Source: an uncultured Alphaproteobacteria bacterium
Lineage (GTDB): Bacteria > Pseudomonadota > Alphaproteobacteria > Rhizobiales > Hyphomicrobiaceae
Reading direction: 5' to 3'
DNA: 64,000 nt
NCBI GenBank assembly: GCA_963756175.1
Contig: CAVWMR010000004.1
Coordinates: 174,637-238,636, forward strand
Shown here: piece after piece, positions 1 through 64,000 of the stretch
Layout of the letters: each line of letters starts with the position of its first letter
Numbering within the stretch: position 1 is the first letter of the stretch
Notes under the pieces: generated by a model
Seen by the model: only the letters and a program-made list of their open reading frames with translations
What the model was told of the DNA's origin: nothing
The model's database searches: none
Made by a program: the position numbers and the translations under genes

Positions 1-60
1 CCGAGCCCCGTCTTCTCCTGACATCATCCCACAGCCCGAGCTTGAGCGGGGAACGCATCC

Positions 61-3000
61 ATGACACCGACGACAACGCAACCGCACCTGCCTGACGGTG
101 ACGACGGGGGTTGGATCGGCGTCTTCATACGCCGTCCCGTTCTGACCGTGGTGATCAACCTGCTCATCATCGTCGCCGGCTACGCGGCACTACAGGGCAT
201 CGAAATCCGCGAATTACCCGACGTCGACCGTCCGGTGGTGACCGTGCGTGCGAGTTACGAAGGCGCGACGCCGCAGACGATGGACGCGCAGATCACCGCC
301 ATCATCGAGAGTGCGGTCTCGCGCGTTCAGGGTGTCAGCAGCATCTCGTCGACCTCGTCCTACGGGTCCAGCCGTGTGACGATCGAATTTTCGAGCAGCA
401 CCAAGCTCGAATCGGCCGCAATGGATGTGCGCGATGCGGTCGCCGGCATCCGCCGCCAGCTCCCTGCGGACATGAAGGACGAGCCGACGGTCGTGAAAGC
501 GGACTCCGACGCTTCGCCGATCATGCGTCTCGTCGATCGCTTCTGAAAAGCTCTCCGAGAACGAGCTCACCGATCTCGTCAACAACGTGATCGAGGATCG
601 TCTGGCGGCCGTCGAGGGCGTCGCGTCCGCTACATCTTATGGTCTGCGCGCGCGCACGATCGAGGTGCGCATCAATCAGGTGGCGCTGGCCGGACGGGGC
701 CTTGCGCTTTCGGACCTGATGACCGCGATCGGCAAGGCGTCCATCACCGGCCCCTCAGGCGCACTGGAAAATCCGACGCAGCAACTCCTCGTAAAAGCGG
801 AAGCACCGATCCAATCGCCCGAGGAGGTTGGCGCACTGCAGCTCAACTCGACCACCCGCGTATCGGACGTCGCGTTCGTCCGCTGGGCATTTCAGGACGC
901 GACGGCGATCACGCGTCTCGACGGCAAGACGGCCGTTGGCATGGAGATCATCCGTCAAGCGCAGTCGAATACGATCGGCATCTCGGATGGCGTTCGCGCC
1001 GCGATCGAGGAGCTGCGGCGTACGCTGCCGCCCGGCGTCGCGATCTCGATCGTCTCAGACGATGCCGTCTTCATCGAGGAGGCGGTGCGCGAAGTCGTGA
1101 TCAGCCTCATCATTGCCAGCGTCATCGTCATCATCGTCATCCTTCTGTTCCTCGCCTCGATGCACGCGACGGTCGCGCCGGCGCTCGCCATTCCGATCTC
1201 GCTGATCGGCACGCTCGCGGCGATCTGGTTCGCTGGCTTCTCGCTCAACATCCTGACGTTGCTGGCGCTTGTCGTCGCCACCGGCCTCGTCGTCGACGAT
1301 GCCATCATCGTCATCGAAAACATCGCCCGCCACCGCGCGATGGGCGTCGGCCCGCGCGCCGCCGCAGTCATCGGCACCCGCGAGATCGTGTTCGCCGTCC
1401 TGGCGACGACCGCCACGCTCGCCGCCGTGTTCGTCCCGATCTCGTTCATGCCGGGCATCGTCGGCAGCCTATTCTCCGAGTTCGGATTCGTGATGGCATT
1501 CTCGGTGACGGTATCGTCGTTCGTCGCGCTGACGCTCTGTCCGATGCTCGCCGCCAAGATCGGCACCGGCAATCATACCCCGAAGGAAACACCGGGCCGG
1601 TTCGACCGCTTCGCTAATTCGCTCGCCAGCTTCTACGCGCGCACGCTCGACTGGTGTCTCAAGTTTCGCTGGATCTTCGTCGCCATCTGCCTCGCATTCG
1701 GCGGGGTCGCGGCCGCCCTATTCCAGTTCGTCCCGAGTGAAATCACACCGACCGAAGACCGCAGCGTCATCAACATCAGCCTCAGCACCCAGCAGGGCAG
1801 CAACCTCGACTACATCTCGCACAAGATCGAACCGGTTGAGGCTGCCCTCGCGGAGCTCAAGAAAAAGGGCGAAGTGACCGACGTCCTGACCACCGTCGGT
1901 CGCGGCAGCACCAATCGTGCCTTCATCGTCGCGCCGCTTGCGCACTGGAACCAACGCACCCGCAGCCAGCAGGAGATCCAGGCCGAGCTGCAAGCCAAGC
2001 TCTCGAATATCGCCGGACTATCGATTTCGACGAGGACGCCGAACAGCCTCGGCATTCGAGGTGGCGGTCAGGGCTTGCGCTTCGCCGTCACCGGGACTGA
2101 CTACGCCAAGATCGCTGACGGTGCGACGGCGCTCGCCCAGCGGCTGTCACAGACTCCCGGCTTCCGCGGCGCTCGCACCGACTTCGACACGACGCAACCG
2201 CAGCTTTCGGTCCGCATCGATCGCGAGGCGGCGACCAAGCTCGGCGTGGCGATCGAGGCCATCACGAGCCTGATCAATACGATGGTCGACTACTCGAAAG
2301 CCGCCGATCTCTTCATCGGCGAAGAGATCGTCGAGATCCAGGTCAAGCCCGGCGGCCGCCCGATCGACGATCCGTCCGACCTCAAGAACCTGTTCGTGAA
2401 AACCGGCAACGGCAGCTTCGTCGCGCTCTCGACATTCGTCAAGATGGAGGAGGTGTCGATTTCGCCGACGCTCGCCCGCGAGGGCCGCCGGCGTGCGGTG
2501 CCTGTGAGCGCGCAGCTTGCAGACGGCACCTATCTCAGCGACGCCATCACGACGCTGCGCAAGGTCGCGCCGGAAGTGCTCGGCCCGGGCATGTCGATTA
2601 CGCTGCTCGGCGAAGCCAAGACGCTGACCGAGACGACCCAGAGCACCACGTTCGTTTTCGCCGTCGCCTTTCTGATCGTGTTTCTCGTGCTCGCGGCTCA
2701 GTTCGAAAGCGTGATCAGCGCGCTGGTCATCATGGTGACGGTGCCGTTTGGCCTCGCGGCCGCGGTTTTCGCCATTCTGCTCTCGGGAGGGTCGCTGAAC
2801 GTCTACAGCCAGATCGGTCTCGTACTGCTCGTCGGCGTCATGGCCAAGAACGGCATCCTTATGGTCGAGTTCGCCGACCAGCGCCGCGACGAGGGCAGCA
2901 GCGTGCCTGATGCCATCCGCGAAGCCGCGACCACGCGATTGCGGCCGGTTATGATGACCGCCCTGGCCGCTGTCGTCGGCGCCTTCCCGCTCGTCATCGC

Positions 3001-3196
3001 CAGCGGCGCGGGTGCCGAGGCCCGGCTCGCCCTTGGCTGGGTAATCATCGGCGGGCTCGGGTTCGCGACCGTGTTCACGCTGTACCTGGTCCCCGTCGCG
3101 TACCGCATCCTGGCGCCGCTATCCAAGCCGCGGGCTCACGAGACGCAAATCCTGATCGAGGAGTTGAAAGCAGCATCGCGGCCGCCGGCGGCCTAG
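61..3196 (+). pseudogene. RND (HAE1/AcrB-family) multidrug efflux permease, 5' end near the window start. A single-base frameshift near nt 543 splits it into ORFs 61..546 and 587..3196.
   Basis: The 161-aa and 869-aa ORFs together give a colinear AcrB-like sequence. The first ends ...ASPIMRLVDRF* and the +1 frame continues SEKLSENELTDLVNNVIEDRL..., with 12 TM-like hydrophobic segments and conserved HAE1 motifs (e.g. ATGLVVDDAIIVIENI, AKNGILMVEFA). The reading frame changes between nt 520 and 590. Confidence 0.8.
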
Positions 3197-3354
3197 CCGG
3201 TCGCATCATTCTGCAACGCGGAACGCGCCGCGCCGCCGGCTGCCCGCACGGTGCATTGCAATGTGCGCGCGGTGAGACTTCACGTTCCGTGGATCATGCG
3301 CTAACGTCTCGCTTTACGGACTTGTCCACTCTTTCAACGTGCGGAACGACACTC

Positions 3355-4434
3355 ATGCGCCCTCTCGAATTCGGCTGGTTCCTGCCGACCCGCGGCGACA
3401 CTGACGACTACGGCGATCCGATCCGGATTTCTGCGGGATCGGAGATGTTCGAGCGCGTCACCAAGGCGGCCGAAGACTGCGGCTTCGAGTACATGCTCAT
3501 CCCGGTCGGCCATCAGTGTTGGGACGCCTGGATGACCGCGGCGCTGATGATCGGGCGCACCAAGAAGATCAAGATGCTGGTTGCGGCGAAGCCGAGCTAC
3601 ATCAACCCCGTGCTGCTCGCGAAAATGATCTCCACGTGTGACCAGCTTTCCGGCGGGCGCATATCGATCAATCTCATCGCCGGCCAGAGCGAAGCCGAGA
3701 ACATCGCCGAGGGCATCAAGCTCGAAAAGGACCAGCGCTACGAGTGCATGGACGAAGAAGTCGAGATCATCAAGAAACTGTGGACGTCGGACGGCAAGCC
3801 GATCGACCACACCGGGAAGTACTACACGCTTAAAGGCGCCGAGCTGGCAGCCCCGATCTACCAGAAACCTTATCCGAAATTCTATCTCGGCGGCGGCTCC
3901 GGCCATGCCGCAGAGATTTCGGCGAAGCACTCCGATGTGCATCTCTTCTGGGGTGACACGACGGAGCGGATCGCGACCAACATGAAAGAGCTCAAGGCGC
4001 TCGCCTCCAAACACGGGCGCGAGGACAAGCTCGGGTTCGGAATGCGACTGCAGATCGTGTGCCGCGAAAACGAGGCAGAGGCGTGGGACGCCGCCAACGG
4101 TCTCATCAAGAACATCACCGAAGAGCGGGAGAAATACATCCGCGAGCATTACGCCCAGTCGGTCGCGAACCAGCGCGTGCAGGAATTGCGCAAGACGATG
4201 GGCGATCTCATCGCGCCTAACCTGTGGTCCGGGCTGACACGCGCGCGGCCGGGCGCGGGCATCTGCATCGTCGGCAATCCGCAGCAATGCGCTGACGTGC
4301 TGCAGCAGTACATCGACGTCGGCTGCCACTCCTTCTGCCTCTCGGGCTATCTGCACGACGACGAGGCTTACCGCTTCAAGCGGATGGTCCGCCCGATCCT
4401 CGCCGAGCGCAATAGGGGCCGCATGGAAGCCTGA
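3355..4434 (+). CDS. LLM-class flavin-dependent oxidoreductase (luciferase-like monooxygenase, SsuD/LLM family)
   Basis: The ORF (ATG at 3355, MRPLEFGWFLPT...) is a TIM-barrel LLM-like sequence of about 360 aa. An 8-nt gap separates it from the upstream RND gene. Confidence 0.7.
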   Translation: MRPLEFGWFLPTRGDTDDYGDPIRISAGSEMFERVTKAAEDCGFEYMLIPVGHQCWDAWMTAALMIGRTKKIKMLVAAKPSYINPVLLAKMISTCDQLSGGRISINLIAGQSEAENIAEGIKLEKDQRYECMDEEVEIIKKLWTSDGKPIDHTGKYYTLKGAELAAPIYQKPYPKFYLGGGSGHAAEISAKHSDVHLFWGDTTERIATNMKELKALASKHGREDKLGFGMRLQIVCRENEAEAWDAANGLIKNITEEREKYIREHYAQSVANQRVQELRKTMGDLIAPNLWSGLTRARPGAGICIVGNPQQCADVLQQYIDVGCHSFCLSGYLHDDEAYRFKRMVRPILAERNRGRMEA

Positions 4435-4443
4435 GTTCTCCGC

Positions 4444-5331
4444 TCAGCGCGGGGCGCTTGCGATCGAGCGAAGCTCGGACCGAGACCGCAGCAGGCCCGG
4501 TGACAGGTACAGGCTTTCGACTGTCTTCTCCGCGCGACCCAACAGTGTCGCCTGAGACGACGTTCCGGCATCGAGCAACAGCCGCGATAGACCCAGCGCC
4601 GTCGGCAGCGGTGGGCCATAGGTGCGCTCGCCCGTCATGCCGTCATACGAGAGTGCAAATCGCGCGCGCCGTCGGAGCAGGCTTTCCAGACCTGCAATGA
4701 GCGTGTCCGATTCGAGTTGGCGCGTATAGCGCTTGTCGCGTCCCACCGTCGTGCCGAGATACGGCGGATCGAGGTAGATGAAGTCGCGGGCGCCGGCATC
4801 GGCCGTTGTCGCGAGCCAGTCGCCGCTTCTCACCTCGGTCAACCCCTTCAGCATCAGCGCCGCTGTCGCGATCGCTGCTGCCATGCGGTCGGGCTGCATC
4901 CCAAGACGGCGACGATCGACCGACTGCGTGAACTGCCCGCTTGCGTTGAAGCGCACGGCATTCTTGACGCAACGGCAGATCAGATAGAGCAAGTCGACCG
5001 GATCGTGCGACGCGTTGTATCGAGCACGCACGCGATTAAAATAGTCCGTATCGCCGTCGTGCTGCCCGACCCAGACGAGGCGGTATCGCTCGGCAGTCGC
5101 GTCGGGCTTATCGATGATCGCCTGCCAGAGTCGGGCGATGGGCTCTAGCACGTCGGCGATGACGTACCGGCGCGCGACCCGGTTGTGGATCGCCCACAGC
5201 GTCATGGCGGCCGACCCCGCGAACGGCTCGAACCACACGTCGATCCCGCGCGGGACATGCGCGCCGATCAGCGGCGCCAGTGCCCGCTTGGACCCCTGAT
5301 AGGGGATCGGATGGGGCAGCCTCGAGGACAT
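4444..5331 (-). CDS. Dam-family (D12-class, alpha-type) N6-adenine DNA methyltransferase; orphan (no adjacent restriction gene)
   Basis: 295-aa ORF with an N-terminal AdoMet motif I (IPYQGSKRAL...WFEPFAGSAAM) and a catalytic DPPY motif (FIYLDPPYLG) in the C-terminal half. This motif order matches Dam/T4Dam-like enzymes. Confidence 0.7.
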   Translation of the reverse strand: MSSRLPHPIPYQGSKRALAPLIGAHVPRGIDVWFEPFAGSAAMTLWAIHNRVARRYVIADVLEPIARLWQAIIDKPDATAERYRLVWVGQHDGDTDYFNRVRARYNASHDPVDLLYLICRCVKNAVRFNASGQFTQSVDRRRLGMQPDRMAAAIATAALMLKGLTEVRSGDWLATTADAGARDFIYLDPPYLGTTVGRDKRYTRQLESDTLIAGLESLLRRRARFALSYDGMTGERTYGPPLPTALGLSRLLLDAGTSSQATLLGRAEKTVESLYLSPGLLRSRSELRSIASAPR

Positions 5332-5339
5332 GGCGTCGG

Positions 5340-6518
5340 CTACTGCGTCAACCGGAGTTCGACGCGCCGATCGGCCTGATAGATTTCCTGCTGTGACAGT
5401 CGCGTCCGGTCGACACCGAGATACGGCTCGCTCTTGCCCTTAGGCGTGAGCGACAAATTCCCGGCATACCCGGCTTGGCGGAGGTAACGCTCGATCGCCT
5501 CGAGCCGCCGCTTCGACAGGACCATATTGTAGCCGTCGGGGCCGCGACTGTCGGCGTGTCCCGAAAGCGATATGCCCTCGGGACGTTTGATGCGAAGATA
5601 TTCGGCGAGCAATGCGGCGGCGCGCGCACCATCAGGCGTCAGTTCGACTTCGTCGGTCATGAATGTAATCGGTACCGGGATCGGCACCTGCGCCGGATTT
5701 GGGAGCACACCGGTCGTGCGAGTCGTGTTCGCCGCTGTCACGTTTCCTGGCGTGGCCGCTGTCGTGGCATCGCTCGGTCCGCCCAAAGCACTGGGGGCGT
5801 TGCCGGCGCTCTTCGGTGCACCGACGGCGTCCGTGCGGGCGCGCTCGACAAGAGCCGCGAACCGTTCCAGCGCCTGCTTGTCGGAGGCGGCCTTGGTGGG
5901 ATTCTCAGCTTGCGGTTGAGCGATTTTGGCCGCCGTCGGCGCTTTGGGCGCCTGCATAGCGGCTGCCATCGGTGGTGCCCACACCTTCGCGGGCGGCGCG
6001 CTGGCAACCCGCGTCGGCGACTGGGATGGAGGGACGACGAGCTTCCGTGGCGTGCTGACGACCGCCACTCCGCCGCTCGGCGGCCTCGCAGTGATCGTCA
6101 GTTCGAGCGGCCCTGCGGCAATGCCTTCGGTCACGATCACCGACCATTGCCCCTCGTCGGTCGCGACAGTCGTCGCGATCTCGCGTCCGTTGGCGAGAAC
6201 GGCAACCCAATGGTTTGGTGGTGACCGACCTGCGATCACCGACGCACCGCCGGAGGCGATCTCCGCGATCTCGATCGCAAGCGGCTCAGCAGTGCGACGA
6301 GACGCGCTCGGCACCTTCGGCATGGACGCCGCCGCAATCTTCTCGCTGACACCCCGCGGATCGACGGAGGCCTCTTTCGCCGGAACCAGGGAAGTCAGGC
6401 CGAAGCGCCCCAGCATGTCACTGCTGGCAACCGCCCATAGCGTACCGCCAGCAACCACGGCGGCCGCCGCGATACAGATAATCTGCACGTTTCGACGCAT
6501 GACCGCACCACCATCCAT
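5340..6518 (-). CDS. OmpA-family protein: N-terminal TM/signal segment, long Ala/Pro-rich linker, C-terminal OmpA/MotB peptidoglycan-binding domain
   Basis: The C-terminus carries an OmpA-like motif (...SLSGHADSRGPDGYNMVLSKRRLEAIERYLRQAGY...). There is an N-terminal hydrophobic segment and a low-complexity A/P/T-rich middle. Confidence 0.75.
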   Translation of the reverse strand: MDGGAVMRRNVQIICIAAAAVVAGGTLWAVASSDMLGRFGLTSLVPAKEASVDPRGVSEKIAAASMPKVPSASRRTAEPLAIEIAEIASGGASVIAGRSPPNHWVAVLANGREIATTVATDEGQWSVIVTEGIAAGPLELTITARPPSGGVAVVSTPRKLVVPPSQSPTRVASAPPAKVWAPPMAAAMQAPKAPTAAKIAQPQAENPTKAASDKQALERFAALVERARTDAVGAPKSAGNAPSALGGPSDATTAATPGNVTAANTTRTTGVLPNPAQVPIPVPITFMTDEVELTPDGARAAALLAEYLRIKRPEGISLSGHADSRGPDGYNMVLSKRRLEAIERYLRQAGYAGNLSLTPKGKSEPYLGVDRTRLSQQEIYQADRRVELRLTQ

Positions 6519-6615
6519 AAAATATCATGCAGTGCACAATCTTTAGCTCCATTGCGCCCCGATCGCAACCTCTGGAAGGCAAGTGAGTAAAGCGGGCGCC
6601 TCAAATCGTTGAAAA

Positions 6616-7584
6616 CTAGGCACCCGAGTTGCCGCGGGACGGCGTCGGCCGCGGCTCGGGCGTCGCCTTGCCACGCGAGGGGATGATCCCGATGGCGATT
6701 CCGCCCACGATCAGGAGCAGCGCCGCAAGGGTGAGTAAATCGAACGTCTCGCCCAGTGTCACCATGGATGACATCACGCCGAACACCGGCACCGCGAGAA
6801 GGCCGAGTGCCGTTGTCGTCGCCGGGAGGGAGCGGTTCACGGTGCTGAGCGCCCAGTACGCGAGCGACGTGCTGATGGTGCCGCCATAAATCAGCAGGCC
6901 AATGAAATGCGGCGTCACGTCGATCACCGGCCAACCCTCGAACAGGAAGGCTGCGGCCGTCGTCAGAACGGCGCCGAGCAGGAGCTGCCAGAACAGGAGG
7001 TCGAATGGCGAGGCCGTCCATCGGTGCATGCGCGTGTACACGATACTCACCGCCCAGCACACGGCCGCCAGCAGGATCAACGCGTGCCCTGTGAGCACAC
7101 CACTGTCGCTCCACTGGATGGCAAATGGATTGATCAGGAGCGCGAGGCCAACCATGCCGCTGGCAATGGCGATCAAGCGCTGAACCGTCAATGCTTCGCC
7201 CATCATCAGCCAGGCCAGCGGGAAGACCCACAGCGGCGTGGTGTACGCGAGCAGCACCGTACGCCCCGCCGAAACATGCACGAGCCCGAGACTGGTCAGC
7301 ACCGCGAACACGCTCATGTGCAATACGGCCAGGCTCGCGACCATCGGTAAGTCCTGGCGCGGTGGCAGGCGCAGCTTGCCCGCCACAAGCGCGATCAGGC
7401 CGAAGACCACCGCCGCCAACGTCAACCGGGTAGACACCGCCCAGATCGGCGACACGTATGTGAGGAGCGCCTTGTTGACGGGCCAGCTCATCCCCCACGA
7501 CAGCGCAATCACCAGCAACAGGGCCAACGCCGACGCCGGCGCCAGCTTTGTGGTTTCAGAGGCATTTCCAGTCATGCACGCCAT
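6616..7584 (-). CDS. DMT-superfamily (EamA-like) transporter
   Basis: About 10 TM hydrophobic segments with duplicated EamA-like halves. Start chosen at the internal Met (MACMTG...); the upstream in-frame extension is probably not translated. Confidence 0.65.
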   Translation of the reverse strand: MACMTGNASETTKLAPASALALLLVIALSWGMSWPVNKALLTYVSPIWAVSTRLTLAAVVFGLIALVAGKLRLPPRQDLPMVASLAVLHMSVFAVLTSLGLVHVSAGRTVLLAYTTPLWVFPLAWLMMGEALTVQRLIAIASGMVGLALLINPFAIQWSDSGVLTGHALILLAAVCWAVSIVYTRMHRWTASPFDLLFWQLLLGAVLTTAAAFLFEGWPVIDVTPHFIGLLIYGGTISTSLAYWALSTVNRSLPATTTALGLLAVPVFGVMSSMVTLGETFDLLTLAALLLIVGGIAIGIIPSRGKATPEPRPTPSRGNSGA

Positions 7585-7793
7585 TCCAAGTCTTGAGGCG
7601 CCCCAAGAGCGCCTATCAATCGGTCTCGTCAAGGTGGATTCTCAACGTGCTGCTGCCGATCGTCGGCGGCTTGATGGAAACGACAATGGAAGCGGGCGGA
7701 ACGCGCGGCCCTTGATCGTCCGTGCCCCCGCAGCCTATCGTTATTCCAGCAGTTGACCGCACGCGCCGCGGTATGGCGCGAGGAGAACGTCCG

Positions 7794-8988
7794 ATGTCCA
7801 ATACCAGCGCCACCTTGCCGCTCTCGCATATCCGCGTCCTCGATCTCACCGCGCACCGCGCCGGCCCGACCGCCGCACGCCAACTCGCCGATTGGGGGGC
7901 CAACGTCATCAAGATCGAGCCGCCAGCCGACAGCGACGTCGATCCCATGGGCGGCAAGCGCCACGGCTTCGATTTCCAGAACCTCCATCGCAACAAACGG
8001 TCGATGACGCTCAACCTCAAGAGCGCCGAGGGCAAAGCGATCTTCATGGCTTTGGCGAAGGACGCCGACGTCGTCGTCGAAAATTATCGCAGCGACGTGA
8101 AGCACCGTCTCGGCGTCGACTACGACAGCGTCGCGAAGGTCAACCCGCGCATCGTCTACGGCTCGATCTCCGGCTTCGGCCAGAACGGTCCCGACGCGAC
8201 GCGCCCCGGCGTCGACCAGATCGCGCAGGGCATGGGCGGACTGATGTCGATCACCGGCATTCCCGGCCAGGGACCGGTGCGGGTCGGGATACCCGATCGC
8301 AGATCTGACGTCGGGGCTCCTGCTTGCGCAGGCGATCATGCTGGCGCTGTACGAGCGCGAGCGTTCCGGCAAAGGCCAATGGGTGCACACGTCGCTGCTC
8401 GAAGCGCAAATCTTCATGCTCGACTTCCAGGCGTCGCGCTGGCTGATGAAGGGCGAGGTCGCCAAGCAGGCTGGCAACGATCATCCGACCAGCATCCCGA
8501 CCGGCGTCTTCCCGACCTCCGACGGCCACATCAATATCGCCGCATCCGGCGACAACCTGTGGAAGCGCTGCTGTGAAACGCTTGGCGCGCCGGAAATGCT
8601 GACCGACCCTGACTACGCAACCGGCGCCAAGCGCTCCGAGAACCGCAAGGCGCTCAATGAGCGGTTTGCCGCTCTGACCAGCACCAATACGTCGGCGCAT
8701 TGGATCGCGGCACTCAACAAGGCGGGCGTGCCATGCGGGCCGATCAATTCGATCGACAAGACGTTCGCCGAGCCACAGGTCAAGCACCTCGGAATCGCGC
8801 GCCGCATCCGCCACAGCAAACTCGGCGAGATCCGTGTCGTCGGCCAGCCGATCAATCTGTCGCGCTTTCCGCAGCCCGAGACGCTGGGCGCCACGCCCGA
8901 CCTCGGCGAGCACACCGGTGACGTCCTCGCCGATCTCGGCTACGGCGACGCCGACATCAAGGCACTGAAAGCCAAGGGCGTGATCTGA
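7794..8988 (+). pseudogene. CoA-transferase family III (CaiB/BaiF-type) protein, interrupted by a 1-nt insertion in a CCC run near nt 8297
   Basis: ATG at 7794 is preceded by GAGGAG. The N-terminal part (...GMGGLMSITGIPGQGPVRVGIP) continues in the +1 frame as IADLTSGLLLAQAIMLALYERERSGKGQW..., a typical family III signature. The extra C lies in ATACCCGATCGC. Confidence 0.8.
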
Positions 8989-8992
8989 TCCC

Positions 8993-10006
8993 TCAGTGAT
9001 ACCCCTCGCCGGGGCCGATCTTGCCGCGGAACATCCAATAGACGAACGCGGTGTAGCCGAGGATCATCGGCAGCAGGAACACGGTGCCGACCAGCAGGAA
9101 CATCTGGGAGGACGGCGCCGCCGCCGTATCCCAGAACGTCAGGTGCGGCGGCACCAGATAGGGTGCTGTCGAAATCACGAGGCCCGCATAGCCGAGCAGG
9201 AACAGCGCAATTGTGCCGAAGAACGGCAGGTTTTCGCGACCCTGCCGAAGCCAATGCCACACGCCGAAACCGATGAGCGCCGCCGCCAGCGGGATCGGCC
9301 ACAGAAAGTACAGGTTCGGCAGGCTGAACCAGCGCGCAGCGATGCGGTCGATCGTCAGCGGCGTCCACAGGCTGATCACGGCCATGGCGCCGAGCACCGC
9401 AAACAGCAAGATCGTTGCCCAGTGGCGGCCGAGTTCGCGTACCGGCCCTGTCGTCCGCATGATGAGCCACGTCGCACCGAGCAATCCGTACCCCGCAACC
9501 ACTGCAATACCGACGAACACCGCGAACGGCGTCAGCCAGTCGAACGCGCCGCCCGCATATTGCCGATCAACGACATTCACACCCTGAAGCAAGCCACCGA
9601 GGATGACGCCCTGTAGGAAAGCCGCGGTGATCGAGCCGCCGGCGAACGCAACATCCCACATGCGGTGCGACGGCTTCGCGACCCAGCGAAATTCGAACGA
9701 CACGCCGCGCAGGACGAGCGCCAGCAGCATCCCGATCACCGGCAGATAAAACGCCGGCATGATCACCGCGTAAGCGGTCGGAAACGCGACCCAAAGCCCG
9801 CCGCCGCCAAGCACCAGCCACGTCTCGTTGCCGTCCCAGAACGGTGCGACCGAGTTCATCATCACGTCGCGGTCTTCTTCCTCGCGCGTGAACGGAAACA
9901 GCACGCCGATGCCGAGGTCGAAGCCGTCCAGAATGACGTACATCGCGACGGCCGTCCCGATCAGTCCGGCCCAGATCAAAGGAAGATAGGGTTCCATCGC
10001 CGTCAT
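8993..10006 (-). CDS. cydB: Cytochrome bd-type ubiquinol oxidase subunit II
   Basis: 337-aa polytopic membrane protein (MEPYLPLIWAGLIGTAVAMYVILDGFDLGIGVL...). Its start overlaps the cydA stop. Confidence 0.85.
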   Translation of the reverse strand: MTAMEPYLPLIWAGLIGTAVAMYVILDGFDLGIGVLFPFTREEEDRDVMMNSVAPFWDGNETWLVLGGGGLWVAFPTAYAVIMPAFYLPVIGMLLALVLRGVSFEFRWVAKPSHRMWDVAFAGGSITAAFLQGVILGGLLQGVNVVDRQYAGGAFDWLTPFAVFVGIAVVAGYGLLGATWLIMRTTGPVRELGRHWATILLFAVLGAMAVISLWTPLTIDRIAARWFSLPNLYFLWPIPLAAALIGFGVWHWLRQGRENLPFFGTIALFLLGYAGLVISTAPYLVPPHLTFWDTAAAPSSQMFLLVGTVFLLPMILGYTAFVYWMFRGKIGPGEGYH

Positions 10007-11436
10007 CCTTTCGGTGGCGTGAGCGGACGGGCGCCGCTGCCCGGCCTGCGTCCGGTCGCCTCGCGTGCCGCTTCCTCGGCGGCGGAGAGCGGGCGGTTCG
10101 GGAGCCCCTGCGGCGCGGCTGTCGCCTCACCCTTTGGGCCGGCGTGGATCAGGCGGTTGATGTAATAGATGCCCATGCTGAAGACGATGCCATAAATGAA
10201 AACGAACAGCGCGAGCGTGCTGGCAACGCTGGCGCCAGGAACGGGCGACGTCGCATCCGCTGTTCGCAGCAGGCCCTGCACCACCCACGGCTGCCGCCCC
10301 TGCTCGGTGACGAACCATCCAGCGAGGATCGCGATGAAACCGAGCGGCCACATGTATGACGTCGAGCGCAGAAACCATCGGCTCTCGAACAGGCTGCCGC
10401 GCCACCACAGATACGCTCCCCAAAGCCCGACGACGATCAGCAGCATTCCGATCCCGACCATGATGCGGAACGAGAAAAACACGTTGGCGACCGGCGGCCA
10501 GTCGCTTTCGGGAAAATCCGTGAGACCCGGATACCGGCCCTCCCAGGAGTGGGTGAGTACCAGCGAGCCGACACCCGGCAGCGCGATCTGGAAGTGATTT
10601 TTGCGTGCCTTCTCGTCGGGAATGCCGAACAGCACGAGCGCACCCGGCTCTTTGCTGTTCCAGTGCCCTTCCATGGCCGCGACTTTGGCTGGCTGGTGCT
10701 TCAGTGTATTGAGCCCGTGCAGATCGCCTATGAAAAGTTGTAACGGCGCGACGATCGCGATCATGCCGACCGCCATCCGCAGCATCGTGCGGCTCTCCTC
10801 GACGTGGCGACCGTCGAGCAGATAGCGCGCGCCGACCGCAAGCACGACGACCGCCGTCGTCAGATACGCTGCGTTGAGCATATGAGCGAGGCGATAGGGA
10901 AAGCTCGGGTTGAAGATGATTTCCCACCAGCTCACGGGAAAGGCGATGCCGTTGCGGATTTCATGCCCGGTCGGCGTGTGCATCCAGCTATTGGCGGCGA
11001 GGATCCAGAACGCGCTCGTCGCGGTGCCGATCGCGACCAGCCCCGCCGCGAGCGTGATCAGCCACGGCGGAAAGCGATTCCAGCCGAACAGCAGAATGCC
11101 GAGAAACGTCGCCTCGAGATAGAATGCGGTCAAAACCTCGTAGCCGATCAACGGACCGATGACATTGCCGCTGAACTCGGAAAACCGGCTCCAATTGGTG
11201 CCGAACTGGTAGCTGAGCACGATGCCGGAGACCACGCCCATGGCGAACGAGACGGCAAAGATTTTGGTCCAGAACCGCGCGAGGCGATGAAATTTTTCGT
11301 TGTCGGTTCGCAGCCACAGCAGCAGCAGAACGGTGATGAACGCCGACAATCCGATCGTAAAGGCAGGAAAGATGATGTGGAAGGAAATGGTAAAAGCGAA
11401 CTGGATCCGGGCGAGCAGGACTGGATCGAATTCCAT
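10003..11436 (-). CDS. cydA: Cytochrome bd-type ubiquinol oxidase subunit I; short-Q-loop (CioA-like) form of about 477 aa
   Basis: Begins MEFDPVLLARIQFAFTISFHIIFPAFTIGL..., a canonical CydA N-terminus with the conserved His. Its length is below that of E. coli CydA, consistent with a cyanide-insensitive CioAB type. Confidence 0.85.
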   Translation of the reverse strand: MEFDPVLLARIQFAFTISFHIIFPAFTIGLSAFITVLLLLWLRTDNEKFHRLARFWTKIFAVSFAMGVVSGIVLSYQFGTNWSRFSEFSGNVIGPLIGYEVLTAFYLEATFLGILLFGWNRFPPWLITLAAGLVAIGTATSAFWILAANSWMHTPTGHEIRNGIAFPVSWWEIIFNPSFPYRLAHMLNAAYLTTAVVVLAVGARYLLDGRHVEESRTMLRMAVGMIAIVAPLQLFIGDLHGLNTLKHQPAKVAAMEGHWNSKEPGALVLFGIPDEKARKNHFQIALPGVGSLVLTHSWEGRYPGLTDFPESDWPPVANVFFSFRIMVGIGMLLIVVGLWGAYLWWRGSLFESRWFLRSTSYMWPLGFIAILAGWFVTEQGRQPWVVQGLLRTADATSPVPGASVASTLALFVFIYGIVFSMGIYYINRLIHAGPKGEATAAPQGLPNRPLSAAEEAAREATGRRPGSGARPLTPPKG

Positions 11437-11662
11437 CGGTGCCTCCAGACGATCGCGGCGCGGCCAAGGGCCGGTTCGCACACTGTAGGCTGTAAAGTTA
11501 TGAAGCGCGATGTCAACCCGCGCCCGATCGTCGCCGCGCGTTTGTGCCGCTCACGGAAAAGAGATCAACCGCCTCCAATCCAACGTTTGTACGCCGTGCT
11601 AGATACAGACTGTCACGGCGGCGGACGTTCGCCGGAAAATCTGGATCGGGGAGGTTATCTGA

Positions 11663-12325
11663 ATGAAACGGACAATCGTTCGGCTTTGGGCTGCATCGAC
11701 CATTATCGGCCTCGGACTGACTGCGGCAGTTCACGCACAGCAGGCGGGCATGACCTTCTTTGTCACCAGCGTCGGCAAGGGTGATGGAGCCAATCTCGGC
11801 GGTCTCGACGGCGCCGACGCGCATTGCCAGGCACTCGCCAAGGCGGCTGGCGCGACCAAGACCAACTGGCGCGCCTATCTCAGCACGACCGCACCGGGCG
11901 GCGACGCCGGCGTCAATGCGCGCGACCGCATCGGCAAGGGTCCATGGCAGAATGCCAAGGGCGAGGTGATCGCCACGAGCGTCGAAAACCTCCACACGGC
12001 ATCGAACAAGCTTACCAAGCAGTCGGCGCTTACCGAGAAGGGTGAGGTCGTCAGCGGCCGCGGCGACAGCGTCAACATGCATGACATGCTGACGGGCTCC
12101 GATCCGGACGGCATGTTCTCGACGGCGGGCGGGGACACGACCTGCGGCAACTGGACGAAGAATGGTGAAGGCTCTGCGATTGTCGGCCATCACGACCGCA
12201 TCGGCCTCAAGGACTCGCGCCATATGAAGTCATGGAACTCGTCGCACGGCTCGCGCAACTGCAGTCAGGACGGCCTGAAGAGCACCGGCGGCGCCGGATT
12301 GTTCTACTGCTTCGCCGCCGACTGA
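11663..12325 (+). CDS. Secreted protein with an endostatin-like / C-type-lectin-fold (DUF1554-like) domain
   Basis: The signal peptide is MKRTIVRLWAASTIIGLGLTAAVHAQQ. The mature part has four Cys and motifs that align with the collagen XVIII endostatin domain: GADAHCQALAKAAG..WRAYLST against [28 protein letters not shown] against GSDPNG; and a C-terminal FYCF. Confidence 0.5.
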   Translation: MKRTIVRLWAASTIIGLGLTAAVHAQQAGMTFFVTSVGKGDGANLGGLDGADAHCQALAKAAGATKTNWRAYLSTTAPGGDAGVNARDRIGKGPWQNAKGEVIATSVENLHTASNKLTKQSALTEKGEVVSGRGDSVNMHDMLTGSDPDGMFSTAGGDTTCGNWTKNGEGSAIVGHHDRIGLKDSRHMKSWNSSHGSRNCSQDGLKSTGGAGLFYCFAAD

Positions 12326-12338
12326 CGGGACGTCTGAT

Positions 12339-12375
12339 GTCGTTCGAACGCTCCGCCCCGCAACGGGCGGGGCGT
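12339..12375 (+). terminator. Rho-independent terminator downstream of the secreted-protein gene
   Basis: Stem GCCCCGC / loop AACGG / stem GCGGGGC, followed by GTTTCTATTT. Confidence 0.5.
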
Positions 12376-12377
12376 TT

Positions 12378-13376
12378 CTATTTCCCCGCCTTCAACTTCA
12401 ACAGCGCATCGGCGTTGCCGTGCGTCAGCTTCGCCATGTCGGCAGGGGCCAGCACCAAGCGGTCGAGGAAAGCGCGACCCTTTGCATTGGCGGCGTAGGG
12501 ATAGTCGACCGAGAACATGATGCGATCGATGCCGAACGTCATCTGCGCCGCTAGAAATGGCGGCTCGGTGAAAATGCCGCTCGTCGTCAGCCAGACCTGA
12601 TCGAGAATGGCCTGACTGATCGGGCGATTCAGATGCCCGATATCGAGTGAAAAGACCTCGTCGGCGCGGGCGAGCATCATCGGCAGCATCTCGCCCATGT
12701 GGCCGATGATCAACCGCAGCTTGGGATGTCGGTCGAGCGCGCCGGCGAGCACGAGACGGAGGACGTGGATCGCCGTCTCCGAATGCCACCCCCAGCCCGC
12801 CGCCTCCAGCACCCGGCTGGCGCCCGGCTCGAGATCGGAGAAATACGCCTGCCGCACGGCTTCCGGCGCGAGATGGGGATGGATATAGATCGGCACATCG
12901 AGGTCGACCGCTGTCGCGAGCAAACCGTCGTAGCTCGGATGGTCGAGGAAGCGGCCCTCGGTCGAGCCATTGATGAGCGCACCGACAAATCCGAGGTCTT
13001 TGACCGCGCGTCTGAACTCCACCGCGGCGGCGTCCGGCGATTGCATAGGTAGCACCGCGAAGCCGGCGAAGCGATCGGGATGACGCGCGATCGCCGCCGC
13101 CAGATGGTCGTTCATTTCGCGCGCGATCGCGACACCCTCGGCGCCGGGCACGAGATCGGGACCGGGCCCCGTGTTTGAGAGCACCTGCACGGTAATCCCG
13201 GCCTCATCCATCAGGCGCATCCGCTGCTCACCGATTTCCGGCGCCAGTTCGAGCGGCTTCGGCCCGCTCGTCGGATCGCGCCGTTGACGAAAGCCGCGCC
13301 GCGCGATCGCCGCTGGATCGATCCGCTTGACGAGTGCCGGAACGGTAAAATGCTCTTCGAGTGCGACGACACGCAT
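12378..13376 (-). CDS. Amidohydrolase-2 family metal-dependent hydrolase (ACMSD-like TIM barrel)
   Basis: Begins MRVVALEEHFTVP... with internal HxH/His/Asp metal-ligand pattern typical of the Amidohydro_2 family (from memory). Confidence 0.7.
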   Translation of the reverse strand: MRVVALEEHFTVPALVKRIDPAAIARRGFRQRRDPTSGPKPLELAPEIGEQRMRLMDEAGITVQVLSNTGPGPDLVPGAEGVAIAREMNDHLAAAIARHPDRFAGFAVLPMQSPDAAAVEFRRAVKDLGFVGALINGSTEGRFLDHPSYDGLLATAVDLDVPIYIHPHLAPEAVRQAYFSDLEPGASRVLEAAGWGWHSETAIHVLRLVLAGALDRHPKLRLIIGHMGEMLPMMLARADEVFSLDIGHLNRPISQAILDQVWLTTSGIFTEPPFLAAQMTFGIDRIMFSVDYPYAANAKGRAFLDRLVLAPADMAKLTHGNADALLKLKAGK

Positions 13377-13526
13377 GGCAAATACTCCCACTGCTTGTTC
13401 CGCTGAGCTTTGCACGCCGTCGCCTCCCACAACAAGATAGCCGTGGACGCGAGCCGGTTGCCAAATCGCGATCAGAGTGTGACGCTTGGCTCGATCCCGC
13501 CGACGAACCTACGATGGAGCCACGTC

Positions 13527-13922
13527 ATGTCGTTGACCGTCATCGACCACGCAAGCCAGCCGAAGGATGAGTGGCGGCCTGGCGTGATGACGCGCATGAT
13601 TGCGTCTTCCGCGGTCGGCTCGTCCCAGCTCGCCGTGTTCGAGCAGTGGTGCGATCCGGGTCTCGGCGCGCCGGCACACCTGCACGCGGTCGAGGAGATT
13701 TTGACCGTCATCGAAGGCGAGGCCGAGGTATGGGTCGATGATGAGCGTCGTCACCTGACCGCTGGTCAGTCGGCGCTTATTCCGGCGGGCCGCAAGCATG
13801 GCTTCAGCAATATCGGAACGGGAATACTGCGCGTGCAGGCGATCCTGGCGTCCCCGATCTTCGAGGCCGCCTATGACGACAAGCGCGAGACGCCGCGCCG
13901 CTGGCTGCCCGGCTCTGCTTGA
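13527..13922 (+). CDS. Cupin-domain protein
   Basis: Small ORF with a two-His cupin motif (PAHLHAVEEIL...G...IPAGRKHGF). Confidence 0.55.
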   Translation: MSLTVIDHASQPKDEWRPGVMTRMIASSAVGSSQLAVFEQWCDPGLGAPAHLHAVEEILTVIEGEAEVWVDDERRHLTAGQSALIPAGRKHGFSNIGTGILRVQAILASPIFEAAYDDKRETPRRWLPGSA

Positions 13923-13931
13923 GCGTGCGAC

Positions 13932-16034
13932 TCAGCCCATTGCCGCGACGATCGCGTCCCGCGTAATGGGGAGCGCGCGCACGCGGACCCCGAGCGCCGC
14001 GCGCACCGCGTTGCCGATCGCCGCAGCAGTTGGGCCTGTCGCGGCCTCGCCGACACCGAGCGGCGGCGCCTCCGGACGCGCGATCACGGCGACCTCGACC
14101 TCGGGCACTTCGCTGAAGCGCAGGATCGGATAGCCTTCCCAGTCGCGGGTGGCGATCGCATCGCCATCAAGCGCCACGCGCTCCTTCAGCGTCCAGCTCG
14201 CGGATTGGATGATACCGCCCTCGATCTGGTTGATGATGCCGTCCGGATTGATTGCTTCCCCGGCATCGACCGCGGCCCAAGCATGCGTCAGGCGAACGCG
14301 CTCGTCACACACCACACGCGCGACGACCGCGCAGTAGGCGCTGCGGTTCTTGTACTGGCAGAAGCCGATACCGAAGCCGGTGCCCGGCACGCGCGGTCCT
14401 GGCCATCCCGCCATGTCGGCGGCTTTCTGCACCACCGCCGCGGCGCGCTTGTCCTCTAGGTTTGCGATCCGCAGCGCGACGGGATCGACGCCGATCTCCG
14501 CGGCGATATCGTCCATCAGCGTCTCGAGCGCGAATACGTTCGTGTAGCCGCCAAGCGCACGCAGCGCTGAGGTGCGATAGGGAAGATCCCGCAGGATGCG
14601 CTTCGAGACGTGGATGTTGGGAATTGCATAGAGCGGGATGGCGTTGCGTTCACCGCCGCCACCGCGCGCCAGCGGCGGATCCACCGGCACTCCTTTCGGA
14701 AATGGATCGGTGAGGCGTTCGGCGGCGATCAGGTTGGCGGTGCCGCCGCGACCGGGCCGAAAAACCTGCGATTGACACACCGATTGAATGCGCATCGATG
14801 CGATCCGACCATCCGAGCCAACCTTGGCCTCCGCGTTGACGATCATGCCTGGACCGGTCGGCGCGAGAGAAAAATCGGCGAACCGCGACCACAGCAGGCG
14901 CACGGGCCGACCCGGCATCGCGCGCGCAAGCAGTGCCGCCTCGTACGCCACGTCGTCCTGGCCGCTGTGCCCGTAGGTGCCGGCACCCGGCGCGTGGATC
15001 ACGACGACCTTTGCCGACTCGACGCCCAGCACCATCGCCAGCGCCGTGCGCAAATCGTGCACGCCTTGGCTGTGCGAGTAGACCTCCAGCGCCCCGTCGC
15101 GCCAGACCGCAATGGCGCACGACGGCGCGACGGACGCATGCGCGATGTAGGGCCGCTCGACCTCCGTTGCAATGCGGCGCCCCTCGGCGGCGTCAACATC
15201 CCCTTTGACGACGATCTCTTCGGGCGTCGATGAATCGACCGCGATGGCCGCACGCAAATCGGCCGGGACCGGCGCGCCGGCCGTCCAAGTCGCCAGCCGT
15301 TGCGCCGCTGCGATGGCGCGCACCGCTACTTCTTCACGCTCCGCAATGACGCCAACGAATGAGCCATCGCGCACCAGTTGCACACCCGGGAACGAGCGCC
15401 GCAGCGCGTCTTCATCGAACGTCACAAGACGGCGATCGCGCGCCGGCGGATCGAGGACGCGGCCATGCAGCATTCCCTCGAGCTCGATATCGTGGATGAA
15501 GCCGGCACCCGCCGCCTTAGCCGCGAGATCGACGCGCGGCATGGACGTGCCGACGAGACGACGCTCCGACGGCGCTTTCGGCCGCGCGTGGTCCATGACG
15601 GGCGCCGCGAGGTCGACTGCCGGCGCAAGTGACCAGTACGTCAGATCCGTCGCGCGACCGCTGACAACGATGCGGCCATCCTCGACGCTGAGCGCTTCCG
15701 CCGGCGCCTGCAGTAGCTTCGCCGCCTCTGCAAGGAGAAGCGCGCGCACAGCCGACGCCGCAAGGCGCACGGCGCGGCCGCCCGTCTCGACCGAGAGGCT
15801 GCTTGACGTGCCGGCCTCGAGCGGTCCGAGCGCTGTATGGCCGGAAATCAATCTGACACGATCCGGCGCAACATCGAGTTCGTCGGCGGCGATCTGAATG
15901 AGCGCCGTCGCGATGCCCTGGCCGATTTCGACCTTGCCGGATTTGAGGACGACCGTCTCGTCGCGCGCGATGTCGATCCAGTCGCGGCAATTGGGATTGT
16001 CGGTGAGGCTGGGAGACGATGCGATTGCGGTCAT
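13932..16034 (-). CDS. Xanthine dehydrogenase-family molybdopterin-binding large subunit (IorB / aldehyde oxidoreductase-like, two-subunit type)
   Basis: About 700 aa with Ald_Xan_dh_C-like motifs. Its start ATG overlaps the stop of the upstream 2Fe-2S gene (ATGA). Confidence 0.8.
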   Translation of the reverse strand: MTAIASSPSLTDNPNCRDWIDIARDETVVLKSGKVEIGQGIATALIQIAADELDVAPDRVRLISGHTALGPLEAGTSSSLSVETGGRAVRLAASAVRALLLAEAAKLLQAPAEALSVEDGRIVVSGRATDLTYWSLAPAVDLAAPVMDHARPKAPSERRLVGTSMPRVDLAAKAAGAGFIHDIELEGMLHGRVLDPPARDRRLVTFDEDALRRSFPGVQLVRDGSFVGVIAEREEVAVRAIAAAQRLATWTAGAPVPADLRAAIAVDSSTPEEIVVKGDVDAAEGRRIATEVERPYIAHASVAPSCAIAVWRDGALEVYSHSQGVHDLRTALAMVLGVESAKVVVIHAPGAGTYGHSGQDDVAYEAALLARAMPGRPVRLLWSRFADFSLAPTGPGMIVNAEAKVGSDGRIASMRIQSVCQSQVFRPGRGGTANLIAAERLTDPFPKGVPVDPPLARGGGGERNAIPLYAIPNIHVSKRILRDLPYRTSALRALGGYTNVFALETLMDDIAAEIGVDPVALRIANLEDKRAAAVVQKAADMAGWPGPRVPGTGFGIGFCQYKNRSAYCAVVARVVCDERVRLTHAWAAVDAGEAINPDGIINQIEGGIIQSASWTLKERVALDGDAIATRDWEGYPILRFSEVPEVEVAVIARPEAPPLGVGEAATGPTAAAIGNAVRAALGVRVRALPITRDAIVAAMG

Positions 16035-16504
16035 GGCGCGACCCTCCCCACGCTGGCTGCCTGCTCGATCGCGCGGATCATGCGGGCGTGCGCGCCGCAT
16101 CGACAGAGATGCCCGTCGAGCGCGGTCACGATATCGTCGCGGGTCGGAGACGGCTTCGCGGCCATCAGCGCTTTAGCCCGCATCAGTATCCCGGCGAGAC
16201 AGTAGCCGCACTGGCCGGCCTGCTCGTTGATGAAACTTTCGACCAGGGGATGCCGCGTTCCACCATCAACCAGTGACTCAACGGTCTCGATCTTCCGGCC
16301 AGCGACCGCACTCACCGGCTCCATGCACGCCGTCACCGCCCGGCCGTCGATCAGCACAGTGCAGCTCATGCATTGGCCCTCCACGCACCCCGCGCGCGTA
16401 CCCTTGAGGCCGAGGTCATTGCGGAGCACGTACAGGAGCGGCGTATCGGGATCGACGGCAACGCCAACCCGCTTGCCATTCACGTGGAATTCGATGCGAT
16501 CCAT
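16031..16504 (-). CDS. (2Fe-2S)-binding small subunit of the molybdenum hydroxylase (IorA-like)
   Basis: Two Cys clusters: a ferredoxin-type cluster (GCVEGQCMSCTV) and CGYC...CRCGAH. Confidence 0.8.
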   Translation of the reverse strand: MDRIEFHVNGKRVGVAVDPDTPLLYVLRNDLGLKGTRAGCVEGQCMSCTVLIDGRAVTACMEPVSAVAGRKIETVESLVDGGTRHPLVESFINEQAGQCGYCLAGILMRAKALMAAKPSPTRDDIVTALDGHLCRCGAHARMIRAIEQAASVGRVAP

Positions 16505-16718
16505 GGCGCCAACCGCCTCCCGATACAGTGCGTTGAGTTTATTTCGTTGACGGGAACTTCGCACGTCGTGTGCCGACCACGCTAGTGCACGATCGCAGGT
16601 CTGCTATTGCAATCGCCCGCCACGCGGCGCCGGGGCGTCGACACCGATCTGCCGAGGGCGTACCTTCGGCCGCAAGTCCACACACACGTCAACCACCGAT
16701 CGGCGCGGGGCTGCGAAC

Positions 16719-17567
16719 ATGAATTGGCGACGAGCATTCCTGTGCGCTGCACTGGCGGCAGTCCTCGGCGTGCCGGCACGGGCCGACGCGGGCGAGCACG
16801 TCACGTTCGCGGGTCCCAAACAGGGTCCTGAGACGCTCCAAGCCGAATGGTTTCGGCCAAGCGGAACCAAGGGCCCCATCCCCGCGATCATCGCGCTCCA
16901 TGGCTGCGGCGGCAGCACGCGACCAGACGGACGGCCGTTGACCCGTACGAGTGACTGGACCGACCGTTGGCTGGCCGCTGGCTACGCTGTGCTCTGGCCG
17001 GACAGCTTCGGCTCACGCGGGCTCGGGCCTCAATGCCAGAACCGCGAGCGAACCGTTTTCCCGCGCCAGCGCGCGCGCGACACGCAAGCGGCCGCCCGTT
17101 GGCTGGCAAGTCAGCCGGACATCGACGTGAAGAGAATCGCGCTGGTCGGTTGGTCCAATGGCGGCAGCACGGTCCTCTACGCCATCCAAGACGGTGGACC
17201 GGCCCCGACACCCGACTTCCGCACGGCCATCGCGTTTTATCCAGGTTGCCGAGCGCCGATGGCACGCGCCAAAAAAGAAGGCGGCGAATGGGCGACGCGA
17301 CTTCCGCTCAACATACTGATGGGGGCGGCCGACGACTGGACGCCTGCCGAGCCCTGCCGCGAACTCGCGCGCGCGCAAGGCGTGCGCTACGTCGAATATG
17401 AGGGCGCCTATCACGGCTTCGATGCTCTCGATTCACCGATCCGCGTCCGTCGTGGCCTCGCCTACACAGCCAACGGCTCCGGCGTGGCTCACCAGGGCAC
17501 AGACCCCAAGGCGCGCGCCGCTGCGATCGCCGAAGTCACGGCGATCCTGGCGGAGGCATTGAAATGA
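16719..17567 (+). CDS. Dienelactone hydrolase-family alpha/beta hydrolase, secreted
   Basis: Signal peptide followed by HGCGG and a GWSNGG nucleophile elbow. Confidence 0.7.
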   Translation: MNWRRAFLCAALAAVLGVPARADAGEHVTFAGPKQGPETLQAEWFRPSGTKGPIPAIIALHGCGGSTRPDGRPLTRTSDWTDRWLAAGYAVLWPDSFGSRGLGPQCQNRERTVFPRQRARDTQAAARWLASQPDIDVKRIALVGWSNGGSTVLYAIQDGGPAPTPDFRTAIAFYPGCRAPMARAKKEGGEWATRLPLNILMGAADDWTPAEPCRELARAQGVRYVEYEGAYHGFDALDSPIRVRRGLAYTANGSGVAHQGTDPKARAAAIAEVTAILAEALK

Positions 17568-17604
17568 AACTGCATCGACACACTCAGCAGGAAGCGCGAC
17601 AGCA

Positions 17605-18213
17605 ATGAAACTTTATGATCTCAAGGCCGGCATGAATCCGCGACGGGTCCGCATCTTCCTGGCCGAGAAGGGGGTCACGGTTCCAGTCGCCAGCATCGAT
17701 ATGATGAAGGGCGAGAACCACACGCCTGAGTTTCTGGCGCTCAATCCGCTGGGCACCATGCCTGTTCTGGAACTCGATGACGGGACGATCCTGACCGAGT
17801 CCATGGCCATCTGTCGCTACTTCGACGCGCTCCATCCGGAGCCCGATCTGTTTGGACAGGGCGCTCTCGAGCAGGCGCAAGTCGAGATGTGGAACCGGCG
17901 CGCCGAAATGGAACTTATGCGACCGCTTTCCGACCAGTTTCGCCATTTGAGCCCCTTCTGGAAGAGCCGGCTCGAACAACTTCCTGACTTCGGCGCGCAG
18001 GCACAACGCAAGGCGCGCGACACCATGGCCTGGTTCGATCGCGAACTGGCGACACGGCCCTATCTCGCGGGCTCGCGCTACACCGTCGCCGATATCACCG
18101 CTCAATGCGCACTGCTGCTCGGCAAGGGCACGGGTATGCCGATCCCCGACGAACTGAAAAATCTCGGACGATGGTGGGCGGGGGTATCGGCGCGACCGAC
18201 GGCGCGGGCATGA
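17605..18213 (+). CDS. Glutathione S-transferase
   Basis: N-terminal thioredoxin-like GST domain (MKLYDLKAGMNPRRVRIFLAEKGV...) plus a C-terminal helical domain. Confidence 0.8.
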   Translation: MKLYDLKAGMNPRRVRIFLAEKGVTVPVASIDMMKGENHTPEFLALNPLGTMPVLELDDGTILTESMAICRYFDALHPEPDLFGQGALEQAQVEMWNRRAEMELMRPLSDQFRHLSPFWKSRLEQLPDFGAQAQRKARDTMAWFDRELATRPYLAGSRYTVADITAQCALLLGKGTGMPIPDELKNLGRWWAGVSARPTARA

Positions 18214-18305
18214 TCACGTTCTCGTGCCCCGCGTTGCGAAGTGATGCTGGATGCCGCATTGTCGACTGACGGCCTGGGCGCCGAGAAAAACAACAAAGGC
18301 TGCCA

Positions 18306-19523
18306 ATGGCGCGCATCGAAGATATTCCGCAGCCGACGCGTGACGTTGTCCTCGGTCTCGCCTGTCCGGAACTGCCGGGCACGCCCTGGGTCGTGCCAAG
18401 ACCACTTTCGGAATGCCGGATCGCCATCTTGACCAGCGCTGCGCTGGTTGAGCGCGGTGCGATGCCATTTCCAGCGGGCACCGCCGAATTCCGCAAATTG
18501 CCTTCGTCGCTGGCGCCCGCCGACATGCTGATGAGCCATATCTCGATCAACTTTGATCGTTTCGGTTTTCAGCGGGACATCAACATCGCCTACCCGATCG
18601 ATCGGCTGCGTGAACTCGCGGCTGACGGCACCATCGGCTCCGTTGCCGATACGCACTACTCGGTGATGGGCTCGACGGACCCGGCGACGATGGCGGAGAC
18701 CGCGGACGGCATAGTCGGGCTTCTGAAGCAGCAGGAGGTCGACGCCGTCCTGCTGTGCCCTGTCTGACCATTCTGCACGCGCGCCGTGAGCGCGCTAGGC
18801 CATATGATCGAGACCAGGGGCGTTGCGACGGTGGTGATCGGGCTCGTGCGCCCGCACCTCGAAATCACGAAATCGCCACGCAGTCTCTGGGTACCGTTCC
18901 CACTCGGTCGCCCGCTCGGGGAGCCTGAAGATCCCGCCTTCCAGCGCCGCGTGCTGTCGGCGGCACTTGGCCTACTTGAACGCCGTGACGGCCCCGTCCT
19001 GCTGATCGATTTCCCCGACGACGCCCCGAGCATGACAGACACCCCCGGCTGGACGCCACGCGTTGACCTGCCGGCTCTGCCATCGAGCCTGCCGGACGAC
19101 GTTGCCGGTTGGGCTGCGGCGCTCTCTGCCGAACTGAAGTTGATGCACCCGCATTGGGAAGCTGCGCAACGCCGGTTCGCGCGCACGACGGTCGGCCTAT
19201 CGCAGTTGCCGCTGGAGCGGTGGGCGCCGTACGCAGCGCCGTTCCTCGCAGGCGAAATACCGGCGTCGAGCGTTGAGGGATTGTCGCCGGCGCTTCTCCT
19301 GCGCGTCGTAGCCGACGATATCAAGGCGCTCTACGGCGAGGCCGTACAGGCCGCCGGACCACAACCGTCGAGCGCACAGGTGAATTTCTGGTTCTGGAAT
19401 CGGACGCTCGCCGGACAGTTCCTGCGCGCTCTGCGCATTGCCGCGCTGACCAGCCCGCACAGCGGCTTCAACACCGTCGGCTCGCGCTTCATCGTTCCCG
19501 CGCCCTGGGTCGCGCCCGCATAA
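18306..19523 (+). CDS. Glycine/sarcosine/betaine/D-proline reductase selenoprotein-B (GrdB/PrdB) family protein; candidate selenoprotein with in-frame UGA (Sec) at 18765..18767
   Basis: ORFs 18306..18764 and 18786..19523 are in the same frame and separated only by TGA. Read-through gives ...LLCPV-U-PFCTRAVSALGHMIETRGVATVVIGLV... A SECIS-like hairpin starts 11 nt downstream. Confidence 0.5.
18779..18795 (+). promoter_or_regulatory. SECIS-like RNA hairpin (bacterial selenocysteine insertion element candidate)
   Basis: GCGCGC stem, CGUGA loop and GCGCGC stem, 17 nt in total, beginning 11 nt after the UGA. The loop contains GU. The geometry matches the minimal E. coli fdhF SECIS. Confidence 0.35.
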
Positions 19524-19636
19524 GCCGCACAGCCCCAATCTCTTGTTGCATAGACCCGCGCAATCGGCGCCGGAGTGAGTAAAAAAACGCCGCGCCGTGA
19601 AACTTCGCCGGCGGCCGCCCGTAGCTACTCCCCTGA

Positions 19637-19656
19637 CAATTCAACCCGTGTTGAAT
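19637..19656. other. Perfect 8-bp palindrome AATTCAAC-ccgt-GTTGAATT in a convergent intergenic region
   Basis: Seen directly in the sequence. Possible protein-binding site or hairpin. Confidence 0.3.
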
Positions 19657-19697
19657 TCGCGGACTTTCGGCATCCCTTGTCGCTGAAGGTCCGTGGA

Positions 19698-19730
19698 GCG
19701 GGAGCGGTGCCCCCCCGGATCCGCTCCCGC
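19698..19730. other. Strong GC hairpin: 10-bp perfect stem (GCGGGAGCGG / CCGCTCCCGC) with a 13-nt C-rich loop
   Basis: Seen directly. It lies between convergent genes with no U-tract, so it is not a canonical intrinsic terminator. Confidence 0.3.
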
Positions 19731-19807
19731 CATGACGACGGTGGGCCGGAGGCCGCGGCAGAGGGAACCGGCGTCCGGCCCCATCCATGTGGCCTGCAAG
19801 CTCGATG

Positions 19808-20390
19808 ATGGCGCAGCGTGCGCCGCTTCAGTTCAATCCCGCGATCACGGCATCGACCTTCGTCACCAGCGCGACGTTCGTGCATCGCATACTCGATCGA
19901 TGCGCGATGCCAGTCGGCGTTCATGGTCGAGCAGCCGTCCTCCGGGATGATCATCACGTAGCCCTTGTCGGCGCCGGTGCGCGCGGTGTGCTCGATGGAC
20001 ATGTTGGTCCAGGCGCCGGTCTCGATGATGATGTCGCGGCCCTCGGCGCGCAGGATCGTCTCCAGGTTCGTGCCCTCCCAGGCGCTCATGCGGGTCTTGC
20101 GGATGATGTGGTCGCCCGGCTGGGCTTCGAGCCCTGGCACGGGTTCAGCACCCCAGGTGCCTTCGACCATCGCATTGGCATCGGCGGCACCTTCGAACAG
20201 CGGCGCGTTGAGCGTCAGATCGCGACCGTCCGGTCGCCGGCGAGAACCAGACGTGAATGACCGGCACGCCGCGACGCCGGCAGTGCTCGGCAAGGCGGCG
20301 GACGTTGGCGATCGCGTTCTGCTCGCGGCAGTGGATCGGCGAGCCGGAGCTTGCAAAGGCACCACCCTCCATCACCACGTCGTTCTGCAT
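19808..20390 (-). pseudogene. Isochorismatase-family (cysteine hydrolase) protein with at least 2 frameshifts (about nt 20255 and about nt 19860)
   Basis: N-terminus MQNDVVMEGGAFASSGSPIHCREQNAIANVRRLAEHCRRRGVPVIHV...; the middle lies in another frame (...DLTLNAPLFEGAADANAMVEGTWG...SIEYAMH); the C-terminus is restored only in a third frame (NVALVTKVDAVIAGLN*). Confidence 0.7.
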
Positions 20391-20499
20391 GTCCTGGATG
20401 ATGAGGGCACAGCGCGAGGCGTCGAGCTGAGGTCACCGGACGCGTCAGCGCCATTGGACGACGCCGTTGAGGCCGAAGCTGCCGTCGCTTTTGAGGAGC

Positions 20500-21418
20500 C
20501 GCCGATCCGCGCGCGCGCATGAAGGGCTCGCTGCGCGGCCCGACCTTGACGTCGATCGCATAGACCGACGTCGTCGCGCAGACGTAGAGCGTGCGCCAGT
20601 CCGGCCCGCCCCAGTGCAGGTTGGCGCTGAGCTCGGGGATCGCAACCTTGCCGATGTGGCGGCCGTCCGGCGCGTAGACCCACAAGCCACCCGGGCGCCG
20701 TCACCCAGATGTTGCCCTGCGCGTCACATTTCATGCCGTCGGGCACGCCAGGCTTCATCACGTCGCGGATACCGCTCGCAAACACGCGCGCGTTCGCCAG
20801 CGTGCCATCGGCGCGGACATCGAAGACGCGGATGTTGGCCTGTTCAGTATCGTTGACGTAGAGCTTGGATTCATCGGGGCAGAAGCACAGCCCATTGGGC
20901 TGCGAGAACATGTAGCGGTCGACCAGCAGCTTCGGCTCGCGACTGCCCGGTGCGAGACGGAACACGCCCTGCCAGCCGAGATCGCGCGGGCGCTCGACAC
21001 CGTAGTGCGGCATCCGGCCGTACCAGGGATCGGAGAAATAGATGGCGCCGCTCGAATGGACGCACAGATCGTTCGGGCTGTTGAGCTCGCGCCCCTCGAA
21101 ATGGCTGGCAAGCACCTCACGCGTGCCGTCCGGCCGGAAGCGAGCGACACTGGACGTCGCGTGCTCGCAGGCAATCAGGTTGAGATCGGCGTCGTAAGTG
21201 AGTCCGTTGGCCTTGTTCGATGGTCGCAGCACCTCACGCGCGCCGCTGCGGTCGAGGCGACGGCGCACGTCGGCCGGCATGTCGGAGAACAGCAGGTACT
21301 GATCGACCGGGTGCCAGATCGGTCCCTCGGTGAACGTGAACCCGCTGCCGACTTGGCGCACCGGCGCGTGCTCGTCGATCAGACGCCGGAACGCGGGATC
21401 GAGCGCATCATGAGCCAT
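20500..21418 (-). pseudogene. SMP-30/gluconolactonase/LRE-family protein, frameshift near nt 20700
   Basis: MAHDALDPAFRRLIDEHAP...GNIWVTAPG, then continues in another frame as LWVYAPDGRHIGKVAIPELSANLHWGGPDWRTLYV... The 3' end is uncertain. Confidence 0.65.
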
Positions 21419-22336
21419 GGCTGCAACCTCCCAAAAGCAGTTTTTTTGTTTGCCGCGACCTACAGATCCGCCGTTGCGGAGCAATCAGACTGGAAACCAG
21501 TCGCGCCGTTGGACGGTCTGGCTGATCGGACCGGGCACGGCCATGTCCATCCGACCCGACGATCTGGCCACGCTCGACCTTCGCCGGCTTGTCGTGCACC
21601 GGCAGCAGGAATTTCGACGAGTTGAGCAGCTTCTTGATCGGCAGCTTTCTCCGACCGCTTCGTGCCCGAGTGATTGCCCGTGACCTGCACTTCGTGCGAG
21701 TAGATGACGTGGTACGGCTCGATGATCTGATCCTGAAAATCGTAGATGACATCACCACAGATGGTCGCGAGCCCTTCCGCCGTATCGACGTGAATGTTCA
21801 TCGATCCTTCGGTGTGGGCGTTGGCCGCCTCCATCACGACGCCCGGGATCAGCTCGATCGGGCCCGAGAGTTCCAGATCTTCCAGCCGCAGCGCGTGACG
21901 CGTGTGCAGTCGCTCGATCAGATGCTGGATGTCCGGTTTTGGATATTGCGGGTGCATCAGGCCCGACACGGAACACTCGAGCTCCCGCCGGTTCATGACG
22001 ACGGTGGTGTTCATCGGGAAATGATCATCCTTGCCGGCGTGATCGATATGCGCGTGCGTATGGCACACGTAGCGGACGTCGCCGACCTTGACGCCATGGC
22101 GGGCAAGCTGGTTCTCGATCATGTTCTCGTGGTGCTGCAGTCCGCGCATGCCCGAGCGTTTCCATGATCGCGTTGTCGCGATAGCCGGTATCGACGACGA
22201 TCGGATACTGCCCGCCGAGGATCAGGAAGCCGTACACCGGCACGCGCTTGGTCCGCCCGCAACCGCGACCGAGCACGAGGAAGCTCGATTCGAGTTCGAT
22301 GTCGCCAAAGTCGAGCACCTTGATTTCCAACGCCAT
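21408..22336 (-). pseudogene. MBL-fold metallo-hydrolase (AHL-lactonase-like) with at least 2 frameshifts (about nt 22150 and about nt 21700)
   Basis: MALEIKVLDFGDIELESSFLV...DTGYRDNAIMETLG, then frame shift to MRGLQHHENMIENQLARHGVKVGDVRYVCHTHAHIDHAG (the HxHxDH motif). The tail is in a third frame. Confidence 0.6.
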
Positions 22337-22353
22337 CCGTCAGGCTCCCTGTC

Positions 22354-23257
22354 TCACAGCCGGTACACCCGGCTCGCTGTTTCGTGAAAAATCGCGCGCG
22401 CCGCAGCCTCGGTGTCGCGACCGAGGCCCGGATCAAGCTCGCCGACGCCCCGCCGATGCGCGGCGATCAGGCTCGCGTAGTCCGTCCAGAGCTTTTCGAT
22501 GGGAAAGTTCGAGCCCCACAGGCAGCGCCGTGGCCCGAACACCGACACCGTCTCGCGGATCAGTCGCTCGATATGGCCTTCGTCGTTACGATGGATGAAG
22601 GTGCCGAAGCCGGAAAGCTTGGCATAGACGTTGGGTTCGTTCGCAAGGATCGCAAGATTTTCGCGCCAGTGCGCCCAGGCGGCCGGCGTCGTATCCGTCA
22701 ACATTCCCGGCATGCTGGAGCACGAAGGGGACATTCGGACACGCGCGCGCGAGTTCGGCGGCACCCGGCATCTGACCGGCAAACACCTGCAGATCGAACG
22801 ACCAACCATAGTCGGCCAATCGCGCGACGTTGGTCTGCACTGCACGCTTGAGGCACAAATCGGGATCGGCGGCGAACCGATAGAGTTCGTTCTCGTGCCA
22901 ATGAAACTGCTGGCGAACGCCGCGCACCCGCGGATAGCGCGCGAGGCGGTCGAGTGCCGGCCGGACGTCGGCGACGGTCATGTCGGCATATCCGACGATC
23001 GCGTGCGGCCAGCCGGTTTCGTGCGCCACCGTCTCGACCCAGGCAACTTCCGCTTCAGCCTTGTCGACCGGCCAGTTGGCCTGCACATAAACGGCCTTCT
23101 CCACACCCGCTGCTGCCGCTTCGCCGCGATACTCGGCCATCGGGTAGTCACGGCGGATCGCTTCGTAGGGGCCGAAGATGCGCGGCTGCATCGGACCAAC
23201 CAGCCACGCGAGATCGACCTGACGCCAGATGTGGAAGTGCGAGTCGATCGTCCTCAT
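22354..23257 (-). pseudogene. Amidohydrolase-2 family TIM-barrel hydrolase (last gene of the cox-like operon), frameshift near nt 22715
   Basis: Begins MRTIDSHFHIW... The sequence ...FVLQHAG continues in another frame as MLTDTTPAAWAHWRENLAILANEPNVYAKLSGF... Confidence 0.6.
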
Positions 23258-24352
23258 CGACGACCTCCCTTCGCGAAGTGGAGGATCTCGCGAGCGACGG
23301 CCTGCGGGCTACTGCCATTACCGAGCCGGTCGATCATCGGCGCAATTGCGCGCAGCGCTTCGGTTCGCGGCAGGAACTGCGCGTCGGCGGCGAGCGGCGT
23401 CAGCCACAAGACGGACCACGCGAGCCCGTCGAGCCGCGTCATCGCCTGCGTTAGCGCCTCGGGACCACCGCGCTCCAGTCCGTCGGAAAGAATGATCGCG
23501 AATGCGCCGCGCGCAAAGCCTGCAAAGCGCGGCACCGACAGGAACACCTGCAGCGCATCGCCGAGACGCGTGCCGCCGTCCCAGTCCGCGACGAGGCCCG
23601 ACGCGAGTTCCAACGCCTGCTCGCGATTGCGCCGCGCGAGCGCGCGCGTGACACGCGTCAGCCGCGTACCGATCGTGAAGACCTCGACCTCCTCGCCCGC
23701 ATGGACGAGCGCGTGCGCCAATCGCAGCGCCCCCGCAGTTCCGGATTTCATCGAGCCGGAGATGTCGATGAGCAGCAGCACGCGGCGTTGGCGCTGCTTT
23801 CGCGTCCGGCGCATGAGGCGGGCGACCTCGCCGTCGCGCCGCATCATGTGCCGGAATGTGCGACGCGGATCGACCGTGCGACCTTTGCCGCGCGTCATCC
23901 GGCGCGCGCGTCGACGCGGCAGCGCACTGCGGCAGGCTCCGGGCAAATGCCCGCAGCGCCGCAGCCTCGTCATCGATGAAGCGGCGCGCGAACAGCCGCT
24001 CGGCGACCGATGCATCCGATCCCGACGGTTCTTCATCTTCCGGCGCGAAAATCGGCTCGAACGCCCCGGCATCGAAGGCGTTCGGCATGTCCTCTGGTTC
24101 GCCAAGCGCCGGCGCGGTCAGGACGCGACCGAGGAAAACGTCGTCGAACAGCGCATCGAACTCCTCGCGCCGCTCCGGCGGCGGCCCAAACGTGGCGTGC
24201 GCCGCACGACGAATATCCATCAGGCTTTTCGGACCGATAAGACCGACTGCAGCGATGAACGATTGCGTCTGCTCCGGTGCCGCCAGATGCCCGGCCGCCC
24301 GCAACACCTGCGCGAAACTCAGAAATGGAGCGAGCGGGCGCGGCAACGTCAT
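23254..24352 (-). pseudogene. VWA-domain CoxE-like protein, frameshift near nt 23930
   Basis: N-terminus MTLPRPLAPFLSFAQVLRAAG...; the C-terminal VWA/MIDAS region (VLLLIDISGSM...) is in another frame. The start overlaps the MoxR stop (ATGA). Confidence 0.65.
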
Positions 24353-25230
24353 GCGGCGCTCCCCATGATCAGCCGATCGATATTCGGCGCCACATAGGTG
24401 AGGTCGTCCTGATCCTTCAATACCACGCCAATCGCGCGGGCGAACGCGCGCGGCCATGGCACGCCCTGCTCGTTGAGGATTGTCGCGGCCTCCGCCCACT
24501 CGACGGTTTCGGCGACGCCCGGCGGCTTGGCAAGCGGTTCAGCACGTAGCCGACCGACTGCCGCGACGACACGATGCGCGGTTTCGCGCGCGACCACGCT
24601 CGACCGCATCATCACGATCTCGGCTTCGAGCGCGGGATCCGGATACCCGATCCAATGATAGACGCAGCGGCGCCGCAACGCTTCGTGCAACTCGCGCGTC
24701 CGGTTCGACGTGATGACCACGACTGGCGGCTCGCTTGCGCGGATCGTGCCGCGCTCCGGAATCGAGATCGAGAAATCGGACAGGAACTCGAGCAGAAACG
24801 CCTCGAACTCGTGGTCGGAACGGTCGAGTTCGTCGATCAGCAGGATGCGATCACGCGGCGTCTGCAGCGCCAGCAGCATCGGCCGCGCCACCAGATACTC
24901 GTCGGCGTAGAGATTGACGTAGTCGGTGCCCGCTTGCCGGATCGCCAGCATCTGGCGCGGGAAATTCCACTCGTACATCGCGGTCGACGCGTCGATCCCC
25001 TCATAGCACTGGAGCCGCACCAGTTCCCGTCCCAGCACAGACGCGATCGCCTTGGCTGCCTCCGTCTTGCCGACGCCGGGCGATCCCTCTAGAAGCAGCG
25101 GTTTTCCCAATGCCAGCGCCAGATAGGCCGCCGTGGCGAGACCTTCGTCGGCAATGTACTGCGCGTCGCGCAGCGATCGCGCGAGCGGCTGCGGACCATC
25201 GATGCCAAGGATGGAGCGGCGCACGGGCAT
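24349..25230 (-). CDS. MoxR-family AAA+ ATPase (CoxD-like)
   Basis: Walker A GSPGVGKT and Walker B LLIDELDR. 293 aa, intact. Confidence 0.85.
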   Translation of the reverse strand: MPVRRSILGIDGPQPLARSLRDAQYIADEGLATAAYLALALGKPLLLEGSPGVGKTEAAKAIASVLGRELVRLQCYEGIDASTAMYEWNFPRQMLAIRQAGTDYVNLYADEYLVARPMLLALQTPRDRILLIDELDRSDHEFEAFLLEFLSDFSISIPERGTIRASEPPVVVITSNRTRELHEALRRRCVYHWIGYPDPALEAEIVMMRSSVVARETAHRVVAAVGRLRAEPLAKPPGVAETVEWAEAATILNEQGVPWPRAFARAIGVVLKDQDDLTYVAPNIDRLIMGSAA

Positions 25231-25233
25231 GGT

Positions 25234-26271
25234 CTAGCGCGCGCCTCCCGCCAGCTTGTTGCGCGGCCTGGCGCCGCCATTGGCGCGGATGCCGCGCAGG
25301 ATCTTCTCCGGCGTGATCGGCAGATCGTCGATGCGCACGCCGACCGCGTCGTAAACGGCATTCGCCACCGCCGGCAGTACCGGGTTCGCGCACATCTCGC
25401 CCGGCCCCTTGCCGCCGAACGGACCATCCGGCGCCGGGCGCTCCAGCACCGAGATGTGATGCGGAGCAATGTCGCCAGGCCCCGGCATCAGGTAATGATT
25501 GAAGTCGACAGGGCCGTGGCTGCGGTCGGGATAGTACGGCTCGGTCGTCTCCCACAGCGCGTGACTCATGCCCATCCAGGCGCCGCCGACGAGCTGCTGC
25601 TCGACGAGCTTCGGATTGAGCGCGCGGCCGAGTTCGTACGCCGATTTCATGTCGCGGACGGTGACCTCGCCGGTCTCATCGTCGACCTCTATCTCGACGA
25701 TGAGCGCGGCATGAGCGAAGCAGGACACGGGCGTCATCTCACCGGTATCCGGATCGACTTCCGAGAGCGGAATAAGGAAGATGCCGCGCCCCGAGACCGT
25801 GCGGCCCTGCTTGAACTGCGCGGCTTGGCATGCGGCCATGGTGGTGATCGACTTCGACGGCGCGCCATTGACGTGAATGTTGCCGCGTCCATCGGTGACG
25901 AGATCGGCAGCGTCGACTTCCAACTCTTCGGCGGCGGCTTCGAGCATCACGGCGCGCGCTTCCTGTGCCGCCTGGATGACCGCATTGCCGACGCGGTGCG
26001 TGCCGCGCGACGCGAACGAGCCCATGCAGTGCGGGCCGGTATCGCTGTCAGCAGTATCGACATAGACGTCGGCGACGGGAATTCCGAGCGTCTCGGCCGC
26101 GATCTGGCGTGTGACGGACTTCATGCCCTGGCCGAGATCGATCGACGACAGCGCGACGGTGAACTTGCCGTCGGGATTCGAATGCACGAGCGCCTGTGAC
26201 GGGTCGCCTCCGAGGTTCATGCCGATCGGATAGTTGATTGCCGCAAAGCCGCGACCGCGGTGCAGGCCCAT
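25234..26271 (-). CDS. Xanthine dehydrogenase-family molybdopterin subunit, C-terminal half (separate ORF)
   Basis: Begins MGLHRGRGFAAINYPIGMN... (the GxLRGxGxA region) and continues ...AAETLGIPVADVYVDTADSDTGPHCMGSFASRGT. The SD GAGGAGG lies 5 nt upstream. Its ATG overlaps the upstream stop as TGATG. Confidence 0.75.
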   Translation of the reverse strand: MGLHRGRGFAAINYPIGMNLGGDPSQALVHSNPDGKFTVALSSIDLGQGMKSVTRQIAAETLGIPVADVYVDTADSDTGPHCMGSFASRGTHRVGNAVIQAAQEARAVMLEAAAEELEVDAADLVTDGRGNIHVNGAPSKSITTMAACQAAQFKQGRTVSGRGIFLIPLSEVDPDTGEMTPVSCFAHAALIVEIEVDDETGEVTVRDMKSAYELGRALNPKLVEQQLVGGAWMGMSHALWETTEPYYPDRSHGPVDFNHYLMPGPGDIAPHHISVLERPAPDGPFGGKGPGEMCANPVLPAVANAVYDAVGVRIDDLPITPEKILRGIRANGGARPRNKLAGGAR

Positions 26272-27950
26272 CAGCGCCTCCTCAAGCCGGAAATTGATGA
26301 GAACCGCATGGCGCCTTGGCGCGGGCGATCGGTCGGAGTGTTCGGCGCTGGCGGCTGAGGTGGTGTCGACGTCGACTGCGGCGCGGCAGGAGACGGAGCA
26401 GGCGCAGCGGGCCGAACGGGCGTGCGAGCCGCACTTGCCGCGGCCGGCATCGAATACCCCGGCATCGATTGGGCCGGCGCAGAATTGCCGCCCTTGCGCG
26501 CGTAGCCGCCGGTATCGATACCGGTGACCGTCCCGTGCTGATCGAGCGCTGTATGCGCCGGCAGCCGCGCCCGCTCACCGCCACCATCGCGCAGCGATGA
26601 GGCCGCACGCGATGCCGGCTGCAGCGCGATGCCCGCCTTCTCAGCCACGACCTGGCAGCACTCGATCAGCGCGCAATTCTTGGCCTCGCGGCGATGAGCC
26701 TTCATGTCGCCGTCGCGGTACGAGTTGAGGATGCGCAGATCGATCGGATTCATGCCGACCGCCTCCGCCACCTTGTCCATGTGCGCTTCGATCGCGAAAT
26801 CGACTCCGGTGATACCGAACCCACGCATGGCCGTCGCCGGCGTCCGGTTGGTGTAGACGCAGTAGACGTCGGCGTAGACGTTCGGGATCGTGTAGGGGCC
26901 GGGCAGATGACCGACGCCCTTGATGATGGCGTAGGATGACAACCGCGTGTAGGCGCCGCTGTCGAAGTAGCCGGTGAATTTGCGCGCGAGGATGCGGCCG
27001 TCTCGCGCGACGCCGTCCTTGATGTACCAGCGCTCCGCCCCGCGCGGCGCGCCGACCTGCATCTCTTCCTCGCGGTCCCAGGCGAACTTGCACGGCCGGC
27101 CGGTCAGTACCGCACCGAGGATCGCGATCGGCTCGTGCAGGCTGTCGACCTTGCCGCCGAAGCCACCGCCCACTGTGCCGCCGACAAAATGCAGCCGGTT
27201 CGACGGCATTGTCAGCATCTTCGCCGCCGTGCCGAGTGAGAAGAACAGTGCTTGCGTCGAGGTGTAGCAGACGAAGCGTTCGTTGACCTCGGGCGCGGCG
27301 ATGGCACCGCAGGTCTCGATCGGCGCCTGCTCGATCGGCGACATCTGATAGCGGCCCTCGACGATATGGTCGGCGCGCGCGAACGCCGCCTCGACATCGC
27401 CGTAGCGCAGTTTCTGATGGTCGTACTTGCCGTGATAGATGAACTTGTTGGTGGGATAGACCTCACAGACGACCGGCGCGCCCGGCTTGATCGCCTCTTC
27501 GACGTCGAGCACATGCGGACGCACATCCCAGTCGACGCGAACCCGCGCCACGGCCGCACGCGCCTGCGCTTCCGTTTCAGCTATAACGGCGGCGACAGGT
27601 TCACCCTTGTAGGCGACCTTGCTTTCGGCGAGCAGAGGCTCGTCGTCGATGCCGAAATCGAGAAGGCTCAGCAGCGTGTTGAGGTTGCGCGGCACATCGC
27701 GACCGACCAGCACGCGCACGACGCCGGGCATTTTCTCCGCTTCGGCCGTATCGACACGGCGGATGCGGGCATGGTGGTGCGGACTGCGAACACAGCGAAT
27801 GTGAAGCAGGCCGTCGAACAGGTGGTCGTCGAAGTACGGAGAACGCCCCGTCACATGGCCGAGAATGTCCTGGCGCCGCGTGGGCTTGCCGATTTCATTC
27901 AGGTTGTCGTCGCGTTCGTTGGCGAAGAATTCCTTGCGAAATTCCATCAT
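26271..27950 (-). CDS. Xanthine dehydrogenase-family molybdopterin subunit, N-terminal half, ending in a Pro/Ala/Ser/Thr-rich tail of about 100 aa
   Basis: Begins MMEFRKEFFANERDDNLNEIGKPTRRQDILGHVTGR... The active-site loop reads AMRGFGITG, not the CoxL form I/II motifs. The low-complexity tail is PAAPAPSPAAPQSTSTPPQPPAPNTP. Confidence 0.75.
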   Translation of the reverse strand: MMEFRKEFFANERDDNLNEIGKPTRRQDILGHVTGRSPYFDDHLFDGLLHIRCVRSPHHHARIRRVDTAEAEKMPGVVRVLVGRDVPRNLNTLLSLLDFGIDDEPLLAESKVAYKGEPVAAVIAETEAQARAAVARVRVDWDVRPHVLDVEEAIKPGAPVVCEVYPTNKFIYHGKYDHQKLRYGDVEAAFARADHIVEGRYQMSPIEQAPIETCGAIAAPEVNERFVCYTSTQALFFSLGTAAKMLTMPSNRLHFVGGTVGGGFGGKVDSLHEPIAILGAVLTGRPCKFAWDREEEMQVGAPRGAERWYIKDGVARDGRILARKFTGYFDSGAYTRLSSYAIIKGVGHLPGPYTIPNVYADVYCVYTNRTPATAMRGFGITGVDFAIEAHMDKVAEAVGMNPIDLRILNSYRDGDMKAHRREAKNCALIECCQVVAEKAGIALQPASRAASSLRDGGGERARLPAHTALDQHGTVTGIDTGGYARKGGNSAPAQSMPGYSMPAAASAARTPVRPAAPAPSPAAPQSTSTPPQPPAPNTPTDRPRQGAMRFSSISGLRRR

Positions 27951-28423
27951 GTCCGCGCCCTCCCCCTCGCCGCCGCCAGCACGGCCTCAATGATCGGCTC
28001 GTAGCCCGTACAGCGGCAGATATTGCCCGAGATCGCCTCGACCACATCCTCGCGCGATGGCGATGGATTTCGATCGAGCAGCGCCTTTGCCGAGACCAGC
28101 ATCCCCGGCGTGCAGTAGCCGCACTGAGCGGCGAAATTCTCCATGAACGATTCCTGCAGTGCGTGCAGCGTGGCGCCGGTTGCGAGTCCTGCGGCTGTAT
28201 CGACACGGCGGCCCGCGACACTCTCCGCGAGCGTCAGGCAGGCGAGATGCGTCACGCCGTCGATCGAAACCGTGCACGCGCCACACGTGCCCTGGCCACA
28301 GCCATATTTCGGGCTGAGGTCACCGACGCCGCGGCGCAGGAATTCCAACAGGTTCTGGCCGGGCTCGGCGAACGATGCCCGCTCAGATCCGTTGAGAGTG
28401 AAAACGATGGGTGTCTTTGCCAT
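27947..28423 (-). CDS. (2Fe-2S)-binding subunit (CoxS-like)
   Basis: CGQGTCGACTV and CGYC...CRCTGY clusters. The start overlaps the coxM-like stop. Confidence 0.8.
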   Translation of the reverse strand: MAKTPIVFTLNGSERASFAEPGQNLLEFLRRGVGDLSPKYGCGQGTCGACTVSIDGVTHLACLTLAESVAGRRVDTAAGLATGATLHALQESFMENFAAQCGYCTPGMLVSAKALLDRNPSPSREDVVEAISGNICRCTGYEPIIEAVLAAARGRART

Positions 28424-29230
28424 CAGCCGCGCGCCATCCGTTCGAGCAGACGTTTGAGATGCACGCCCGCGACCTCGCGTCGATACCACGCGCTTGCCAG
28501 CGCGTCGGTCGGTGGATCGAGCCCTTCGAGTGCGATTTGCGCGGCGCGCGCGATCGTCGCGGTGTCGAGGCTCTGCCCTTCAAGCACGCGCTCGACGGCG
28601 GTCGACTGAAGCGGCATCGGCCCCATCGCGCCGAACGCCACGCGCGCGCCGCGAATGCGCCCCCCCTGACGGGGCAACTAGCGCTGCAATCGACAGCACC
28701 GAGACGCCCTTCGGCTTTATCCGACTCACTTTCAAGAAAGCGAAGTCAGCGGCAGCCAATGGTCGCGGCACCTGGATCGAGGCGACAAGACCCACCCGAC
28801 CGCGATCGCGTAGGACATCGGCGAGCGGTCGTGCCGCGCCGCTCTGGCCGGCGAAATTCACACGTGCACCGAGCGCGAGCAGCGCCACCGCGAAGTCGCC
28901 ATAGGGATGCGGTGCAAACAGGTTGCCGCCGACGGTCGCCATGTTGCGGATCTGCGGCCCACCGACCGCACGCGCCACCGGCGCCAAAAACGTCGTCTCG
29001 CGATGGCGCGCGATCGTCGCCATGGTGACACCGGCGCCGATCGTGACGCCATCGCCGGATAGCCGGATGTCCGTGAGCGTCGGGTCCGTGCTGCGTACCA
29101 GTCGCGTCGCGGATACGCCTGCGTTGACGTCGCGCATGACCAGCGTGCCACCAGCCATGAAGATGGCATCGGCGCCCATCGCGCGCTGCGCCTCGGCCAA
29201 GGTGCCATGCGTTTCGACCGACTGGATCAT
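28423..29230 (-). pseudogene. FAD-binding subunit of the molybdenum hydroxylase (CoxM-like), frameshift inside a C7 homopolymer near nt 28665
   Basis: MIQSVETHGTLAEAQRAMGADAIFMAGGTLVM... The C-terminal 84 aa are in another frame; the junction lies at CGCCCCCCCTGA. Confidence 0.7.
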
Positions 29231-29700
29231 GCGATGCCCCCTGGTTGCAGCGGCGCAGGGCCGGCGAGCCCCATGTGCTCGCGCACCGCCTGGAAACCGG
29301 CGCGATAGATGTTGGTCGCCACCATGTCACGCAGCTCCGTCTCGCGGCCCGGCGGTGTATCGAACCGGCACTGCCAGTGCCAGAAGGTGCGGTCTCCATC
29401 CGTCACCGGCGCGAGCCGCACGTGGGCTACGTAATTGAGCAGCGGAACCGGCGTTTCCATCAGGCAATAAGAGAAGGCCATGTCGGCGTCCGAGAGCGTC
29501 AGCAATTGCTCGCGCAACTCCGATCCGTCGACGAGATGGAACCGGCGCACGCAGCCGATCTTGTCCGAAGAATAACCGCGCTCGATATGGCTGTCGGCAA
29601 CGGCCGGGTGCCACTGGTCGTGCCCATTGAAATCGCGCAGCACTGCCCACACCGCTTCAACCGGTGCGTCAAGAATTGTGCTCTCGACGATGCGCACCAT
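29227..29700 (-). CDS. SRPBCC-family protein (polyketide-cyclase/CoxG-like fold), paralog 1
   Basis: 157 aa. Its paralog follows immediately and the two share WxxxRDFNxxxxWHP and DKIGCVRxF motifs. Confidence 0.65.
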   Translation of the reverse strand: MVRIVESTILDAPVEAVWAVLRDFNGHDQWHPAVADSHIERGYSSDKIGCVRRFHLVDGSELREQLLTLSDADMAFSYCLMETPVPLLNYVAHVRLAPVTDGDRTFWHWQCRFDTPPGRETELRDMVATNIYRAGFQAVREHMGLAGPAPLQPGGIA

Positions 29701-29701
29701 G

Positions 29702-30139
29702 TCAGCCCGCCATCTGCCGCTTCAGCGCGTCAAACCCCGCCTGGAAGACGTTGTTCGCGATGCCGTCGACGAGATCGGCCGCTACCTCGACCGCACAGTC
29801 GAATTCAGCCGTCCACTCGATGAATGTCCGATTGCCGTCGCTGATGGGAGTCAGCCGTAGCGTCGCCATGTAGTCGGTAAGCGGCATCGGCGATTCGAGG
29901 ATCGCGTACGTGCAAAACATGTCGTAGTCGGAAAGGCCGAGCAGCTTCTCGCGCAGGCGATCGCCGTTCTGCAGTCGGAAATCGCGCACGCAACCGATCT
30001 TGTCCGACGGCTCGCCGTTCTCGATCCGGCTTTCCCGGATGCGCGGATGCCAGCGCGGCAGCGCGTTGAAGTCGCGCACCTTCTCCCACACTTTCGCAGC
30101 CGGAGCATCGATGACGGATGACGTATAGATGCGGGGCAT
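29702..30139 (-). CDS. SRPBCC-family protein, paralog 2
   Basis: 145 aa. Its ATG directly follows the TAA stop of the flotillin gene (TAAATG) and is preceded by GGGAGG. Confidence 0.65.
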   Translation of the reverse strand: MPRIYTSSVIDAPAAKVWEKVRDFNALPRWHPRIRESRIENGEPSDKIGCVRDFRLQNGDRLREKLLGLSDYDMFCTYAILESPMPLTDYMATLRLTPISDGNRTFIEWTAEFDCAVEVAADLVDGIANNVFQAGFDALKRQMAG

Positions 30140-30141
30140 TT

Positions 30142-32923
30142 ACGCCTTGCCTCCCGTCTCGGGCTTCGATCCGCCTGACTTGCCACCATCGCCGCCGCCG
30201 GCCTTCTTCGGCATCGCTGGCGATGCGTTGCATGTCGGAGGCCTCGCGGATGAGGCCGCCCTGCTTGGCAAGATTGGCGCCATCGATGCCGATGTCAGCG
30301 AGCAGGCTGTCGATCAGCGGCGCCTGCACGCGATAACGCAGCGCCGAATTGATCACTTCGTCGGTCGGGCTGCCGGAGCGGCCTTCGCCGCCACCGCCAC
30401 CCATGCCGTCGAGCTGCATGATCCGGATGTCCTGGATCTTCTCCAGCGGCTTCACGGATGCAGCCACGATACCTTCGACATGCTCGAGCAGCTTGCGGCG
30501 GAACAGTGAGACGCGCGCCGGATCCGTGAGGACGTTTTCCGCCTCGTTGAGGAGCCGCTGAGCTTCCGCCTCGATGGTGAGGCGCACCTTCTCGGCGCCG
30601 GCCGCGATCGTGCGTTCGGCGGCCGTCTTCTCCGCCAGCAGGACGTCGATCGCCTTGCGCCGGTTCGCGACTTCGGTTTCGCGCGCCGTCGCGATCCGCT
30701 CCTCGGCCGCCACGGCATTGGCGCGCGCCGTATCAGCGTCGAGCCGCGCCGCCGATTCCTCGAGCGACTTGCGGTAGAGCGTGATCGCCTTGTCCATCTG
30801 GGCGGTCTCGACGACCTTCTCGCGCTCGACCTCGAGCCGGCGACGCTCAGCTTCGTGCGAGATGCGGACCTCGTCGAGGCCTCGCTCGGACGAGATGCGG
30901 GCGCGCTCGATATCCTCGCGGCTTTCGATCTCTGCTTCGCGCAGCGCCTGAACACGGGCGATTTCGAGTTGCTCGAGCGACTGGCGCCGCTCGACCTTGG
31001 CCGCCTCGACCGCGCGACTCGCGCTGAACTTCGGCCGTTTCGACAGAGGCCTGAGCAGTCAACTGGGCACGACGGACTTCAGCTTCCGCCGCGGCGCGCG
31101 CGGCCTTCGTCGAGGCAAGTTCGACGACACGCGTTTCCTCGGCTGCCTCTACCTCGCGCTTGCGCTGGATATCGATCACTTCGCGGGTCTGCTGGCTCGC
31201 AATGCGCTCCTGTTCCAGCGTCAGATCGGCGGCAATGCGCGCCCGCTCGACGCTCTCGCGCCGCGCAATCTCGGCGGCCTCGATCGCCTTGTCGCGCGCG
31301 ATCTCTTCGGACGCGCGTCGCGAGTTCCGCTTCGATGCGATCCGTCGCAACGCCCTTCTCGCGCGCGATACGGGCCGCATCAATCGCGCGTCCAGCCGCG
31401 ATCTCGGCCGCCTCGACCGCCTGCTGGCGCTCGATCTCCATGTTGCGGATGCGGAGGTCTTCGCCGATGCGCGACTCGGAGATTTTTGCCGCCTGCGCGA
31501 TCCGCTGTCGTTCGGTCGATTCGCGCGCGGCGATCTCGGCCTCTTCGAGACCCTGCTGGCGCGCGATCTCGCGCCGGCGGATATCCTCTTCGCCGCGGAT
31601 GCGGGTCTGCGTCAGGATCAGTGTCTGCGCCATACGCGCCTTTTCGGTCTCCTCACGGGCGGCGATCTCGGCCTGCTCGATGGTGCGCTGACGATCGATC
31701 TCCATGCGCCTGCGTTTCGCGATCCCTCTGGATTCGCGTCTCGGTGAGGGACTTCTCCTGCATGATGCGCGCGCGCTCGATCGATTCGCGCGCTGCGATC
31801 TCCGCAGCTTCGAGTGTGCGCGTGCGCTCGATCTCACGCGCGGTGGTCTCCTGCTCATTGAGGATGCGGGCTTCCTTGAGCGCACGCTCCTGGAGAATGC
31901 GTGCGGTCTCGACCTGCTCGCGGGCGGCGATTTCCTCGGATTCGACCGTCTGCGTTCGAGCGATCTCGCGCCGGCGGATCTCGACTTCCGACGCGATCCG
32001 CGCTTCGGCAATGCCGCGCTCGTTGGCGATACGCGCACGCTCGATGGCCTCGCGCGCCGAGATCTGCGCCGATTCAGCCTGCGTTTCGCGCTCGGCACGC
32101 TCCTTGGCCAGCAGCGCGCGTTGCTGAGCGCGACGGAACTCGACGTCGCGTTCCTGTTCGAGGCGCGCCTCTTCGCTCGCGCGATCGATTTCCAGCGCCT
32201 GCTTCTCGGCTTCGAGGTTGCGGGCGCGGATCTGGATCGTTGCGTCCTGCTCGATGTCGTTGCGCAGCTTACGCCGGGATTCGATGTCCTTGATGAGGAC
32301 GGTGAGACCCTCGGCATCGAATCGGTTCGACGGATTGAAGAACTCGAGGCTCGTCTGGTCGATGTCGAGGATGGCGACGGACTTCGAGTTCGAGTCCGTT
32401 GCGCGACAGGTCGACTTCCACCGCCTGGCGTACGCGCTCGACGTAGATGGTGCGGTTCTCGTGCATCCCGCTCATGTCCATCGCGGCAGCGGCAGCCCGC
32501 ATCGCGCTTTCGAACTTGCCGGCGAGCAGCGCGTGCAGGCTCTCGGGCTCGAGCGTGCGGCGTCCAAGCGTCGAGGCCGCCATCGCGACTGCGCGCGCGC
32601 TCGGGCTGGACGCGCACGTAGAATTCGGCTTCGACGTCGACGCGCATCCGGTCCTTGGTGATCAGCGCCTCGCTGGTGACGCGCGACACCTTGAGCGGCA
32701 AGGTGTTCATGTTGACCGGCGTGATCTCATGGATCATCGGCCAGACGAACGCGCCGCCGTCGATGACGACTTTTTCGCCGAGGAACCCAGTCCTGACGAA
32801 CGCGATCTCCTTGGTCGAGCGGCGGTAGAGCCGCTGCAGAATCCAGAAGATGATGGCGATCACCACCACCGCTATGATGAGCCAGAGGATCAGCTGGCCG
32901 ATCACTTCTCCGGAAATGGACAT
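30142..32923 (-). pseudogene. Giant flotillin/SPFH (band-7, YqiK-like) protein of about 925 aa with tandem E/A/R/I-rich coiled-coil repeats; at least 5 frameshifts
   Basis: The N-terminal SPFH domain begins MSISGEVIGQLILWLIIAVVVIAIIFW...IAFVRTGFLGEKVVIDGGAFVWPMIHEI... An internal repeat of about 44 aa recurs (MEIDRQRTIEQAEIAAREETEKARMAQ..., EIARQQGLEEAEIAARESTERQRIAQ..., MEIERQQAVEAAEIAAGRAIDAARIA...). The C-terminus reads ...GGGDGGKSGGSKPETGGKA*. The frame changes near nt 32585, 32300 and 31380, between 30800 and 30960, and at 30200. Confidence 0.6.
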
Positions 32924-32955
32924 GTCCGTTCCTCCTTAGCGTACTCACTCGGCGG

Positions 32956-33799
32956 CTACTGGCCGCCTCGGCCCTGGCGTGCGATGCGCTTGAACATGCG
33001 CGTTTGTTCGGTCAGGGCGATTTCGGTCGGCAGGCGCTCCATCGACGACGCGCCGTAGAAGCCATGGCAATTGGATGTGTTGTTCAGGATGAATTCGGCG
33101 TCCGCGGGCATGGCGACCGGGCCGCCATGGACCAGCACGATCACCTCGGGGTTGACCTTGAGCGCCGCTTCCGCCCAGGCCTCGACGAGCGCCGGGCAAT
33201 CCGCAAGCTTGAGCGACGTCTCGGCTCCGATGCTGCCGCCCGTCGTGAGGCCCAGATGACAGACGATGATGTCGGCGCCCGCTTTCGCCATCGCCGTGGC
33301 ATCGTCCGCGTTGAAGACGTAGGGCGTGGTCAGCATGTCCTTGGCGCGCGCGGTCGCGATCATGTCGACTTCGAGCCCGTAGGACATGCCGGTCTCTTCC
33401 AGATTGGCGCGGAAGATGCCGTCGATGAGACCGACGGTCGGGAAATTCTGGACGCCGGAAAAGCCGATGCGCTTCAGGTCATCGAGGAACACGGACATGT
33501 TGCGGAACGGATCGGTGCCGTTGACGCCGGCGAGCACTGGCGTGTGGCGGACGACGGGCAGCACTTCAGCCGCCATCTCGACGACGATCTGGTTGGCGTC
33601 GCCGTACGGCATCAAGCCCCGCGAGCGAGCCGCGCCCGGCCATGCGGTAGCGGCCGGAGTTGTAGATCACGATGAGATCGATGCCGCCGGCTTCCTCGCA
33701 TTTGGCCGATAGCCCCGTGCCGGCGCCACCGCCGATGATCGGCACGCCCGCCGCCATCATGGCGCGGAATTTTTCCAGGATCTTCTGACGCGGTATCAT
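32956..33799 (-). pseudogene. PEP-hydrolase-like / TIM-barrel partner protein (Tm-1 C-terminal-domain-like), frameshift near nt 33600
   Basis: [62 protein letters not shown], then continues in another frame as [21 protein letters not shown]... Confidence 0.55.
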
Positions 33800-35028
33800 C
33801 GGGCCCTTTCTCCGCGGGATCGCGCGCGGCCGTCGCCGTGCAGGTTGCGGAATGCCGCGACAAGGGCCGCTGCGAACTCCGGTGAATTGATGTGGTGAGG
33901 CAAGCTGATCAACTGGCGCGACGCGGTCTGGCGCACGGTTGCGACAAGCGAAGCGAAAAGGGCCGAGCGCGCCGCGAGATCATGGAAAGGCTTGTCCCGG
34001 CGCATCGAGCGCCGAAACGCCGCCCTCGGGCAGGAAGAAGCGCACCTGGCCTTCCATCCGGTTGAGCCGCTCGCCGATCCAACGGCCCATCCGGGTGCAT
34101 TCCTCCGGCGTCGTGCGCATCAGCGTGATCTGAGGATTGTGCCGATAGAGCAGCCGCCCGGCGTAGCGCTCGGGCACCGTCTCCGGCGCAGCGAAGTTGA
34201 CCATGTCGAGCGCGCCGACCGAGCCGATGTACGGCATGCGCGTGCGAATGATCGCGCCGAAACGATCCTCGGTCGCGGGAAACACGCCACCCATCAGGAG
34301 ATCGCAGACCTCGGTCGTGCTGATGTCGATGACGCCGACGAGCTTGCCGGCATCGACGAGCGCTTCCATCGCCTGTCCGCCGATCCCGGTCGCGTGGAAC
34401 ACGAGGCAGTCATGGGTCGAGCCGAGCTGCTTGGCGACCTGCTGCACGCAGGGCGTCGTGACGCCGAACATGGTGAGGCCGATTGCCGGCTTCGACGCGC
34501 GGTCGCGGCTTGGCGGTCTGGCGCGCGGCGACCATGCCGATCATGGCCTGCGCGGCGTTGCCGAGCACCTCCTCGGTAATCGCGTTGAGGCCCTGCACGT
34601 CGGCGACCGACGGCAGCAGCATGATGTCGGAGGGCGCCGACATATTTGCTGACCTCGCCGGATGCGACGGTCGAGACGATGAGCTTGGGGATGCCGACGG
34701 GAAGCGTTCGCATCGCCGGCGCCACCATCGCCGTGCCGCCCGATCCGCCCGCCGAAAGCATGCCGGCAATGCCGCTCTGGCGCGGCATCCAGCGGCGGAA
34801 CGCCTCCGTCATGCCGGCAACCGACTGGCCGCGGTCGCCGGTGAAGACGCCGGCGGCGCCGCGCGGATGGAACGCCGCGATCTGATGGGCGGGAATTTCC
34901 GCGCCGGAATGGCCGCCGGACGTGGAGAGATCGACCATCCGCACCGGCAGACCCGCCGCCCGGATCAGGTCGCGCATGTAGCGCAGCTCATCGCCCTTGG
35001 TGTCGAGTGTTCCGGCGACGAGCACCAC
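33796..35028 (-). pseudogene. UPF0261-family (Tm-1-like ATP-binding) protein with at least 3 frameshifts (about nt 34640, 34480 and 33985)
   Basis: MVLVAGTLDTKGDELRYMRDLIRAAGLPV... The middle and C-terminal parts (...[16 protein letters not shown]..., ...[23 protein letters not shown]) are in other frames. Confidence 0.55.
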
Positions 35029-35118
35029 CGGCCGTCCTGCGCCGGCGAGCGGCCGGATCTCGACGCTGCGTTGCTGCGCCAGCGACCGGCCGTGTCGTCA
35101 CGACGCGGGCGAGCATGC

Positions 35119-35999
35119 TCAAGGCGCGCGACTGGAACCGGCTGCGACCACCGCGTCGGTATCACCGGATTCGAGTTGTAGATCTTGACGGGGGCCGGTC
35201 CGGCACTCGCGCCAGCAGCGGGCGCCGCTGTCGACGCGATGGCCGCTGCTCCCGACATCCTCGTGGCCGTGTCGGCCGACACCCAGCAGGCGTTGCTGCA
35301 GTTCGCGGTCGCCCGACAGCTCGATCGACGGCAGGATGCGGTTGATGCGGCCGTTGACCATGATCGCGACGTTGTCGGCGACGGCGCACGCGACGCCGAT
35401 GTTCTGCTCGATGACGAGGACGTCCATGTCGCCCTCCTCGCCCAGTCTGCTGCAGCATCTCCTCGACCTGCGCGACGATCACCGGTGCCAGTCCCTCGGT
35501 CGGCTCGTCCATCACCAGCAGTCGCGGGTTCGCCAGCAGCGCCCGCGAGATCGCCAGCATCTGCTGTTCGCCGCCGGAGAGCTGCGCGCCACCATTGGAC
35601 TTGCGCTCGGCGAGGCGCGGGAACGTCGCGTAGACGCGATCGATCGTCCACGGGCCCTTGCGCCGCCCATCGACGAGCCGCAGATGCTCGTCGACCGTCA
35701 GCGAGCGCCACAGCCGTCGGCCCTGCGGCACATACCCGACGCCGAGCTGGGCGATGTCGGCCGGCGCGAGGCCGACGAGATTCTGGCCGGCGAAACTGAT
35801 CGAGCCGGACGCGACCGGCACCAGGCCCATGATGGCCTTGCACAGCGTCGTCTTGCCCATGCCGTTGCGGCCGACGACGGAAAGCACGCCACCTTTGAGG
35901 CTCAGGTCGACGCCCTGCAGCGCATGCGAGGCGCCGTAGTAGACATTGAGCGCCGCGGATCTCGAGGGCCGGCGCGCGGCTGCGTTCAGCCATGACCAC
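35119..35999 (-). pseudogene. Branched-chain-amino-acid-type ABC transporter ATP-binding protein (LivF-like), frameshifted
   Basis: Walker A VVGRNGMGKTTL, signature LSGGEQQML and Walker B LLVMDEP in one frame. The N-terminus and C-terminus are in other frames. Confidence 0.6.
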
Positions 36000-36808
36000 C
36001 TCCGAGATAGAGTTCCTGCACTTCCGCGTCGTTCTCGATCTCCTCGGGCGTGCCCTCCTTGAAGACGCGGCCGTTGTGCATCATCGTCACGCTCTCGGCG
36101 ACGCGCAGCGCGACATCCATGTCGTGCTCGATGATGATGTAGCCGATGTGGTCCGGCAGCCCCGACAGGATCGCCACCAGGTCGGCGCGCTCGGTCGGCG
36201 ACAGGCCGGCGGCCGGCTCGTCGAACAGGATGAAGCGCGGCGCGCCGGCCAGCGCGAGCGCGATCTCGAGCTGGCGCTGCTGGCCGTAGGACAGCGATCG
36301 ACGACCGGCGTGTCGCGCACGTCGCGTCAGATGCACGGCCTCGATCAGTTCGCCGGCGCGGGCAACGATCGCGATCGCTCGGGCGCGGCCGCAGCAGCGA
36401 GAAGCGTCCGCGCGAGACGCCGAGGCACGCAAGGTAGACGTTGTCGGTCACCGACATGCCGCCGAACAGCAGCGAGATCTGGTAGGTGCGGCGCAGGCCG
36501 CGCCGAATGCGCTCGTGAGCGGGAAAGTTGGTGAGGTCCTCGCCGAACAGCCGGATCGTGCCGGATGTCGGCAGGAAATCGCCGGTCACGCAGTTGAACA
36601 GCGTCGTCTTGCCGGCGCCGTTGGAGCCGAGCACCGCGCGCCGCTCGCCCGGCCGCACCGAGATCGTCACGTCGGAGATCGCCGCCAGCGCGCCGAACAG
36701 CTTCGTGACGCCGCGCAGCTCGAGCGCGTTGCCGGTGCTGACCGAGCCAAGCCGTTCGGCGGCGGTGCGATCCGCGTTCGCCGCGTTATTGGTGCGCGCC
36801 TCCGCCAT
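35996..36808 (-). pseudogene. ABC transporter ATP-binding protein (LivG-like), frameshift near nt 36400
   Basis: MAEARTNN...LELRGVTKLFGALAAISDVTISVRPGERRAVLGSNGAGKTT... The C-terminal half (...LSYGQQRQLEIALALAG...FDEPAAGL...) is in another frame. Confidence 0.6.
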
Positions 36809-37864
36809 GGTCAGCGCCCCCCACCGAGCAGGGGATCGCGGTTCTGCGTCGCGACGCGCTTTGTACTTTTCCCAGAGGCCGAGCACGCCATCCGGCGAGA
36901 AGAACACGACTGCGAGGAAGCCGAGTCCGATGAGCAAGCTTGAAGCGCTCTCCGGACATGCCGAACGCGTGCAGAATATCGGACGAGAATACGCTGAGGA
37001 TCGCATAGATGATCGCGCCGATGAACGGGCCGATCGGGCGCTCGAGGCCGCCGACGACGGCGATCACCAGAATGTCGATGACTTGCGGAATGCCGGCGGT
37101 GCCCGGCACGACCTGGGCATTCTGCCAGACGAGCAGGATGCCGCCGACGGCGGCGATCACGCTCGCGAACGCAGTAGGCCGCGATGCGATGGGCAGTGAC
37201 GGAGAAGCCGAGGGCGCTCATGCGCCGCGGGATTGTCGCGCACGCCCTGCAGCGCGAGTCCGAATGGCGTGCGCGCCATCCACACGACCGCCCCATAGGA
37301 CAGCGCCGCACAGCCGAGCGTCAGATAGTAGAACGGTACCGACTGGCGCCAGTCGATGCCGAACAGGCGCGGCGGGATGACGTTGTTGAAGCCGGTGTAG
37401 CCGTTGAAGATCCCGTAGTTCTGGCGGGTGAAGTAGAAGAACGCCGCCGCGATCGCGAGCGTGATCATGATCGTGTAGATGCCCTCGGTGCGAACCGCGA
37501 GGGTGCCGACCAGCGTGCCGAACAGGGTCGCGATCAGGATCGCGATCGGGATGTGCAGCCACCACGGCCAGCCGAGGCTGATGTGCGTCACGCCGCTGGT
37601 GCCGAGGATCGCGACGACATAGCCGGCGAGCGCGCCGACCGTCATCTGGATCAGGCTCACCATGCCGCCATAGCCGGCCAGGACCATCAGCGACAGCGCG
37701 ATCATGCCGAGGATGAAGCTCCAGCCGAAGATCTGGAACAGCACGAAATTGCTGGCGAATGCCGGCATCACCAGCAGGACCAGGCCGATCACCCAGACCG
37801 GCGGCGGTATGCGCTCCAGCAGGATCAGCTTTCCCGGTGCGGTGGTGGGCATGACATCGGCCAT
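36805..37864 (-). pseudogene. ABC transporter permease (LivM-like) with 2-3 frameshifts
   Basis: MADVMPTTAPGKLILLERIPPPVWVIGLVLLVM... with at least 8 TM segments. The RDNPRRMSALGF motif and the C-terminus are in other frames. Confidence 0.6.
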
Positions 37865-37865
37865 G

Positions 37866-38890
37866 TCAGCGCTGCGCCCCCAGCAGGCCCTGCGGCCGGA
37901 AGGCCAAGACGACCACCATGATCAGGAAGGTGAAGACGACCGAATAGGTCGGCGTGTAGACAAGGCCGATCTGCTCGGCGAGGCCGATGATGACGGCGCC
38001 GAGCGCCGCGCCCGGGATCGAGCCCATCCCGCCGACGATGACGACCACGAGCGAGGCCAGCAGGAAGCGCGTGTCCTCGCCCGGCGACAGCGACTGGAAC
38101 GTGCCGCCGATGATGCCGGCCATGCCGGCCATGCCCGCGCCGAAGGCGAACACCGCCAGGAACACGAACTGGATGCGCACGCCCGTCGCCGCGAGGATGT
38201 CGCGATCGTCGACGCCGGCGCGGATCAGCATGCCGAGCCGCGTGCGGTTGAGCACGAGCCACATCGCGACGCCGATCACGATCGCGGCGACCAGGATCGC
38301 GATCCGCACCAGCGGATAGGTCAGGTACACCGCTTCGCCGTTCGAGCGAAGGGAACTGATGAGCGGCAGCGTCATCGGGCCACTCAGCCAGCTTCGGCGA
38401 GAGCACCTGATAGCTCTCGCCGCCCCAGAACCACAGCATCAGGTCGGCCAGCACGATCGAGATGCCGATCGTGACCAGCGTCTGGCGCAGTTCCTCTCCC
38501 TCCATGCGGCGGAACACCTGATGCTGCAGCAGCAGGCCGAGCGCGCCGACGACGATGAAGACGACGGGAAACGCGAGGAGCCAGTAGCCGGTGACCTCGA
38601 CGACGCCATAGCCGATGTAGCCGCCGAGCAAGATAGAGCGAGCCGTGCGCGAGGTTGACGTTGCGCATCAGGCCGAAGATCAGCGTGAAGCCGGACGCGA
38701 CAAGGAAATAGAGCGCACCGAGCGTGATGCCGGACAGGATCGCGTTCAGAAAGACCCGCTTGCGGCCCATGGCTTGCTCGAGGCCGGGCGGCCACGGCGC
38801 AAGGATCAGCCAAGCGAGACCGACGACCAGCACAACGACAATGAGCGTCCAGATCGGATGGCGCGTACTCAGGTTCTGCAAAGTGCCCAT
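37866..38890 (-). pseudogene. ABC transporter permease (LivH-like) with 2 frameshifts (about nt 38640 and 38375)
   Basis: MGTLQNLSTRHPIWTLIVVVLVVGLAWL...NLAHGSLYL | LGGYIGYGVVEVTGYWLLAFPVV... | ...MTLPLISSLRSNGEAVYLTYPLVRIAIL... Confidence 0.6.
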
Positions 38891-39188
38891 GCTGCCACCA
38901 GTGGAAATATGCCGTGAGGCGTCATTGCTCGAACGCGCGCTGCGCCGTCATGCCGTCTGCACCGAAAGCGGTTAGGCGCGCTCGCGCACATCCCGCGGAT
39001 CGAGGCAAACCGGCACGCATCCGAGGTGGAAACAGCGTCAGCGCCAGCGGGCGTAACCCCGCATCGCGAACGCACCACGGAATGCGACATGCGTTCCGAC
39101 AGACTAGCGACATTCGGTCGAATTCGTCATATCCGACAGTCTAATGCTTTCATCGACTGGGACGTGTGCGAACCCAACTTATGGTTCA

Positions 39189-40009
39189 TTACGAGTAGGC
39201 GATCTGTGCGCTGCGTCGGTAGGCACTGGGCGGGACGACGCCGTTAGCGATGAAGAAGCGCGAGAAGCTTGCCTGACTGGAAAAGCCCAGATCGAGCCCG
39301 ATCGATGCCACGGCCTCGGTGGTGGCGGTCAGCCGTTCAATCGCCCGCTCCATCCGCAGCGAATTCAGGTAAATGTTCGGCGTCACACCGACCTGCTGGC
39401 GAAAGAGCTTGTAGAAGTGGGGACGCGACAGCCCCGCTTCGCGGGCGATCCTATCGAGGTCGACCGGTTCGCACACACGCTGCTCGAGAAGCTGGACGGC
39501 CTTGCGCAGCCGGAAATCATGCACGCTCGCAAAGCGCTCGCCGGGAGCGCTGCCGCGCCAGGATTGGTCGAAGCAGTAATTCGGTCAGGCTCAGCAGCCA
39601 GTCATTGATCGCAGGAGTCATCCTGGTCGCGATCGAGTACCGCGCCCACATCGATGAGCCGCGCAAGTGCGTCCGATACCGGAATGGACGCGCGGCCGAA
39701 CCGCAGCGCGAACATGCGACTGCCGATCGCCCGCCAGAACCAGGTCGGCCGGATGTAAAGGACCAGCAACAGCGTCTGACTGCCTGGGACGGGTTGGCTG
39801 TAGTAGTGGGTCTGCCACGGGTTGACGGCGACCGCTTGGCCTGGACCTAGCGGAATGGCACATCCATCGACAAAGACTTCGCCAGGGCTGCCATGGACGT
39901 GGAACAGCAGGTGTCCTTCGCGATGTGCGTGCGACACCATCGTGCGGTCCATGGAGTAGAGGCAGACGCGCCCGAACGCGCCATGGAGCACGGCAACAGC
40001 TTCACTCAT
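39189..40009 (-). pseudogene. AraC-family transcriptional regulator, frameshift near nt 39570-39600
   Basis: N-terminal cupin-like sensor (MSEAVAVLHGAFGRVCLYSMDRTMVSHAHREGHLLFHVHG...). The C-terminal HTH (...DLDRIAREAGLSRPHFYKLFRQQVGVTPNIYLNSLRMERAIERL) is in another frame. Confidence 0.6.
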
Positions 40010-40252
40010 CGTCCTCCCATCGGCATTCTTTTGGTGTTGTTTGGCTGCGACTATATTGGATTGTACCTGCGTGGCAAGTGGTCGCAGTCGCGGCGCGCGA
40101 AATGTGCTTAATGCACAGCTTCTGACAGGTCGGCCAGCATCTCGACCCATAATGAAAAGGCCCCGGGACAGAACCAGTCGGTTCCATCCCGAGGCGCAGT
40201 TCGAGGGAGGCCGCAAAGGGTCTCCGCCGTCGTCGCGAGAGGCGATCGACAG

Positions 40253-41509
40253 CTACTTGCCGCCGAGCGCCTTGCAGTCCGGCGTCGTGCGCGAGGGCAG
40301 CCCCATCGCACGGAACGCATCCGCCGTCATGCCGAGCGTCTGGGTCACGTTGTCGACACGGCCGACCATCTTGTTGGTCAGCGTTCCATCGCCCTTGTCG
40401 CTCACTTCGGTGATGAACACCGAACCGGACGCCTGACGGTTCTCGTTCAGCGTGACGACACCCAACGGCGTCTGCAGCTTCAGCTTCGACAACGCAGCGT
40501 GGAACTTCTTCTGTCCGTCGCTGAGGTCGCCCTTGACCTCGTTCAAAGCGGAGATCATGGCCAGCGTCGCTACGTGATAGCCAACGCCAAACAGTGACGG
40601 AATGGGGAACCGCTTATCGGCCGGGAAGGCGTCCTGATATTCCTTGACGTAGCTCTGCCATTCCGGCGCCGGGTTGTCGGCAGCGAACGGGCCCGATGTC
40701 GGGGTGCCGATGAGGGCATCCTTGGCTTTGCCCTTGGAACTCAGCACGGTCGAGTCGGCCATGATGGTGCCGCCGATCAGGTTGGCCTTGCCGCCGGCCT
40801 GCTGGTATTGGTTGAGGAAGTTGATCGAATCCGTGCCGCCCATGCCGAGATAGATCGCATCGACATTGTCCGGCAACTTGGCGATCACGCCGGCAAAATC
40901 GGACGATCCAAGCGGCACCCAGAGGCGCTCCGCGATTTCACCGCCCGCCTTGCAGAAGTCGACGGCGAAGCCGAGGAAGTTGGTGTAGCCGAACGAATAG
41001 TCCGCCGACACGGTCGCGACGCGCTTCCAGCCCTTCTTGTTGACGACGTAGGCACCGAGGCCCGAGCCCCACTGCGAGCCGTCCAGGTTGAAGCGGAAGA
41101 AGTTCGGCGACGGGTCGACCCAGGTCGTCTCCAGCGCGCCGGAAATGCCGTTGATCACGGTCTTGTCCGGCACCGTCTTGGAGTAGTCGCGCATGGCGAT
41201 ACCCTCCGAGCCGGAAAGCGGCCCGAGGATGATATCGACCTTGTCCTGCTCGATGAGCTTGCGCGCCTGCCGCGTCGTTGTTGCCGGCGTCGTGTCGGTT
41301 GCCGCGACGACGGTTTCGATCTTCTTGCCGCCGGCCATGTAGCCGACCTTCTTGAGCGCCAGTTCGACGTTGCGAACGCCGTCCGCGCCGCCGGCCGCGA
41401 AGGTTCCCTCGAGGGCAACCAGGATGCCGACCTTGATCGTGTCTTGCGCCACTGCCGCGCCGGGCAGCATCAATGCCAGGGCAGCAGTCGCCCCGATAAA
41501 TCGTTTCAT
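40253..41509 (-). CDS. ABC transporter periplasmic substrate-binding protein (LivK / Leu-Ile-Val-binding family), intact
   Basis: Signal peptide MKRFIGATAALALMLPGAAVAQD; about 420 aa type I PBP; RBS GGGAGGAT. Confidence 0.8.
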   Translation of the reverse strand: MKRFIGATAALALMLPGAAVAQDTIKVGILVALEGTFAAGGADGVRNVELALKKVGYMAGGKKIETVVAATDTTPATTTRQARKLIEQDKVDIILGPLSGSEGIAMRDYSKTVPDKTVINGISGALETTWVDPSPNFFRFNLDGSQWGSGLGAYVVNKKGWKRVATVSADYSFGYTNFLGFAVDFCKAGGEIAERLWVPLGSSDFAGVIAKLPDNVDAIYLGMGGTDSINFLNQYQQAGGKANLIGGTIMADSTVLSSKGKAKDALIGTPTSGPFAADNPAPEWQSYVKEYQDAFPADKRFPIPSLFGVGYHVATLAMISALNEVKGDLSDGQKKFHAALSKLKLQTPLGVVTLNENRQASGSVFITEVSDKGDGTLTNKMVGRVDNVTQTLGMTADAFRAMGLPSRTTPDCKALGGK

Positions 41510-41879
41510 GCCGAATCCTCCCAAGGATTTCTGAATTTCCGTGGCTCGTTCGACCACCGTTTTCCGCCCGTCAGTTAGCCTGACGCGACGGCTCAATCAT
41601 TGTAGCCGATTACCCATTCCACCGAGCAACTACATCACACTAGAGCGAGACCACCACCCGCCTCGATATCCGTGGGTCTGCTTTTTCGCTGTCCGATCAG
41701 CTACGCGCCCCGGCGAAATGCCAGTGTGGCCGCGCCGACACGGCCCCGAGAGCACAAACACAATTTTACTTATTCGCACGCTACTACCGTAGCTTGCTCG
41801 TGTAACCTCATTTCGCATATCAACTTTGATTGCCGCAGCGTTTCTCCGACGCAAGTACATCTTATTGACGGAGCCGGTC

Positions 41880-42365
41880 ATGCGCTCACCGCGGTCACTG
41901 CGCAAAAATGATCGTGGCGCGACTATGCTCGAATTTTCGCTGGTCGCGTTCCCGATCCTTATGCTCCTGATGGGCACATTCGAGATGGGCTTCATCTATT
42001 GGGGCACCAAGGAGCTCGAGAACGCTACGGGAACCGGCGCCCGTTTCGTGCGCATCGGTCAGGCGCAGCAGGACAACTGGTCGTCGAGCGACCTCAAAGC
42101 CGAGATCTGCCGACGAACCTCCATCCTTTACGATTGCCCGACCAGACTGCGCATTGACGTCGTGAGTGCAGCGAGCTTTGCGGCCTTCGCCCCAGTTGAG
42201 CCCCTCGACGACTCCGGCAATCTGAAGAGCGATGCCAGTTTCAGCTTCTCGCCCGGAGGCCGCAACGACGTGGTGCTCGTGCGAACCTTTTATCCGTGGA
42301 CCCGGCTGTGGGGCAGCCGCCACCTTTTGCGTGCGGCGGCGCCGGTTCGCAATGAACCGTTCTGA
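41880..42365 (+). CDS. TadE-like pilus assembly protein (pseudopilin-like)
   Basis: N-terminus ...RKNDRGATMLEFSLVAFPILMLLMGTFEMG matches the TadE N-terminal motif (ERGAxAxEFAL..P). Confidence 0.65.
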   Translation: MRSPRSLRKNDRGATMLEFSLVAFPILMLLMGTFEMGFIYWGTKELENATGTGARFVRIGQAQQDNWSSSDLKAEICRRTSILYDCPTRLRIDVVSAASFAAFAPVEPLDDSGNLKSDASFSFSPGGRNDVVLVRTFYPWTRLWGSRHLLRAAAPVRNEPF

Positions 42366-42377
42366 ATACGAGCGAGG

Positions 42378-42965
42378 ATGCGAATGACCGGATGGTTGAG
42401 CAGGCGATCGAGATTAGCGGGCCGACGATGGCGCCGGTTCTCGCGCTTCCGTGCGGATCAGCGCGGTCACGCCCTTCTCGAAGCCGCACTTCTCTTCACA
42501 TTCTTGCCGTTTCTATTTCTGGGCGTCTCGGAGTTTTCCGAGGCGGACATGGTCCTGCGGCGCCTGGACGAGGCCACTGGCAAGAGTGCCGACCTCATCG
42601 CGCGGGTGGATAGTGTGTCGCCGGGAGAACTCGACGCGCTTAAAGACAACGTGATCAACGAGCTCATGAGGCCGTTTCCGACCGCGGCCTTCAACGTCAC
42701 GTTGACCAGCGTCGTGACGGACCGGGACGGCCGCTCGACTGTCGCTTGGAGCCATTCGCGTGGCGGTTCGAGCGCGGCGCGCGCTGTCGGATCGGCGGTG
42801 GTACTTCCGGCAGGACTCGCCGAACCCTCAACCAGCGTCATCATGGCGGAGAGCGCGACCCGTTTCGCGTCAACCTTCGGCACAATGATTGTAGGCCCTC
42901 GCACAATGACTGGCGCGTCGTATTCGGCTCCGAGACGCGGCGGTCAGGTCGCCATGCGGCCTTAG
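42378..42965 (+). CDS. TadE/TadF-like pilus assembly protein
   Basis: N-terminus ...RADQRGHALLEAALLFTFLPFLFLGVSEFSE. Confidence 0.55.
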   Translation: MRMTGWLSRRSRLAGRRWRRFSRFRADQRGHALLEAALLFTFLPFLFLGVSEFSEADMVLRRLDEATGKSADLIARVDSVSPGELDALKDNVINELMRPFPTAAFNVTLTSVVTDRDGRSTVAWSHSRGGSSAARAVGSAVVLPAGLAEPSTSVIMAESATRFASTFGTMIVGPRTMTGASYSAPRRGGQVAMRP

Positions 42966-43265
42966 CACGCGCCCCTCATACGCGAGCCCCACCGCTGCCA
43001 CATTTTCGCTTCGTCCCGTCCTCCGATGCTGAATCAACCTCCGGCCATAATAATCTGAATATACTGATGAATTTTAGACACACCATGGCGTGACCAATAA
43101 TTGACAGCATCCAAGCCCTATAATCTATTGATATAGCCAATCATTTTAATGTCGTACGCGTCCTGTCCATCGCGCGCTCGAGCACAAAACACCACGTTTC
43201 GCGCGCTCTTTCCCGCCATTGACGACCAATACAACCCTGGTTCAGCATCCGAGAGCCTCGACACT

Positions 43266-43298
43266 CTGTGGACAATCTGTGGACAAGCTTTTGACAAG
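43266..43298. repeat. Three tandem 11-bp direct repeats (CTGTGGACAAT / CTGTGGACAAG / CTTTTGACAAG) about 150 bp upstream of flp; candidate regulator-binding array
   Basis: Seen directly. The period is about one helical turn. Confidence 0.5.
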
Positions 43299-43442
43299 AT
43301 TGCGAGCGGGGCACGGGGAATTGGCTGGATGGGGGAACGGAATTGCACCGCCCTCCGGGGCAAACCGCCCGGGACGCCGCCGTTGGGCAGCCCCCGGACA
43401 TTAAACCCGCCGGCGCGATCTTTGTCATACGGAGTTGTCGAA

Positions 43443-43625
43443 ATGGTCTCGCGTCTTAACAGTGAACTCGCCCGGCTCGCTCGCGACGAACGGGGTGCCT
43501 CCCTTTTGGAATACACGATCCTCCTCGCCCTCATCACTGCTGGCGCCGTCGCCTCGGTGACCAGTGTCGGCACCTGGGTGGGAACCAAGTGGACCGAACT
43601 CAGGACGGCCCTCGGCATCACCTGA
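43443..43625 (+). CDS. flp: Flp-family type IVb pilin
   Basis: The 61-aa product is MVSRLNSELARLARDERGASLLEYTILLALITAGAVASVTSVGTWVGTKWTELRTALGIT, with a prepilin cleavage-region G/ASLLEY. A GGAG RBS precedes it. The 158-aa track ORF 43149..43625 is an over-extension. Confidence 0.75.
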   Translation: MVSRLNSELARLARDERGASLLEYTILLALITAGAVASVTSVGTWVGTKWTELRTALGIT

Positions 43626-43635
43626 GACGAGCATT

Positions 43636-43705
43636 CCGGCACGGGCTCCGCGTCGACGGGGTCCGTGCCGCACGACCAACCGTTCTTTTTGATGTTTCGT
43701 TTATT
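43636..43705 (+). terminator. Stem-loop plus T-rich tract immediately after flp (attenuator/terminator-like)
   Basis: CGGCACGG ... CCGTGCCG (8-bp stem, 18-nt loop containing GTCGAC) followed by TTCTTTTTGATGTTTCGTTTATTTT. Confidence 0.35.
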
Positions 43706-43719
43706 TTGAGGGGGCGAAC

Positions 43720-44727
43720 GTGCGCTCAAGCACAGTGCTCATGCTCGGCGGCGCCACCATTTGCGCCCTGATCGCGACAAGCCTCACGGCCAGCCTTTTG
43801 AACACGGATCGTCCCAAGCCGGCGCCGGTTGCAGCACCGATTGCCCCGCCCGCGCCTGAGATCCGAAAGATCGTTGTCGCGGCGCGTCCATTGCCTTTCG
43901 GGACGCTGTTGACGTCCGATTCCTTGAAGGAGATTCCCTGGCCGAACGACCTCGACCTGCCAGGCACATTCACGGCCGCAGCCAAGCTCGCCCTCGAGCA
44001 GCGGACCGTGTTGTCTGCGATCGGCGAGAATGAGCCGATCCTTCAATCGCGCCTGAGCGCTCCTGGACAATCCGCAACCTTCTCGGCTCTGATCCGCAAT
44101 GGCCTCACGGCTGTCACCATCCGCGTCGACGACGTGATGGGCGTGGCGGGCCTCGTGCAGCCCGAGGATCATGTCAACGTACTGCTCACGCAGAACCATG
44201 GCGCCGCAGGCGGTCCGAAGGGCGACGCCTACAGCGCAACGCTGCTGCAAAACGTCCGCGTGCTAGCGGTGGACCAGACGATCGATCGCACGCGCCAGAT
44301 TAAGCCGGCCAGAGCGGTGACTCTTGAGGTGGACCTCGAGCAAGCGCAAAAACTGACACTCGCCGCGAGCGTCGGGCAATTATCGCTCGCACTCCGCAAG
44401 GCGGGATCCACTGCACGGGCCGATATCAAACGCAGCGAACTGTCCGATCTGCCGCGTCAACCCCTAGTCCCTCAAGCCGTCGTCGAGACGGCCAAGAGCG
44501 AGACACCTCCGGCGGTCGTCGTAACGCGGGGCACGGATCGCACGATTTACGACGTGCTCGTGGACGGCAGCACGGACGTGCATCGCGTTGCAGCCGTCCG
44601 ACGCGAACAGGCCGCGCCGCTGCCCTCAGGTCGCGCACTACCAGTGCTCGTAACGCGGTCGGAACGCGGCACATCCGACAAACCCGCCAGTGAAGACGAT
44701 ACGCAGGAGGCTGTGGTTCCCCGTTGA
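43720..44727 (+). CDS. cpaB: Flp pilus assembly protein CpaB (RcpC)
   Basis: GTG start after GAGGGGG. N-terminal TM, an SAF-like domain and a Pro/Ala-rich linker. Confidence 0.75.
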   Translation: MRSSTVLMLGGATICALIATSLTASLLNTDRPKPAPVAAPIAPPAPEIRKIVVAARPLPFGTLLTSDSLKEIPWPNDLDLPGTFTAAAKLALEQRTVLSAIGENEPILQSRLSAPGQSATFSALIRNGLTAVTIRVDDVMGVAGLVQPEDHVNVLLTQNHGAAGGPKGDAYSATLLQNVRVLAVDQTIDRTRQIKPARAVTLEVDLEQAQKLTLAASVGQLSLALRKAGSTARADIKRSELSDLPRQPLVPQAVVETAKSETPPAVVVTRGTDRTIYDVLVDGSTDVHRVAAVRREQAAPLPSGRALPVLVTRSERGTSDKPASEDDTQEAVVPR

Positions 44728-46228
44728 GGGCATTGCCGCCAACGACGATGCGGTTAAAAACTATGGGGTTCGTGTTTTGTCTTTATTGTCATTTGTATTG
44801 AGAGATCGGGCCGACCAGAGCAAGTCGAGTAGCGCAGGGCCGATTGCCGCGCTCCTCGCGACGGCAGCTATTTTCATTGTCGCGATTTCTGCTCTACCCG
44901 CTTTTGCCTCGGCTCCGATCCGCAAGGTCGCAACCAACGGCGAGCACGTCCATCTCAACGTCGTCGTCAGCCGCGCCGTCACGCTCGCAACGGATGCGCG
45001 GATGTCCGAGATCCTGATCGGAAACCCCGAAATTGCCGATGTCGTCACGCTGACCGACCGCACACTCTATGTGCTCGGAAAGAAGATCGGCATCACCACC
45101 GTTTCGGTCCTCAACGATCAGAAGCGAATCTTAGCCGTCCTGAGTGTCGAGGTGACCTTCGACATCGATGGATTGCGCAAAAGCCTGATCGCTCACGTGC
45201 CCAACTCCAACGTCCAGGTGGCCAGCGTCAACGGAAAGGTGCTGCTCACGGGTACCGTGAACGATGCGACGACGCTGGCGCGCGCCATAGCCATCGCCGA
45301 ACAGTACGCCCCGGGCGCCGTGACCAACGGACTGACGGTGCGTGGCTCGCAGCAGGTTCTCCTCGAGGTCCGCTTCGTCGAGGCAAGTCGCGATTCCGCC
45401 CGCGATCTCGGCATCGCGTGGGATGCGGTCGGCAAAAGATTCGCGCTGTCGACGGGTATCACCGGCCTTGCTTCGAACAGCCTGCCGTTCGGCGCGGCGG
45501 TCGCCACACTTCTCGACGGTGGCACCAAGGTCGATCTACTGATCCAGGCCCTCGAAAAACGTGGCCATGCGCGCCGCCTGGCCGAACCCAACCTCGTTGC
45601 ACTGTCGGGTGACACCGCCAACTTCCTGGCCGGCGGCGAGTTCCCCTTCCCGGTACAGAACACTGCGGTCAATGGCAGCAATCTCCTCACCGTCGAGTTC
45701 AAGAAATTCGGCGTCGGCCTCGCATTCACGCCGACCGTACTCGGCGACGGCCTGATCAATCTCAAGATCGAGCCGGAAGTCAGCGAGATCGATCCAACGA
45801 CGACACTCCGCGTCGGTGGCGTCGAGATCCCGAGCTTGAGCGTCCGCCGCGCGAAGACGACCATTGAACTCCGCGATGGCCAGAGCTTCGCAATGGCGGG
45901 GCTCCTACAAAGTGCGCAAATCAACAATCAGAGCCAACTGCCGTGGATCGGCCAGGTGCCCGTACTCGGCACTCTGCTCCGCAGCGCCGCTTTCCAAAAG
46001 AAAGAGACCGATCTGGTCATCATCGTCACGCCGCGCCTGGTGAAGCCGCGGCGGCCCGGCGATGCGCTGCCCGCGACACCACTCGACGGAAAAGTGCCGG
46101 CCAACGACCGCGAGTTCTTCATCGGCGGTCGCAGCGAGATCAAGATCGGCAAGCCCGACCCGCTACGCGGCCATATCCTGGATCTCACCGCCGAGATCGC
46201 AATTTCCGATCGCAAAGGGGCGAAGTGA
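44690..46228 (+). CDS. cpaC: Flp pilus secretin CpaC (RcpA, type II/III secretin family)
   Basis: Signal peptide ...AALLATAAIFIVAISALPAFA, a BON/secretin N-domain and a C-terminal secretin domain (...PWIGQVPVLGTLLRSAAFQKKETDLVIIVTPRLV). The true start is uncertain; the ORF as given overlaps cpaB by 38 nt. Confidence 0.8.
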   Translation: MKTIRRRLWFPVEGIAANDDAVKNYGVRVLSLLSFVLRDRADQSKSSSAGPIAALLATAAIFIVAISALPAFASAPIRKVATNGEHVHLNVVVSRAVTLATDARMSEILIGNPEIADVVTLTDRTLYVLGKKIGITTVSVLNDQKRILAVLSVEVTFDIDGLRKSLIAHVPNSNVQVASVNGKVLLTGTVNDATTLARAIAIAEQYAPGAVTNGLTVRGSQQVLLEVRFVEASRDSARDLGIAWDAVGKRFALSTGITGLASNSLPFGAAVATLLDGGTKVDLLIQALEKRGHARRLAEPNLVALSGDTANFLAGGEFPFPVQNTAVNGSNLLTVEFKKFGVGLAFTPTVLGDGLINLKIEPEVSEIDPTTTLRVGGVEIPSLSVRRAKTTIELRDGQSFAMAGLLQSAQINNQSQLPWIGQVPVLGTLLRSAAFQKKETDLVIIVTPRLVKPRRPGDALPATPLDGKVPANDREFFIGGRSEIKIGKPDPLRGHILDLTAEIAISDRKGAK

Positions 46229-46229
46229 C

Positions 46230-46565
46230 ATGCGCTTGATCTTCCGCCCTCATCGCTCAGCACTTCTTGCCGGAATCGCAGCTCTCTCACTCGGTGGATG
46301 TGCAGAGAGCGACCTCCACCAGTATCTCGGTCACACCGATACGCTCACGGTCGGCGCTGGCAACGCGCAAGCCGCCAACAGGGCGATCCATGAAGTGGAT
46401 CATTGGCCAGAGACGAGCCGCAGGACCCAGATCGACCTCGATGGCCGTCGCGCGGCGCTCGCCGTCAAGCGCTATCAGAGAAACGAGAGCCTCGAACCGA
46501 AGGGCCTCACCAAGCGCGACATCAGCATTTCCGGGTCGGAGACCGGAGCCGCCGTCAAGCAATAG
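46230..46565 (+). CDS. Small lipoprotein in the CpaD position of the tad locus
   Basis: MRLIFRPHRSALLAGIAALSLGGCAES..., with lipobox LGGC. Only 111 aa. Confidence 0.4.
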   Translation: MRLIFRPHRSALLAGIAALSLGGCAESDLHQYLGHTDTLTVGAGNAQAANRAIHEVDHWPETSRRTQIDLDGRRAALAVKRYQRNESLEPKGLTKRDISISGSETGAAVKQ

Positions 46566-46603
46566 CGAGGACGCGCGTCACAAGCGATTGGAAGTATCGA
46601 ATC

Positions 46604-47791
46604 ATGTTCGCGTTAAGAGCAGGTCGCCAGCTCAAGCCAGCCGGTAGTGAGGTCAGAAGGGTCGCGGTCGTAAGCCCGGATCAGGCGTTCCGCGCGCTTC
46701 AGTGCCGGAACCTCGCCCATCATCACGATTTTGCGATCGATGGTACCGATACTGCCAGTTATGAGGCGCTCTATCAGGCGCGACCTGTGCCCGACATCAT
46801 TCTCGTCGACATCGATGCCGATCGCGCCGCGGCGATGGCGGCAATCGAGAGATGGCATGCCAACGGGCAGCCTGGCTCCATCATCACCTTCTCTCGTACG
46901 CTCGATGAGACGAGCCTGCGCACGCTGTTGCGGGTTGGCGTCAAGGACTGGCTGCCGCTCGATGCCGATGCTGCAAGCGTACTCGCCGCCTGCGAAGCGA
47001 CCGCTAGCCGACCGCGCGCGACACGCTCCGGCGACCTCGCATGCTTTGCCTTCATCCCGGCAGCCGGCGGCGTCGGCAATACCACGCTCGTCATCGAGAC
47101 GGCATTCCTGTTGGCGCGGGGCGATCGCCCCCTCGGTCGCACGTGCCTCGTCGACCTGAATTTTCAAGCGGGCGCGCTCGCCGATCATCTCGGCGTGACG
47201 CCGGCATTCGATGTCAAAGCGCTGCTGAAGGATCCGGAGCGCCTCGACTCGCAACTTCTCGATGCAATGCTCGCGCGACATTCTTCGGGCCTCGCCGTGA
47301 TGGCCGCGCCCAGGAGTCCCGCCGAGCATTTCCCGATCACCGCCGCATGTGTGGTGCGGGTGTTGGATCTGGCTTCGCAGATGTTCGATACGCTGCTGAT
47401 CGACATGCCCCCGATGTGGATGCCTTATAGCGATCACGTGGTGGCCGGGTGCGATCGCGTCTTCATCGTCACCGAGCCCTCGGTTCCGGCCCTGCATCGG
47501 GCGCGGAACATCGCTGAGGTGCTGCCGAAGAAGATGGCCGAGAACGCGCGCGTTCGCGTCATCGTCAACAAGTGGCGGCGAGAGTTCCTCGGCGCGGCGC
47601 TGAGCAAGCGCGACGCAGAACAGGTTCTCAACGGCTACCTGGCTGGTTTTCTGCCGGAAGACGGCGCGCTCGTTCGCGACGCAATCAACCGTGGTGAGCA
47701 GTTGAGCGCCACGAGCCGCACCAACAAGATCTCGCGTGAACTTGCACGCATCGTGACCGCCGAGGCGATGCCTCAAGCGGTCCATCCATAG
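46604..47791 (+). CDS. cpaE: CpaE: pilus-assembly ParA/MinD-like ATPase with an N-terminal receiver-like domain
   Basis: Deviant Walker A region ...FIPAAGGVGNTTLVIETAFLLAR. Confidence 0.75.
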   Translation: MFALRAGRQLKPAGSEVRRVAVVSPDQAFRALQCRNLAHHHDFAIDGTDTASYEALYQARPVPDIILVDIDADRAAAMAAIERWHANGQPGSIITFSRTLDETSLRTLLRVGVKDWLPLDADAASVLAACEATASRPRATRSGDLACFAFIPAAGGVGNTTLVIETAFLLARGDRPLGRTCLVDLNFQAGALADHLGVTPAFDVKALLKDPERLDSQLLDAMLARHSSGLAVMAAPRSPAEHFPITAACVVRVLDLASQMFDTLLIDMPPMWMPYSDHVVAGCDRVFIVTEPSVPALHRARNIAEVLPKKMAENARVRVIVNKWRREFLGAALSKRDAEQVLNGYLAGFLPEDGALVRDAINRGEQLSATSRTNKISRELARIVTAEAMPQAVHP

Positions 47792-47806
47792 CCGAGGCTC
47801 GAACGG

Positions 47807-49201
47807 ATGCGTTTCTCTCTGCGAGGTCGGGACATTGGCAACGGTGTTGCTGAACACACCGTGAGCCTGGACGTCGACAGCGTAGCGCGGAGTGTGTCTG
47901 CTCTTGAGACGCAGGAGGGCGGGCGCTCAGCGCTCAATCGGCCCGAGCTTATTGCAGCAAAACTTCGTCTGCACCGAAAGTTGATCGACGAGATCAACCT
48001 TGCCCAGCTCGACCGCATGTCGCGTGCCGAAATTCGCCCGACGGTTCTCGGCCTGCTCGAGGCAAATGAGCGCGTGCCGCTCAATACCCGCGAGCTCGGC
48101 TTGTTCGTTGACGAGGTCATTGATGAGCTGACCGGTCTCGGTCCGCTCGAACCGCTGCTCAAGGACCCGACGATCTCGGACATCCTCATCAACACACACG
48201 AGTCTGTTTACGTCGAGCGCGGCGGCGTTCTCGAACCGGCAGCCGTACGTTTCAAGGACGAAGCGCACGTCCTGCGGATCGTGAACAAGATCGTTGCGGC
48301 AGTTGGCCGGCGCGTCGATAAATCCTCGCCTATGGTCGACGCGCGGCTTCAGGATGGCTCGCGCATCAATGCGGCGATCCGTCCGGTGGCCGTCGACGGA
48401 CCTCTCGTCTCAATCCGCAAGTTCGCAAAACAGGCATTCGATCTCACCCGCCTTGTCGAAAACGCCACGCTGAAACAGCCGATGGCGGCACTGCTGCGCG
48501 AGGCGGTCAAAGGCCGCCTCTCCATGATGGTCAGCGGGGGCACAGGCAGCGGCAAGACGACACTGCTCAACGCCCTCTCTCGCTTCATATCGAACCGCGA
48601 GCGCATCATCACCATCGAGGACGCTGCCGAGTTGCAGCTCCAGCAGCCGCACGTCGGCCGCCTCGAAACCCGCCCACCCAATCTGGAAGGCAAGGGCGAA
48701 ATCCGCCAGCGCGAGTTGGTCAAGAACGCTCTGCGCATGCGGCCGGATCGCATTCTCATCGGCGAGGTTCGCGGCGAGGAAGCGTTCGACATGCTCAACG
48801 CGATGAACACGGGCCACGAGGGCTCGCTCACCACCATTCATGCCAACAGCGCCCGCGATGCGATCGCAAGGCTCGAGCAAATGGTCGCCATGGCCGGATT
48901 GAACATGTCCGAGCATGCGGTGCGGGCGCACATCGCCTCGGCCATTCGGATCATCGTCCAGATGCAGCGCCTGCACGATGGGCAACGCAAGATCACGAGC
49001 ATTCACGAGATCACGGGACTGGAAGGTTCGGTGATCCAGATGCAGGAGCTGTACAGGTTCGTGCGCACGGGGGCGGATCAAGCGGGCGCGATCAAGGGCG
49101 AGTTCCGCGCCACCGGATTGCGGCCAAGTTTTCTCGAAGCGCTCGTCCTCAATGGTGCCAATCCCGACGAAATCAACCTGGATCCGGGGAGGCCGCTGTG
49201 A
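47807..49201 (+). CDS. cpaF: CpaF/TadA secretion ATPase
   Basis: Walker A GGTGSGKTTLLNAL, Walker B ILIGEVRGEEAF, His box TIHANSARDA. Confidence 0.9.
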   Translation: MRFSLRGRDIGNGVAEHTVSLDVDSVARSVSALETQEGGRSALNRPELIAAKLRLHRKLIDEINLAQLDRMSRAEIRPTVLGLLEANERVPLNTRELGLFVDEVIDELTGLGPLEPLLKDPTISDILINTHESVYVERGGVLEPAAVRFKDEAHVLRIVNKIVAAVGRRVDKSSPMVDARLQDGSRINAAIRPVAVDGPLVSIRKFAKQAFDLTRLVENATLKQPMAALLREAVKGRLSMMVSGGTGSGKTTLLNALSRFISNRERIITIEDAAELQLQQPHVGRLETRPPNLEGKGEIRQRELVKNALRMRPDRILIGEVRGEEAFDMLNAMNTGHEGSLTTIHANSARDAIARLEQMVAMAGLNMSEHAVRAHIASAIRIIVQMQRLHDGQRKITSIHEITGLEGSVIQMQELYRFVRTGADQAGAIKGEFRATGLRPSFLEALVLNGANPDEINLDPGRPL

Positions 49202-50139
49202 TCCAGGCACTCGCCTCGCCGACGGCGATGTATTTCGTGATTTTCGCCTGCTATCTGCTCGCGATTCAGGGCGTCGTGGTGTCCTACGCGCGATACGCGT
49301 CGCAGCGCAATCTCATCAAGTCGCGTCTTCAAACCGGCCTCGACACGGCTCGCCATGCACGCCCCGCATCGGGCAACCGTAGCTCGTCGCTCCCGCTTCG
49401 GCGGCAGCTCACAAGCAGCGTTGTCCGCGCCGGATTGAGTCCAAAATCGCAGTTCGTACCGATCTGCGCGATCGGCGGCGGGCTCGCGGTGTTCGTGCCA
49501 TTATTAGCGTTCGGGCTGCCGCCTTGGCTCGCTGCGTCGCTCTCGCCCGTCGCCGCCATCGTCGCGCCGATCATCGGCCTCAAGATCATGCGCATCCGCT
49601 ACCTCAGAGCGTTCGAGGCGCAGCTCCCCGAGGCCATCGACACACTTATCCGCAGCCTGCGGGCCGGCCATCCCGTATCAGCGTCACTTCGATTGGTCCG
49701 CAATCTCCCCTCGCCCATCGGCGAAGCTTTCGCCATCGTCAGCGACGAGGTGACATACGGACTCGATCTCGAAACGGCGATGCGGAACATGCAGGTGCGC
49801 GTCGACCAGCAGGATGTGGCGCTGCTCGTTTCAGCGATCAGTCTGCAGGTGAAGACGGGTGGCAACCTCGCTGAGCTGCTCGATCGCCTGTCCAAAGTGA
49901 TCCGCGAGCGCCAGCGCATGCGCCTCAAGGCCCGCGCCCTCTCCGCCGAGGCCCGCTTTTCGGCAATCGCGCTCAGCGTCCTCCCCATTCTGCTCTTCAC
50001 GTTGCTGCAGTTCATTGCGCCCGGCTTTTACGGAGGCATCTGGAAGGACTGGCTCGTCGTCCCCGCACTGTCGATTGCGGCCGTATGGCTCGTCATCGGC
50101 AACGTCATCATGTTCCGGATGGTGAGGTTCGACATATGA
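49198..50139 (+). CDS. tadB: TadB inner-membrane platform protein
   Basis: T2SSF-like domain and TM segments. Overlaps cpaF and tadC by 4 nt each. Confidence 0.8.
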   Translation: MIQALASPTAMYFVIFACYLLAIQGVVVSYARYASQRNLIKSRLQTGLDTARHARPASGNRSSSLPLRRQLTSSVVRAGLSPKSQFVPICAIGGGLAVFVPLLAFGLPPWLAASLSPVAAIVAPIIGLKIMRIRYLRAFEAQLPEAIDTLIRSLRAGHPVSASLRLVRNLPSPIGEAFAIVSDEVTYGLDLETAMRNMQVRVDQQDVALLVSAISLQVKTGGNLAELLDRLSKVIRERQRMRLKARALSAEARFSAIALSVLPILLFTLLQFIAPGFYGGIWKDWLVVPALSIAAVWLVIGNVIMFRMVRFDI

Positions 50140-51080
50140 CCGGCATCGTCGACATGCTCGCCGCATATGGCCTTTCGCCACCCATCATGGTCGGCGCACT
50201 CATGTTCTTTGCGGTGTTCCTGGTCCTGTTCTCGATCGTGCAGATCAATCAGCACCGCCGCACGATCCGGCGCCGCGCCGTCGCCTACAATCCGGTCTCG
50301 GAAAATCCGCTCGACCCGATCGATCCCGACGCCGAGAGACTTTTTGCCATCGAACGTGCTTTTAGCCGGAGCCGTCGCGACAGGCTGTCCAAGGTGCGCG
50401 CGGACATGGTTCGAGCGGGATGGTTCGACACCGACGCCGTCGCGAACTATTACGGCGCGCGTCTTTTTCTCGGCGTGATCTTCGGACTTGCGGCAGCCGC
50501 CGTGCTGATGCGGTACAATACCGAGGCCGTACTGCCGCAATTCATCGCCGTCGGCGCGGGTGGCGCGGCTCTAGGCGCGTTTCTACCGCGCCTCGTCGTG
50601 GATGCGCGACAGCGTGCGATGCTGCGCCAATGCGAGCGTGGGTTCCCTGATTTCCTCGACCTGCTCGTCATCTGTGCCGAGGTTGGCATGCCGCCTCGCG
50701 CCGGCATCGAGCGCGTCAGCCGAGAGATCGTCCGCACCTATCCGTTTCTCGGCGCCAATCTGTTTCTGATGCATCTGCAGATTCGCGCCGGTCGGACGGT
50801 ATCGGAGACGCTCGCCTCTCTCGCTGAGCGCGTCCGGCTCGACGAAGTCTCGAAGCTCGGCGCGCTGCTACAGCAGACCGAAGCACTCGGCACCAGTGTC
50901 GCCTCGACGTTGCGCACATTCAGCGAAGAAATGCGCGCCCGGCGGATGCTTCGCGCGGAAGAAAAGGCCCACGCACTCCCGGCAAAACTCGTGGTGCCGC
51001 TCGCCCTCTTCATTTTTCCAGTCATTCTCGTTGTCGTGTTCCTGCCCGTGATCGTGCGGTCCAGGTTCATCTTCGGTTAG
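50136..51080 (+). CDS. tadC: TadC inner-membrane platform protein
   Basis: T2SSF-like; MTGIVDMLAAYGLSPPIMVGALMFFAVFLVLF... Confidence 0.8.
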   Translation: MTGIVDMLAAYGLSPPIMVGALMFFAVFLVLFSIVQINQHRRTIRRRAVAYNPVSENPLDPIDPDAERLFAIERAFSRSRRDRLSKVRADMVRAGWFDTDAVANYYGARLFLGVIFGLAAAAVLMRYNTEAVLPQFIAVGAGGAALGAFLPRLVVDARQRAMLRQCERGFPDFLDLLVICAEVGMPPRAGIERVSREIVRTYPFLGANLFLMHLQIRAGRTVSETLASLAERVRLDEVSKLGALLQQTEALGTSVASTLRTFSEEMRARRMLRAEEKAHALPAKLVVPLALFIFPVILVVVFLPVIVRSRFIFG

Positions 51081-51106
51081 TCACGGCGTTCTCAGGGAAA
51101 CCGATC

Positions 51107-51634
51107 ATGCGCAAAGACCTGATCCTCGGCATGTCCATCCTGACAGTCACCGCCGCCGTGGCCCTCGGCGGCTGCGGCGCCAGCCTCGACCAACTCACGA
51201 GCATGGCTGTCGAGAAGCCGGTCGAGCCCGCGTCATACGGCGTATGGCCATCGACGCGGCATCTCGACAAAGGAAAGTTCGCTTATCGTCAGGGTGATTT
51301 CGGGCTGGCGGCAGAGGCCTTCAGCAAGGCCGTCGAGGAGGAGAAGGACAACGCCGAAGCGTGGCTCGGCCTTGCCGCGTCCTACGACCGCCTCAAGCGC
51401 TTCGACCAGGCGCGGCGCGCCTACGACGTCGTCGTCAAGATCGTTGGGCACACGCCGACCGTCCTCAACAATCTCGGCTATCACTACTATCTCAAGGGCG
51501 ACATGGATAGCGCGCGGCGTTCGTTCGACGCGGCGTTACGTGCCGACCCCAATAACGTCGTGGCGAAGAACAATCTGGCGTTGTTCTGGGCACCGACGCC
51601 GGCGTCCGATGTGCGCCCGCGCGATCGACTTTGA
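51107..51634 (+). CDS. TPR-repeat lipoprotein (TadD-like)
   Basis: Lipobox LGGC; TPR motifs (AEAWLGLAASYDRLKRFDQARRAYD...). Confidence 0.6.
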   Translation: MRKDLILGMSILTVTAAVALGGCGASLDQLTSMAVEKPVEPASYGVWPSTRHLDKGKFAYRQGDFGLAAEAFSKAVEEEKDNAEAWLGLAASYDRLKRFDQARRAYDVVVKIVGHTPTVLNNLGYHYYLKGDMDSARRSFDAALRADPNNVVAKNNLALFWAPTPASDVRPRDRL

Positions 51635-51648
51635 GCGTCAGTCCCAGC

Positions 51649-53226
51649 ATGTCCGCAAGCGATCCGCCCCCCGTCGCACGTAGCAAGTCCGCCATCGGCC
51701 TCGCTCGGCGTTTAGAACGTGACGATCGCGGCGCGGCGCTGCTGCTGGCAACCGTGTTCATGCTGACGCTGCTGAGCGTCGTTGCCGTTGCCGTCGATTT
51801 TGGACAGGCGATGGTATTGAAGCAGAAGCTGCACAATGCCGCCGATGCTGCCGCCCTTGCCGTTGGATCGCGGCTCGATCTGACGGACACCGAGGCGAAC
51901 GCGCTCGCACAGAACTTCATCAAAGCCAACTATCCGGATCTGGCACTGGGCACGCTGACGCAGTTCACGGTCACGCCGACCAATGTCGGTTACAACGTCC
52001 GCGTCGCAGCCAGTCTTCCGACCACGTTTCTGCGCGTGCTGGGAACCGAGACGTTGCAGCTTGCCGTCACCGCCGAAGTCACGCGCGATCTGCGCAAACT
52101 CGAAGTCGTCCTGGCACTCGACAATACTGGATCGATGACCACCAACGATCGCATCGGCAAACTGAGACGCGCCGCGAACAGCCTTGTCGACATTCTCTTC
52201 GACGAAGCCGATGTTTCGCCTCACGTAAAGATCGGATTGGTGCCGTTCTCCGGTGCCGTCAACCTGGGCCTCGGCGCGCTTGGGCGCGGTTGGATCGACG
52301 AAAACGGCGCAAGCGCACTCAATCGCGAGGACGTCGCACTGCTGCCAACGCGGCCATCATTGCTGCAGCTTTTCCAATCCATGAACAACGTGCCCTGGGG
52401 CGGCTGCGTTCGCGCCCGCCTCGGCGGTCATGATCTCCTCGATACGCCCCCGAGCTTGGCGTCCCCCGAGACACTCTTCACGCCCTATTTCGCGCCTGAC
52501 GAGGCGGGCAACATTGTCGTCAATGGCAGCGGCAACAGCTATCTGATCGGCGACGGAACATTGCCCGCCCTGTATGCGCTGCAAGGCCTGACGGCTCCGC
52601 TCATCGCCAACGGCAACGGACCGAACTTCAACTGCGTGCAACGCCCGATCCAGCCCCTGACCAACGTCAGGCAGACGATCGCGGACGCCATCACCGCCAT
52701 GCAGCCGCGGGGCAGCACCGTAATTCCGGAAGGCCTTGCCTGGGCGTGGCGCGTGATCTCGCCCGGCTTACCCTACGATCAGGGCGCAGATTACAGCGAC
52801 AAGTCGGTGACCAAGGTCGTCATCCTACTTTCCGACGGTCGCAACCAGGTAGAGCGCGGCGCGCCCTACAATTCCTTTTACTCGGCCTACGGTTTCGCCA
52901 CCAAGGGGCATATCGGCCGGACCGATGGGTCGCAAACGCGCCAGGTTCTCAACGCCAAAACCGCCGCCCTGTGCAACAACATCAAGGCTGACAAGGACGG
53001 AAACCCGTCCACGGACGACATCTTCGTCTACACGATCGCCCTCGAGATCAACACCGGCAACGCCGCCATCGATGCCGAAACCAAGAGCCTGCTCGAAGCG
53101 TGCGCTACCCCCGCGGCGCGCTGCCCCGGCCAGCAATGCTTCTACGATACGCCATCCAGCAACGAACTCGATCAGGTTTTCTCCAAGATCGCGATCGGAC
53201 TTGCCGGCTTGCGGATCGCGAAATAG
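51649..53226 (+). CDS. TadG-like pilus-associated protein with a TadE-like N-terminus and a VWA domain
   Basis: N-terminus ...RLERDDRGAALLLATVFMLTLLSVVAVAVDFGQ and MIDAS motif LALDNTGSMTTNDRIGKLRRAANSL. Confidence 0.7.
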   Translation: MSASDPPPVARSKSAIGLARRLERDDRGAALLLATVFMLTLLSVVAVAVDFGQAMVLKQKLHNAADAAALAVGSRLDLTDTEANALAQNFIKANYPDLALGTLTQFTVTPTNVGYNVRVAASLPTTFLRVLGTETLQLAVTAEVTRDLRKLEVVLALDNTGSMTTNDRIGKLRRAANSLVDILFDEADVSPHVKIGLVPFSGAVNLGLGALGRGWIDENGASALNREDVALLPTRPSLLQLFQSMNNVPWGGCVRARLGGHDLLDTPPSLASPETLFTPYFAPDEAGNIVVNGSGNSYLIGDGTLPALYALQGLTAPLIANGNGPNFNCVQRPIQPLTNVRQTIADAITAMQPRGSTVIPEGLAWAWRVISPGLPYDQGADYSDKSVTKVVILLSDGRNQVERGAPYNSFYSAYGFATKGHIGRTDGSQTRQVLNAKTAALCNNIKADKDGNPSTDDIFVYTIALEINTGNAAIDAETKSLLEACATPAARCPGQQCFYDTPSSNELDQVFSKIAIGLAGLRIAK

Positions 53227-53249
53227 GTACCACCCGGAGCGTTCTTACG

Positions 53250-53774
53250 ATGTCGAGTATCGAAATCAGTGCGGCGACCTTGACGTGCGTGCAGGCCGCA
53301 TTCGTGTTCTGCGTCTGCTACGCGATCGTCTCGGATTTCACTCGGCTGAGGATCGCGAACTGGATACCAGCGACACTGACGGTGCTGTTTCTCGTCTACG
53401 CCGTCCTCAGGCTCGACGTCTCCACATTCAAGGATCACCTGATGCTCGCGGGGATCGTCTTCGTGGCGGGTTTCGTCTCGTTCGTTCTCGGATGGATCGG
53501 CGGCGGCGATGTCAAGCTGCTGACCGCGCTGACACTTTGGGCGGGGCCCAGCTACGGCCCTGATTTGCTCATCATGACCACACTCGGCGGCGGGCTCATG
53601 GCCTTCGCGCTGCTCCTGTTGCGCAACAGCGCTCAAGCGCGAATGCTGATGCCGACCGCGGCACCATTCAGGCGCATCCGCAGTTTCGCGGAGCGCGGTG
53701 TGTGTCCCTACGGTCTGGCTATGGGAGCCGCGGCGCTCGTGTCGCTGCAGCCGATGTTCATGCCCGCCACCTGA
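53250..53774 (+). CDS. cpaA: Prepilin peptidase CpaA (A24 family)
   Basis: Polytopic membrane protein with ...GWIGGGDVKLLTAL... (the catalytic Asp motif). Confidence 0.75.
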   Translation: MSSIEISAATLTCVQAAFVFCVCYAIVSDFTRLRIANWIPATLTVLFLVYAVLRLDVSTFKDHLMLAGIVFVAGFVSFVLGWIGGGDVKLLTALTLWAGPSYGPDLLIMTTLGGGLMAFALLLLRNSAQARMLMPTAAPFRRIRSFAERGVCPYGLAMGAAALVSLQPMFMPAT

Positions 53775-53827
53775 CCCTGGACTGAAAACACCTCCACAGA
53801 TGGTGTTTCGAGAATTTGCGCGCGCGG

Positions 53828-56275
53828 TCAGGTTTTGACCCGCAAATTGTTCGGGTCATAGAAGCCACGAAGCTGAACCTCAGCCGCGAGCCGCTCACCC
53901 GCCACCTCAATCTCGTATCGACCGCCGCGTACAAAATCCGCGTCCGCCAGCCCCGATGCGCACTCGATGTAGCCCATACCGAGCGGGCGCCCCACCGTAT
54001 GTCCGAACATGCCGGACGTGATGCGTCCGACAAGCTCGCCGTCACGCCAGATTGGCTCATTGTGGTAGAGCAGCGCGTTCGACTCGGTCAATGCCGCTTG
54101 GACCAGACGTCGACGAAGGCCTTTCTCTCGCTGTCGGAGCAGCGCGTCGCGGCCGATGAACGGCGCCTTTTTATTCGAGGCTACGGCGAATCCCAGCCCG
54201 GCATCGAGTGGCGTATCCTCGTCGGTAATGTCATGCCCCCAGTGACGGTATCCCTTCTCCATCCTGAGAGAATTCATCGCGTGATAGCCCGCCAGCGCAA
54301 GTTCGGCCGATGCGCCGGTCTCGGCGATCGCATCGAACACGCCCTGAGCGAATTCGGTCGGAATATAAAGTTCCCAGCCGAGCTCGCCGACATAGGTGAT
54401 GCGGCTCGCACGTACGCGCGCATACGCCAAGTCAATCACCTGCGACGTCGCGAAGGGGAAGGCGTCATTGGAAACGTCGGTATCGGTCAGTTGCGACAGC
54501 AGCTCTCGCGACCGCGGCCCCATCAGCCCAAGCACAGCATAGCCCGACGTGACGTCGAAAGCGACGGCGCGCGCGTCGTTTGGAATATGCCTTTGTAGCC
54601 ACGCGAAATCGCGAGTCGAGGACGCCGCCGACGTCACGATGAGGAAGCGCGTCTCACTTTCGCGCGTCACAGTCAGGTCCGCTTCGATGCCGCCGCGGTC
54701 GTTGAGCCACTGCGTATAGACGACGCGGCCGACCGGCACCGCCACGTCATTGGCACAGATCCGATCGAGGATCGCTTCGGCCTCCGACCCTTCAAGAACG
54801 AACTTGCCGAACGAGGATTGATCAAAAAGACCCACGCGCTCCCGCACGGCTTTATGCTCCTCGGCGGAGTGGGCGAACCAATTCTGGCGGCCGTAGCTGT
54901 ACTCGTAGGCCGGCGACACTCCCGGCGGAGCAAACCAGTTCGCGCGTTCCCAGCCGGCGGTTTCGCCAAAGCACGCGCCGCGCGCGGCAAGCCGATCATG
55001 CAGCGCCGACTTGCGCACGCCACGCGAGCTCTCTGGCTGACGAAAGGGCCAATGCATGGCGTAAAGCAGACCGAGGACCTCAACGGTGCGATCCTTGAGA
55101 TATTTCCGGTTGCGTTGAAACGGTATCATGCGGCGGATATCGACATCTGAAAGGTCCATCGGCGGATGGCCGTCGATGATCCAATCGGCCAACACCTTGC
55201 CCGCACCGCCTGCTGATTGAATGCCGATCGAGTTGAACCCCGCGGCAACGAATAGCCTTCGGATCTCGGGCGACTCGCCGAGCAGGTACCTGTTGTCCGG
55301 CGTAAAGCTCTCCGGACCGTTGAAGAAGAGCTGGATCCCAGCGCCGCCGAGAGCCGGTACGCGCTTTATGGCCGCCTCCAGCAGTGGTTCGATGTGCTCG
55401 AGGTCGTCCGGCAGCGAGTCGAAGGCAAAGCTCTCCGGAATGCCGTCCATGCCCCAGGGCTTCGCTTTCGGTTCGAACCAGCCGACGAGCAGTTTCCCCG
55501 CATCCTCCTTGACGTAGGTACATGCGTCGGCGTCGCGCAGCACCGGCAGATGGCGTGGCAGTCCAGGAATGGCCTCGGTGACGACATAGAAATGTTCGGC
55601 CGCATGGAGCGGAATACTCACGCCAGCCTGCTTGCCAAGTTCGTGTGCCCACATGCCCGCGCAGTTGACGACGTACTCGGCTTCGACATCGCCTTCGGCC
55701 GTGCGCACACCCGTTGCGCGTCCCTTGGAGACGAGGATTTCCGAGACCTTCACATTCTCAAAAATTTGCGCGCCGCGGCTGCGCGCGCCTTTAGCCAGCG
55801 CCTGCGTCGTATCGATGGGATTGGTCTGGCCATCTCGCGGTAGATGGACGGCGCCGAGCAGCCCCTCCGTACTCATGAGTGGCCACAATTCCTTCGCCTG
55901 AGCAGGCGTGAGAACACTTGCCTCGAGGCCGAAGCACCGCGCCATCGACGCGCCGCGCTTGAGTTCTTCGAGCCGCCCTTCGCTGGCGGCCAGCGCCAGA
56001 GAACCGATCTGGCGAAAGCCCGTGGCTTGCCCGGTCTCCTTCTCCAGCGTGGCGTAGAGTTCCGTCGTGTATTGCGCGAGGCGCGTCAGGTTATGGGTCG
56101 CGCGAAGCTGACCGACAAGACCCGCCGCATGCCACGTCGTCCCAGACGTGAGCTGCTTGCGCTCCAGCAGCACCACGTCCGTCCAACCGCGAAGCGTCAA
56201 ATGATAGGCGATGCTGCAGCCGACGATGCCGCCACCGACAATGACGACCTGTGCCCTCTCGGGGATGCTGGCCAA
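53828..56275 (-). CDS. Sarcosine/dimethylglycine dehydrogenase-family protein (FAD oxidoreductase fused to a GcvT-like aminomethyltransferase/folate-binding domain)
   Basis: 815 aa. N-terminal VVIVGGGIVGCSIAYHL (FAD GxGxxG) and a C-terminal GcvT domain. Intact. Confidence 0.85.
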   Translation of the reverse strand: MASIPERAQVVIVGGGIVGCSIAYHLTLRGWTDVVLLERKQLTSGTTWHAAGLVGQLRATHNLTRLAQYTTELYATLEKETGQATGFRQIGSLALAASEGRLEELKRGASMARCFGLEASVLTPAQAKELWPLMSTEGLLGAVHLPRDGQTNPIDTTQALAKGARSRGAQIFENVKVSEILVSKGRATGVRTAEGDVEAEYVVNCAGMWAHELGKQAGVSIPLHAAEHFYVVTEAIPGLPRHLPVLRDADACTYVKEDAGKLLVGWFEPKAKPWGMDGIPESFAFDSLPDDLEHIEPLLEAAIKRVPALGGAGIQLFFNGPESFTPDNRYLLGESPEIRRLFVAAGFNSIGIQSAGGAGKVLADWIIDGHPPMDLSDVDIRRMIPFQRNRKYLKDRTVEVLGLLYAMHWPFRQPESSRGVRKSALHDRLAARGACFGETAGWERANWFAPPGVSPAYEYSYGRQNWFAHSAEEHKAVRERVGLFDQSSFGKFVLEGSEAEAILDRICANDVAVPVGRVVYTQWLNDRGGIEADLTVTRESETRFLIVTSAASSTRDFAWLQRHIPNDARAVAFDVTSGYAVLGLMGPRSRELLSQLTDTDVSNDAFPFATSQVIDLAYARVRASRITYVGELGWELYIPTEFAQGVFDAIAETGASAELALAGYHAMNSLRMEKGYRHWGHDITDEDTPLDAGLGFAVASNKKAPFIGRDALLRQREKGLRRRLVQAALTESNALLYHNEPIWRDGELVGRITSGMFGHTVGRPLGMGYIECASGLADADFVRGGRYEIEVAGERLAAEVQLRGFYDPNNLRVKT

Positions 56276-56335
56276 GTGACCCTCCTAAGACATCGTCGCC
56301 ATGATCAACAGCGACATCGACGGTGATACGCTTGC

Positions 56336-57622
56336 CTACACCTGCAAATAATCGCGTATGCGGCCGTAGGTGATGCGCGCAAAAACGCCCGCCCGCCATA
56401 GGCCGTGGAAGGGAATGCTCTTCAACTCGGTCACGGGCATGTTCATCTCGGCCGACGCGCCGCCGATGAGACGGCGCGCCAGTTCAGGCCCCATCGCCGT
56501 GCTCATGGCGACGCCGCGTCCGTTGTAGCCGAGGCAGACCAACGCCCCTTCAGCCGGTTCGTGGATGTGAGGATAATGATCGGTGGTGACTGCGATCTGA
56601 CCGTTCCAGCCGTGCGTGAACCTGAACGGCTTGAGCTGCGGCCAGAGCCGTTGCGCGTACCGGATCAGAAACTTCATTTCGTCGGGGCTCGACACGGGAC
56701 GCTGCCGGCAGCGACCACCGATCAACAGGCGGTTCTGCTCATCGAGCCGATAGTAGACCGTCACCTGACCGAGTTCGTAGAGCGACGATCGGATCGGCAG
56801 AATCTTGCGTGCAATCTCTTCCGGAATGGGCTCGGTGGCGACGATGCCGCTGTAAACCGGCACGATGGTACGCTTCAGTCCCGGCCATAGACCGTCGGTA
56901 TAGCCGTTGGTCGCGAACACGATCTTCTCAGCGGTAACGGTCCCGCTTCCGGTTTCAATGATCCAATGCCCGCCCTGGCGCGATACACGCTCCACTTTTG
57001 TCGCGCCATGTACTCTGGCGCCGGCCTGGACCGCCGCCTGTGCCAGACCGCGCGCATAGCCCAGCGGATTGACGTGTCCCCCACGGCGATCGAGCAGCGC
57101 GCACGTATATCGATCGGTACCGGTCGCTTCCTGCATCCGTGCGCGATCCAGCAATTCGACGGGCATATCGCGCTTCGCACCCTGCTCGTAACTCGTCTGT
57201 ATGCTTTGCGCGGCGGCTGGCGTGTAGGCGGCGCGCAATGTTCCCGTCTGTCGCGCCTCACATTGGATCTGATAGCGCTTGACCAGGTCGAAAAGGACGT
57301 TGGGCGCATTCCACGACATATCGATCATGCGCCGACCTAAATCTTTGCCGAAATGAGCTTCGATCTCATCCGGATCGTGCTTTAAACCGGGATTGACCTG
57401 TCCACCGTTGCGACCCGACGCCCCCCATCCCGGCTCGTGAGCCTCGAGAACCGTGACATCGACGCTCTGCTCCGCCAGATGCAGCGCCGTCGAAAGCCCT
57501 GTGAATCCACCGCCGACAATCGCAACGGACACGCGCCTGCTGCCATCGAGCGGGGGCGTATCGGCGGCGGGACGCGCGCTCTCGGCGTAAATGCTCGGAG
57601 GAAGTGGCTCGGGTGTGCTCAT
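56336..57622 (-). CDS. FAD-dependent oxidoreductase (DAO family)
   Basis: VAIVGGGFTGLSTALHL..., 428 aa. Confidence 0.8.
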   Translation of the reverse strand: MSTPEPLPPSIYAESARPAADTPPLDGSRRVSVAIVGGGFTGLSTALHLAEQSVDVTVLEAHEPGWGASGRNGGQVNPGLKHDPDEIEAHFGKDLGRRMIDMSWNAPNVLFDLVKRYQIQCEARQTGTLRAAYTPAAAQSIQTSYEQGAKRDMPVELLDRARMQEATGTDRYTCALLDRRGGHVNPLGYARGLAQAAVQAGARVHGATKVERVSRQGGHWIIETGSGTVTAEKIVFATNGYTDGLWPGLKRTIVPVYSGIVATEPIPEEIARKILPIRSSLYELGQVTVYYRLDEQNRLLIGGRCRQRPVSSPDEMKFLIRYAQRLWPQLKPFRFTHGWNGQIAVTTDHYPHIHEPAEGALVCLGYNGRGVAMSTAMGPELARRLIGGASAEMNMPVTELKSIPFHGLWRAGVFARITYGRIRDYLQV

Positions 57623-57856
57623 GCGTCTTGATCCCTGGGGTCTAGGCGTCGGCTAGATTAGCGGCAACGGCGTTTGCGCCGCGAGAGCTTTCGTGTGCTC
57701 GGCGCGGATGTCGCACATCGCGCGCAGCAGAATATACGACCTACCAAAAAGCAGGCTTGATTTCACTCACATGAAATCCGAAAGTAGTGGGACGCCGGGC
57801 GACTGAAGTCGCCGTGAGCGCGTTCGTTCGACAAAGTAGGGGAAGGGTGGACGGTC

Positions 57857-58984
57857 ATGCGATCAAAGATTTTGCTGGGCTCGATCTGCGCGCTGGCATT
57901 CGCCGCAACCTCGGCCATGGCGGCTCGCGAATTCAACGGAAGCATCTGGTTCCCGGATACCCATCCGCTGACCAAGGCATATCTCGACTGGGTCAAGCGG
58001 CTCGATGCAGCTTCGAAGGGTGAGCTCAAGGCCAAGATTTTCACGGGCACGGCACTGCTGCCGCCCAATGCGCATCTTTCGGGGCTCAAGGACGGCATCG
58101 CGCAGGTCACGTATCACGCAGGAACGTATACGCCGACCGACCTGCCCGAAGACAACGTCGTGTCGATGCTGGCGCTCGGCTACTCCGACACGATGGCGCT
58201 CACGTTTGCGGTCACGGACTTCTACATGACCGATCCGGAGATGGTGGAGCGCTTCAAGCGGCATCGGATCGTGTTCGGCGGTGGCTATGCGACGCCGCCC
58301 TACATGCTGATGTGCACAAAGAAAGTCGCAACGCTCGCCGATCTCAAGGGCCTCAAGATCCGAATGCCGGGCGTCATCCATGCCGACTGGGCTAAATCGA
58401 TTGGCGCAGTGCCGGTGAGCGTCCCATCGAGCGAGATGTTCACGGGTCTTGAGAAAGGCCAGCTTGACTGCGCCGCCAACGCCGCAAACGACCTCAAGAG
58501 CCGTTCACTGTGGGATGTCGCCAAGCACACCAGCCAGATTTCGCTCGGTGTCTATTGGGCGGGCTGGCAGTGGGCCTTCAACGGCGGGTTCTGGAAGGAG
58601 CTGAAACCGAGCGAGCGGCGCATCCTGCTCGATACCATCGCCGACAGCATCCCGCCGATGGCACACGGCTACATGAAGGACTCAGATGACGCGATCGCCG
58701 AAGCCCCGTCCAAGGGCGTGACCGTCTACCCCGAGACGGACGAAATGCGCAAGTCGGTGCAAGAGTTCAATGCGAAAGTCGCCAGAGCACAGGCAATCGA
58801 GCAGGGCACGTCGAAGTTCAAGCTCAAGGACCCCGAAGGACTGATCAAGCGCTTCGAGGCAACGATCGCCAAGTGGGACGGACTGCTCAAGGGCGTCGAT
58901 CGGAAGGACGCGATCGCCCTCTCCAAGGTGCTGAAGGACAACCTCTACTCGAAGATCGACGTCAACACCTATGGCGTCTACTGA
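57857..58984 (+). CDS. dctP: TRAP transporter substrate-binding protein, DctP family
   Basis: Signal peptide MRSKILLGSICALAFAATSAMA; about 350 aa DctP-like. Confidence 0.8.
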   Translation: MRSKILLGSICALAFAATSAMAAREFNGSIWFPDTHPLTKAYLDWVKRLDAASKGELKAKIFTGTALLPPNAHLSGLKDGIAQVTYHAGTYTPTDLPEDNVVSMLALGYSDTMALTFAVTDFYMTDPEMVERFKRHRIVFGGGYATPPYMLMCTKKVATLADLKGLKIRMPGVIHADWAKSIGAVPVSVPSSEMFTGLEKGQLDCAANAANDLKSRSLWDVAKHTSQISLGVYWAGWQWAFNGGFWKELKPSERRILLDTIADSIPPMAHGYMKDSDDAIAEAPSKGVTVYPETDEMRKSVQEFNAKVARAQAIEQGTSKFKLKDPEGLIKRFEATIAKWDGLLKGVDRKDAIALSKVLKDNLYSKIDVNTYGVY

Positions 58985-59032
58985 CATCACCGCTGATCGG
59001 CCGGTGACGTCCGGCCGATCAGCGGTGTTACG

Positions 59033-59927
59033 TCACGCCCGGCCCTGCAGGACGGGATAAAGTTCAGGACGGCGCTGCTCCATCAACGGGTAGCGCCGTT
59101 TCACTTCGGCGATGAAGCCAAGGTCGATATGGGCGGTGACAAGCCCTTCCTCATCGGAGGCCGTCGCGACGACGGTTCCCCAGGGATCGACGACCATGCT
59201 GCGGCCGACGAACGCCAATCCGGATTTCGGTTCCTTGCCGTACTGACCAGCAGCGACAATGAAGCACTGGTTCTCACAAGCGCGAGCGCGCAAGAAGAAT
59301 TCCCAGTGATCGAAGCGCGGCGACAAGAACGCGGACGAGCAAGTCATGATCTCCGCGCCCTTCAACGCCAGTTCGCGGTAAAGCTCCGGAAACCTCAGAT
59401 CTGAGCAGATCGTCATGCCGATCCGCGCGAGATTGGTCTCCAAGACATCGACTGTCGCGCCCTTGCCAACCTTCGAGCTTTCGATGAAGCCAGGTGGAAT
59501 GTCGGCCCGATTGGGCGCATCGAACAGATGCGTTTTGCGATAGATGCCGAGGACGGCGCCATCAGGAGCGATCAGCGGCGACGTATTGTAGTAGGCATCC
59601 CCCGCGCTCTCGTACATCGAGCCTGACAAATACATTCCATACTTGCGCGCGCGCTCGCCGAGCGCCGCCGTGATCGGGCCCGGAATAGTCTCGGCGATTT
59701 CGCGATAGCCGGTCTCGTTCGAGAACTCGATGCCGGTCCACATTTCCGGGAGGACGCACAGATCACTGCCGCGCTCGCCGGCCTCGTCGACCAATCGAAA
59801 CAATTTCTCGACGTTGCTGCGACTTCTCGCCATCCACCGCAGTGATCTGTATCGCTGACACGACCAGCGTCCGGCGGCGATGGGATTCGGCCTGCGAAGT
59901 TGTCTTGTCCGTCATGTGCATTGTCCC
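59033..59927 (-). pseudogene. Carbon-nitrogen hydrolase (nitrilase-superfamily; carbamoylase/amidase-like), frameshift near nt 59830
   Basis: The true N-terminus MTDKTTSQAESHRRRTLVVSAIQITAVDGEKSQ is in a different frame from the 266-aa ORF (NVEKLFRLVDEAG...CVLPEMW...; catalytic Cys in MTICSDLRFPE). Confidence 0.65.
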
Positions 59928-59939
59928 GGCGCTTGTGGG

Positions 59940-61247
59940 CTACTTCATCAAGCTCGGCAGTATAAGCGTCAGCCAGGGAAAGGCGACAATCAGTATCAGC
60001 GTGATCATATCGGCGACGACGAACCACGTAATGCCACGGAAAATCGTCGACAGAGGAATCAATGATCCCAATGCACTCTTCATGACGTACACGTTCAGGC
60101 CGACCGGCGGCGTGACAAGGCCGATTTCGAGCAGCTTGACGAGGATGATGCCAAACCAGATGAGATCCGCGCCGACGGCCCGCGCGATCGGCATGACGAT
60201 CGGCATGGTCAGCAAGAGAATGCTGATCGAATTGAGGAAACAGCCGAGGATCAGATAGAGGACCACCACCATCAGGACGACGGTGAGCTGGTCACCGCCC
60301 ATGCCGAGCAGCCATTTGGAGATGACCTCCGGCACTCCCGTCAACGCCATCATCTTGCCGAGCAGCACCGTCCCGATCACGACCATGAAGATCGATGACG
60401 TGCCGGACAGCGCGCTGAGGCTCGCCTCCCGCAAAACCTTCCAGGTCAGCGTTCCCTTGATTGCGGCAAGCACGATCGCCAGTGCGGCGCCGACGGCTGC
60501 GCCCTCGGTCGGCGTGAAGAAGCCGACAAAAATCCCAACCAGGACGCTGATAATCAAAACAGGTAGCGGCCAAACGTCGGCAAACGCCGCCCGTCGCTCC
60601 TCGACTGTGAAATCCTCTGTCACTCGCGGCGCCAGCGACGGGTTGAGCTTGACCCGGATGATGATCATCGCCACGAACATCAATGCGGACATGATGCCGG
60701 GTATGAAACCGGCCATGAAGAGCTTGGCGATCGAGACGTCGGCAAAATAGCCGTAGAGCACCATCAGCAGGCTTGGCGGGATCATCGATCCTAGCGTGCC
60801 GGCCGACGCGATGACACCCGCCGCCAATCCCGGATCGTACTTGTACTTGAGCATCTCCGGCGTCGCGATCCGCGCCATCGCGGCCGAAACCGCGACCGAC
60901 GATCCGGAAGCCGCCGATAGAAACGCGCAGGCCGCAACGCTCGCTATGGCAAGGCCGCCCGGCAACCAGGACAGCATCACGCGCATGGCCTGGAACAGCC
61001 CCGCGGTGAGGCCGGCCGAGAATGCGATGTATCCCATGAGCAGGAACATCGGGATGGCCGTCAGATTCCAATCGCCGACGAAGTTGAACGGGATGGCGGT
61101 GACCATCCCCCATGCCGGCCGCCAACCGAGAATGGTCGCAATGCCGAAGAACGAGACGACACCGAGAGCGACGCCAATTTGAATTCGCAGTGCGATCAGA
61201 AGCACGCCTGCGCCGGTCGCCATCATGCCGATCGTGAACTTGTCCAT
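59940..61247 (-). CDS. dctM: TRAP transporter large permease DctM
   Basis: 435 aa, 12 TM, DctM-like. Confidence 0.85.
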   Translation of the reverse strand: MDKFTIGMMATGAGVLLIALRIQIGVALGVVSFFGIATILGWRPAWGMVTAIPFNFVGDWNLTAIPMFLLMGYIAFSAGLTAGLFQAMRVMLSWLPGGLAIASVAACAFLSAASGSSVAVSAAMARIATPEMLKYKYDPGLAAGVIASAGTLGSMIPPSLLMVLYGYFADVSIAKLFMAGFIPGIMSALMFVAMIIIRVKLNPSLAPRVTEDFTVEERRAAFADVWPLPVLIISVLVGIFVGFFTPTEGAAVGAALAIVLAAIKGTLTWKVLREASLSALSGTSSIFMVVIGTVLLGKMMALTGVPEVISKWLLGMGGDQLTVVLMVVVLYLILGCFLNSISILLLTMPIVMPIARAVGADLIWFGIILVKLLEIGLVTPPVGLNVYVMKSALGSLIPLSTIFRGITWFVVADMITLILIVAFPWLTLILPSLMK

Positions 61248-61257
61248 CGTGACCGCC

Positions 61258-61795
61258 TCAGTTCCGAGCCTGATTGGCCATGTCTGGCGACTCTGGAGAC
61301 GGATCGAATGCAGGATCGATCGCCGCCTTCCAGGCGTGCAGCGACACCTGGAGCAGCATCACAAAGAACCCGATCGGCAGAAGGAACTTGGCCGGCCACA
61401 CCGTGATGTAGATCGATGACATCAAGATCTCGCCGATCTCGTAGGCGGCCCAGGCGTCCTTGGCGGTCTGGTAGGTGAGAAGCGCGAAGAAGATTGCACA
61501 GACGACATACCCGACCACCATGAGGATACGCCGCAGGAGCAACAGGCAATCTTTCGACCAGCAGGTCCACCGTGATGTGCTCGTGCCGTCGCTCGACCAG
61601 TGCCAAGGGCAGGAACACCACCGCGACCATGTGATAGACGGAGACGATCTCGAGACTGCCTTCGATCGGCCGGCGGAAGAAGTTGCGCATGGCGACGTCG
61701 ACCACCATCTGCGCCATCATCAGGAACAGCGCGACGATGGCGATACCCATTAGAAGTCGTGCCAGGACGTCGGTCACGCGGTCGAGTGTCAACAT
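61258..61795 (-). pseudogene. dctQ: TRAP transporter small permease DctQ, frameshift near nt 61550
   Basis: N-terminal half (61795 to about 61550: MLTLDRVTDVLARLLMGIAIVALF...) and C-terminal half (61542..61258) are in different frames. Confidence 0.65.
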
Positions 61796-61829
61796 CGCTT
61801 TCTATCCCCGATAGTCGCGCCGTCTCACG

Positions 61830-63515
61830 TCAGTCGATACTAGGTGCAAGTTTGCCGTTCGCTCGGTCGGCGGATCGCGCATCGTCGCTACGTGCGGCCG
61901 CCGGTCCATAGCCGCCTGCGCCCGCGGTCTCGATGATCAGTTTGTCGCCCGGCGAAAGTTGCGTCACGATTTTGGATTGTATCGTCTCGCTGGAACCATC
62001 CCGCCGCGCGATCCATGATTTCGCGACCGTACCGGCCGCACCGCCCGCGGCGCCCTGCGCCGGAACGAAGTGGCGTTCCCCGCGGTGCGAGAAGGACAGC
62101 GATCCTTCGATTTCGTCGAGCACCTCGTATTCCTTGATCTGCCCGAGACCGCCGCGCCAGGTGCCGTCGCCCCCCGAGCCGGCGCGGAGCGTCCAGCGAT
62201 TAACCCGGATCGGTGCTTCCAGCTCCATCGCCTCGGCCGGCAAATTCATACAGTTGGTGGCGTCGGTCTCGATCGCATCGACGCCATCGAAGCCGTTCCC
62301 AGCGCCGCTGCCGCCAGCCAACAGTTCACCCGTCACGAAGTTCTCGCCACCCCGTCGGCGACCACCAAATGCCATCACCAGGAGTTGGCCGGCACTCGGC
62401 GCCGGAACCCGCTCGGGTGCGGCGCCCGCCAGCGCCGCCAGCATGCAGCCGGTGATCCGCTTGATGGTCGCGGTGCGCGCATTGACCGGCGCCGGCGCGC
62501 GGGGATCGACAAGGCTCGCCGGCGGCAGGCGCAGGGAAATGGGGCGGAAGCATCCGCCATTGTTGGGGATCATCGGATCGGTAATGGCGCGAACGGCAAA
62601 GCAGGCGGCCGCGAGGCTGCCCGATGGCACGCAATTGACCGGACCTTTGACTTGGCCGCTGGTCCCCGTCAGGTCGAATGAAACGGTGCCGTCACCCGGC
62701 AGCGTGACGGCGACTTCCACTCTTATCCTGCGGTCGAGATCGATACCGTCGTTGTCGAGATAGTCGACGTGCCGCCACGTACCTTGCGGTAGCAGCTTCA
62801 GCGCCGCGCGCGTCATCGCCTCCGAACGATCGAGCAACAGGCGGAACGCGGTCAGCAGCGTTTCATCACCGAGACGATCGGCCGTCTCGCGCAGCCGCAC
62901 GCCGGCAATCTTGCAAGCAGCCACCTGCGCATTGAGGTCGCCGATGAAGATGTCGGGGATCCTTACGTTCTGGCGAAGGATTCGCGTCAAGGTCTCGTCG
63001 AACACGCCCTCGCGTGCCCACTGCACGGCCGGGATGCGAATGCCTTCCTGAAAGATCTCCGTCGAGTTGGTCGGCACCGATCCCGCCGATTTACCACCGA
63101 CGTCCTGATGATGCGTCATGGTCGCGGCGATCGCCAACGGTCCGGCGGCGCCGAACACCGGCATAACAACGGCGAAGTCCGGGAGGTGCGTGCCGCCGCA
63201 ATAGGGATCGTTAAGAATGTAGGTGTCGCCTGGTTTCATCGACGCGACAGGAAAGACGCGAAGGATCTCGGCAACCGCTGGAATGAGCGTGCCGAGATGG
63301 ATCGGAATGGCGCAGGCCTGAGCTAGTGTCGTGCCGTCGAGCGTGAAGATCGATGCCGACGCGTCGAGGCCCTCCTTGACGATCGGCGAGCACGAACTCT
63401 TCAGCAGCGCCGTCTCCATTTCCTCGGCGATACAGTCGAGCCGGTGGCGAAGCACCTCCAGGGTCACCGGATCAAAGGCTTCCTGGCTGCCATCCACCTT
63501 CGCGTGTCCCGACAT
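61830..63515 (-). CDS. hyuB: Hydantoinase B / 5-oxoprolinase B-family protein (HyuB)
   Basis: MSGHAKVDGSQEAFDPVTLEVLRHRLDCIAEEME... and DPYCGGTHLPD. Confidence 0.85.
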   Translation of the reverse strand: MSGHAKVDGSQEAFDPVTLEVLRHRLDCIAEEMETALLKSSCSPIVKEGLDASASIFTLDGTTLAQACAIPIHLGTLIPAVAEILRVFPVASMKPGDTYILNDPYCGGTHLPDFAVVMPVFGAAGPLAIAATMTHHQDVGGKSAGSVPTNSTEIFQEGIRIPAVQWAREGVFDETLTRILRQNVRIPDIFIGDLNAQVAACKIAGVRLRETADRLGDETLLTAFRLLLDRSEAMTRAALKLLPQGTWRHVDYLDNDGIDLDRRIRVEVAVTLPGDGTVSFDLTGTSGQVKGPVNCVPSGSLAAACFAVRAITDPMIPNNGGCFRPISLRLPPASLVDPRAPAPVNARTATIKRITGCMLAALAGAAPERVPAPSAGQLLVMAFGGRRRGGENFVTGELLAGGSGAGNGFDGVDAIETDATNCMNLPAEAMELEAPIRVNRWTLRAGSGGDGTWRGGLGQIKEYEVLDEIEGSLSFSHRGERHFVPAQGAAGGAAGTVAKSWIARRDGSSETIQSKIVTQLSPGDKLIIETAGAGGYGPAAARSDDARSADRANGKLAPSID

Positions 63516-64000
63516 CAGGTGCGCTCCATGAGCAAGGCCCCACTCGCCAGAACGCGCGCCGACCAAGTCGGGGGCACGAGCGTCGTCGAATCGCTCTGTC
63601 CGATGATCGCGGGTCCAACGATACGATCGCCATTCTTGAGCGCCGACCGCTGATAGATTGCAGTCTCCGTCGACACGGTGCTTCCGGCAAACCGCACATT
63701 GCGCACACGCTCGCGCGTCGGCTCCGGCGCCTGTGCGGCTGGGCGATCAATCGAACTTCCCGCCAACAGCGCAGAATGGACGACCCGCAGATTGACGATC
63801 TTGGCCGGCGCCCCGGTTTTGTGGCCATTGAGTTGCGTGTGCTTCAACTCGAAGTCGGCGTAGAGACGCGACAGCGCATCGTCCTCGCCATCGGCCAGCG
63901 GTACTTCGATGAAATGACTCTGGCCGACGTAGCCGACATCGGCGAAGGCCGTTCGATGGCGCTGAAGCCCTTCGACGGCTTCCTGTCCCATCAGATCGTC
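63515..64000 (-). CDS. hyuA: Hydantoinase A / 5-oxoprolinase A-family protein (HyuA); only the C-terminal part is present, and the gene continues past the window end
   Basis: C-terminal 158 aa of a hydantoinase-A-like protein. Its stop overlaps the hyuB start (ATGA). Confidence 0.8.
   Translation of the reverse strand, partial: DDLMGQEAVEGLQRHRTAFADVGYVGQSHFIEVPLADGEDDALSRLYADFELKHTQLNGHKTGAPAKIVNLRVVHSALLAGSSIDRPAAQAPEPTRERVRNVRFAGSTVSTETAIYQRSALKNGDRIVGPAIIGQSDSTTLVPPTWSARVLASGALLMERT

Follow-up and report, generated by a model that had tools for sequence, protein, structure and literature searches.

The window, the whole 64,000-nucleotide stretch analysed here, lies on a contig of an uncultured member of the Hyphomicrobiaceae. 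It carries efflux, transport, hydrolase and cox accessory genes whose reading frames are interrupted by one-base events, together with two long stretches of intact genes (Table 1). Pfam supports the gene names of the initial annotation, giving flotillin, SGL with isochorismatase, UPF0261 (Tm-1-like), PEP_hydrolase, MBL, Amidohydro_2, CoxE, CoxM, CN_hydrolase and DctQ. The comparison set comprised 33 sister contigs from JGI, ENA/MGnify, Logan and an NCBI MAG, representing many samples. These contigs are 98–99% identical to the window and cover its positions 1–35.6 kb and 41.8–61.8 kb. The segment at 35.6–39.7 kb has no close sister and was compared by tblastn and blastn with 21 syntenic homologues (82–90% nucleotide identity). 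The population inhabits drinking-water biofilters, as judged from the metagenomes in which it occurs, and includes at least three haplotypes.

The alignments, with the tblastn and blastn comparison at 35.6–39.7 kb, confirmed a frame break in every gene for which one had been proposed. The phenomenon therefore stands, while the proposed count of about 30 was too low. The window differs from its sisters or homologues by 41 window-specific one-base events, made up of 39 insertions and 2 deletions. Seventeen genes contain 39 of these events as frameshifts in coding sequence, and the other 2 are intergenic (21447 and 59939). Every event is exactly 1 bp in size.

Table 1 Interrupted genes, intergenic events and event-free stretches in the window.
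Feature	Positions	Strand	One-base events	Basis
RND efflux pump gene (1044 aa in sisters)	61–3196	+	extra C at 534	alignment to L011
CoA-transferase family III gene (397 aa)	7794–8988	+	extra A at 8291 (GAT[A]CCC)	base absent from 6/6 sisters (L011–L016)
SGL (gluconolactonase)-isochorismatase fusion gene (529 aa)	19828–21418	-	5: extra 19882, 20240, 20689; missing 20427, 20497	Pfam SGL and Isochorismatase on sister protein
Intergenic T run	21441–21447	.	T7 in window, T6 in sisters	sole affected homopolymer run of at least 5 nt
Metallo-beta-lactamase-fold hydrolase gene (282 aa)	21485–22336	-	extra 21558, 21638, 22150	absent from all 6–8 sisters
Amidohydro_2 gene (300 aa)	22354–23257	-	extra 22710	absent from 8/8 sisters
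coxE (VWA_CoxE, 365 aa)	23254–24352	-	net +1 at ~23926–23931	10/10 sisters one base shorter
coxM (268 aa)	28423–29230	-	extra T at 28679; nearby C7 run unaltered	absent from 7/7 sisters
Flotillin-like gene (925 aa, Band_7 and Flot)	30140–32923	-	extra 30211, 31018, 31313, 31708, 32384, 32594	sister alignment, Pfam
PEP_hydrolase gene (280 aa)	32956–33799	-	extra 33616	sister alignment, Pfam
ABC ATPase (livF-like)-UPF0261 (Tm-1-like) fusion gene (729 aa in sisters)	33796–35993 (start approximate)	-	8: extra 33991, 34499, 34634, 35069, 35118, 35249, 35448, ~35954	L001, L002, L193
livG-like ABC ATPase gene	35986–36835	-	extra ~36370	21/21 homologues shorter
livM-like permease gene	36786–37921	-	extra ~36936, 37173, 37230	homologue comparison; frame reopens
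livH-like permease gene	37866–38947	-	extra ~38392, 38630	homologue comparison; frame reopens
AraC-family regulator gene	39189–40111	-	extra ~39580, 39614	homologue comparison; frame reopens
CN_hydrolase gene (295 aa in sisters)	59033–59921	-	extra T at 59818	L017
Intergenic base between dctM and CN_hydrolase gene	59939–59939	.	extra G	sister alignment; dctM itself indel-free
dctQ (178 aa)	61258–61795	-	extra 61543	sister alignment, Pfam
Clean stretch: cydAB, 700-aa Mo-dehydrogenase, GST, others	8300–19500	.	no window-specific indel	3–6 sisters, gap-free
Clean stretch: tad/cpa pilus locus, 815-aa dehydrogenase, DAO, dctP	41900–59800	.	no window-specific indel	L017–L032 gap-free; all genes intact

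Several details of the initial annotation changed on alignment. The isochorismatase and gluconolactonase are indeed broken, but they form a single fused gene in the sisters rather than two genes. The MBL hydrolase has three events instead of two, and the six events in the flotillin-like gene agree with the earlier figure of at least five. The breaks assigned to the Tm-1-like, livF and araC genes hold, with the detail that livF and UPF0261 are fused and share eight events and that the araC gene has two. The site at ~35954 in this fusion was called from the 21 homologues, and the frame reopens once it is corrected. The extra base in the CoA-transferase gene is an A preceding the CCC run rather than an added C, and the C7 run of coxM (28660–28666), to which an indel had been ascribed, does not differ in length between the window and any sister. 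The net +1 of coxE falls in a small cluster of several neighbouring polymorphic bases. In the livG-like gene, tblastn with 4 homologues registers a frame step from -1 to -2. The extra T of the CN_hydrolase gene removes the N-terminus and leaves a 266-aa ORF, a product recorded only from the source contig of 277,585 bp.

None of the covering contigs in the 33-contig set carries any of the extra bases, and at 20427 and 20497 the sisters possess the base that the window lacks. Between 35.6 and 39.7 kb none of the 21 syntenic homologues has the extra bases, and the frame steps are all in the +1 direction. The lesions are unique to the source contig; sharing with close relatives or other samples was sought and not found. 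The initial annotation had proposed examining sister strains for intact copies and correcting the indels. The same genes are called full length in the independent assemblies, and removing 38 bases and adding 2 reopens all ORFs, so that each of the 17 affected genes reads through without an internal stop. After correction, premature stops number zero in 47 genes.

The events are strongly clustered, as had been claimed. The tests were run on the 39 events then in hand, of which 37 fall in three patches (19.9–23.9, 28.7–39.6 and 59.8–61.5 kb; ~17.1 kb in total), corresponding to 2.2 events per kb inside the patches versus 0.045 per kb elsewhere. On these 39 events the largest event-free gap is 20.2 kb versus 6.6 kb expected (P ~1e-5 by simulation), and the dispersion index is 2.7 (P ~2e-5). 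Event-free stretches of 11 and 18–20 kb lie within the window, and the intervals described as clean hold zero window-specific indels at 8.3–19.5 kb and 42–59.8 kb. Two isolated events, at 534 and 8291, fall outside the patches. None of the features measured, namely GC content, sequence motifs, the ends of sister contigs and the points of haplotype switching, accounts for the position of the patch boundaries. Indels at 19529–19782 are natural intergenic polymorphisms that vary among the sisters as well.

The initial annotation weighed error against a very recent, regionally concentrated pseudogenisation. With the events counted here, the latter would mean that some 40 one-base insertions inactivated accessory catabolic and transport operons. 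The affected genes do have accessory functions (a liv-type transporter, cox accessory genes and hydrolases), and the substitutions in the window reflect true divergence between strains. Most of them are synonymous and some are private, which marks the window as a distinct haplotype that could in principle carry private lesions. A contig with exactly the window's haplotype, which could contradict pseudogenisation directly, was not found among the independent assemblies; hence the insertions are not strictly separable from strain identity. However, equally divergent natural haplotypes show 0 coding indels. The pair L001 and L193 aligns with 0 gaps over 14,224 nt (98.2% identical) and the pair L017 and L025 with 0 gaps over 11,456 nt (98.3%), whereas the window compared with L193 over the same ~14.2 kb has 21 insertions.

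Selection on the interrupted genes is not relaxed. Codon position 3 accounts for 82% of the differences from sisters in frameshifted genes and 80% in intact genes. The differing codons comprise 233 synonymous and 42 non-synonymous changes in frameshifted genes versus 397 and 83 in intact genes, and the window-private substitutions comprise 126 and 17 versus 114 and 27. The non-synonymous share is accordingly 15% versus 17% overall and 12% versus 19% among private changes, and about 85–88% of the substitutions in the apparently broken genes are synonymous, private ones included. Gene by gene, there are 39 synonymous and 7 non-synonymous codon differences in the RND efflux pump gene, 54 and 10 in the SGL-isochorismatase gene and 57 and 5 in the flotillin-like gene (all after correction and with zero stops), 20 and 1 in the CoA-transferase gene, and 7 and 0 in the metallo-beta-lactamase-fold gene. 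Neutral decay yielding 22 indels in 11 genes should bring about 100 or more non-synonymous substitutions. A non-synonymous excess was looked for in the disrupted genes and was not observed: single genes took up to eight independent hits without any rise in private non-synonymous changes. Nonsense mutations, indels of at least 2 bp, IS elements and larger deletions were also sought in the window and are all absent, and intergenic DNA within the patches is struck at a rate similar to that of the genes there. These observations, with the insertion-dominated spectrum described below, render genuine pseudogenisation very unlikely. A related reading holds that the insertions are real and arose in one strain by very recent, patchy +1 insertion mutagenesis, for example by error-prone repair or gap-filling synthesis over 2–11 kb tracts after recombination or DNA uptake. 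Such an event would have to be too recent for other decay to follow, and we regard it as highly improbable.

The indel spectrum comprises 39 insertions and 2 deletions (95% insertions). Of the resolvable insertions, 19 of 26 (~73%) differ from both neighbouring bases and 7 duplicate a neighbour; gap placement is unambiguous in contexts such as CAAC[T]AGC. Bacterial indel spectra favour deletions and repeat slippage, and an excess of insertions that are mostly not copies of a neighbour counts further against pseudogenisation. As a point against an error origin, the ratio of 39 to 2 exceeds that of any raw-read error profile that we can cite. The most enriched k-mer at the insertions is AGCAA (5 occurrences versus 0.6 expected, among many k-mers tested). 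Programmed frameshifting and phase-variable contingency loci were considered and rejected, as the sites share no common motif and the homologues are in a single frame.

The spectrum also bears on the mechanism first suggested, homopolymer-length miscalling as it occurs in 454, Ion Torrent or older nanopore data. Homopolymer indels are the classic residual nanopore error (PMC9262707), and the T run at 21441–21447 together with the seven neighbour-duplicating insertions is what such miscalls would leave. However, 62 of the 63 runs of at least 5 nt covered by sisters are equal in length, including 13 of the 14 inside the patches and the C7 run, most insertions match neither neighbour, and deletions are nearly absent. 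With two of the named homopolymer sites mislocated as well, this mechanism is extremely improbable.

A technical artefact of consensus building or polishing, rather than mutation in the organism, is very probably the origin of the frameshifts, as judged from sequence comparison, because no independent assembly has the extra bases, selection is unrelaxed, correction restores the frames and the spectrum is non-biological. This agrees with the preference for error over pseudogenisation expressed at the outset. In the three patches the consensus would have retained spurious single bases, approximately one per 450 bp, while the remainder of the window would have the indel accuracy of short reads. 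The patch consensus may have come from a lower-accuracy, insertion-prone source. Candidates are a long-read gap fill, a long-read consensus that was left unpolished or had low coverage, or a consensus caller retaining insertion-column bases where multi-strain reads pile up. For the sister contigs of a 2015 study, Illumina reads were assembled with IDBA-UD (PMC4863621); a long-read source would be incorrect if the window had the same origin.

One form that such an artefact might take is a collapsed-strain consensus, in which haplotypes were merged and both alleles were kept side by side, or a multi-base polymorphism was misaligned, to give a net +1. Haplotype blocks form a mosaic in this population, and at 23926–23931 the window looks as if two sister haplotypes had been combined (GCACTTGG and GCGTGCGG yielding GCACTGCGG). 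A mismatch lies directly beside the insertions at 34634, 35118, 61543, 8291 and 59939, and an insertion-only, patchy pattern would follow naturally. Nonetheless, at most insertion sites the sisters are all free of polymorphism within 12 nt; the required second allele is not seen at most sites; insertions and haplotype switch points do not coincide; and clean regions, for example 46–59 kb, are equally polymorphic. Strain collapse is thus an unlikely, though not negligible, route to the consensus artefact.

Under the consensus artefact, 17 genes of the window risk annotation as pseudogenes or split ORFs though they are almost certainly intact in the organism. Among them are those for a complete liv-type ABC transporter, a flotillin, several hydrolases and an RND pump, as well as cox accessory genes and the TRAP gene dctQ. 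Once the indels are corrected, all 17 should be recorded as intact. Left uncorrected, the indels inflate pseudogene counts, create spurious protein families (the truncated CN_hydrolase is already present in public protein collections) and distort what is inferred about the pangenome and metabolism of this Hyphomicrobiaceae lineage from drinking water. Since the errors are patchy, good whole-genome quality scores are possible despite unreliable local stretches.

Genuine pseudogene accumulation is known from reductive genome evolution in host-restricted bacteria, and the window resembles it in having many frameshifted genes that are still similar to intact orthologues. Real pseudogenes, however, combine nonsense mutations with IS insertions and deletions of various lengths, evolve under relaxed selection and tend to be common to close relatives; the window has neither such mixed lesions nor relaxed selection nor sharing among close relatives. 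The homopolymer errors known from 454, Ion Torrent and nanopore R9 sequencing (PMC9262707) likewise place one-base frameshifting indels in assembled genomes, but they are defined by their homopolymer location, whereas here 1 of 63 runs is altered and 73% of insertions are non-copies. Residual indels in long-read and hybrid (meta)genome assemblies, whose gene-splitting effect the frameshift-correction tool proovframe addresses (bioRxiv 10.1101/2021.08.23.457338), differ from those described here, which are confined to three patches separated by error-free stretches of 11–20 kb, spare homopolymers and have an insertion to deletion ratio of ~20 to 1. Insertions also dominate raw PacBio continuous long reads, at ~8% versus 3% deletions and 2% substitutions (bioRxiv 10.1101/2021.08.23.457338). 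As in long-read and hybrid assemblies, single-base indels split conserved genes of which both halves still match homologues, and related proteins serve as the reference for correcting the frames.

The window has a GC content of 60–69%, and at the species level the MAGs closest to it belong to Hyphomicrobiaceae. Independently assembled contigs of the same population, referred to here as sisters, were retrieved through exact-protein look-ups of intact window proteins. The resulting 33 contigs (L001–L032 and L193) originate from JGI, ENA/MGnify, Logan and one NCBI MAG, and the samples are granular-activated-carbon and drinking-water metagenomes and related samples. The oldest sister data set, from an Ann Arbor biofilter study, was sequenced on Illumina HiSeq, assembled with IDBA-UD and binned with CONCOCT; this 2015 paper covers only the Illumina/IDBA-UD sister assemblies (PMC4863621). 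The sisters are 97.9–99.3% identical to the window and their combined coverage comprises 1–35.6 kb and 41.8–61.8 kb. Exact-protein look-ups with CpaF and a 418-aa solute-binding protein gave no match, and when metagenome and genome collections were scanned with the latter, no relative exceeded 95% identity. Thus, the 35.6–41.8 kb stretch was judged from homologues at 82–90% identity. A search of a plasmid collection returned only homologues at or below 80% identity, useless for indel placement.

The initial annotation, based on the sequence alone, held that many genes are frame-broken in three blocks. A self-trained codon-usage Viterbi pass detected many same-strand frame switches in those regions, and both the direct DNA alignment with the sisters and the alignment with homologues upheld the claim. 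All gaps relative to the sisters are 1 bp, except for two intergenic differences, one of 2 bp at 41875 and one of 3 bases at 19.5–19.8 kb that is natural to L003, and the covering sisters are unanimous against the window at each event site. At 35.6–39.7 kb, where there is no close sister, tblastn with the proteins of four syntenic homologues revealed successive frame steps (−1, −2, −3, −1) in livF, livG, livM, livH and araC. The direction of the steps always corresponds to an extra base in the window, and nucleotide alignment with 21 homologues located these bases. The total is 41 events, 39 of them frameshifting across 17 genes and two intergenic, comprising 39 extra and two missing bases. 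A few of the coordinates first reported were corrected. The gene names agree with Pfam matches of the intact sister proteins, except that the "gluconolactonase" and "isochorismatase" are a single fusion gene, whose 529-aa product carries SMP-30/gluconolactonase (SGL) and isochorismatase domains in all sister contigs. A further suspected frameshift near the window's end was rejected, as it is a normal hyuA/hyuB gene boundary.

Coordinates of the events and of neighboring features in the window.
Feature	Window position (strand)	Sister position	Remark
First patch	19.8–24.0 kb
Second patch	28.6–39.7 kb
Third patch	59.8–61.6 kb		first base 59818
Missing bases	20427, 20497
Extra bases located with homologues	~35954, 36370, 36936, 37173, 37230, 38392, 38630, 39580, 39614
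Intergenic events within patches	21447, 59939
Hypervariable intergenic segment	19529–19782		between a 239-aa gene and the SGL-isochorismatase gene; C6/C7 run at 19710–19716
2-bp difference from L028	41875		GGAGCC[CG]GGTCATG
hyuA/hyuB boundary	~63.5 kb		within the 61.8–64 kb end
SGL-isochorismatase gene	19828–21418 (−)	L001:13807–15396	529 aa
Flotillin-like gene	30140–32923 (−)	L001:2315–5092	925 aa
livF-UPF0261 gene	33796–35993 (−)	L001:1–1443	729–764 aa
Defect in L005 (coxL)	26911–26930	L005:~2628–2711	NCBI MAG GCA_001464855.1, LNEA01000606.1
Ends of L018–L021	59721–59797		within 80 bp

The small indels of the hypervariable segment, including those in its C6/C7 run, are natural polymorphism, unlike the window-specific insertions, because the sisters also vary there. 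The 2-bp difference lies in the spacer between the ribosome-binding site and the tadE start codon, 5–7 nt before the latter; it is covered by one sister only, and both error and polymorphism are possible.

The initial annotation preferred indel error to recent pseudogenization. Four independent lines (uniqueness, absence of decay, spectrum and reversibility) bear out this preference, and the events are not biological. Regarding uniqueness, the population contains at least three natural haplotypes (types L001, L193 and L009), ~2% apart, and the extra bases occur in none of them. L001 and L193 align without a gap over 14,224 nt (98.2% identity), as do L017 and L025 over 11,456 nt (98.3%), whereas the window aligned with L193 over the same 14.2 kb contains 21 one-base insertions. 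The extra bases were shown to be confined to this single assembly, where they behave as noise. Regarding decay, projection of the window onto the sister gene models with indels ignored yielded no premature stops in 47 genes. The third codon position takes 82% of the sister differences where genes are frameshifted and 80% where they are intact, and the ratios of synonymous to non-synonymous differing codons are 233:42 and 397:83, respectively. For private substitutions, defined as absent from all of at least three sisters, the respective ratios are 126:17 and 114:27. The substitution pattern and the lack of premature stops therefore indicate that purifying selection on these genes persisted to the very tip of the lineage leading to the window. 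A single gene nonetheless carries as many as six (flotillin) or eight (livF-UPF0261) events. In bacterial mutation spectra substitutions are about tenfold commoner than indels, and neutral decay that produced the 22 indels of the 11 sister-covered genes should have added about a hundred or more non-synonymous changes.

The spectrum is equally atypical of mutation. Insertions outnumber deletions 39 to 2 (two-sided binomial, ~1e-9), the event size is exactly 1 bp throughout, and intergenic DNA within the patches is also affected. Replication slippage duplicates a neighboring base, whereas 19 of 26 unambiguous insertions are unlike either neighbor. Homopolymer indels, the example offered initially, do not account for the events, as only one of 63 sister-covered runs of 5 nt or longer is altered. 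Finally, deletion of 38 bases and restoration of two reopens all genes at sister or homologue length. Judged from these sequence comparisons, the verdict of artefact would leave only a slight residual doubt.

The events are strongly clustered. For 39 of the events, the largest event-free gap is 20.2 kb compared with 6.6 kb expected (simulation, P ~1e-5) and the dispersion index is 2.7 (P ~2e-5). All but two of these 39 fall within the 17.1 kb of the three patches, at a rate of 2.2 per kb vs 0.045 per kb elsewhere. The sister alignment shows no window-specific indels in the tad/cpa locus, the gene of the 815-aa dehydrogenase or the 8.3–19.5 kb stretch.

Several candidate causes of the patch boundaries were rejected. 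GC content fails, as the patches span the window's lowest (60%) to highest (69%) values. A k-mer test for a common motif at the insertion sites gave nothing convincing. The pentamer AGCAA or its complement occurs within 10 nt of five of 37 insertion sites (0.6 expected), including 36936, 38630 and 61543, and two of the sites have the common context GAGC[A]AG; with many k-mers tested, this amounts to a weak signal. Four independent short-read sister contigs (L018–L021) end just before the third patch, which may be coincidence; contig ends as a cause were dismissed, since they are equally frequent in clean regions. The density of window-private SNPs, a measure confounded by how many sisters cover a site, is raised in some patches (20–21.4 and 28–35 kb) and not in 21.4–24 kb.

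The insertion error rate of ~0.2% in the patches, next to indel-perfect flanks, suggests that the contig consensus would combine two sources of unlike quality. Candidates for the poorer source are a long-read bridge or gap fill, a long-read consensus that was locally unpolished or of low coverage, and a consensus caller that retained the bases of insertion columns. Raw PacBio continuous long reads contain ~8% insertions, 3% deletions and 2% substitutions, and the insertion dominance of the events matches this profile (bioRxiv 10.1101/2021.08.23.457338). The events differ from classic nanopore and 454 errors, which are homopolymer-bound (PMC9262707).

A consensus that merged the reads of co-occurring haplotypes, keeping both alleles at some sites, is a plausible contributor to the artefact. 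It is favored by the mosaic of haplotype blocks in the population and by the coxE site, where the sequence resembles a blend of two sister haplotypes. However, most event sites have no nearby polymorphism and the haplotype switch points carry no insertions. A consensus in which the two alleles of a SNP were both kept is plausible for 23930 and a few sites that have a mismatch beside them, but most sites lend it no support, and the location of the insertions away from the switch points counts against chimeric junctions. The mosaic is apparent at 45800–59800, where nearly all window alleles are common to some sister among L017–L032 and none of these sisters matches the window throughout; it suggests either strong recombination within the population or metagenome contigs whose consensus is a chimera of strains.

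The intact sister genes have features of their own. A livF-type ABC ATPase is fused to UPF0261 (Tm-1-like) in a two-domain protein, with the PEP_hydrolase gene directly after it and livG, livM, livH and a solute-binding protein gene upstream. Homologues at 82–90% identity (L037, L045, L050 and L071) preserve the fusion as well as the gene order, and the arrangement ties the little-understood Tm-1-like/PEP-hydrolase pair to an ABC importer of the branched-chain-amino-acid type. The flotillin-like protein is unusually long; between its Band_7/SPFH (residues 43–188) and Flot (762–878) domains, ~570 residues have no Pfam match. One sister, L005, has a defect in coxL where the alignment breaks, with 18 window bases absent and 11 locus bases aligned twice; it splits the gene into ORFs of 357 and 185 aa, while all other sisters have it intact (559 aa).

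The frameshifts are not a biological feature, and the value of the finding is that it warns about annotation and quality in the contig and its genome bin. The events fail every defining test of genuine pseudogenes, homopolymer error, programmed frameshifting and phase variation. They represent the same known problem as the residual indels that split genes in genome and metagenome assemblies. However, they depart from the textbook case in that they are patchy, spare homopolymers and are almost all insertions.

Follow-up and report, generated by a model that had tools for sequence, protein, structure and literature searches.

An internal UGA that almost certainly encodes selenocysteine in a PrdB/GrdB-like gene of aerobic Alphaproteobacteria

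Positions 18306-19523 on the forward strand of the window, by which we mean the whole 64-kb stretch of DNA analyzed here, form one reading frame with a sole internal stop, a TGA at 18765-18767. Around this codon the translation runs AVLLCPV, stop, PFCTRAVSALGHMIETRG. The earlier note had described two open reading frames in the same frame, parted only by this TGA, and this was borne out by translation (18306..18767 and 18786..19523). It had also proposed that the two halves are one protein of about 400 residues, and indeed the Cys-containing homologs are single contiguous polypeptides, with full-length forms of 404-405 aa among them. In 80 genomes, tblastn alignments covered residues 1-405 of the query and ran through the TGA. 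The features of the locus are as follows.

18306..19523, forward strand: predicted selenoprotein gene, complete, 405 codons (ATG at 18306, Sec-UGA as codon 154, TAA at 19521-19523)
18387..18980, forward strand: PrdB/GrdB-like catalytic core, residues 28-225, a Rossmann-like alpha/beta domain with the predicted Sec
18756..18758, forward strand: Cys151, the cysteine of C-x-x-U, no conserved family feature (Cys in ~13 of 82 copies)
18765..18767, forward strand: UGA codon almost certainly read as selenocysteine, residue 154, in UGA-C context (TGA in 162/162 copies, Cys as TGT or TGC in full-length relatives)
18774..18776, forward strand: Cys157, putative resolving cysteine of the U-x-x-C redox motif, invariant in 79/79 aligned genes (TGC in 72, TGT in 7)
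18777..18796, forward strand: frozen nucleotide block ACGCGCGCCGUGAGCGCGCU over the hairpin, including the third positions of codons 158-163 (relative codon entropy 0.00-0.09)
18779..18795, forward strand: putative bacterial SECIS hairpin with a 6-bp G-C stem (18779-18784 with 18790-18795) and a 5-nt apical loop, CGUGA (18785-18789), minimum free energy (MFE) -10.3 kcal/mol
18981..19520, forward strand: family-specific C-terminal domain, residues 226-405, mostly helical, conserved across the family

Among the best 120 database homologs, more than 115 are C-terminal fragments of ~239 aa that start just past the TGA, and an exhaustive homolog search returned the same pattern. The 'ORF' that runs from GTG 18786 was created by the ORF caller and marks no gene start. 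Throughout public databases, the records show two pieces, an N-terminal one that lacks annotation and a "hypothetical protein" of 239 aa.

The assignment to the GrdB/PrdB family, made in the earlier note, was confirmed at the superfamily level by profile searches. The Pfam GRDB model (PF07355) scored 32.9 bits against a gathering threshold of 22 (E = 5.5e-08), with residues 34-151 aligned to profile positions 223-345 of 347, that is, to the C-terminal half of GrdB; the model ends two residues before the predicted Sec. Precomputed PF07355 matches were present among the homologs as well. The PrdB equivalog model TIGR04483 aligned over residues 28-225 (profile positions 20-219 of 238), spanning the TGA, at 106.8 bits against a cut-off of 300 and thus below it. 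Two further NCBIfam models also fell short of their cut-offs, namely TIGR01918 (glycine/betaine/sarcosine/D-proline family reductase selenoprotein B, 47.4 versus 65.45 bits) and the GrdB equivalog TIGR01917 (39.2 versus 602.2 bits), the latter matched only at profile positions 281-421. A structure was predicted for P0004, a Cys homolog that is 54% identical, and it puts the U-x-x-C pair of Sec154 and Cys157 where a helix begins. The C-terminal domain of ~180 residues contains helices between residues 267 and 394 that are predicted with confidence, and its invariant positions include W362, F363, W364, D337 and D338, among others. This domain had no Pfam match, no PDB sequence match and no fold match; no sequence relative was found in the PDB and a Foldseek search against the PDB was also empty.

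At the UGA column, TGA stands in 82/82 copies from GTDB genomes, carried by Hyphomicrobiales, Acetobacteraceae/Rhodopila, Reyranella, Vineibacter and some Betaproteobacteria, and in 162/162 copies from genomes and metagenomes when a more remote metagenomic clade is included. Since it recurs in every one of these independent copies, the TGA is genuine and not a read error. A check on whether the homologous column holds Cys or Sec gave a clear answer, for in full-length relatives at 30-54% identity the residue is Cys, with TGA elsewhere. The two closest Cys forms, P0004 and P0007, read CPVCPACTRAV, with TGC and TGT respectively at the column, and ~15 more distant full-length proteins align as P[VT]CPxC[TS]R with the second Cys invariant. 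Cys157 likewise never varies across the aligned full-length homologs that are more distant. The motif is U-P-F-C in this gene and U-P-[FLVI]-C in close homologs. Of the C-x-x-U-x-x-C motif originally claimed, the U-x-x-C part therefore stands as a family-wide U/C-x-x-C, but the upstream C-x-x-U does not, as Cys151 is variable and its column holds C, S, T, L, A or V in homologs. Reassignment of the UGA codon was considered and rejected, because TGA ends 20 of the 33 other genes in the window and is the commonest ordinary stop there.

The hairpin GCGCGC-CGUGA-GCGCGC is 17 nt long and begins 11 nt past the A of the UGA, where it had been claimed to lie, and our folding check returned the MFE listed above. 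Published criteria for bacterial SECIS elements (bSECIS, PMC13188914) ask for an apical loop of 3-9 nt, an upper stem of 4-16 bp, a G in the first two loop positions, a UGA-to-loop distance of 16-37 nt and an MFE of -7.5 kcal/mol or lower. Here a 6-bp stem closes a 5-nt loop that has G at position 2 and U after it, 17 nt separate the UGA from the loop, and MFE values lie between -10.3 and -12.4 kcal/mol, so that the predicted hairpin fits the published bacterial SECIS model on all four criteria. A resemblance to the minimal E. coli fdhF SECIS had also been proposed, and this holds in part. Size (a 17-nt stem-loop), spacing (11 nt after the UGA) and the G-U in the apical loop agree with the E. 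coli element (Liu et al. 1998, per PMC8659212), but the stem pairs perfectly over 6 bp of G-C, closes a 5-nt loop and lacks the bulged U17, and G-U falls at positions 22-23 here as opposed to 23-24 in fdhF.

Taken from a single sequence alone, such a hairpin is only suggestive. A similar hairpin with 6 bp or more follows 3.7% of the TGA trinucleotides of the window, and an all-GC one follows 0.7%; the fold energy is ordinary relative to shuffled sequences (z = -0.18 over 41 nt) and unexceptional for GC-rich sequence. Chance is ruled out because both the TGA and the hairpin nucleotides are conserved across genomes. The frozen codons 158-163 compare with a mean relative codon entropy of 0.85 for the gene, and to either side codons 155, 164 and 166 are free to vary. 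Synonymous sites are thus frozen exactly over the hairpin, which indicates selection at the nucleotide level. Since the hairpin scarcely varies, covariation is thin: 90.6% of cells pair among 32 distinct variants, three of the six pairs show double-sided changes, and the covariation score was reached by 1 of 500 shuffles. Two compensatory double changes come from the homolog loci L161 and L162, and changes of this kind are contributed by very few lineages, all distant members. P0004 and P0007 keep identical hairpin nucleotides despite their Cys codon, which fits a recent Sec-to-Cys switch; since these closest Cys forms retain the hairpin, they provide no independent control tying it to the UGA. 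Rfam yielded no match at gathering thresholds over the whole window, and a permissive scan of 18700-18880 gave chance matches only.

The machinery for Sec insertion is unlinked to the gene. A search for selA, selB, selD and tRNA-Sec in the window and up to 10 kb from each homolog found none of them: ARAGORN detected no tRNA-Sec in the window or in 80 genome loci, tblastn with E. coli SelA, SelB and SelD gave no match in the window and 162 loci (1.74 Mb), and Pfam scans of the window revealed no Sec-machinery genes. In Alphaproteobacteria, selC may lie nested within selB. The Sec trait is, on the other hand, documented generally in Rhizobiales and Rhodospirillales, and Reyranella massiliensis, Hyphomicrobium spp. 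and Roseomonas are listed among Sec-utilizing organisms (PMC5029168 Table S2). Most carriers of the homologs belong to Hyphomicrobiales, Acetobacteraceae and Reyranellaceae of soil, freshwater and peat. They include the cultured Vineibacter terrae (NZ_VDUZ01), Reyranella sp. (NZ_VOHA01), Desertibaculum subflavum (NZ_QOZS01) and Acidisphaera sp. (NZ_LMUJ01), with Vineibacter terrae CC-CFT640 and Reyranella sp. CPCC 100927 among the cultured strains, as well as Hyphomicrobiaceae Bin_29_2 (JALHMB01) and the closed Rhodopila chromosomes NZ_OZ255846 and OZ241370.

Could the UGA be read through with a standard residue, Trp or Cys, by a near-cognate or suppressor tRNA, with the hairpin stimulating the event without SelB? 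We consider this very unlikely. The UGA-C context is a weak terminator and would lend itself to such leakage, as would the failure to find Sec machinery at the gene or at homolog loci, but the hairpin matches the SelB-dependent bSECIS in size, spacing and loop G-U, and the carrier lineages include documented Sec users. Retention of the hairpin by Cys forms is likewise compatible with a role apart from Sec, yet the column is Cys in homologs without UGA, and Sec is what stands at the equivalent U-x-x-C in GrdB and PrdB. We know of no bacterial precedent for conserved, hairpin-driven UGA read-through with a residue other than Sec at a catalytic Cys column.

Coding constraint extends across the TGA. 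Between homologous genes, at dS of 0.8-1.7, dN/dS is 0.07-0.47 across both halves and 0.13-0.47 downstream of the TGA, which indicates that the sequence on either side is under purifying selection. Pro155 is invariant yet uses all four codons, and Cys157 (two codons), Leu164 and His166 are likewise kept while their synonymous codons vary. Translation could restart no earlier than 18786, a codon that Pro155 and Cys157 precede, and codons 155-157, conserved as amino acids with synonymous variation, are therefore translated, so the stop must be read through. This runs against a split gene, in which the UGA would be a true stop ending a 153-residue N-terminal protein, a ~240-residue protein would start at GTG 18786 or ATG 18804, and the hairpin would regulate or couple re-initiation. 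The GTG, codon 161, is invariant and sits inside the hairpin loop as re-initiation might require, but no purine-rich Shine-Dalgarno sequence precedes it, and ATG 18804 (codon 167) is not conserved, with Met in 54/79 sequences. That gene callers annotate the C-terminal part separately everywhere, and that no Sec machinery was found nearby, would also agree with two genes; against this, in the Cys-form homologs one uninterrupted polypeptide carries the same sequence across the region, the cut would fall between a beta-strand and the next helix of one confidently modelled domain, and Sec would be parted from its partner Cys. Overall, a split gene appears less likely still.

A sequencing error or an inactivating nonsense mutation, leaving a pseudogene like the other broken genes of the window, is effectively refuted, for although several genes here are split by frameshifts, the TGA recurs in all independent copies from many genera and samples, both halves show purifying selection, and what interrupts the gene is no indel but a stop codon, in frame, at the column of the catalytic Cys or Sec. 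The frameshifts themselves, noted previously, were verified in genes for AcrB, a Mo-hydroxylase subunit, a permease and a CoA-transferase; they reflect either an error-prone assembly or a decaying genome.

With respect to the genomic context, the gene stands alone. The GST gene reported directly upstream is real (17605-18213), but it is not a conserved neighbor across the homolog loci. More generally, no conserved operon partner was found across 81 homolog loci, where the best cluster, an ABC transporter, occurs at 16/81 and the semi-recurrent neighbors are generic transporters and dehydrogenases. The upstream GST gene and a downstream isochorismatase gene were considered as functional partners and rejected, as they are not conserved. 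No prdA (pyruvoyl proprotein), prdC, prdD, prdE or prdF is present in the window or conserved near the 81 loci, and no grdA, grdE, grdC or grdD neighbors were found in the window or at the homolog loci. Thus neither a PrdA/GrdE pyruvoyl partner nor GrdA nor PrdC accompanies the gene.

One characterized relative is PrdB of Clostridium sticklandii and C. difficile, with which the protein shares homology over nearly the whole PrdB length and Sec in a U-x-x-C motif, the placement known for both GrdB and PrdB (PMC13188914, PMC9312934). In contrast to PrdB, it has ~180 extra C-terminal residues, its gene is found without prdA or other prd genes, and its hosts are aerobic Alphaproteobacteria and not Stickland-fermenting clostridia. 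The resemblance to GrdB/GrdF/GrdH is confined to the Sec-bearing C-terminal half, over which the Pfam GRDB threshold was passed, and to Sec in U-x-x-C. The N-terminal half of GrdB (~430 aa) is missing, as is the grdA/E/C/D context, and the motif UPFCTRA has no third Cys, whereas that of GrdB is described as U-x-x-C-x-x-C.

The earlier note had regarded a selenoprotein of this family as notable in an aerobic alphaproteobacterium. This was overstated, since 'PrdB' selenoproteins have been reported from the oxic ocean since 2005 and are abundant in such metagenomes (PMC1088965, PMC2398784). Zhang, Fomenko and Gladyshev (2005, PMC1088965) described 42 Sec genes of this type in the Sargasso Sea, and Zhang and Gladyshev (2008, PMC2398784) counted 235 Sec and 110 Cys forms in the GOS data. 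The marine family shares with ours pfam07355, the U-x-x-C Sec motif, the coexistence of Sec and Cys forms, oxic non-clostridial settings and misannotation as truncated ORFs. The marine roseobacter Cognatishimia has a full-length Cys member of the family described here. With the survey descriptions set side by side, the two are probably the same broad family, and the gene belongs to a kind already known, the Pfam-family selenoproteins of oxic environments seen in metagenomes since 2005. The surveys filed 'PrdB' under 'proline reductase' and left aside the C-terminal domain and the missing PrdA partner, both of which emerge here. A literature search for 'PrdB-like' selenoproteins found no paper.

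Altogether, we favor the view that 18306-19523 is one functional gene for a selenoprotein of ~405 residues, with SelB- and hairpin-directed insertion of Sec at the UGA, to which we assign a probability of about 0.92. The internal 'stop' almost certainly encodes selenocysteine. By the established bacterial pathway, the hairpin at 18779-18795 would bind SelB carrying Sec-tRNA(Sec) when the ribosome meets UGA codon 154, Sec would be inserted in place of termination, and 251 further codons would be translated up to the TAA. If the B proteins of D-proline and glycine reductases are taken as a guide, the Sec154 selenol would act as nucleophile or reductant, and Cys157 may resolve the intermediate as a selenenyl-sulfide, to be re-reduced by a cellular thiol system. 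Read-through, the Sec/Cys column, hairpin conservation, the family placement and the missing partners are what the data show; that the inserted residue is Sec, that SelB takes part and that this chemistry applies are what we infer. Because the gene stands alone, the protein is probably a separate reductase and not a subunit of D-proline or glycine reductase. A broader proposal, to which we would give slightly less than an even chance, is that the clade is a free-standing selenoenzyme with its own chemistry, combining the PrdB-like core with a novel helical domain and no pyruvoyl partner, and that aerobic Alphaproteobacteria of soil and freshwater retain it almost solely in the Sec form. Its unusually invariant 20-nt SECIS, common to bacterial orders, would then suggest that gene and SECIS have spread horizontally as a unit.

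The finding overturns nothing established. Recognition of the locus as one selenoprotein would, however, correct hundreds of database records, and it predicts that the carrier Hyphomicrobiales, Acetobacteraceae and Reyranellaceae have a working Sec system and a need for selenium beyond formate dehydrogenase. It also presents a PrdB/GrdB-like catalytic core without any known partner in aerobes, and as cultured carriers exist, the question of its substrate is experimentally tractable. If the clade is indeed a free-standing selenoenzyme, it would be among the most widespread uncharacterized selenoproteins of aerobic bacteria, one that is missing from standard annotations.

Translation of 18306-19526 (+) yielded a single 405-codon open frame with one interruption, a TGA (18765-18767) flanked as ...DAVLLCPV*PFCTRAVSALGHMIETRG..., and the two ORFs pointed out in the earlier note, here 18306..18767 and 18786..19523, indeed share this frame. 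We consider 18306-19523 to be a genuine selenoprotein gene, with a probability of about 0.92. The selenoprotein interpretation put forward in the earlier note was borne out by retention of the TGA in every copy, by Cys at the same column in relatives and by a hairpin conforming to the model of the bacterial selenocysteine insertion sequence (SECIS). A hairpin and a TGA in a single sequence are not beyond chance, since 3.7% of TGA trinucleotides across the window precede a similar hairpin (6 bp or more) and 0.7% an all-GC one, and the fold energy is what 64% GC would lead one to expect (z = -0.18, 41 nt). The decisive evidence is therefore comparative.

Features of the locus (window positions)
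18306-19523 (+): predicted PrdB/GrdB-like selenoprotein gene, Sec-UGA at codon 154
18779-18795 (+): hairpin GCGCGC-CGUGA-GCGCGC, starting 11 nt past the UGA
19625-20365 (-): isochorismatase-family gene, directly downstream on the opposite strand

In a protein search, more than 115 of the best 120 matches were C-terminal fragments of about 239 aa (55-96% identity), the pattern left by gene callers that stop at TGA. Among 80 loci sampled as DNA from GTDB genomes, all 82 copies carry TGA at the Sec column, and the count rose to 162/162 once 80 metagenomic contigs representing a remoter clade were included. Carriers in GTDB include Hyphomicrobiaceae MAGs (the closest, 86% aa identity), Acetobacteraceae and Rhodopila, Reyranella, Vineibacter terrae, Desertibaculum, Acidisphaera and some Betaproteobacteria. 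One Comamonadaceae MAG contig holds two TGA-plus-hairpin segments about 2.9 kb apart (L018:5948, L018:8832), and a marine metagenome contig (L158) holds two paralogs (two matches), both with TGA. Each half of the gene evolves with dN/dS of 0.07-0.47, at dS of 0.8-1.7, where synonymous sites are saturated. From the TGA to GTG 18786, the earliest codon at which translation could restart, amino acids are kept while synonymous sites vary: in a 79-gene codon alignment, Pro155 never changes although all four of its codons occur, and Cys157 is likewise fixed with both of its codons. This stretch is thus conserved as protein and hence translated, so the UGA must be read through. General reassignment of UGA was rejected, as TGA ends more genes of the window than any other stop (20/33 of those with Pfam support, among them the GST gene just upstream); recoding is site-specific.

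The other disrupted genes of the window (AcrB, a Mo-hydroxylase subunit, a permease and a CoA-transferase) are split across overlapping frames, as had been stated. The affected stretches are 46-3196, 25234-27986, 37157-38438, 8245-8988 and 32956-34540. AcrB is split at ~497-546, the Mo-hydroxylase large subunit at ~26271-26574 and the BPD_transp_2 permease at ~37866-37921; the CoA-transferase III gene begins at profile position 153, its N-terminal part missing, and the PEP_hydrolase and UPF0261 genes are partial. This suggests assembly indel errors or gene decay. A 588-aa ORF at 22631-24397 (+) matched no Pfam family at E ≤ 0.01. Separately, a Tad/Flp-type pilus cluster lies at 44654-53226 (+), with a BON-domain secretin, a T2SSE ATPase and a TadE/G-like protein with a VWA domain.

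The hairpin, as described in the earlier note, folds at -10.3 kcal/mol, and it agreed with the published bacterial SECIS model (PMC13188914) on every point.

Hairpin compared with the bacterial SECIS model
Apical loop: model 3-9 nt; hairpin 5 nt (CGUGA)
Upper stem: model 4-16 bp; hairpin 6 bp
G in first two loop positions: model usually G then G or U; hairpin G at position 2, then U
UGA to loop: model 16-37 nt; hairpin 17 nt
MFE: model -7.5 kcal/mol or lower; hairpin -10.3 kcal/mol

It matches the upper stem-loop of E. coli fdhF in size (17 nt) and spacing (11 nt) but lacks the bulged U of that element (PMC8659212). In the 79-gene alignment, codons 158-163 (ACG CGC GCC GTG AGC GCG) show a relative codon entropy of 0.00-0.09 against a gene-wide mean of 0.85, while the flanking codons 155, 164 and 166 are free to vary. 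This frozen block (18777-18796) coincides with the hairpin and points to nucleotide-level selection on it. In 32 differing versions of the hairpin, pairing is kept in 90.6% of cells and double-sided changes occur in 3/6 pairs; the covariation score was equalled by 1/500 shuffles and every slid register was far worse, the signal stemming from few lineages. The clearest case, L161/L162 (ACGAACGC-AGGUG-GCGUUC), has two stem pairs altered on both sides together with the encoded amino acids. The two closest Cys-form homologs (L081:10472 and L082:1477, with TGT and TGC for TGA) keep identical hairpin nucleotides, ACGCGCGCCGTGAGCGCGCT, which looks like a fossil SECIS after a recent Sec-to-Cys change; they are therefore unusable as a hairpin control. 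The hairpin matched no Rfam family: a scan of the window at gathering thresholds was empty, and a permissive one of 18700-18880 gave chance hits alone.

Alignment to the family placed Cys or Sec at the homologous column, as anticipated. Two full-length homologs (P0004 and P0007; 404-405 aa, ~54% identical) read LLCPVCPACTRAVSALGH in the motif region, with TGC and TGT respectively at the Sec column. An exhaustive search with P0004 gave 1,864 cluster representatives; most of the best 150 are fragments beginning just past the Sec column, and about 17 are full-length relatives (30-40% identity) with P[VT]CPxC[TS]R and an invariant second Cys. The family motif thus reads U/C-x-x-C, in agreement with the U-x-x-C that reviews assign to the Sec site in GrdB as well as PrdB (PMC13188914, PMC9312934). 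Of the C-x-x-U-x-x-C motif originally proposed, the U-x-x-C part holds family-wide but the upstream Cys does not (C/S/T/L/A/V in homologs).

The read-through product passed the Pfam GRDB model (PF07355; 32.9 bits, threshold 22), and the PrdB model aligned over residues 28-225, almost the whole of PrdB. It reached no curated cut-off of three NCBIfam models.

NCBIfam scores of the read-through product
PrdB (TIGR04483): 106.8 bits, cut-off 300 bits, below
Selenoprotein B subfamily (TIGR01918): 47.4 bits, cut-off 65.45 bits, below
GrdB (TIGR01917): 39.2 bits, cut-off 602.2 bits, below

The conserved domain at residues 226-405 is mainly helical and lacks a match in Pfam, PDB sequences or fold comparison. 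The PF07355 match within 18306-18764 ends at profile position 345/347, two residues short of the Sec column, as if the model had been built from Sec-truncated sequences, and the C-terminal ORF alone (18768-19520) matched no Pfam family. Sec forms consequently appear in databases as unnamed fragments or 'hypothetical protein'. RefSeq labels the full-length Cys members 'glycine/sarcosine/betaine reductase selenoprotein B family protein', and IMG calls them 'D-proline reductase (dithiol) PrdB'.

The GST gene noted upstream is present, but its adjacency is incidental: no neighbour is conserved across 81 loci. The best non-self cluster, a branched-chain amino-acid ABC transporter, occurs at 16/81, and SDRs, MFS transporters, GMC oxidoreductases and similar genes also recur. 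Neither the window nor the surroundings of homologs contain PrdA, GrdE, GrdA, GrdC or PrdC. The selenoprotein gene stands alone, so that a B-subunit role in proline or glycine reductase is unlikely. Homology and motif placement suggest a reductase mechanism, probably with selenol and thiol chemistry similar to that of the proline and glycine reductases. Isochorismatase-like proteins have been predicted alongside the orphan-SelD selenium trait (PMC9312934); because the downstream gene is not conserved beside homologs, its adjacency is probably coincidence. A DAO-FAO_M-GCV_T protein (dimethylglycine/sarcosine-dehydrogenase-like) is encoded at 53828-56284 (-), 35 kb from the selenoprotein gene with its glycine/sarcosine/betaine reductase B family name, with no linkage shown. 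Long antisense ORFs overlap the selenoprotein gene (18656-19324 (-), with similar ORFs in 75 loci); these 'shadow' ORFs were rejected as genes, recurring only through sense-strand conservation and GC-richness.

Searches of 1.74 Mb, made up of the window and the homolog loci, yielded no gene for tRNA-Sec, SelA, SelB or SelD. Indirect support for Sec machinery comes from Peng et al. 2016 (Table S2, PMC5029168), where the Sec-utilizing organisms include Reyranella massiliensis (10 selenoproteins), Hyphomicrobium spp. and Roseomonas sp. Rhizobiales and Rhodospirillales commonly possess the fdoGHI-selABCD cluster, whose tRNA-Sec in some cases lies concealed within selB (PMC8124441).

'Proline reductase PrdB' (pfam07355, U-x-x-C) ranked third by abundance among the selenoprotein families of the Sargasso Sea (42 genes, PMC1088965) and was one of the leading families in GOS, where 235 Sec and 110 Cys forms were counted (PMC2398784). 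PF07355 selenoproteins in aerobic, non-clostridial bacteria were thus already known, and while the selenoprotein reading of the earlier note stands, its novelty is modest. What is added here is a fuller description of a clade in which the gene is alone, carries an extra C-terminal domain and falls below the PrdB and GrdB equivalog cut-offs. Its members nearly always carry Sec, with a strikingly invariant minimal SECIS, and are widespread in soil and freshwater Alphaproteobacteria.
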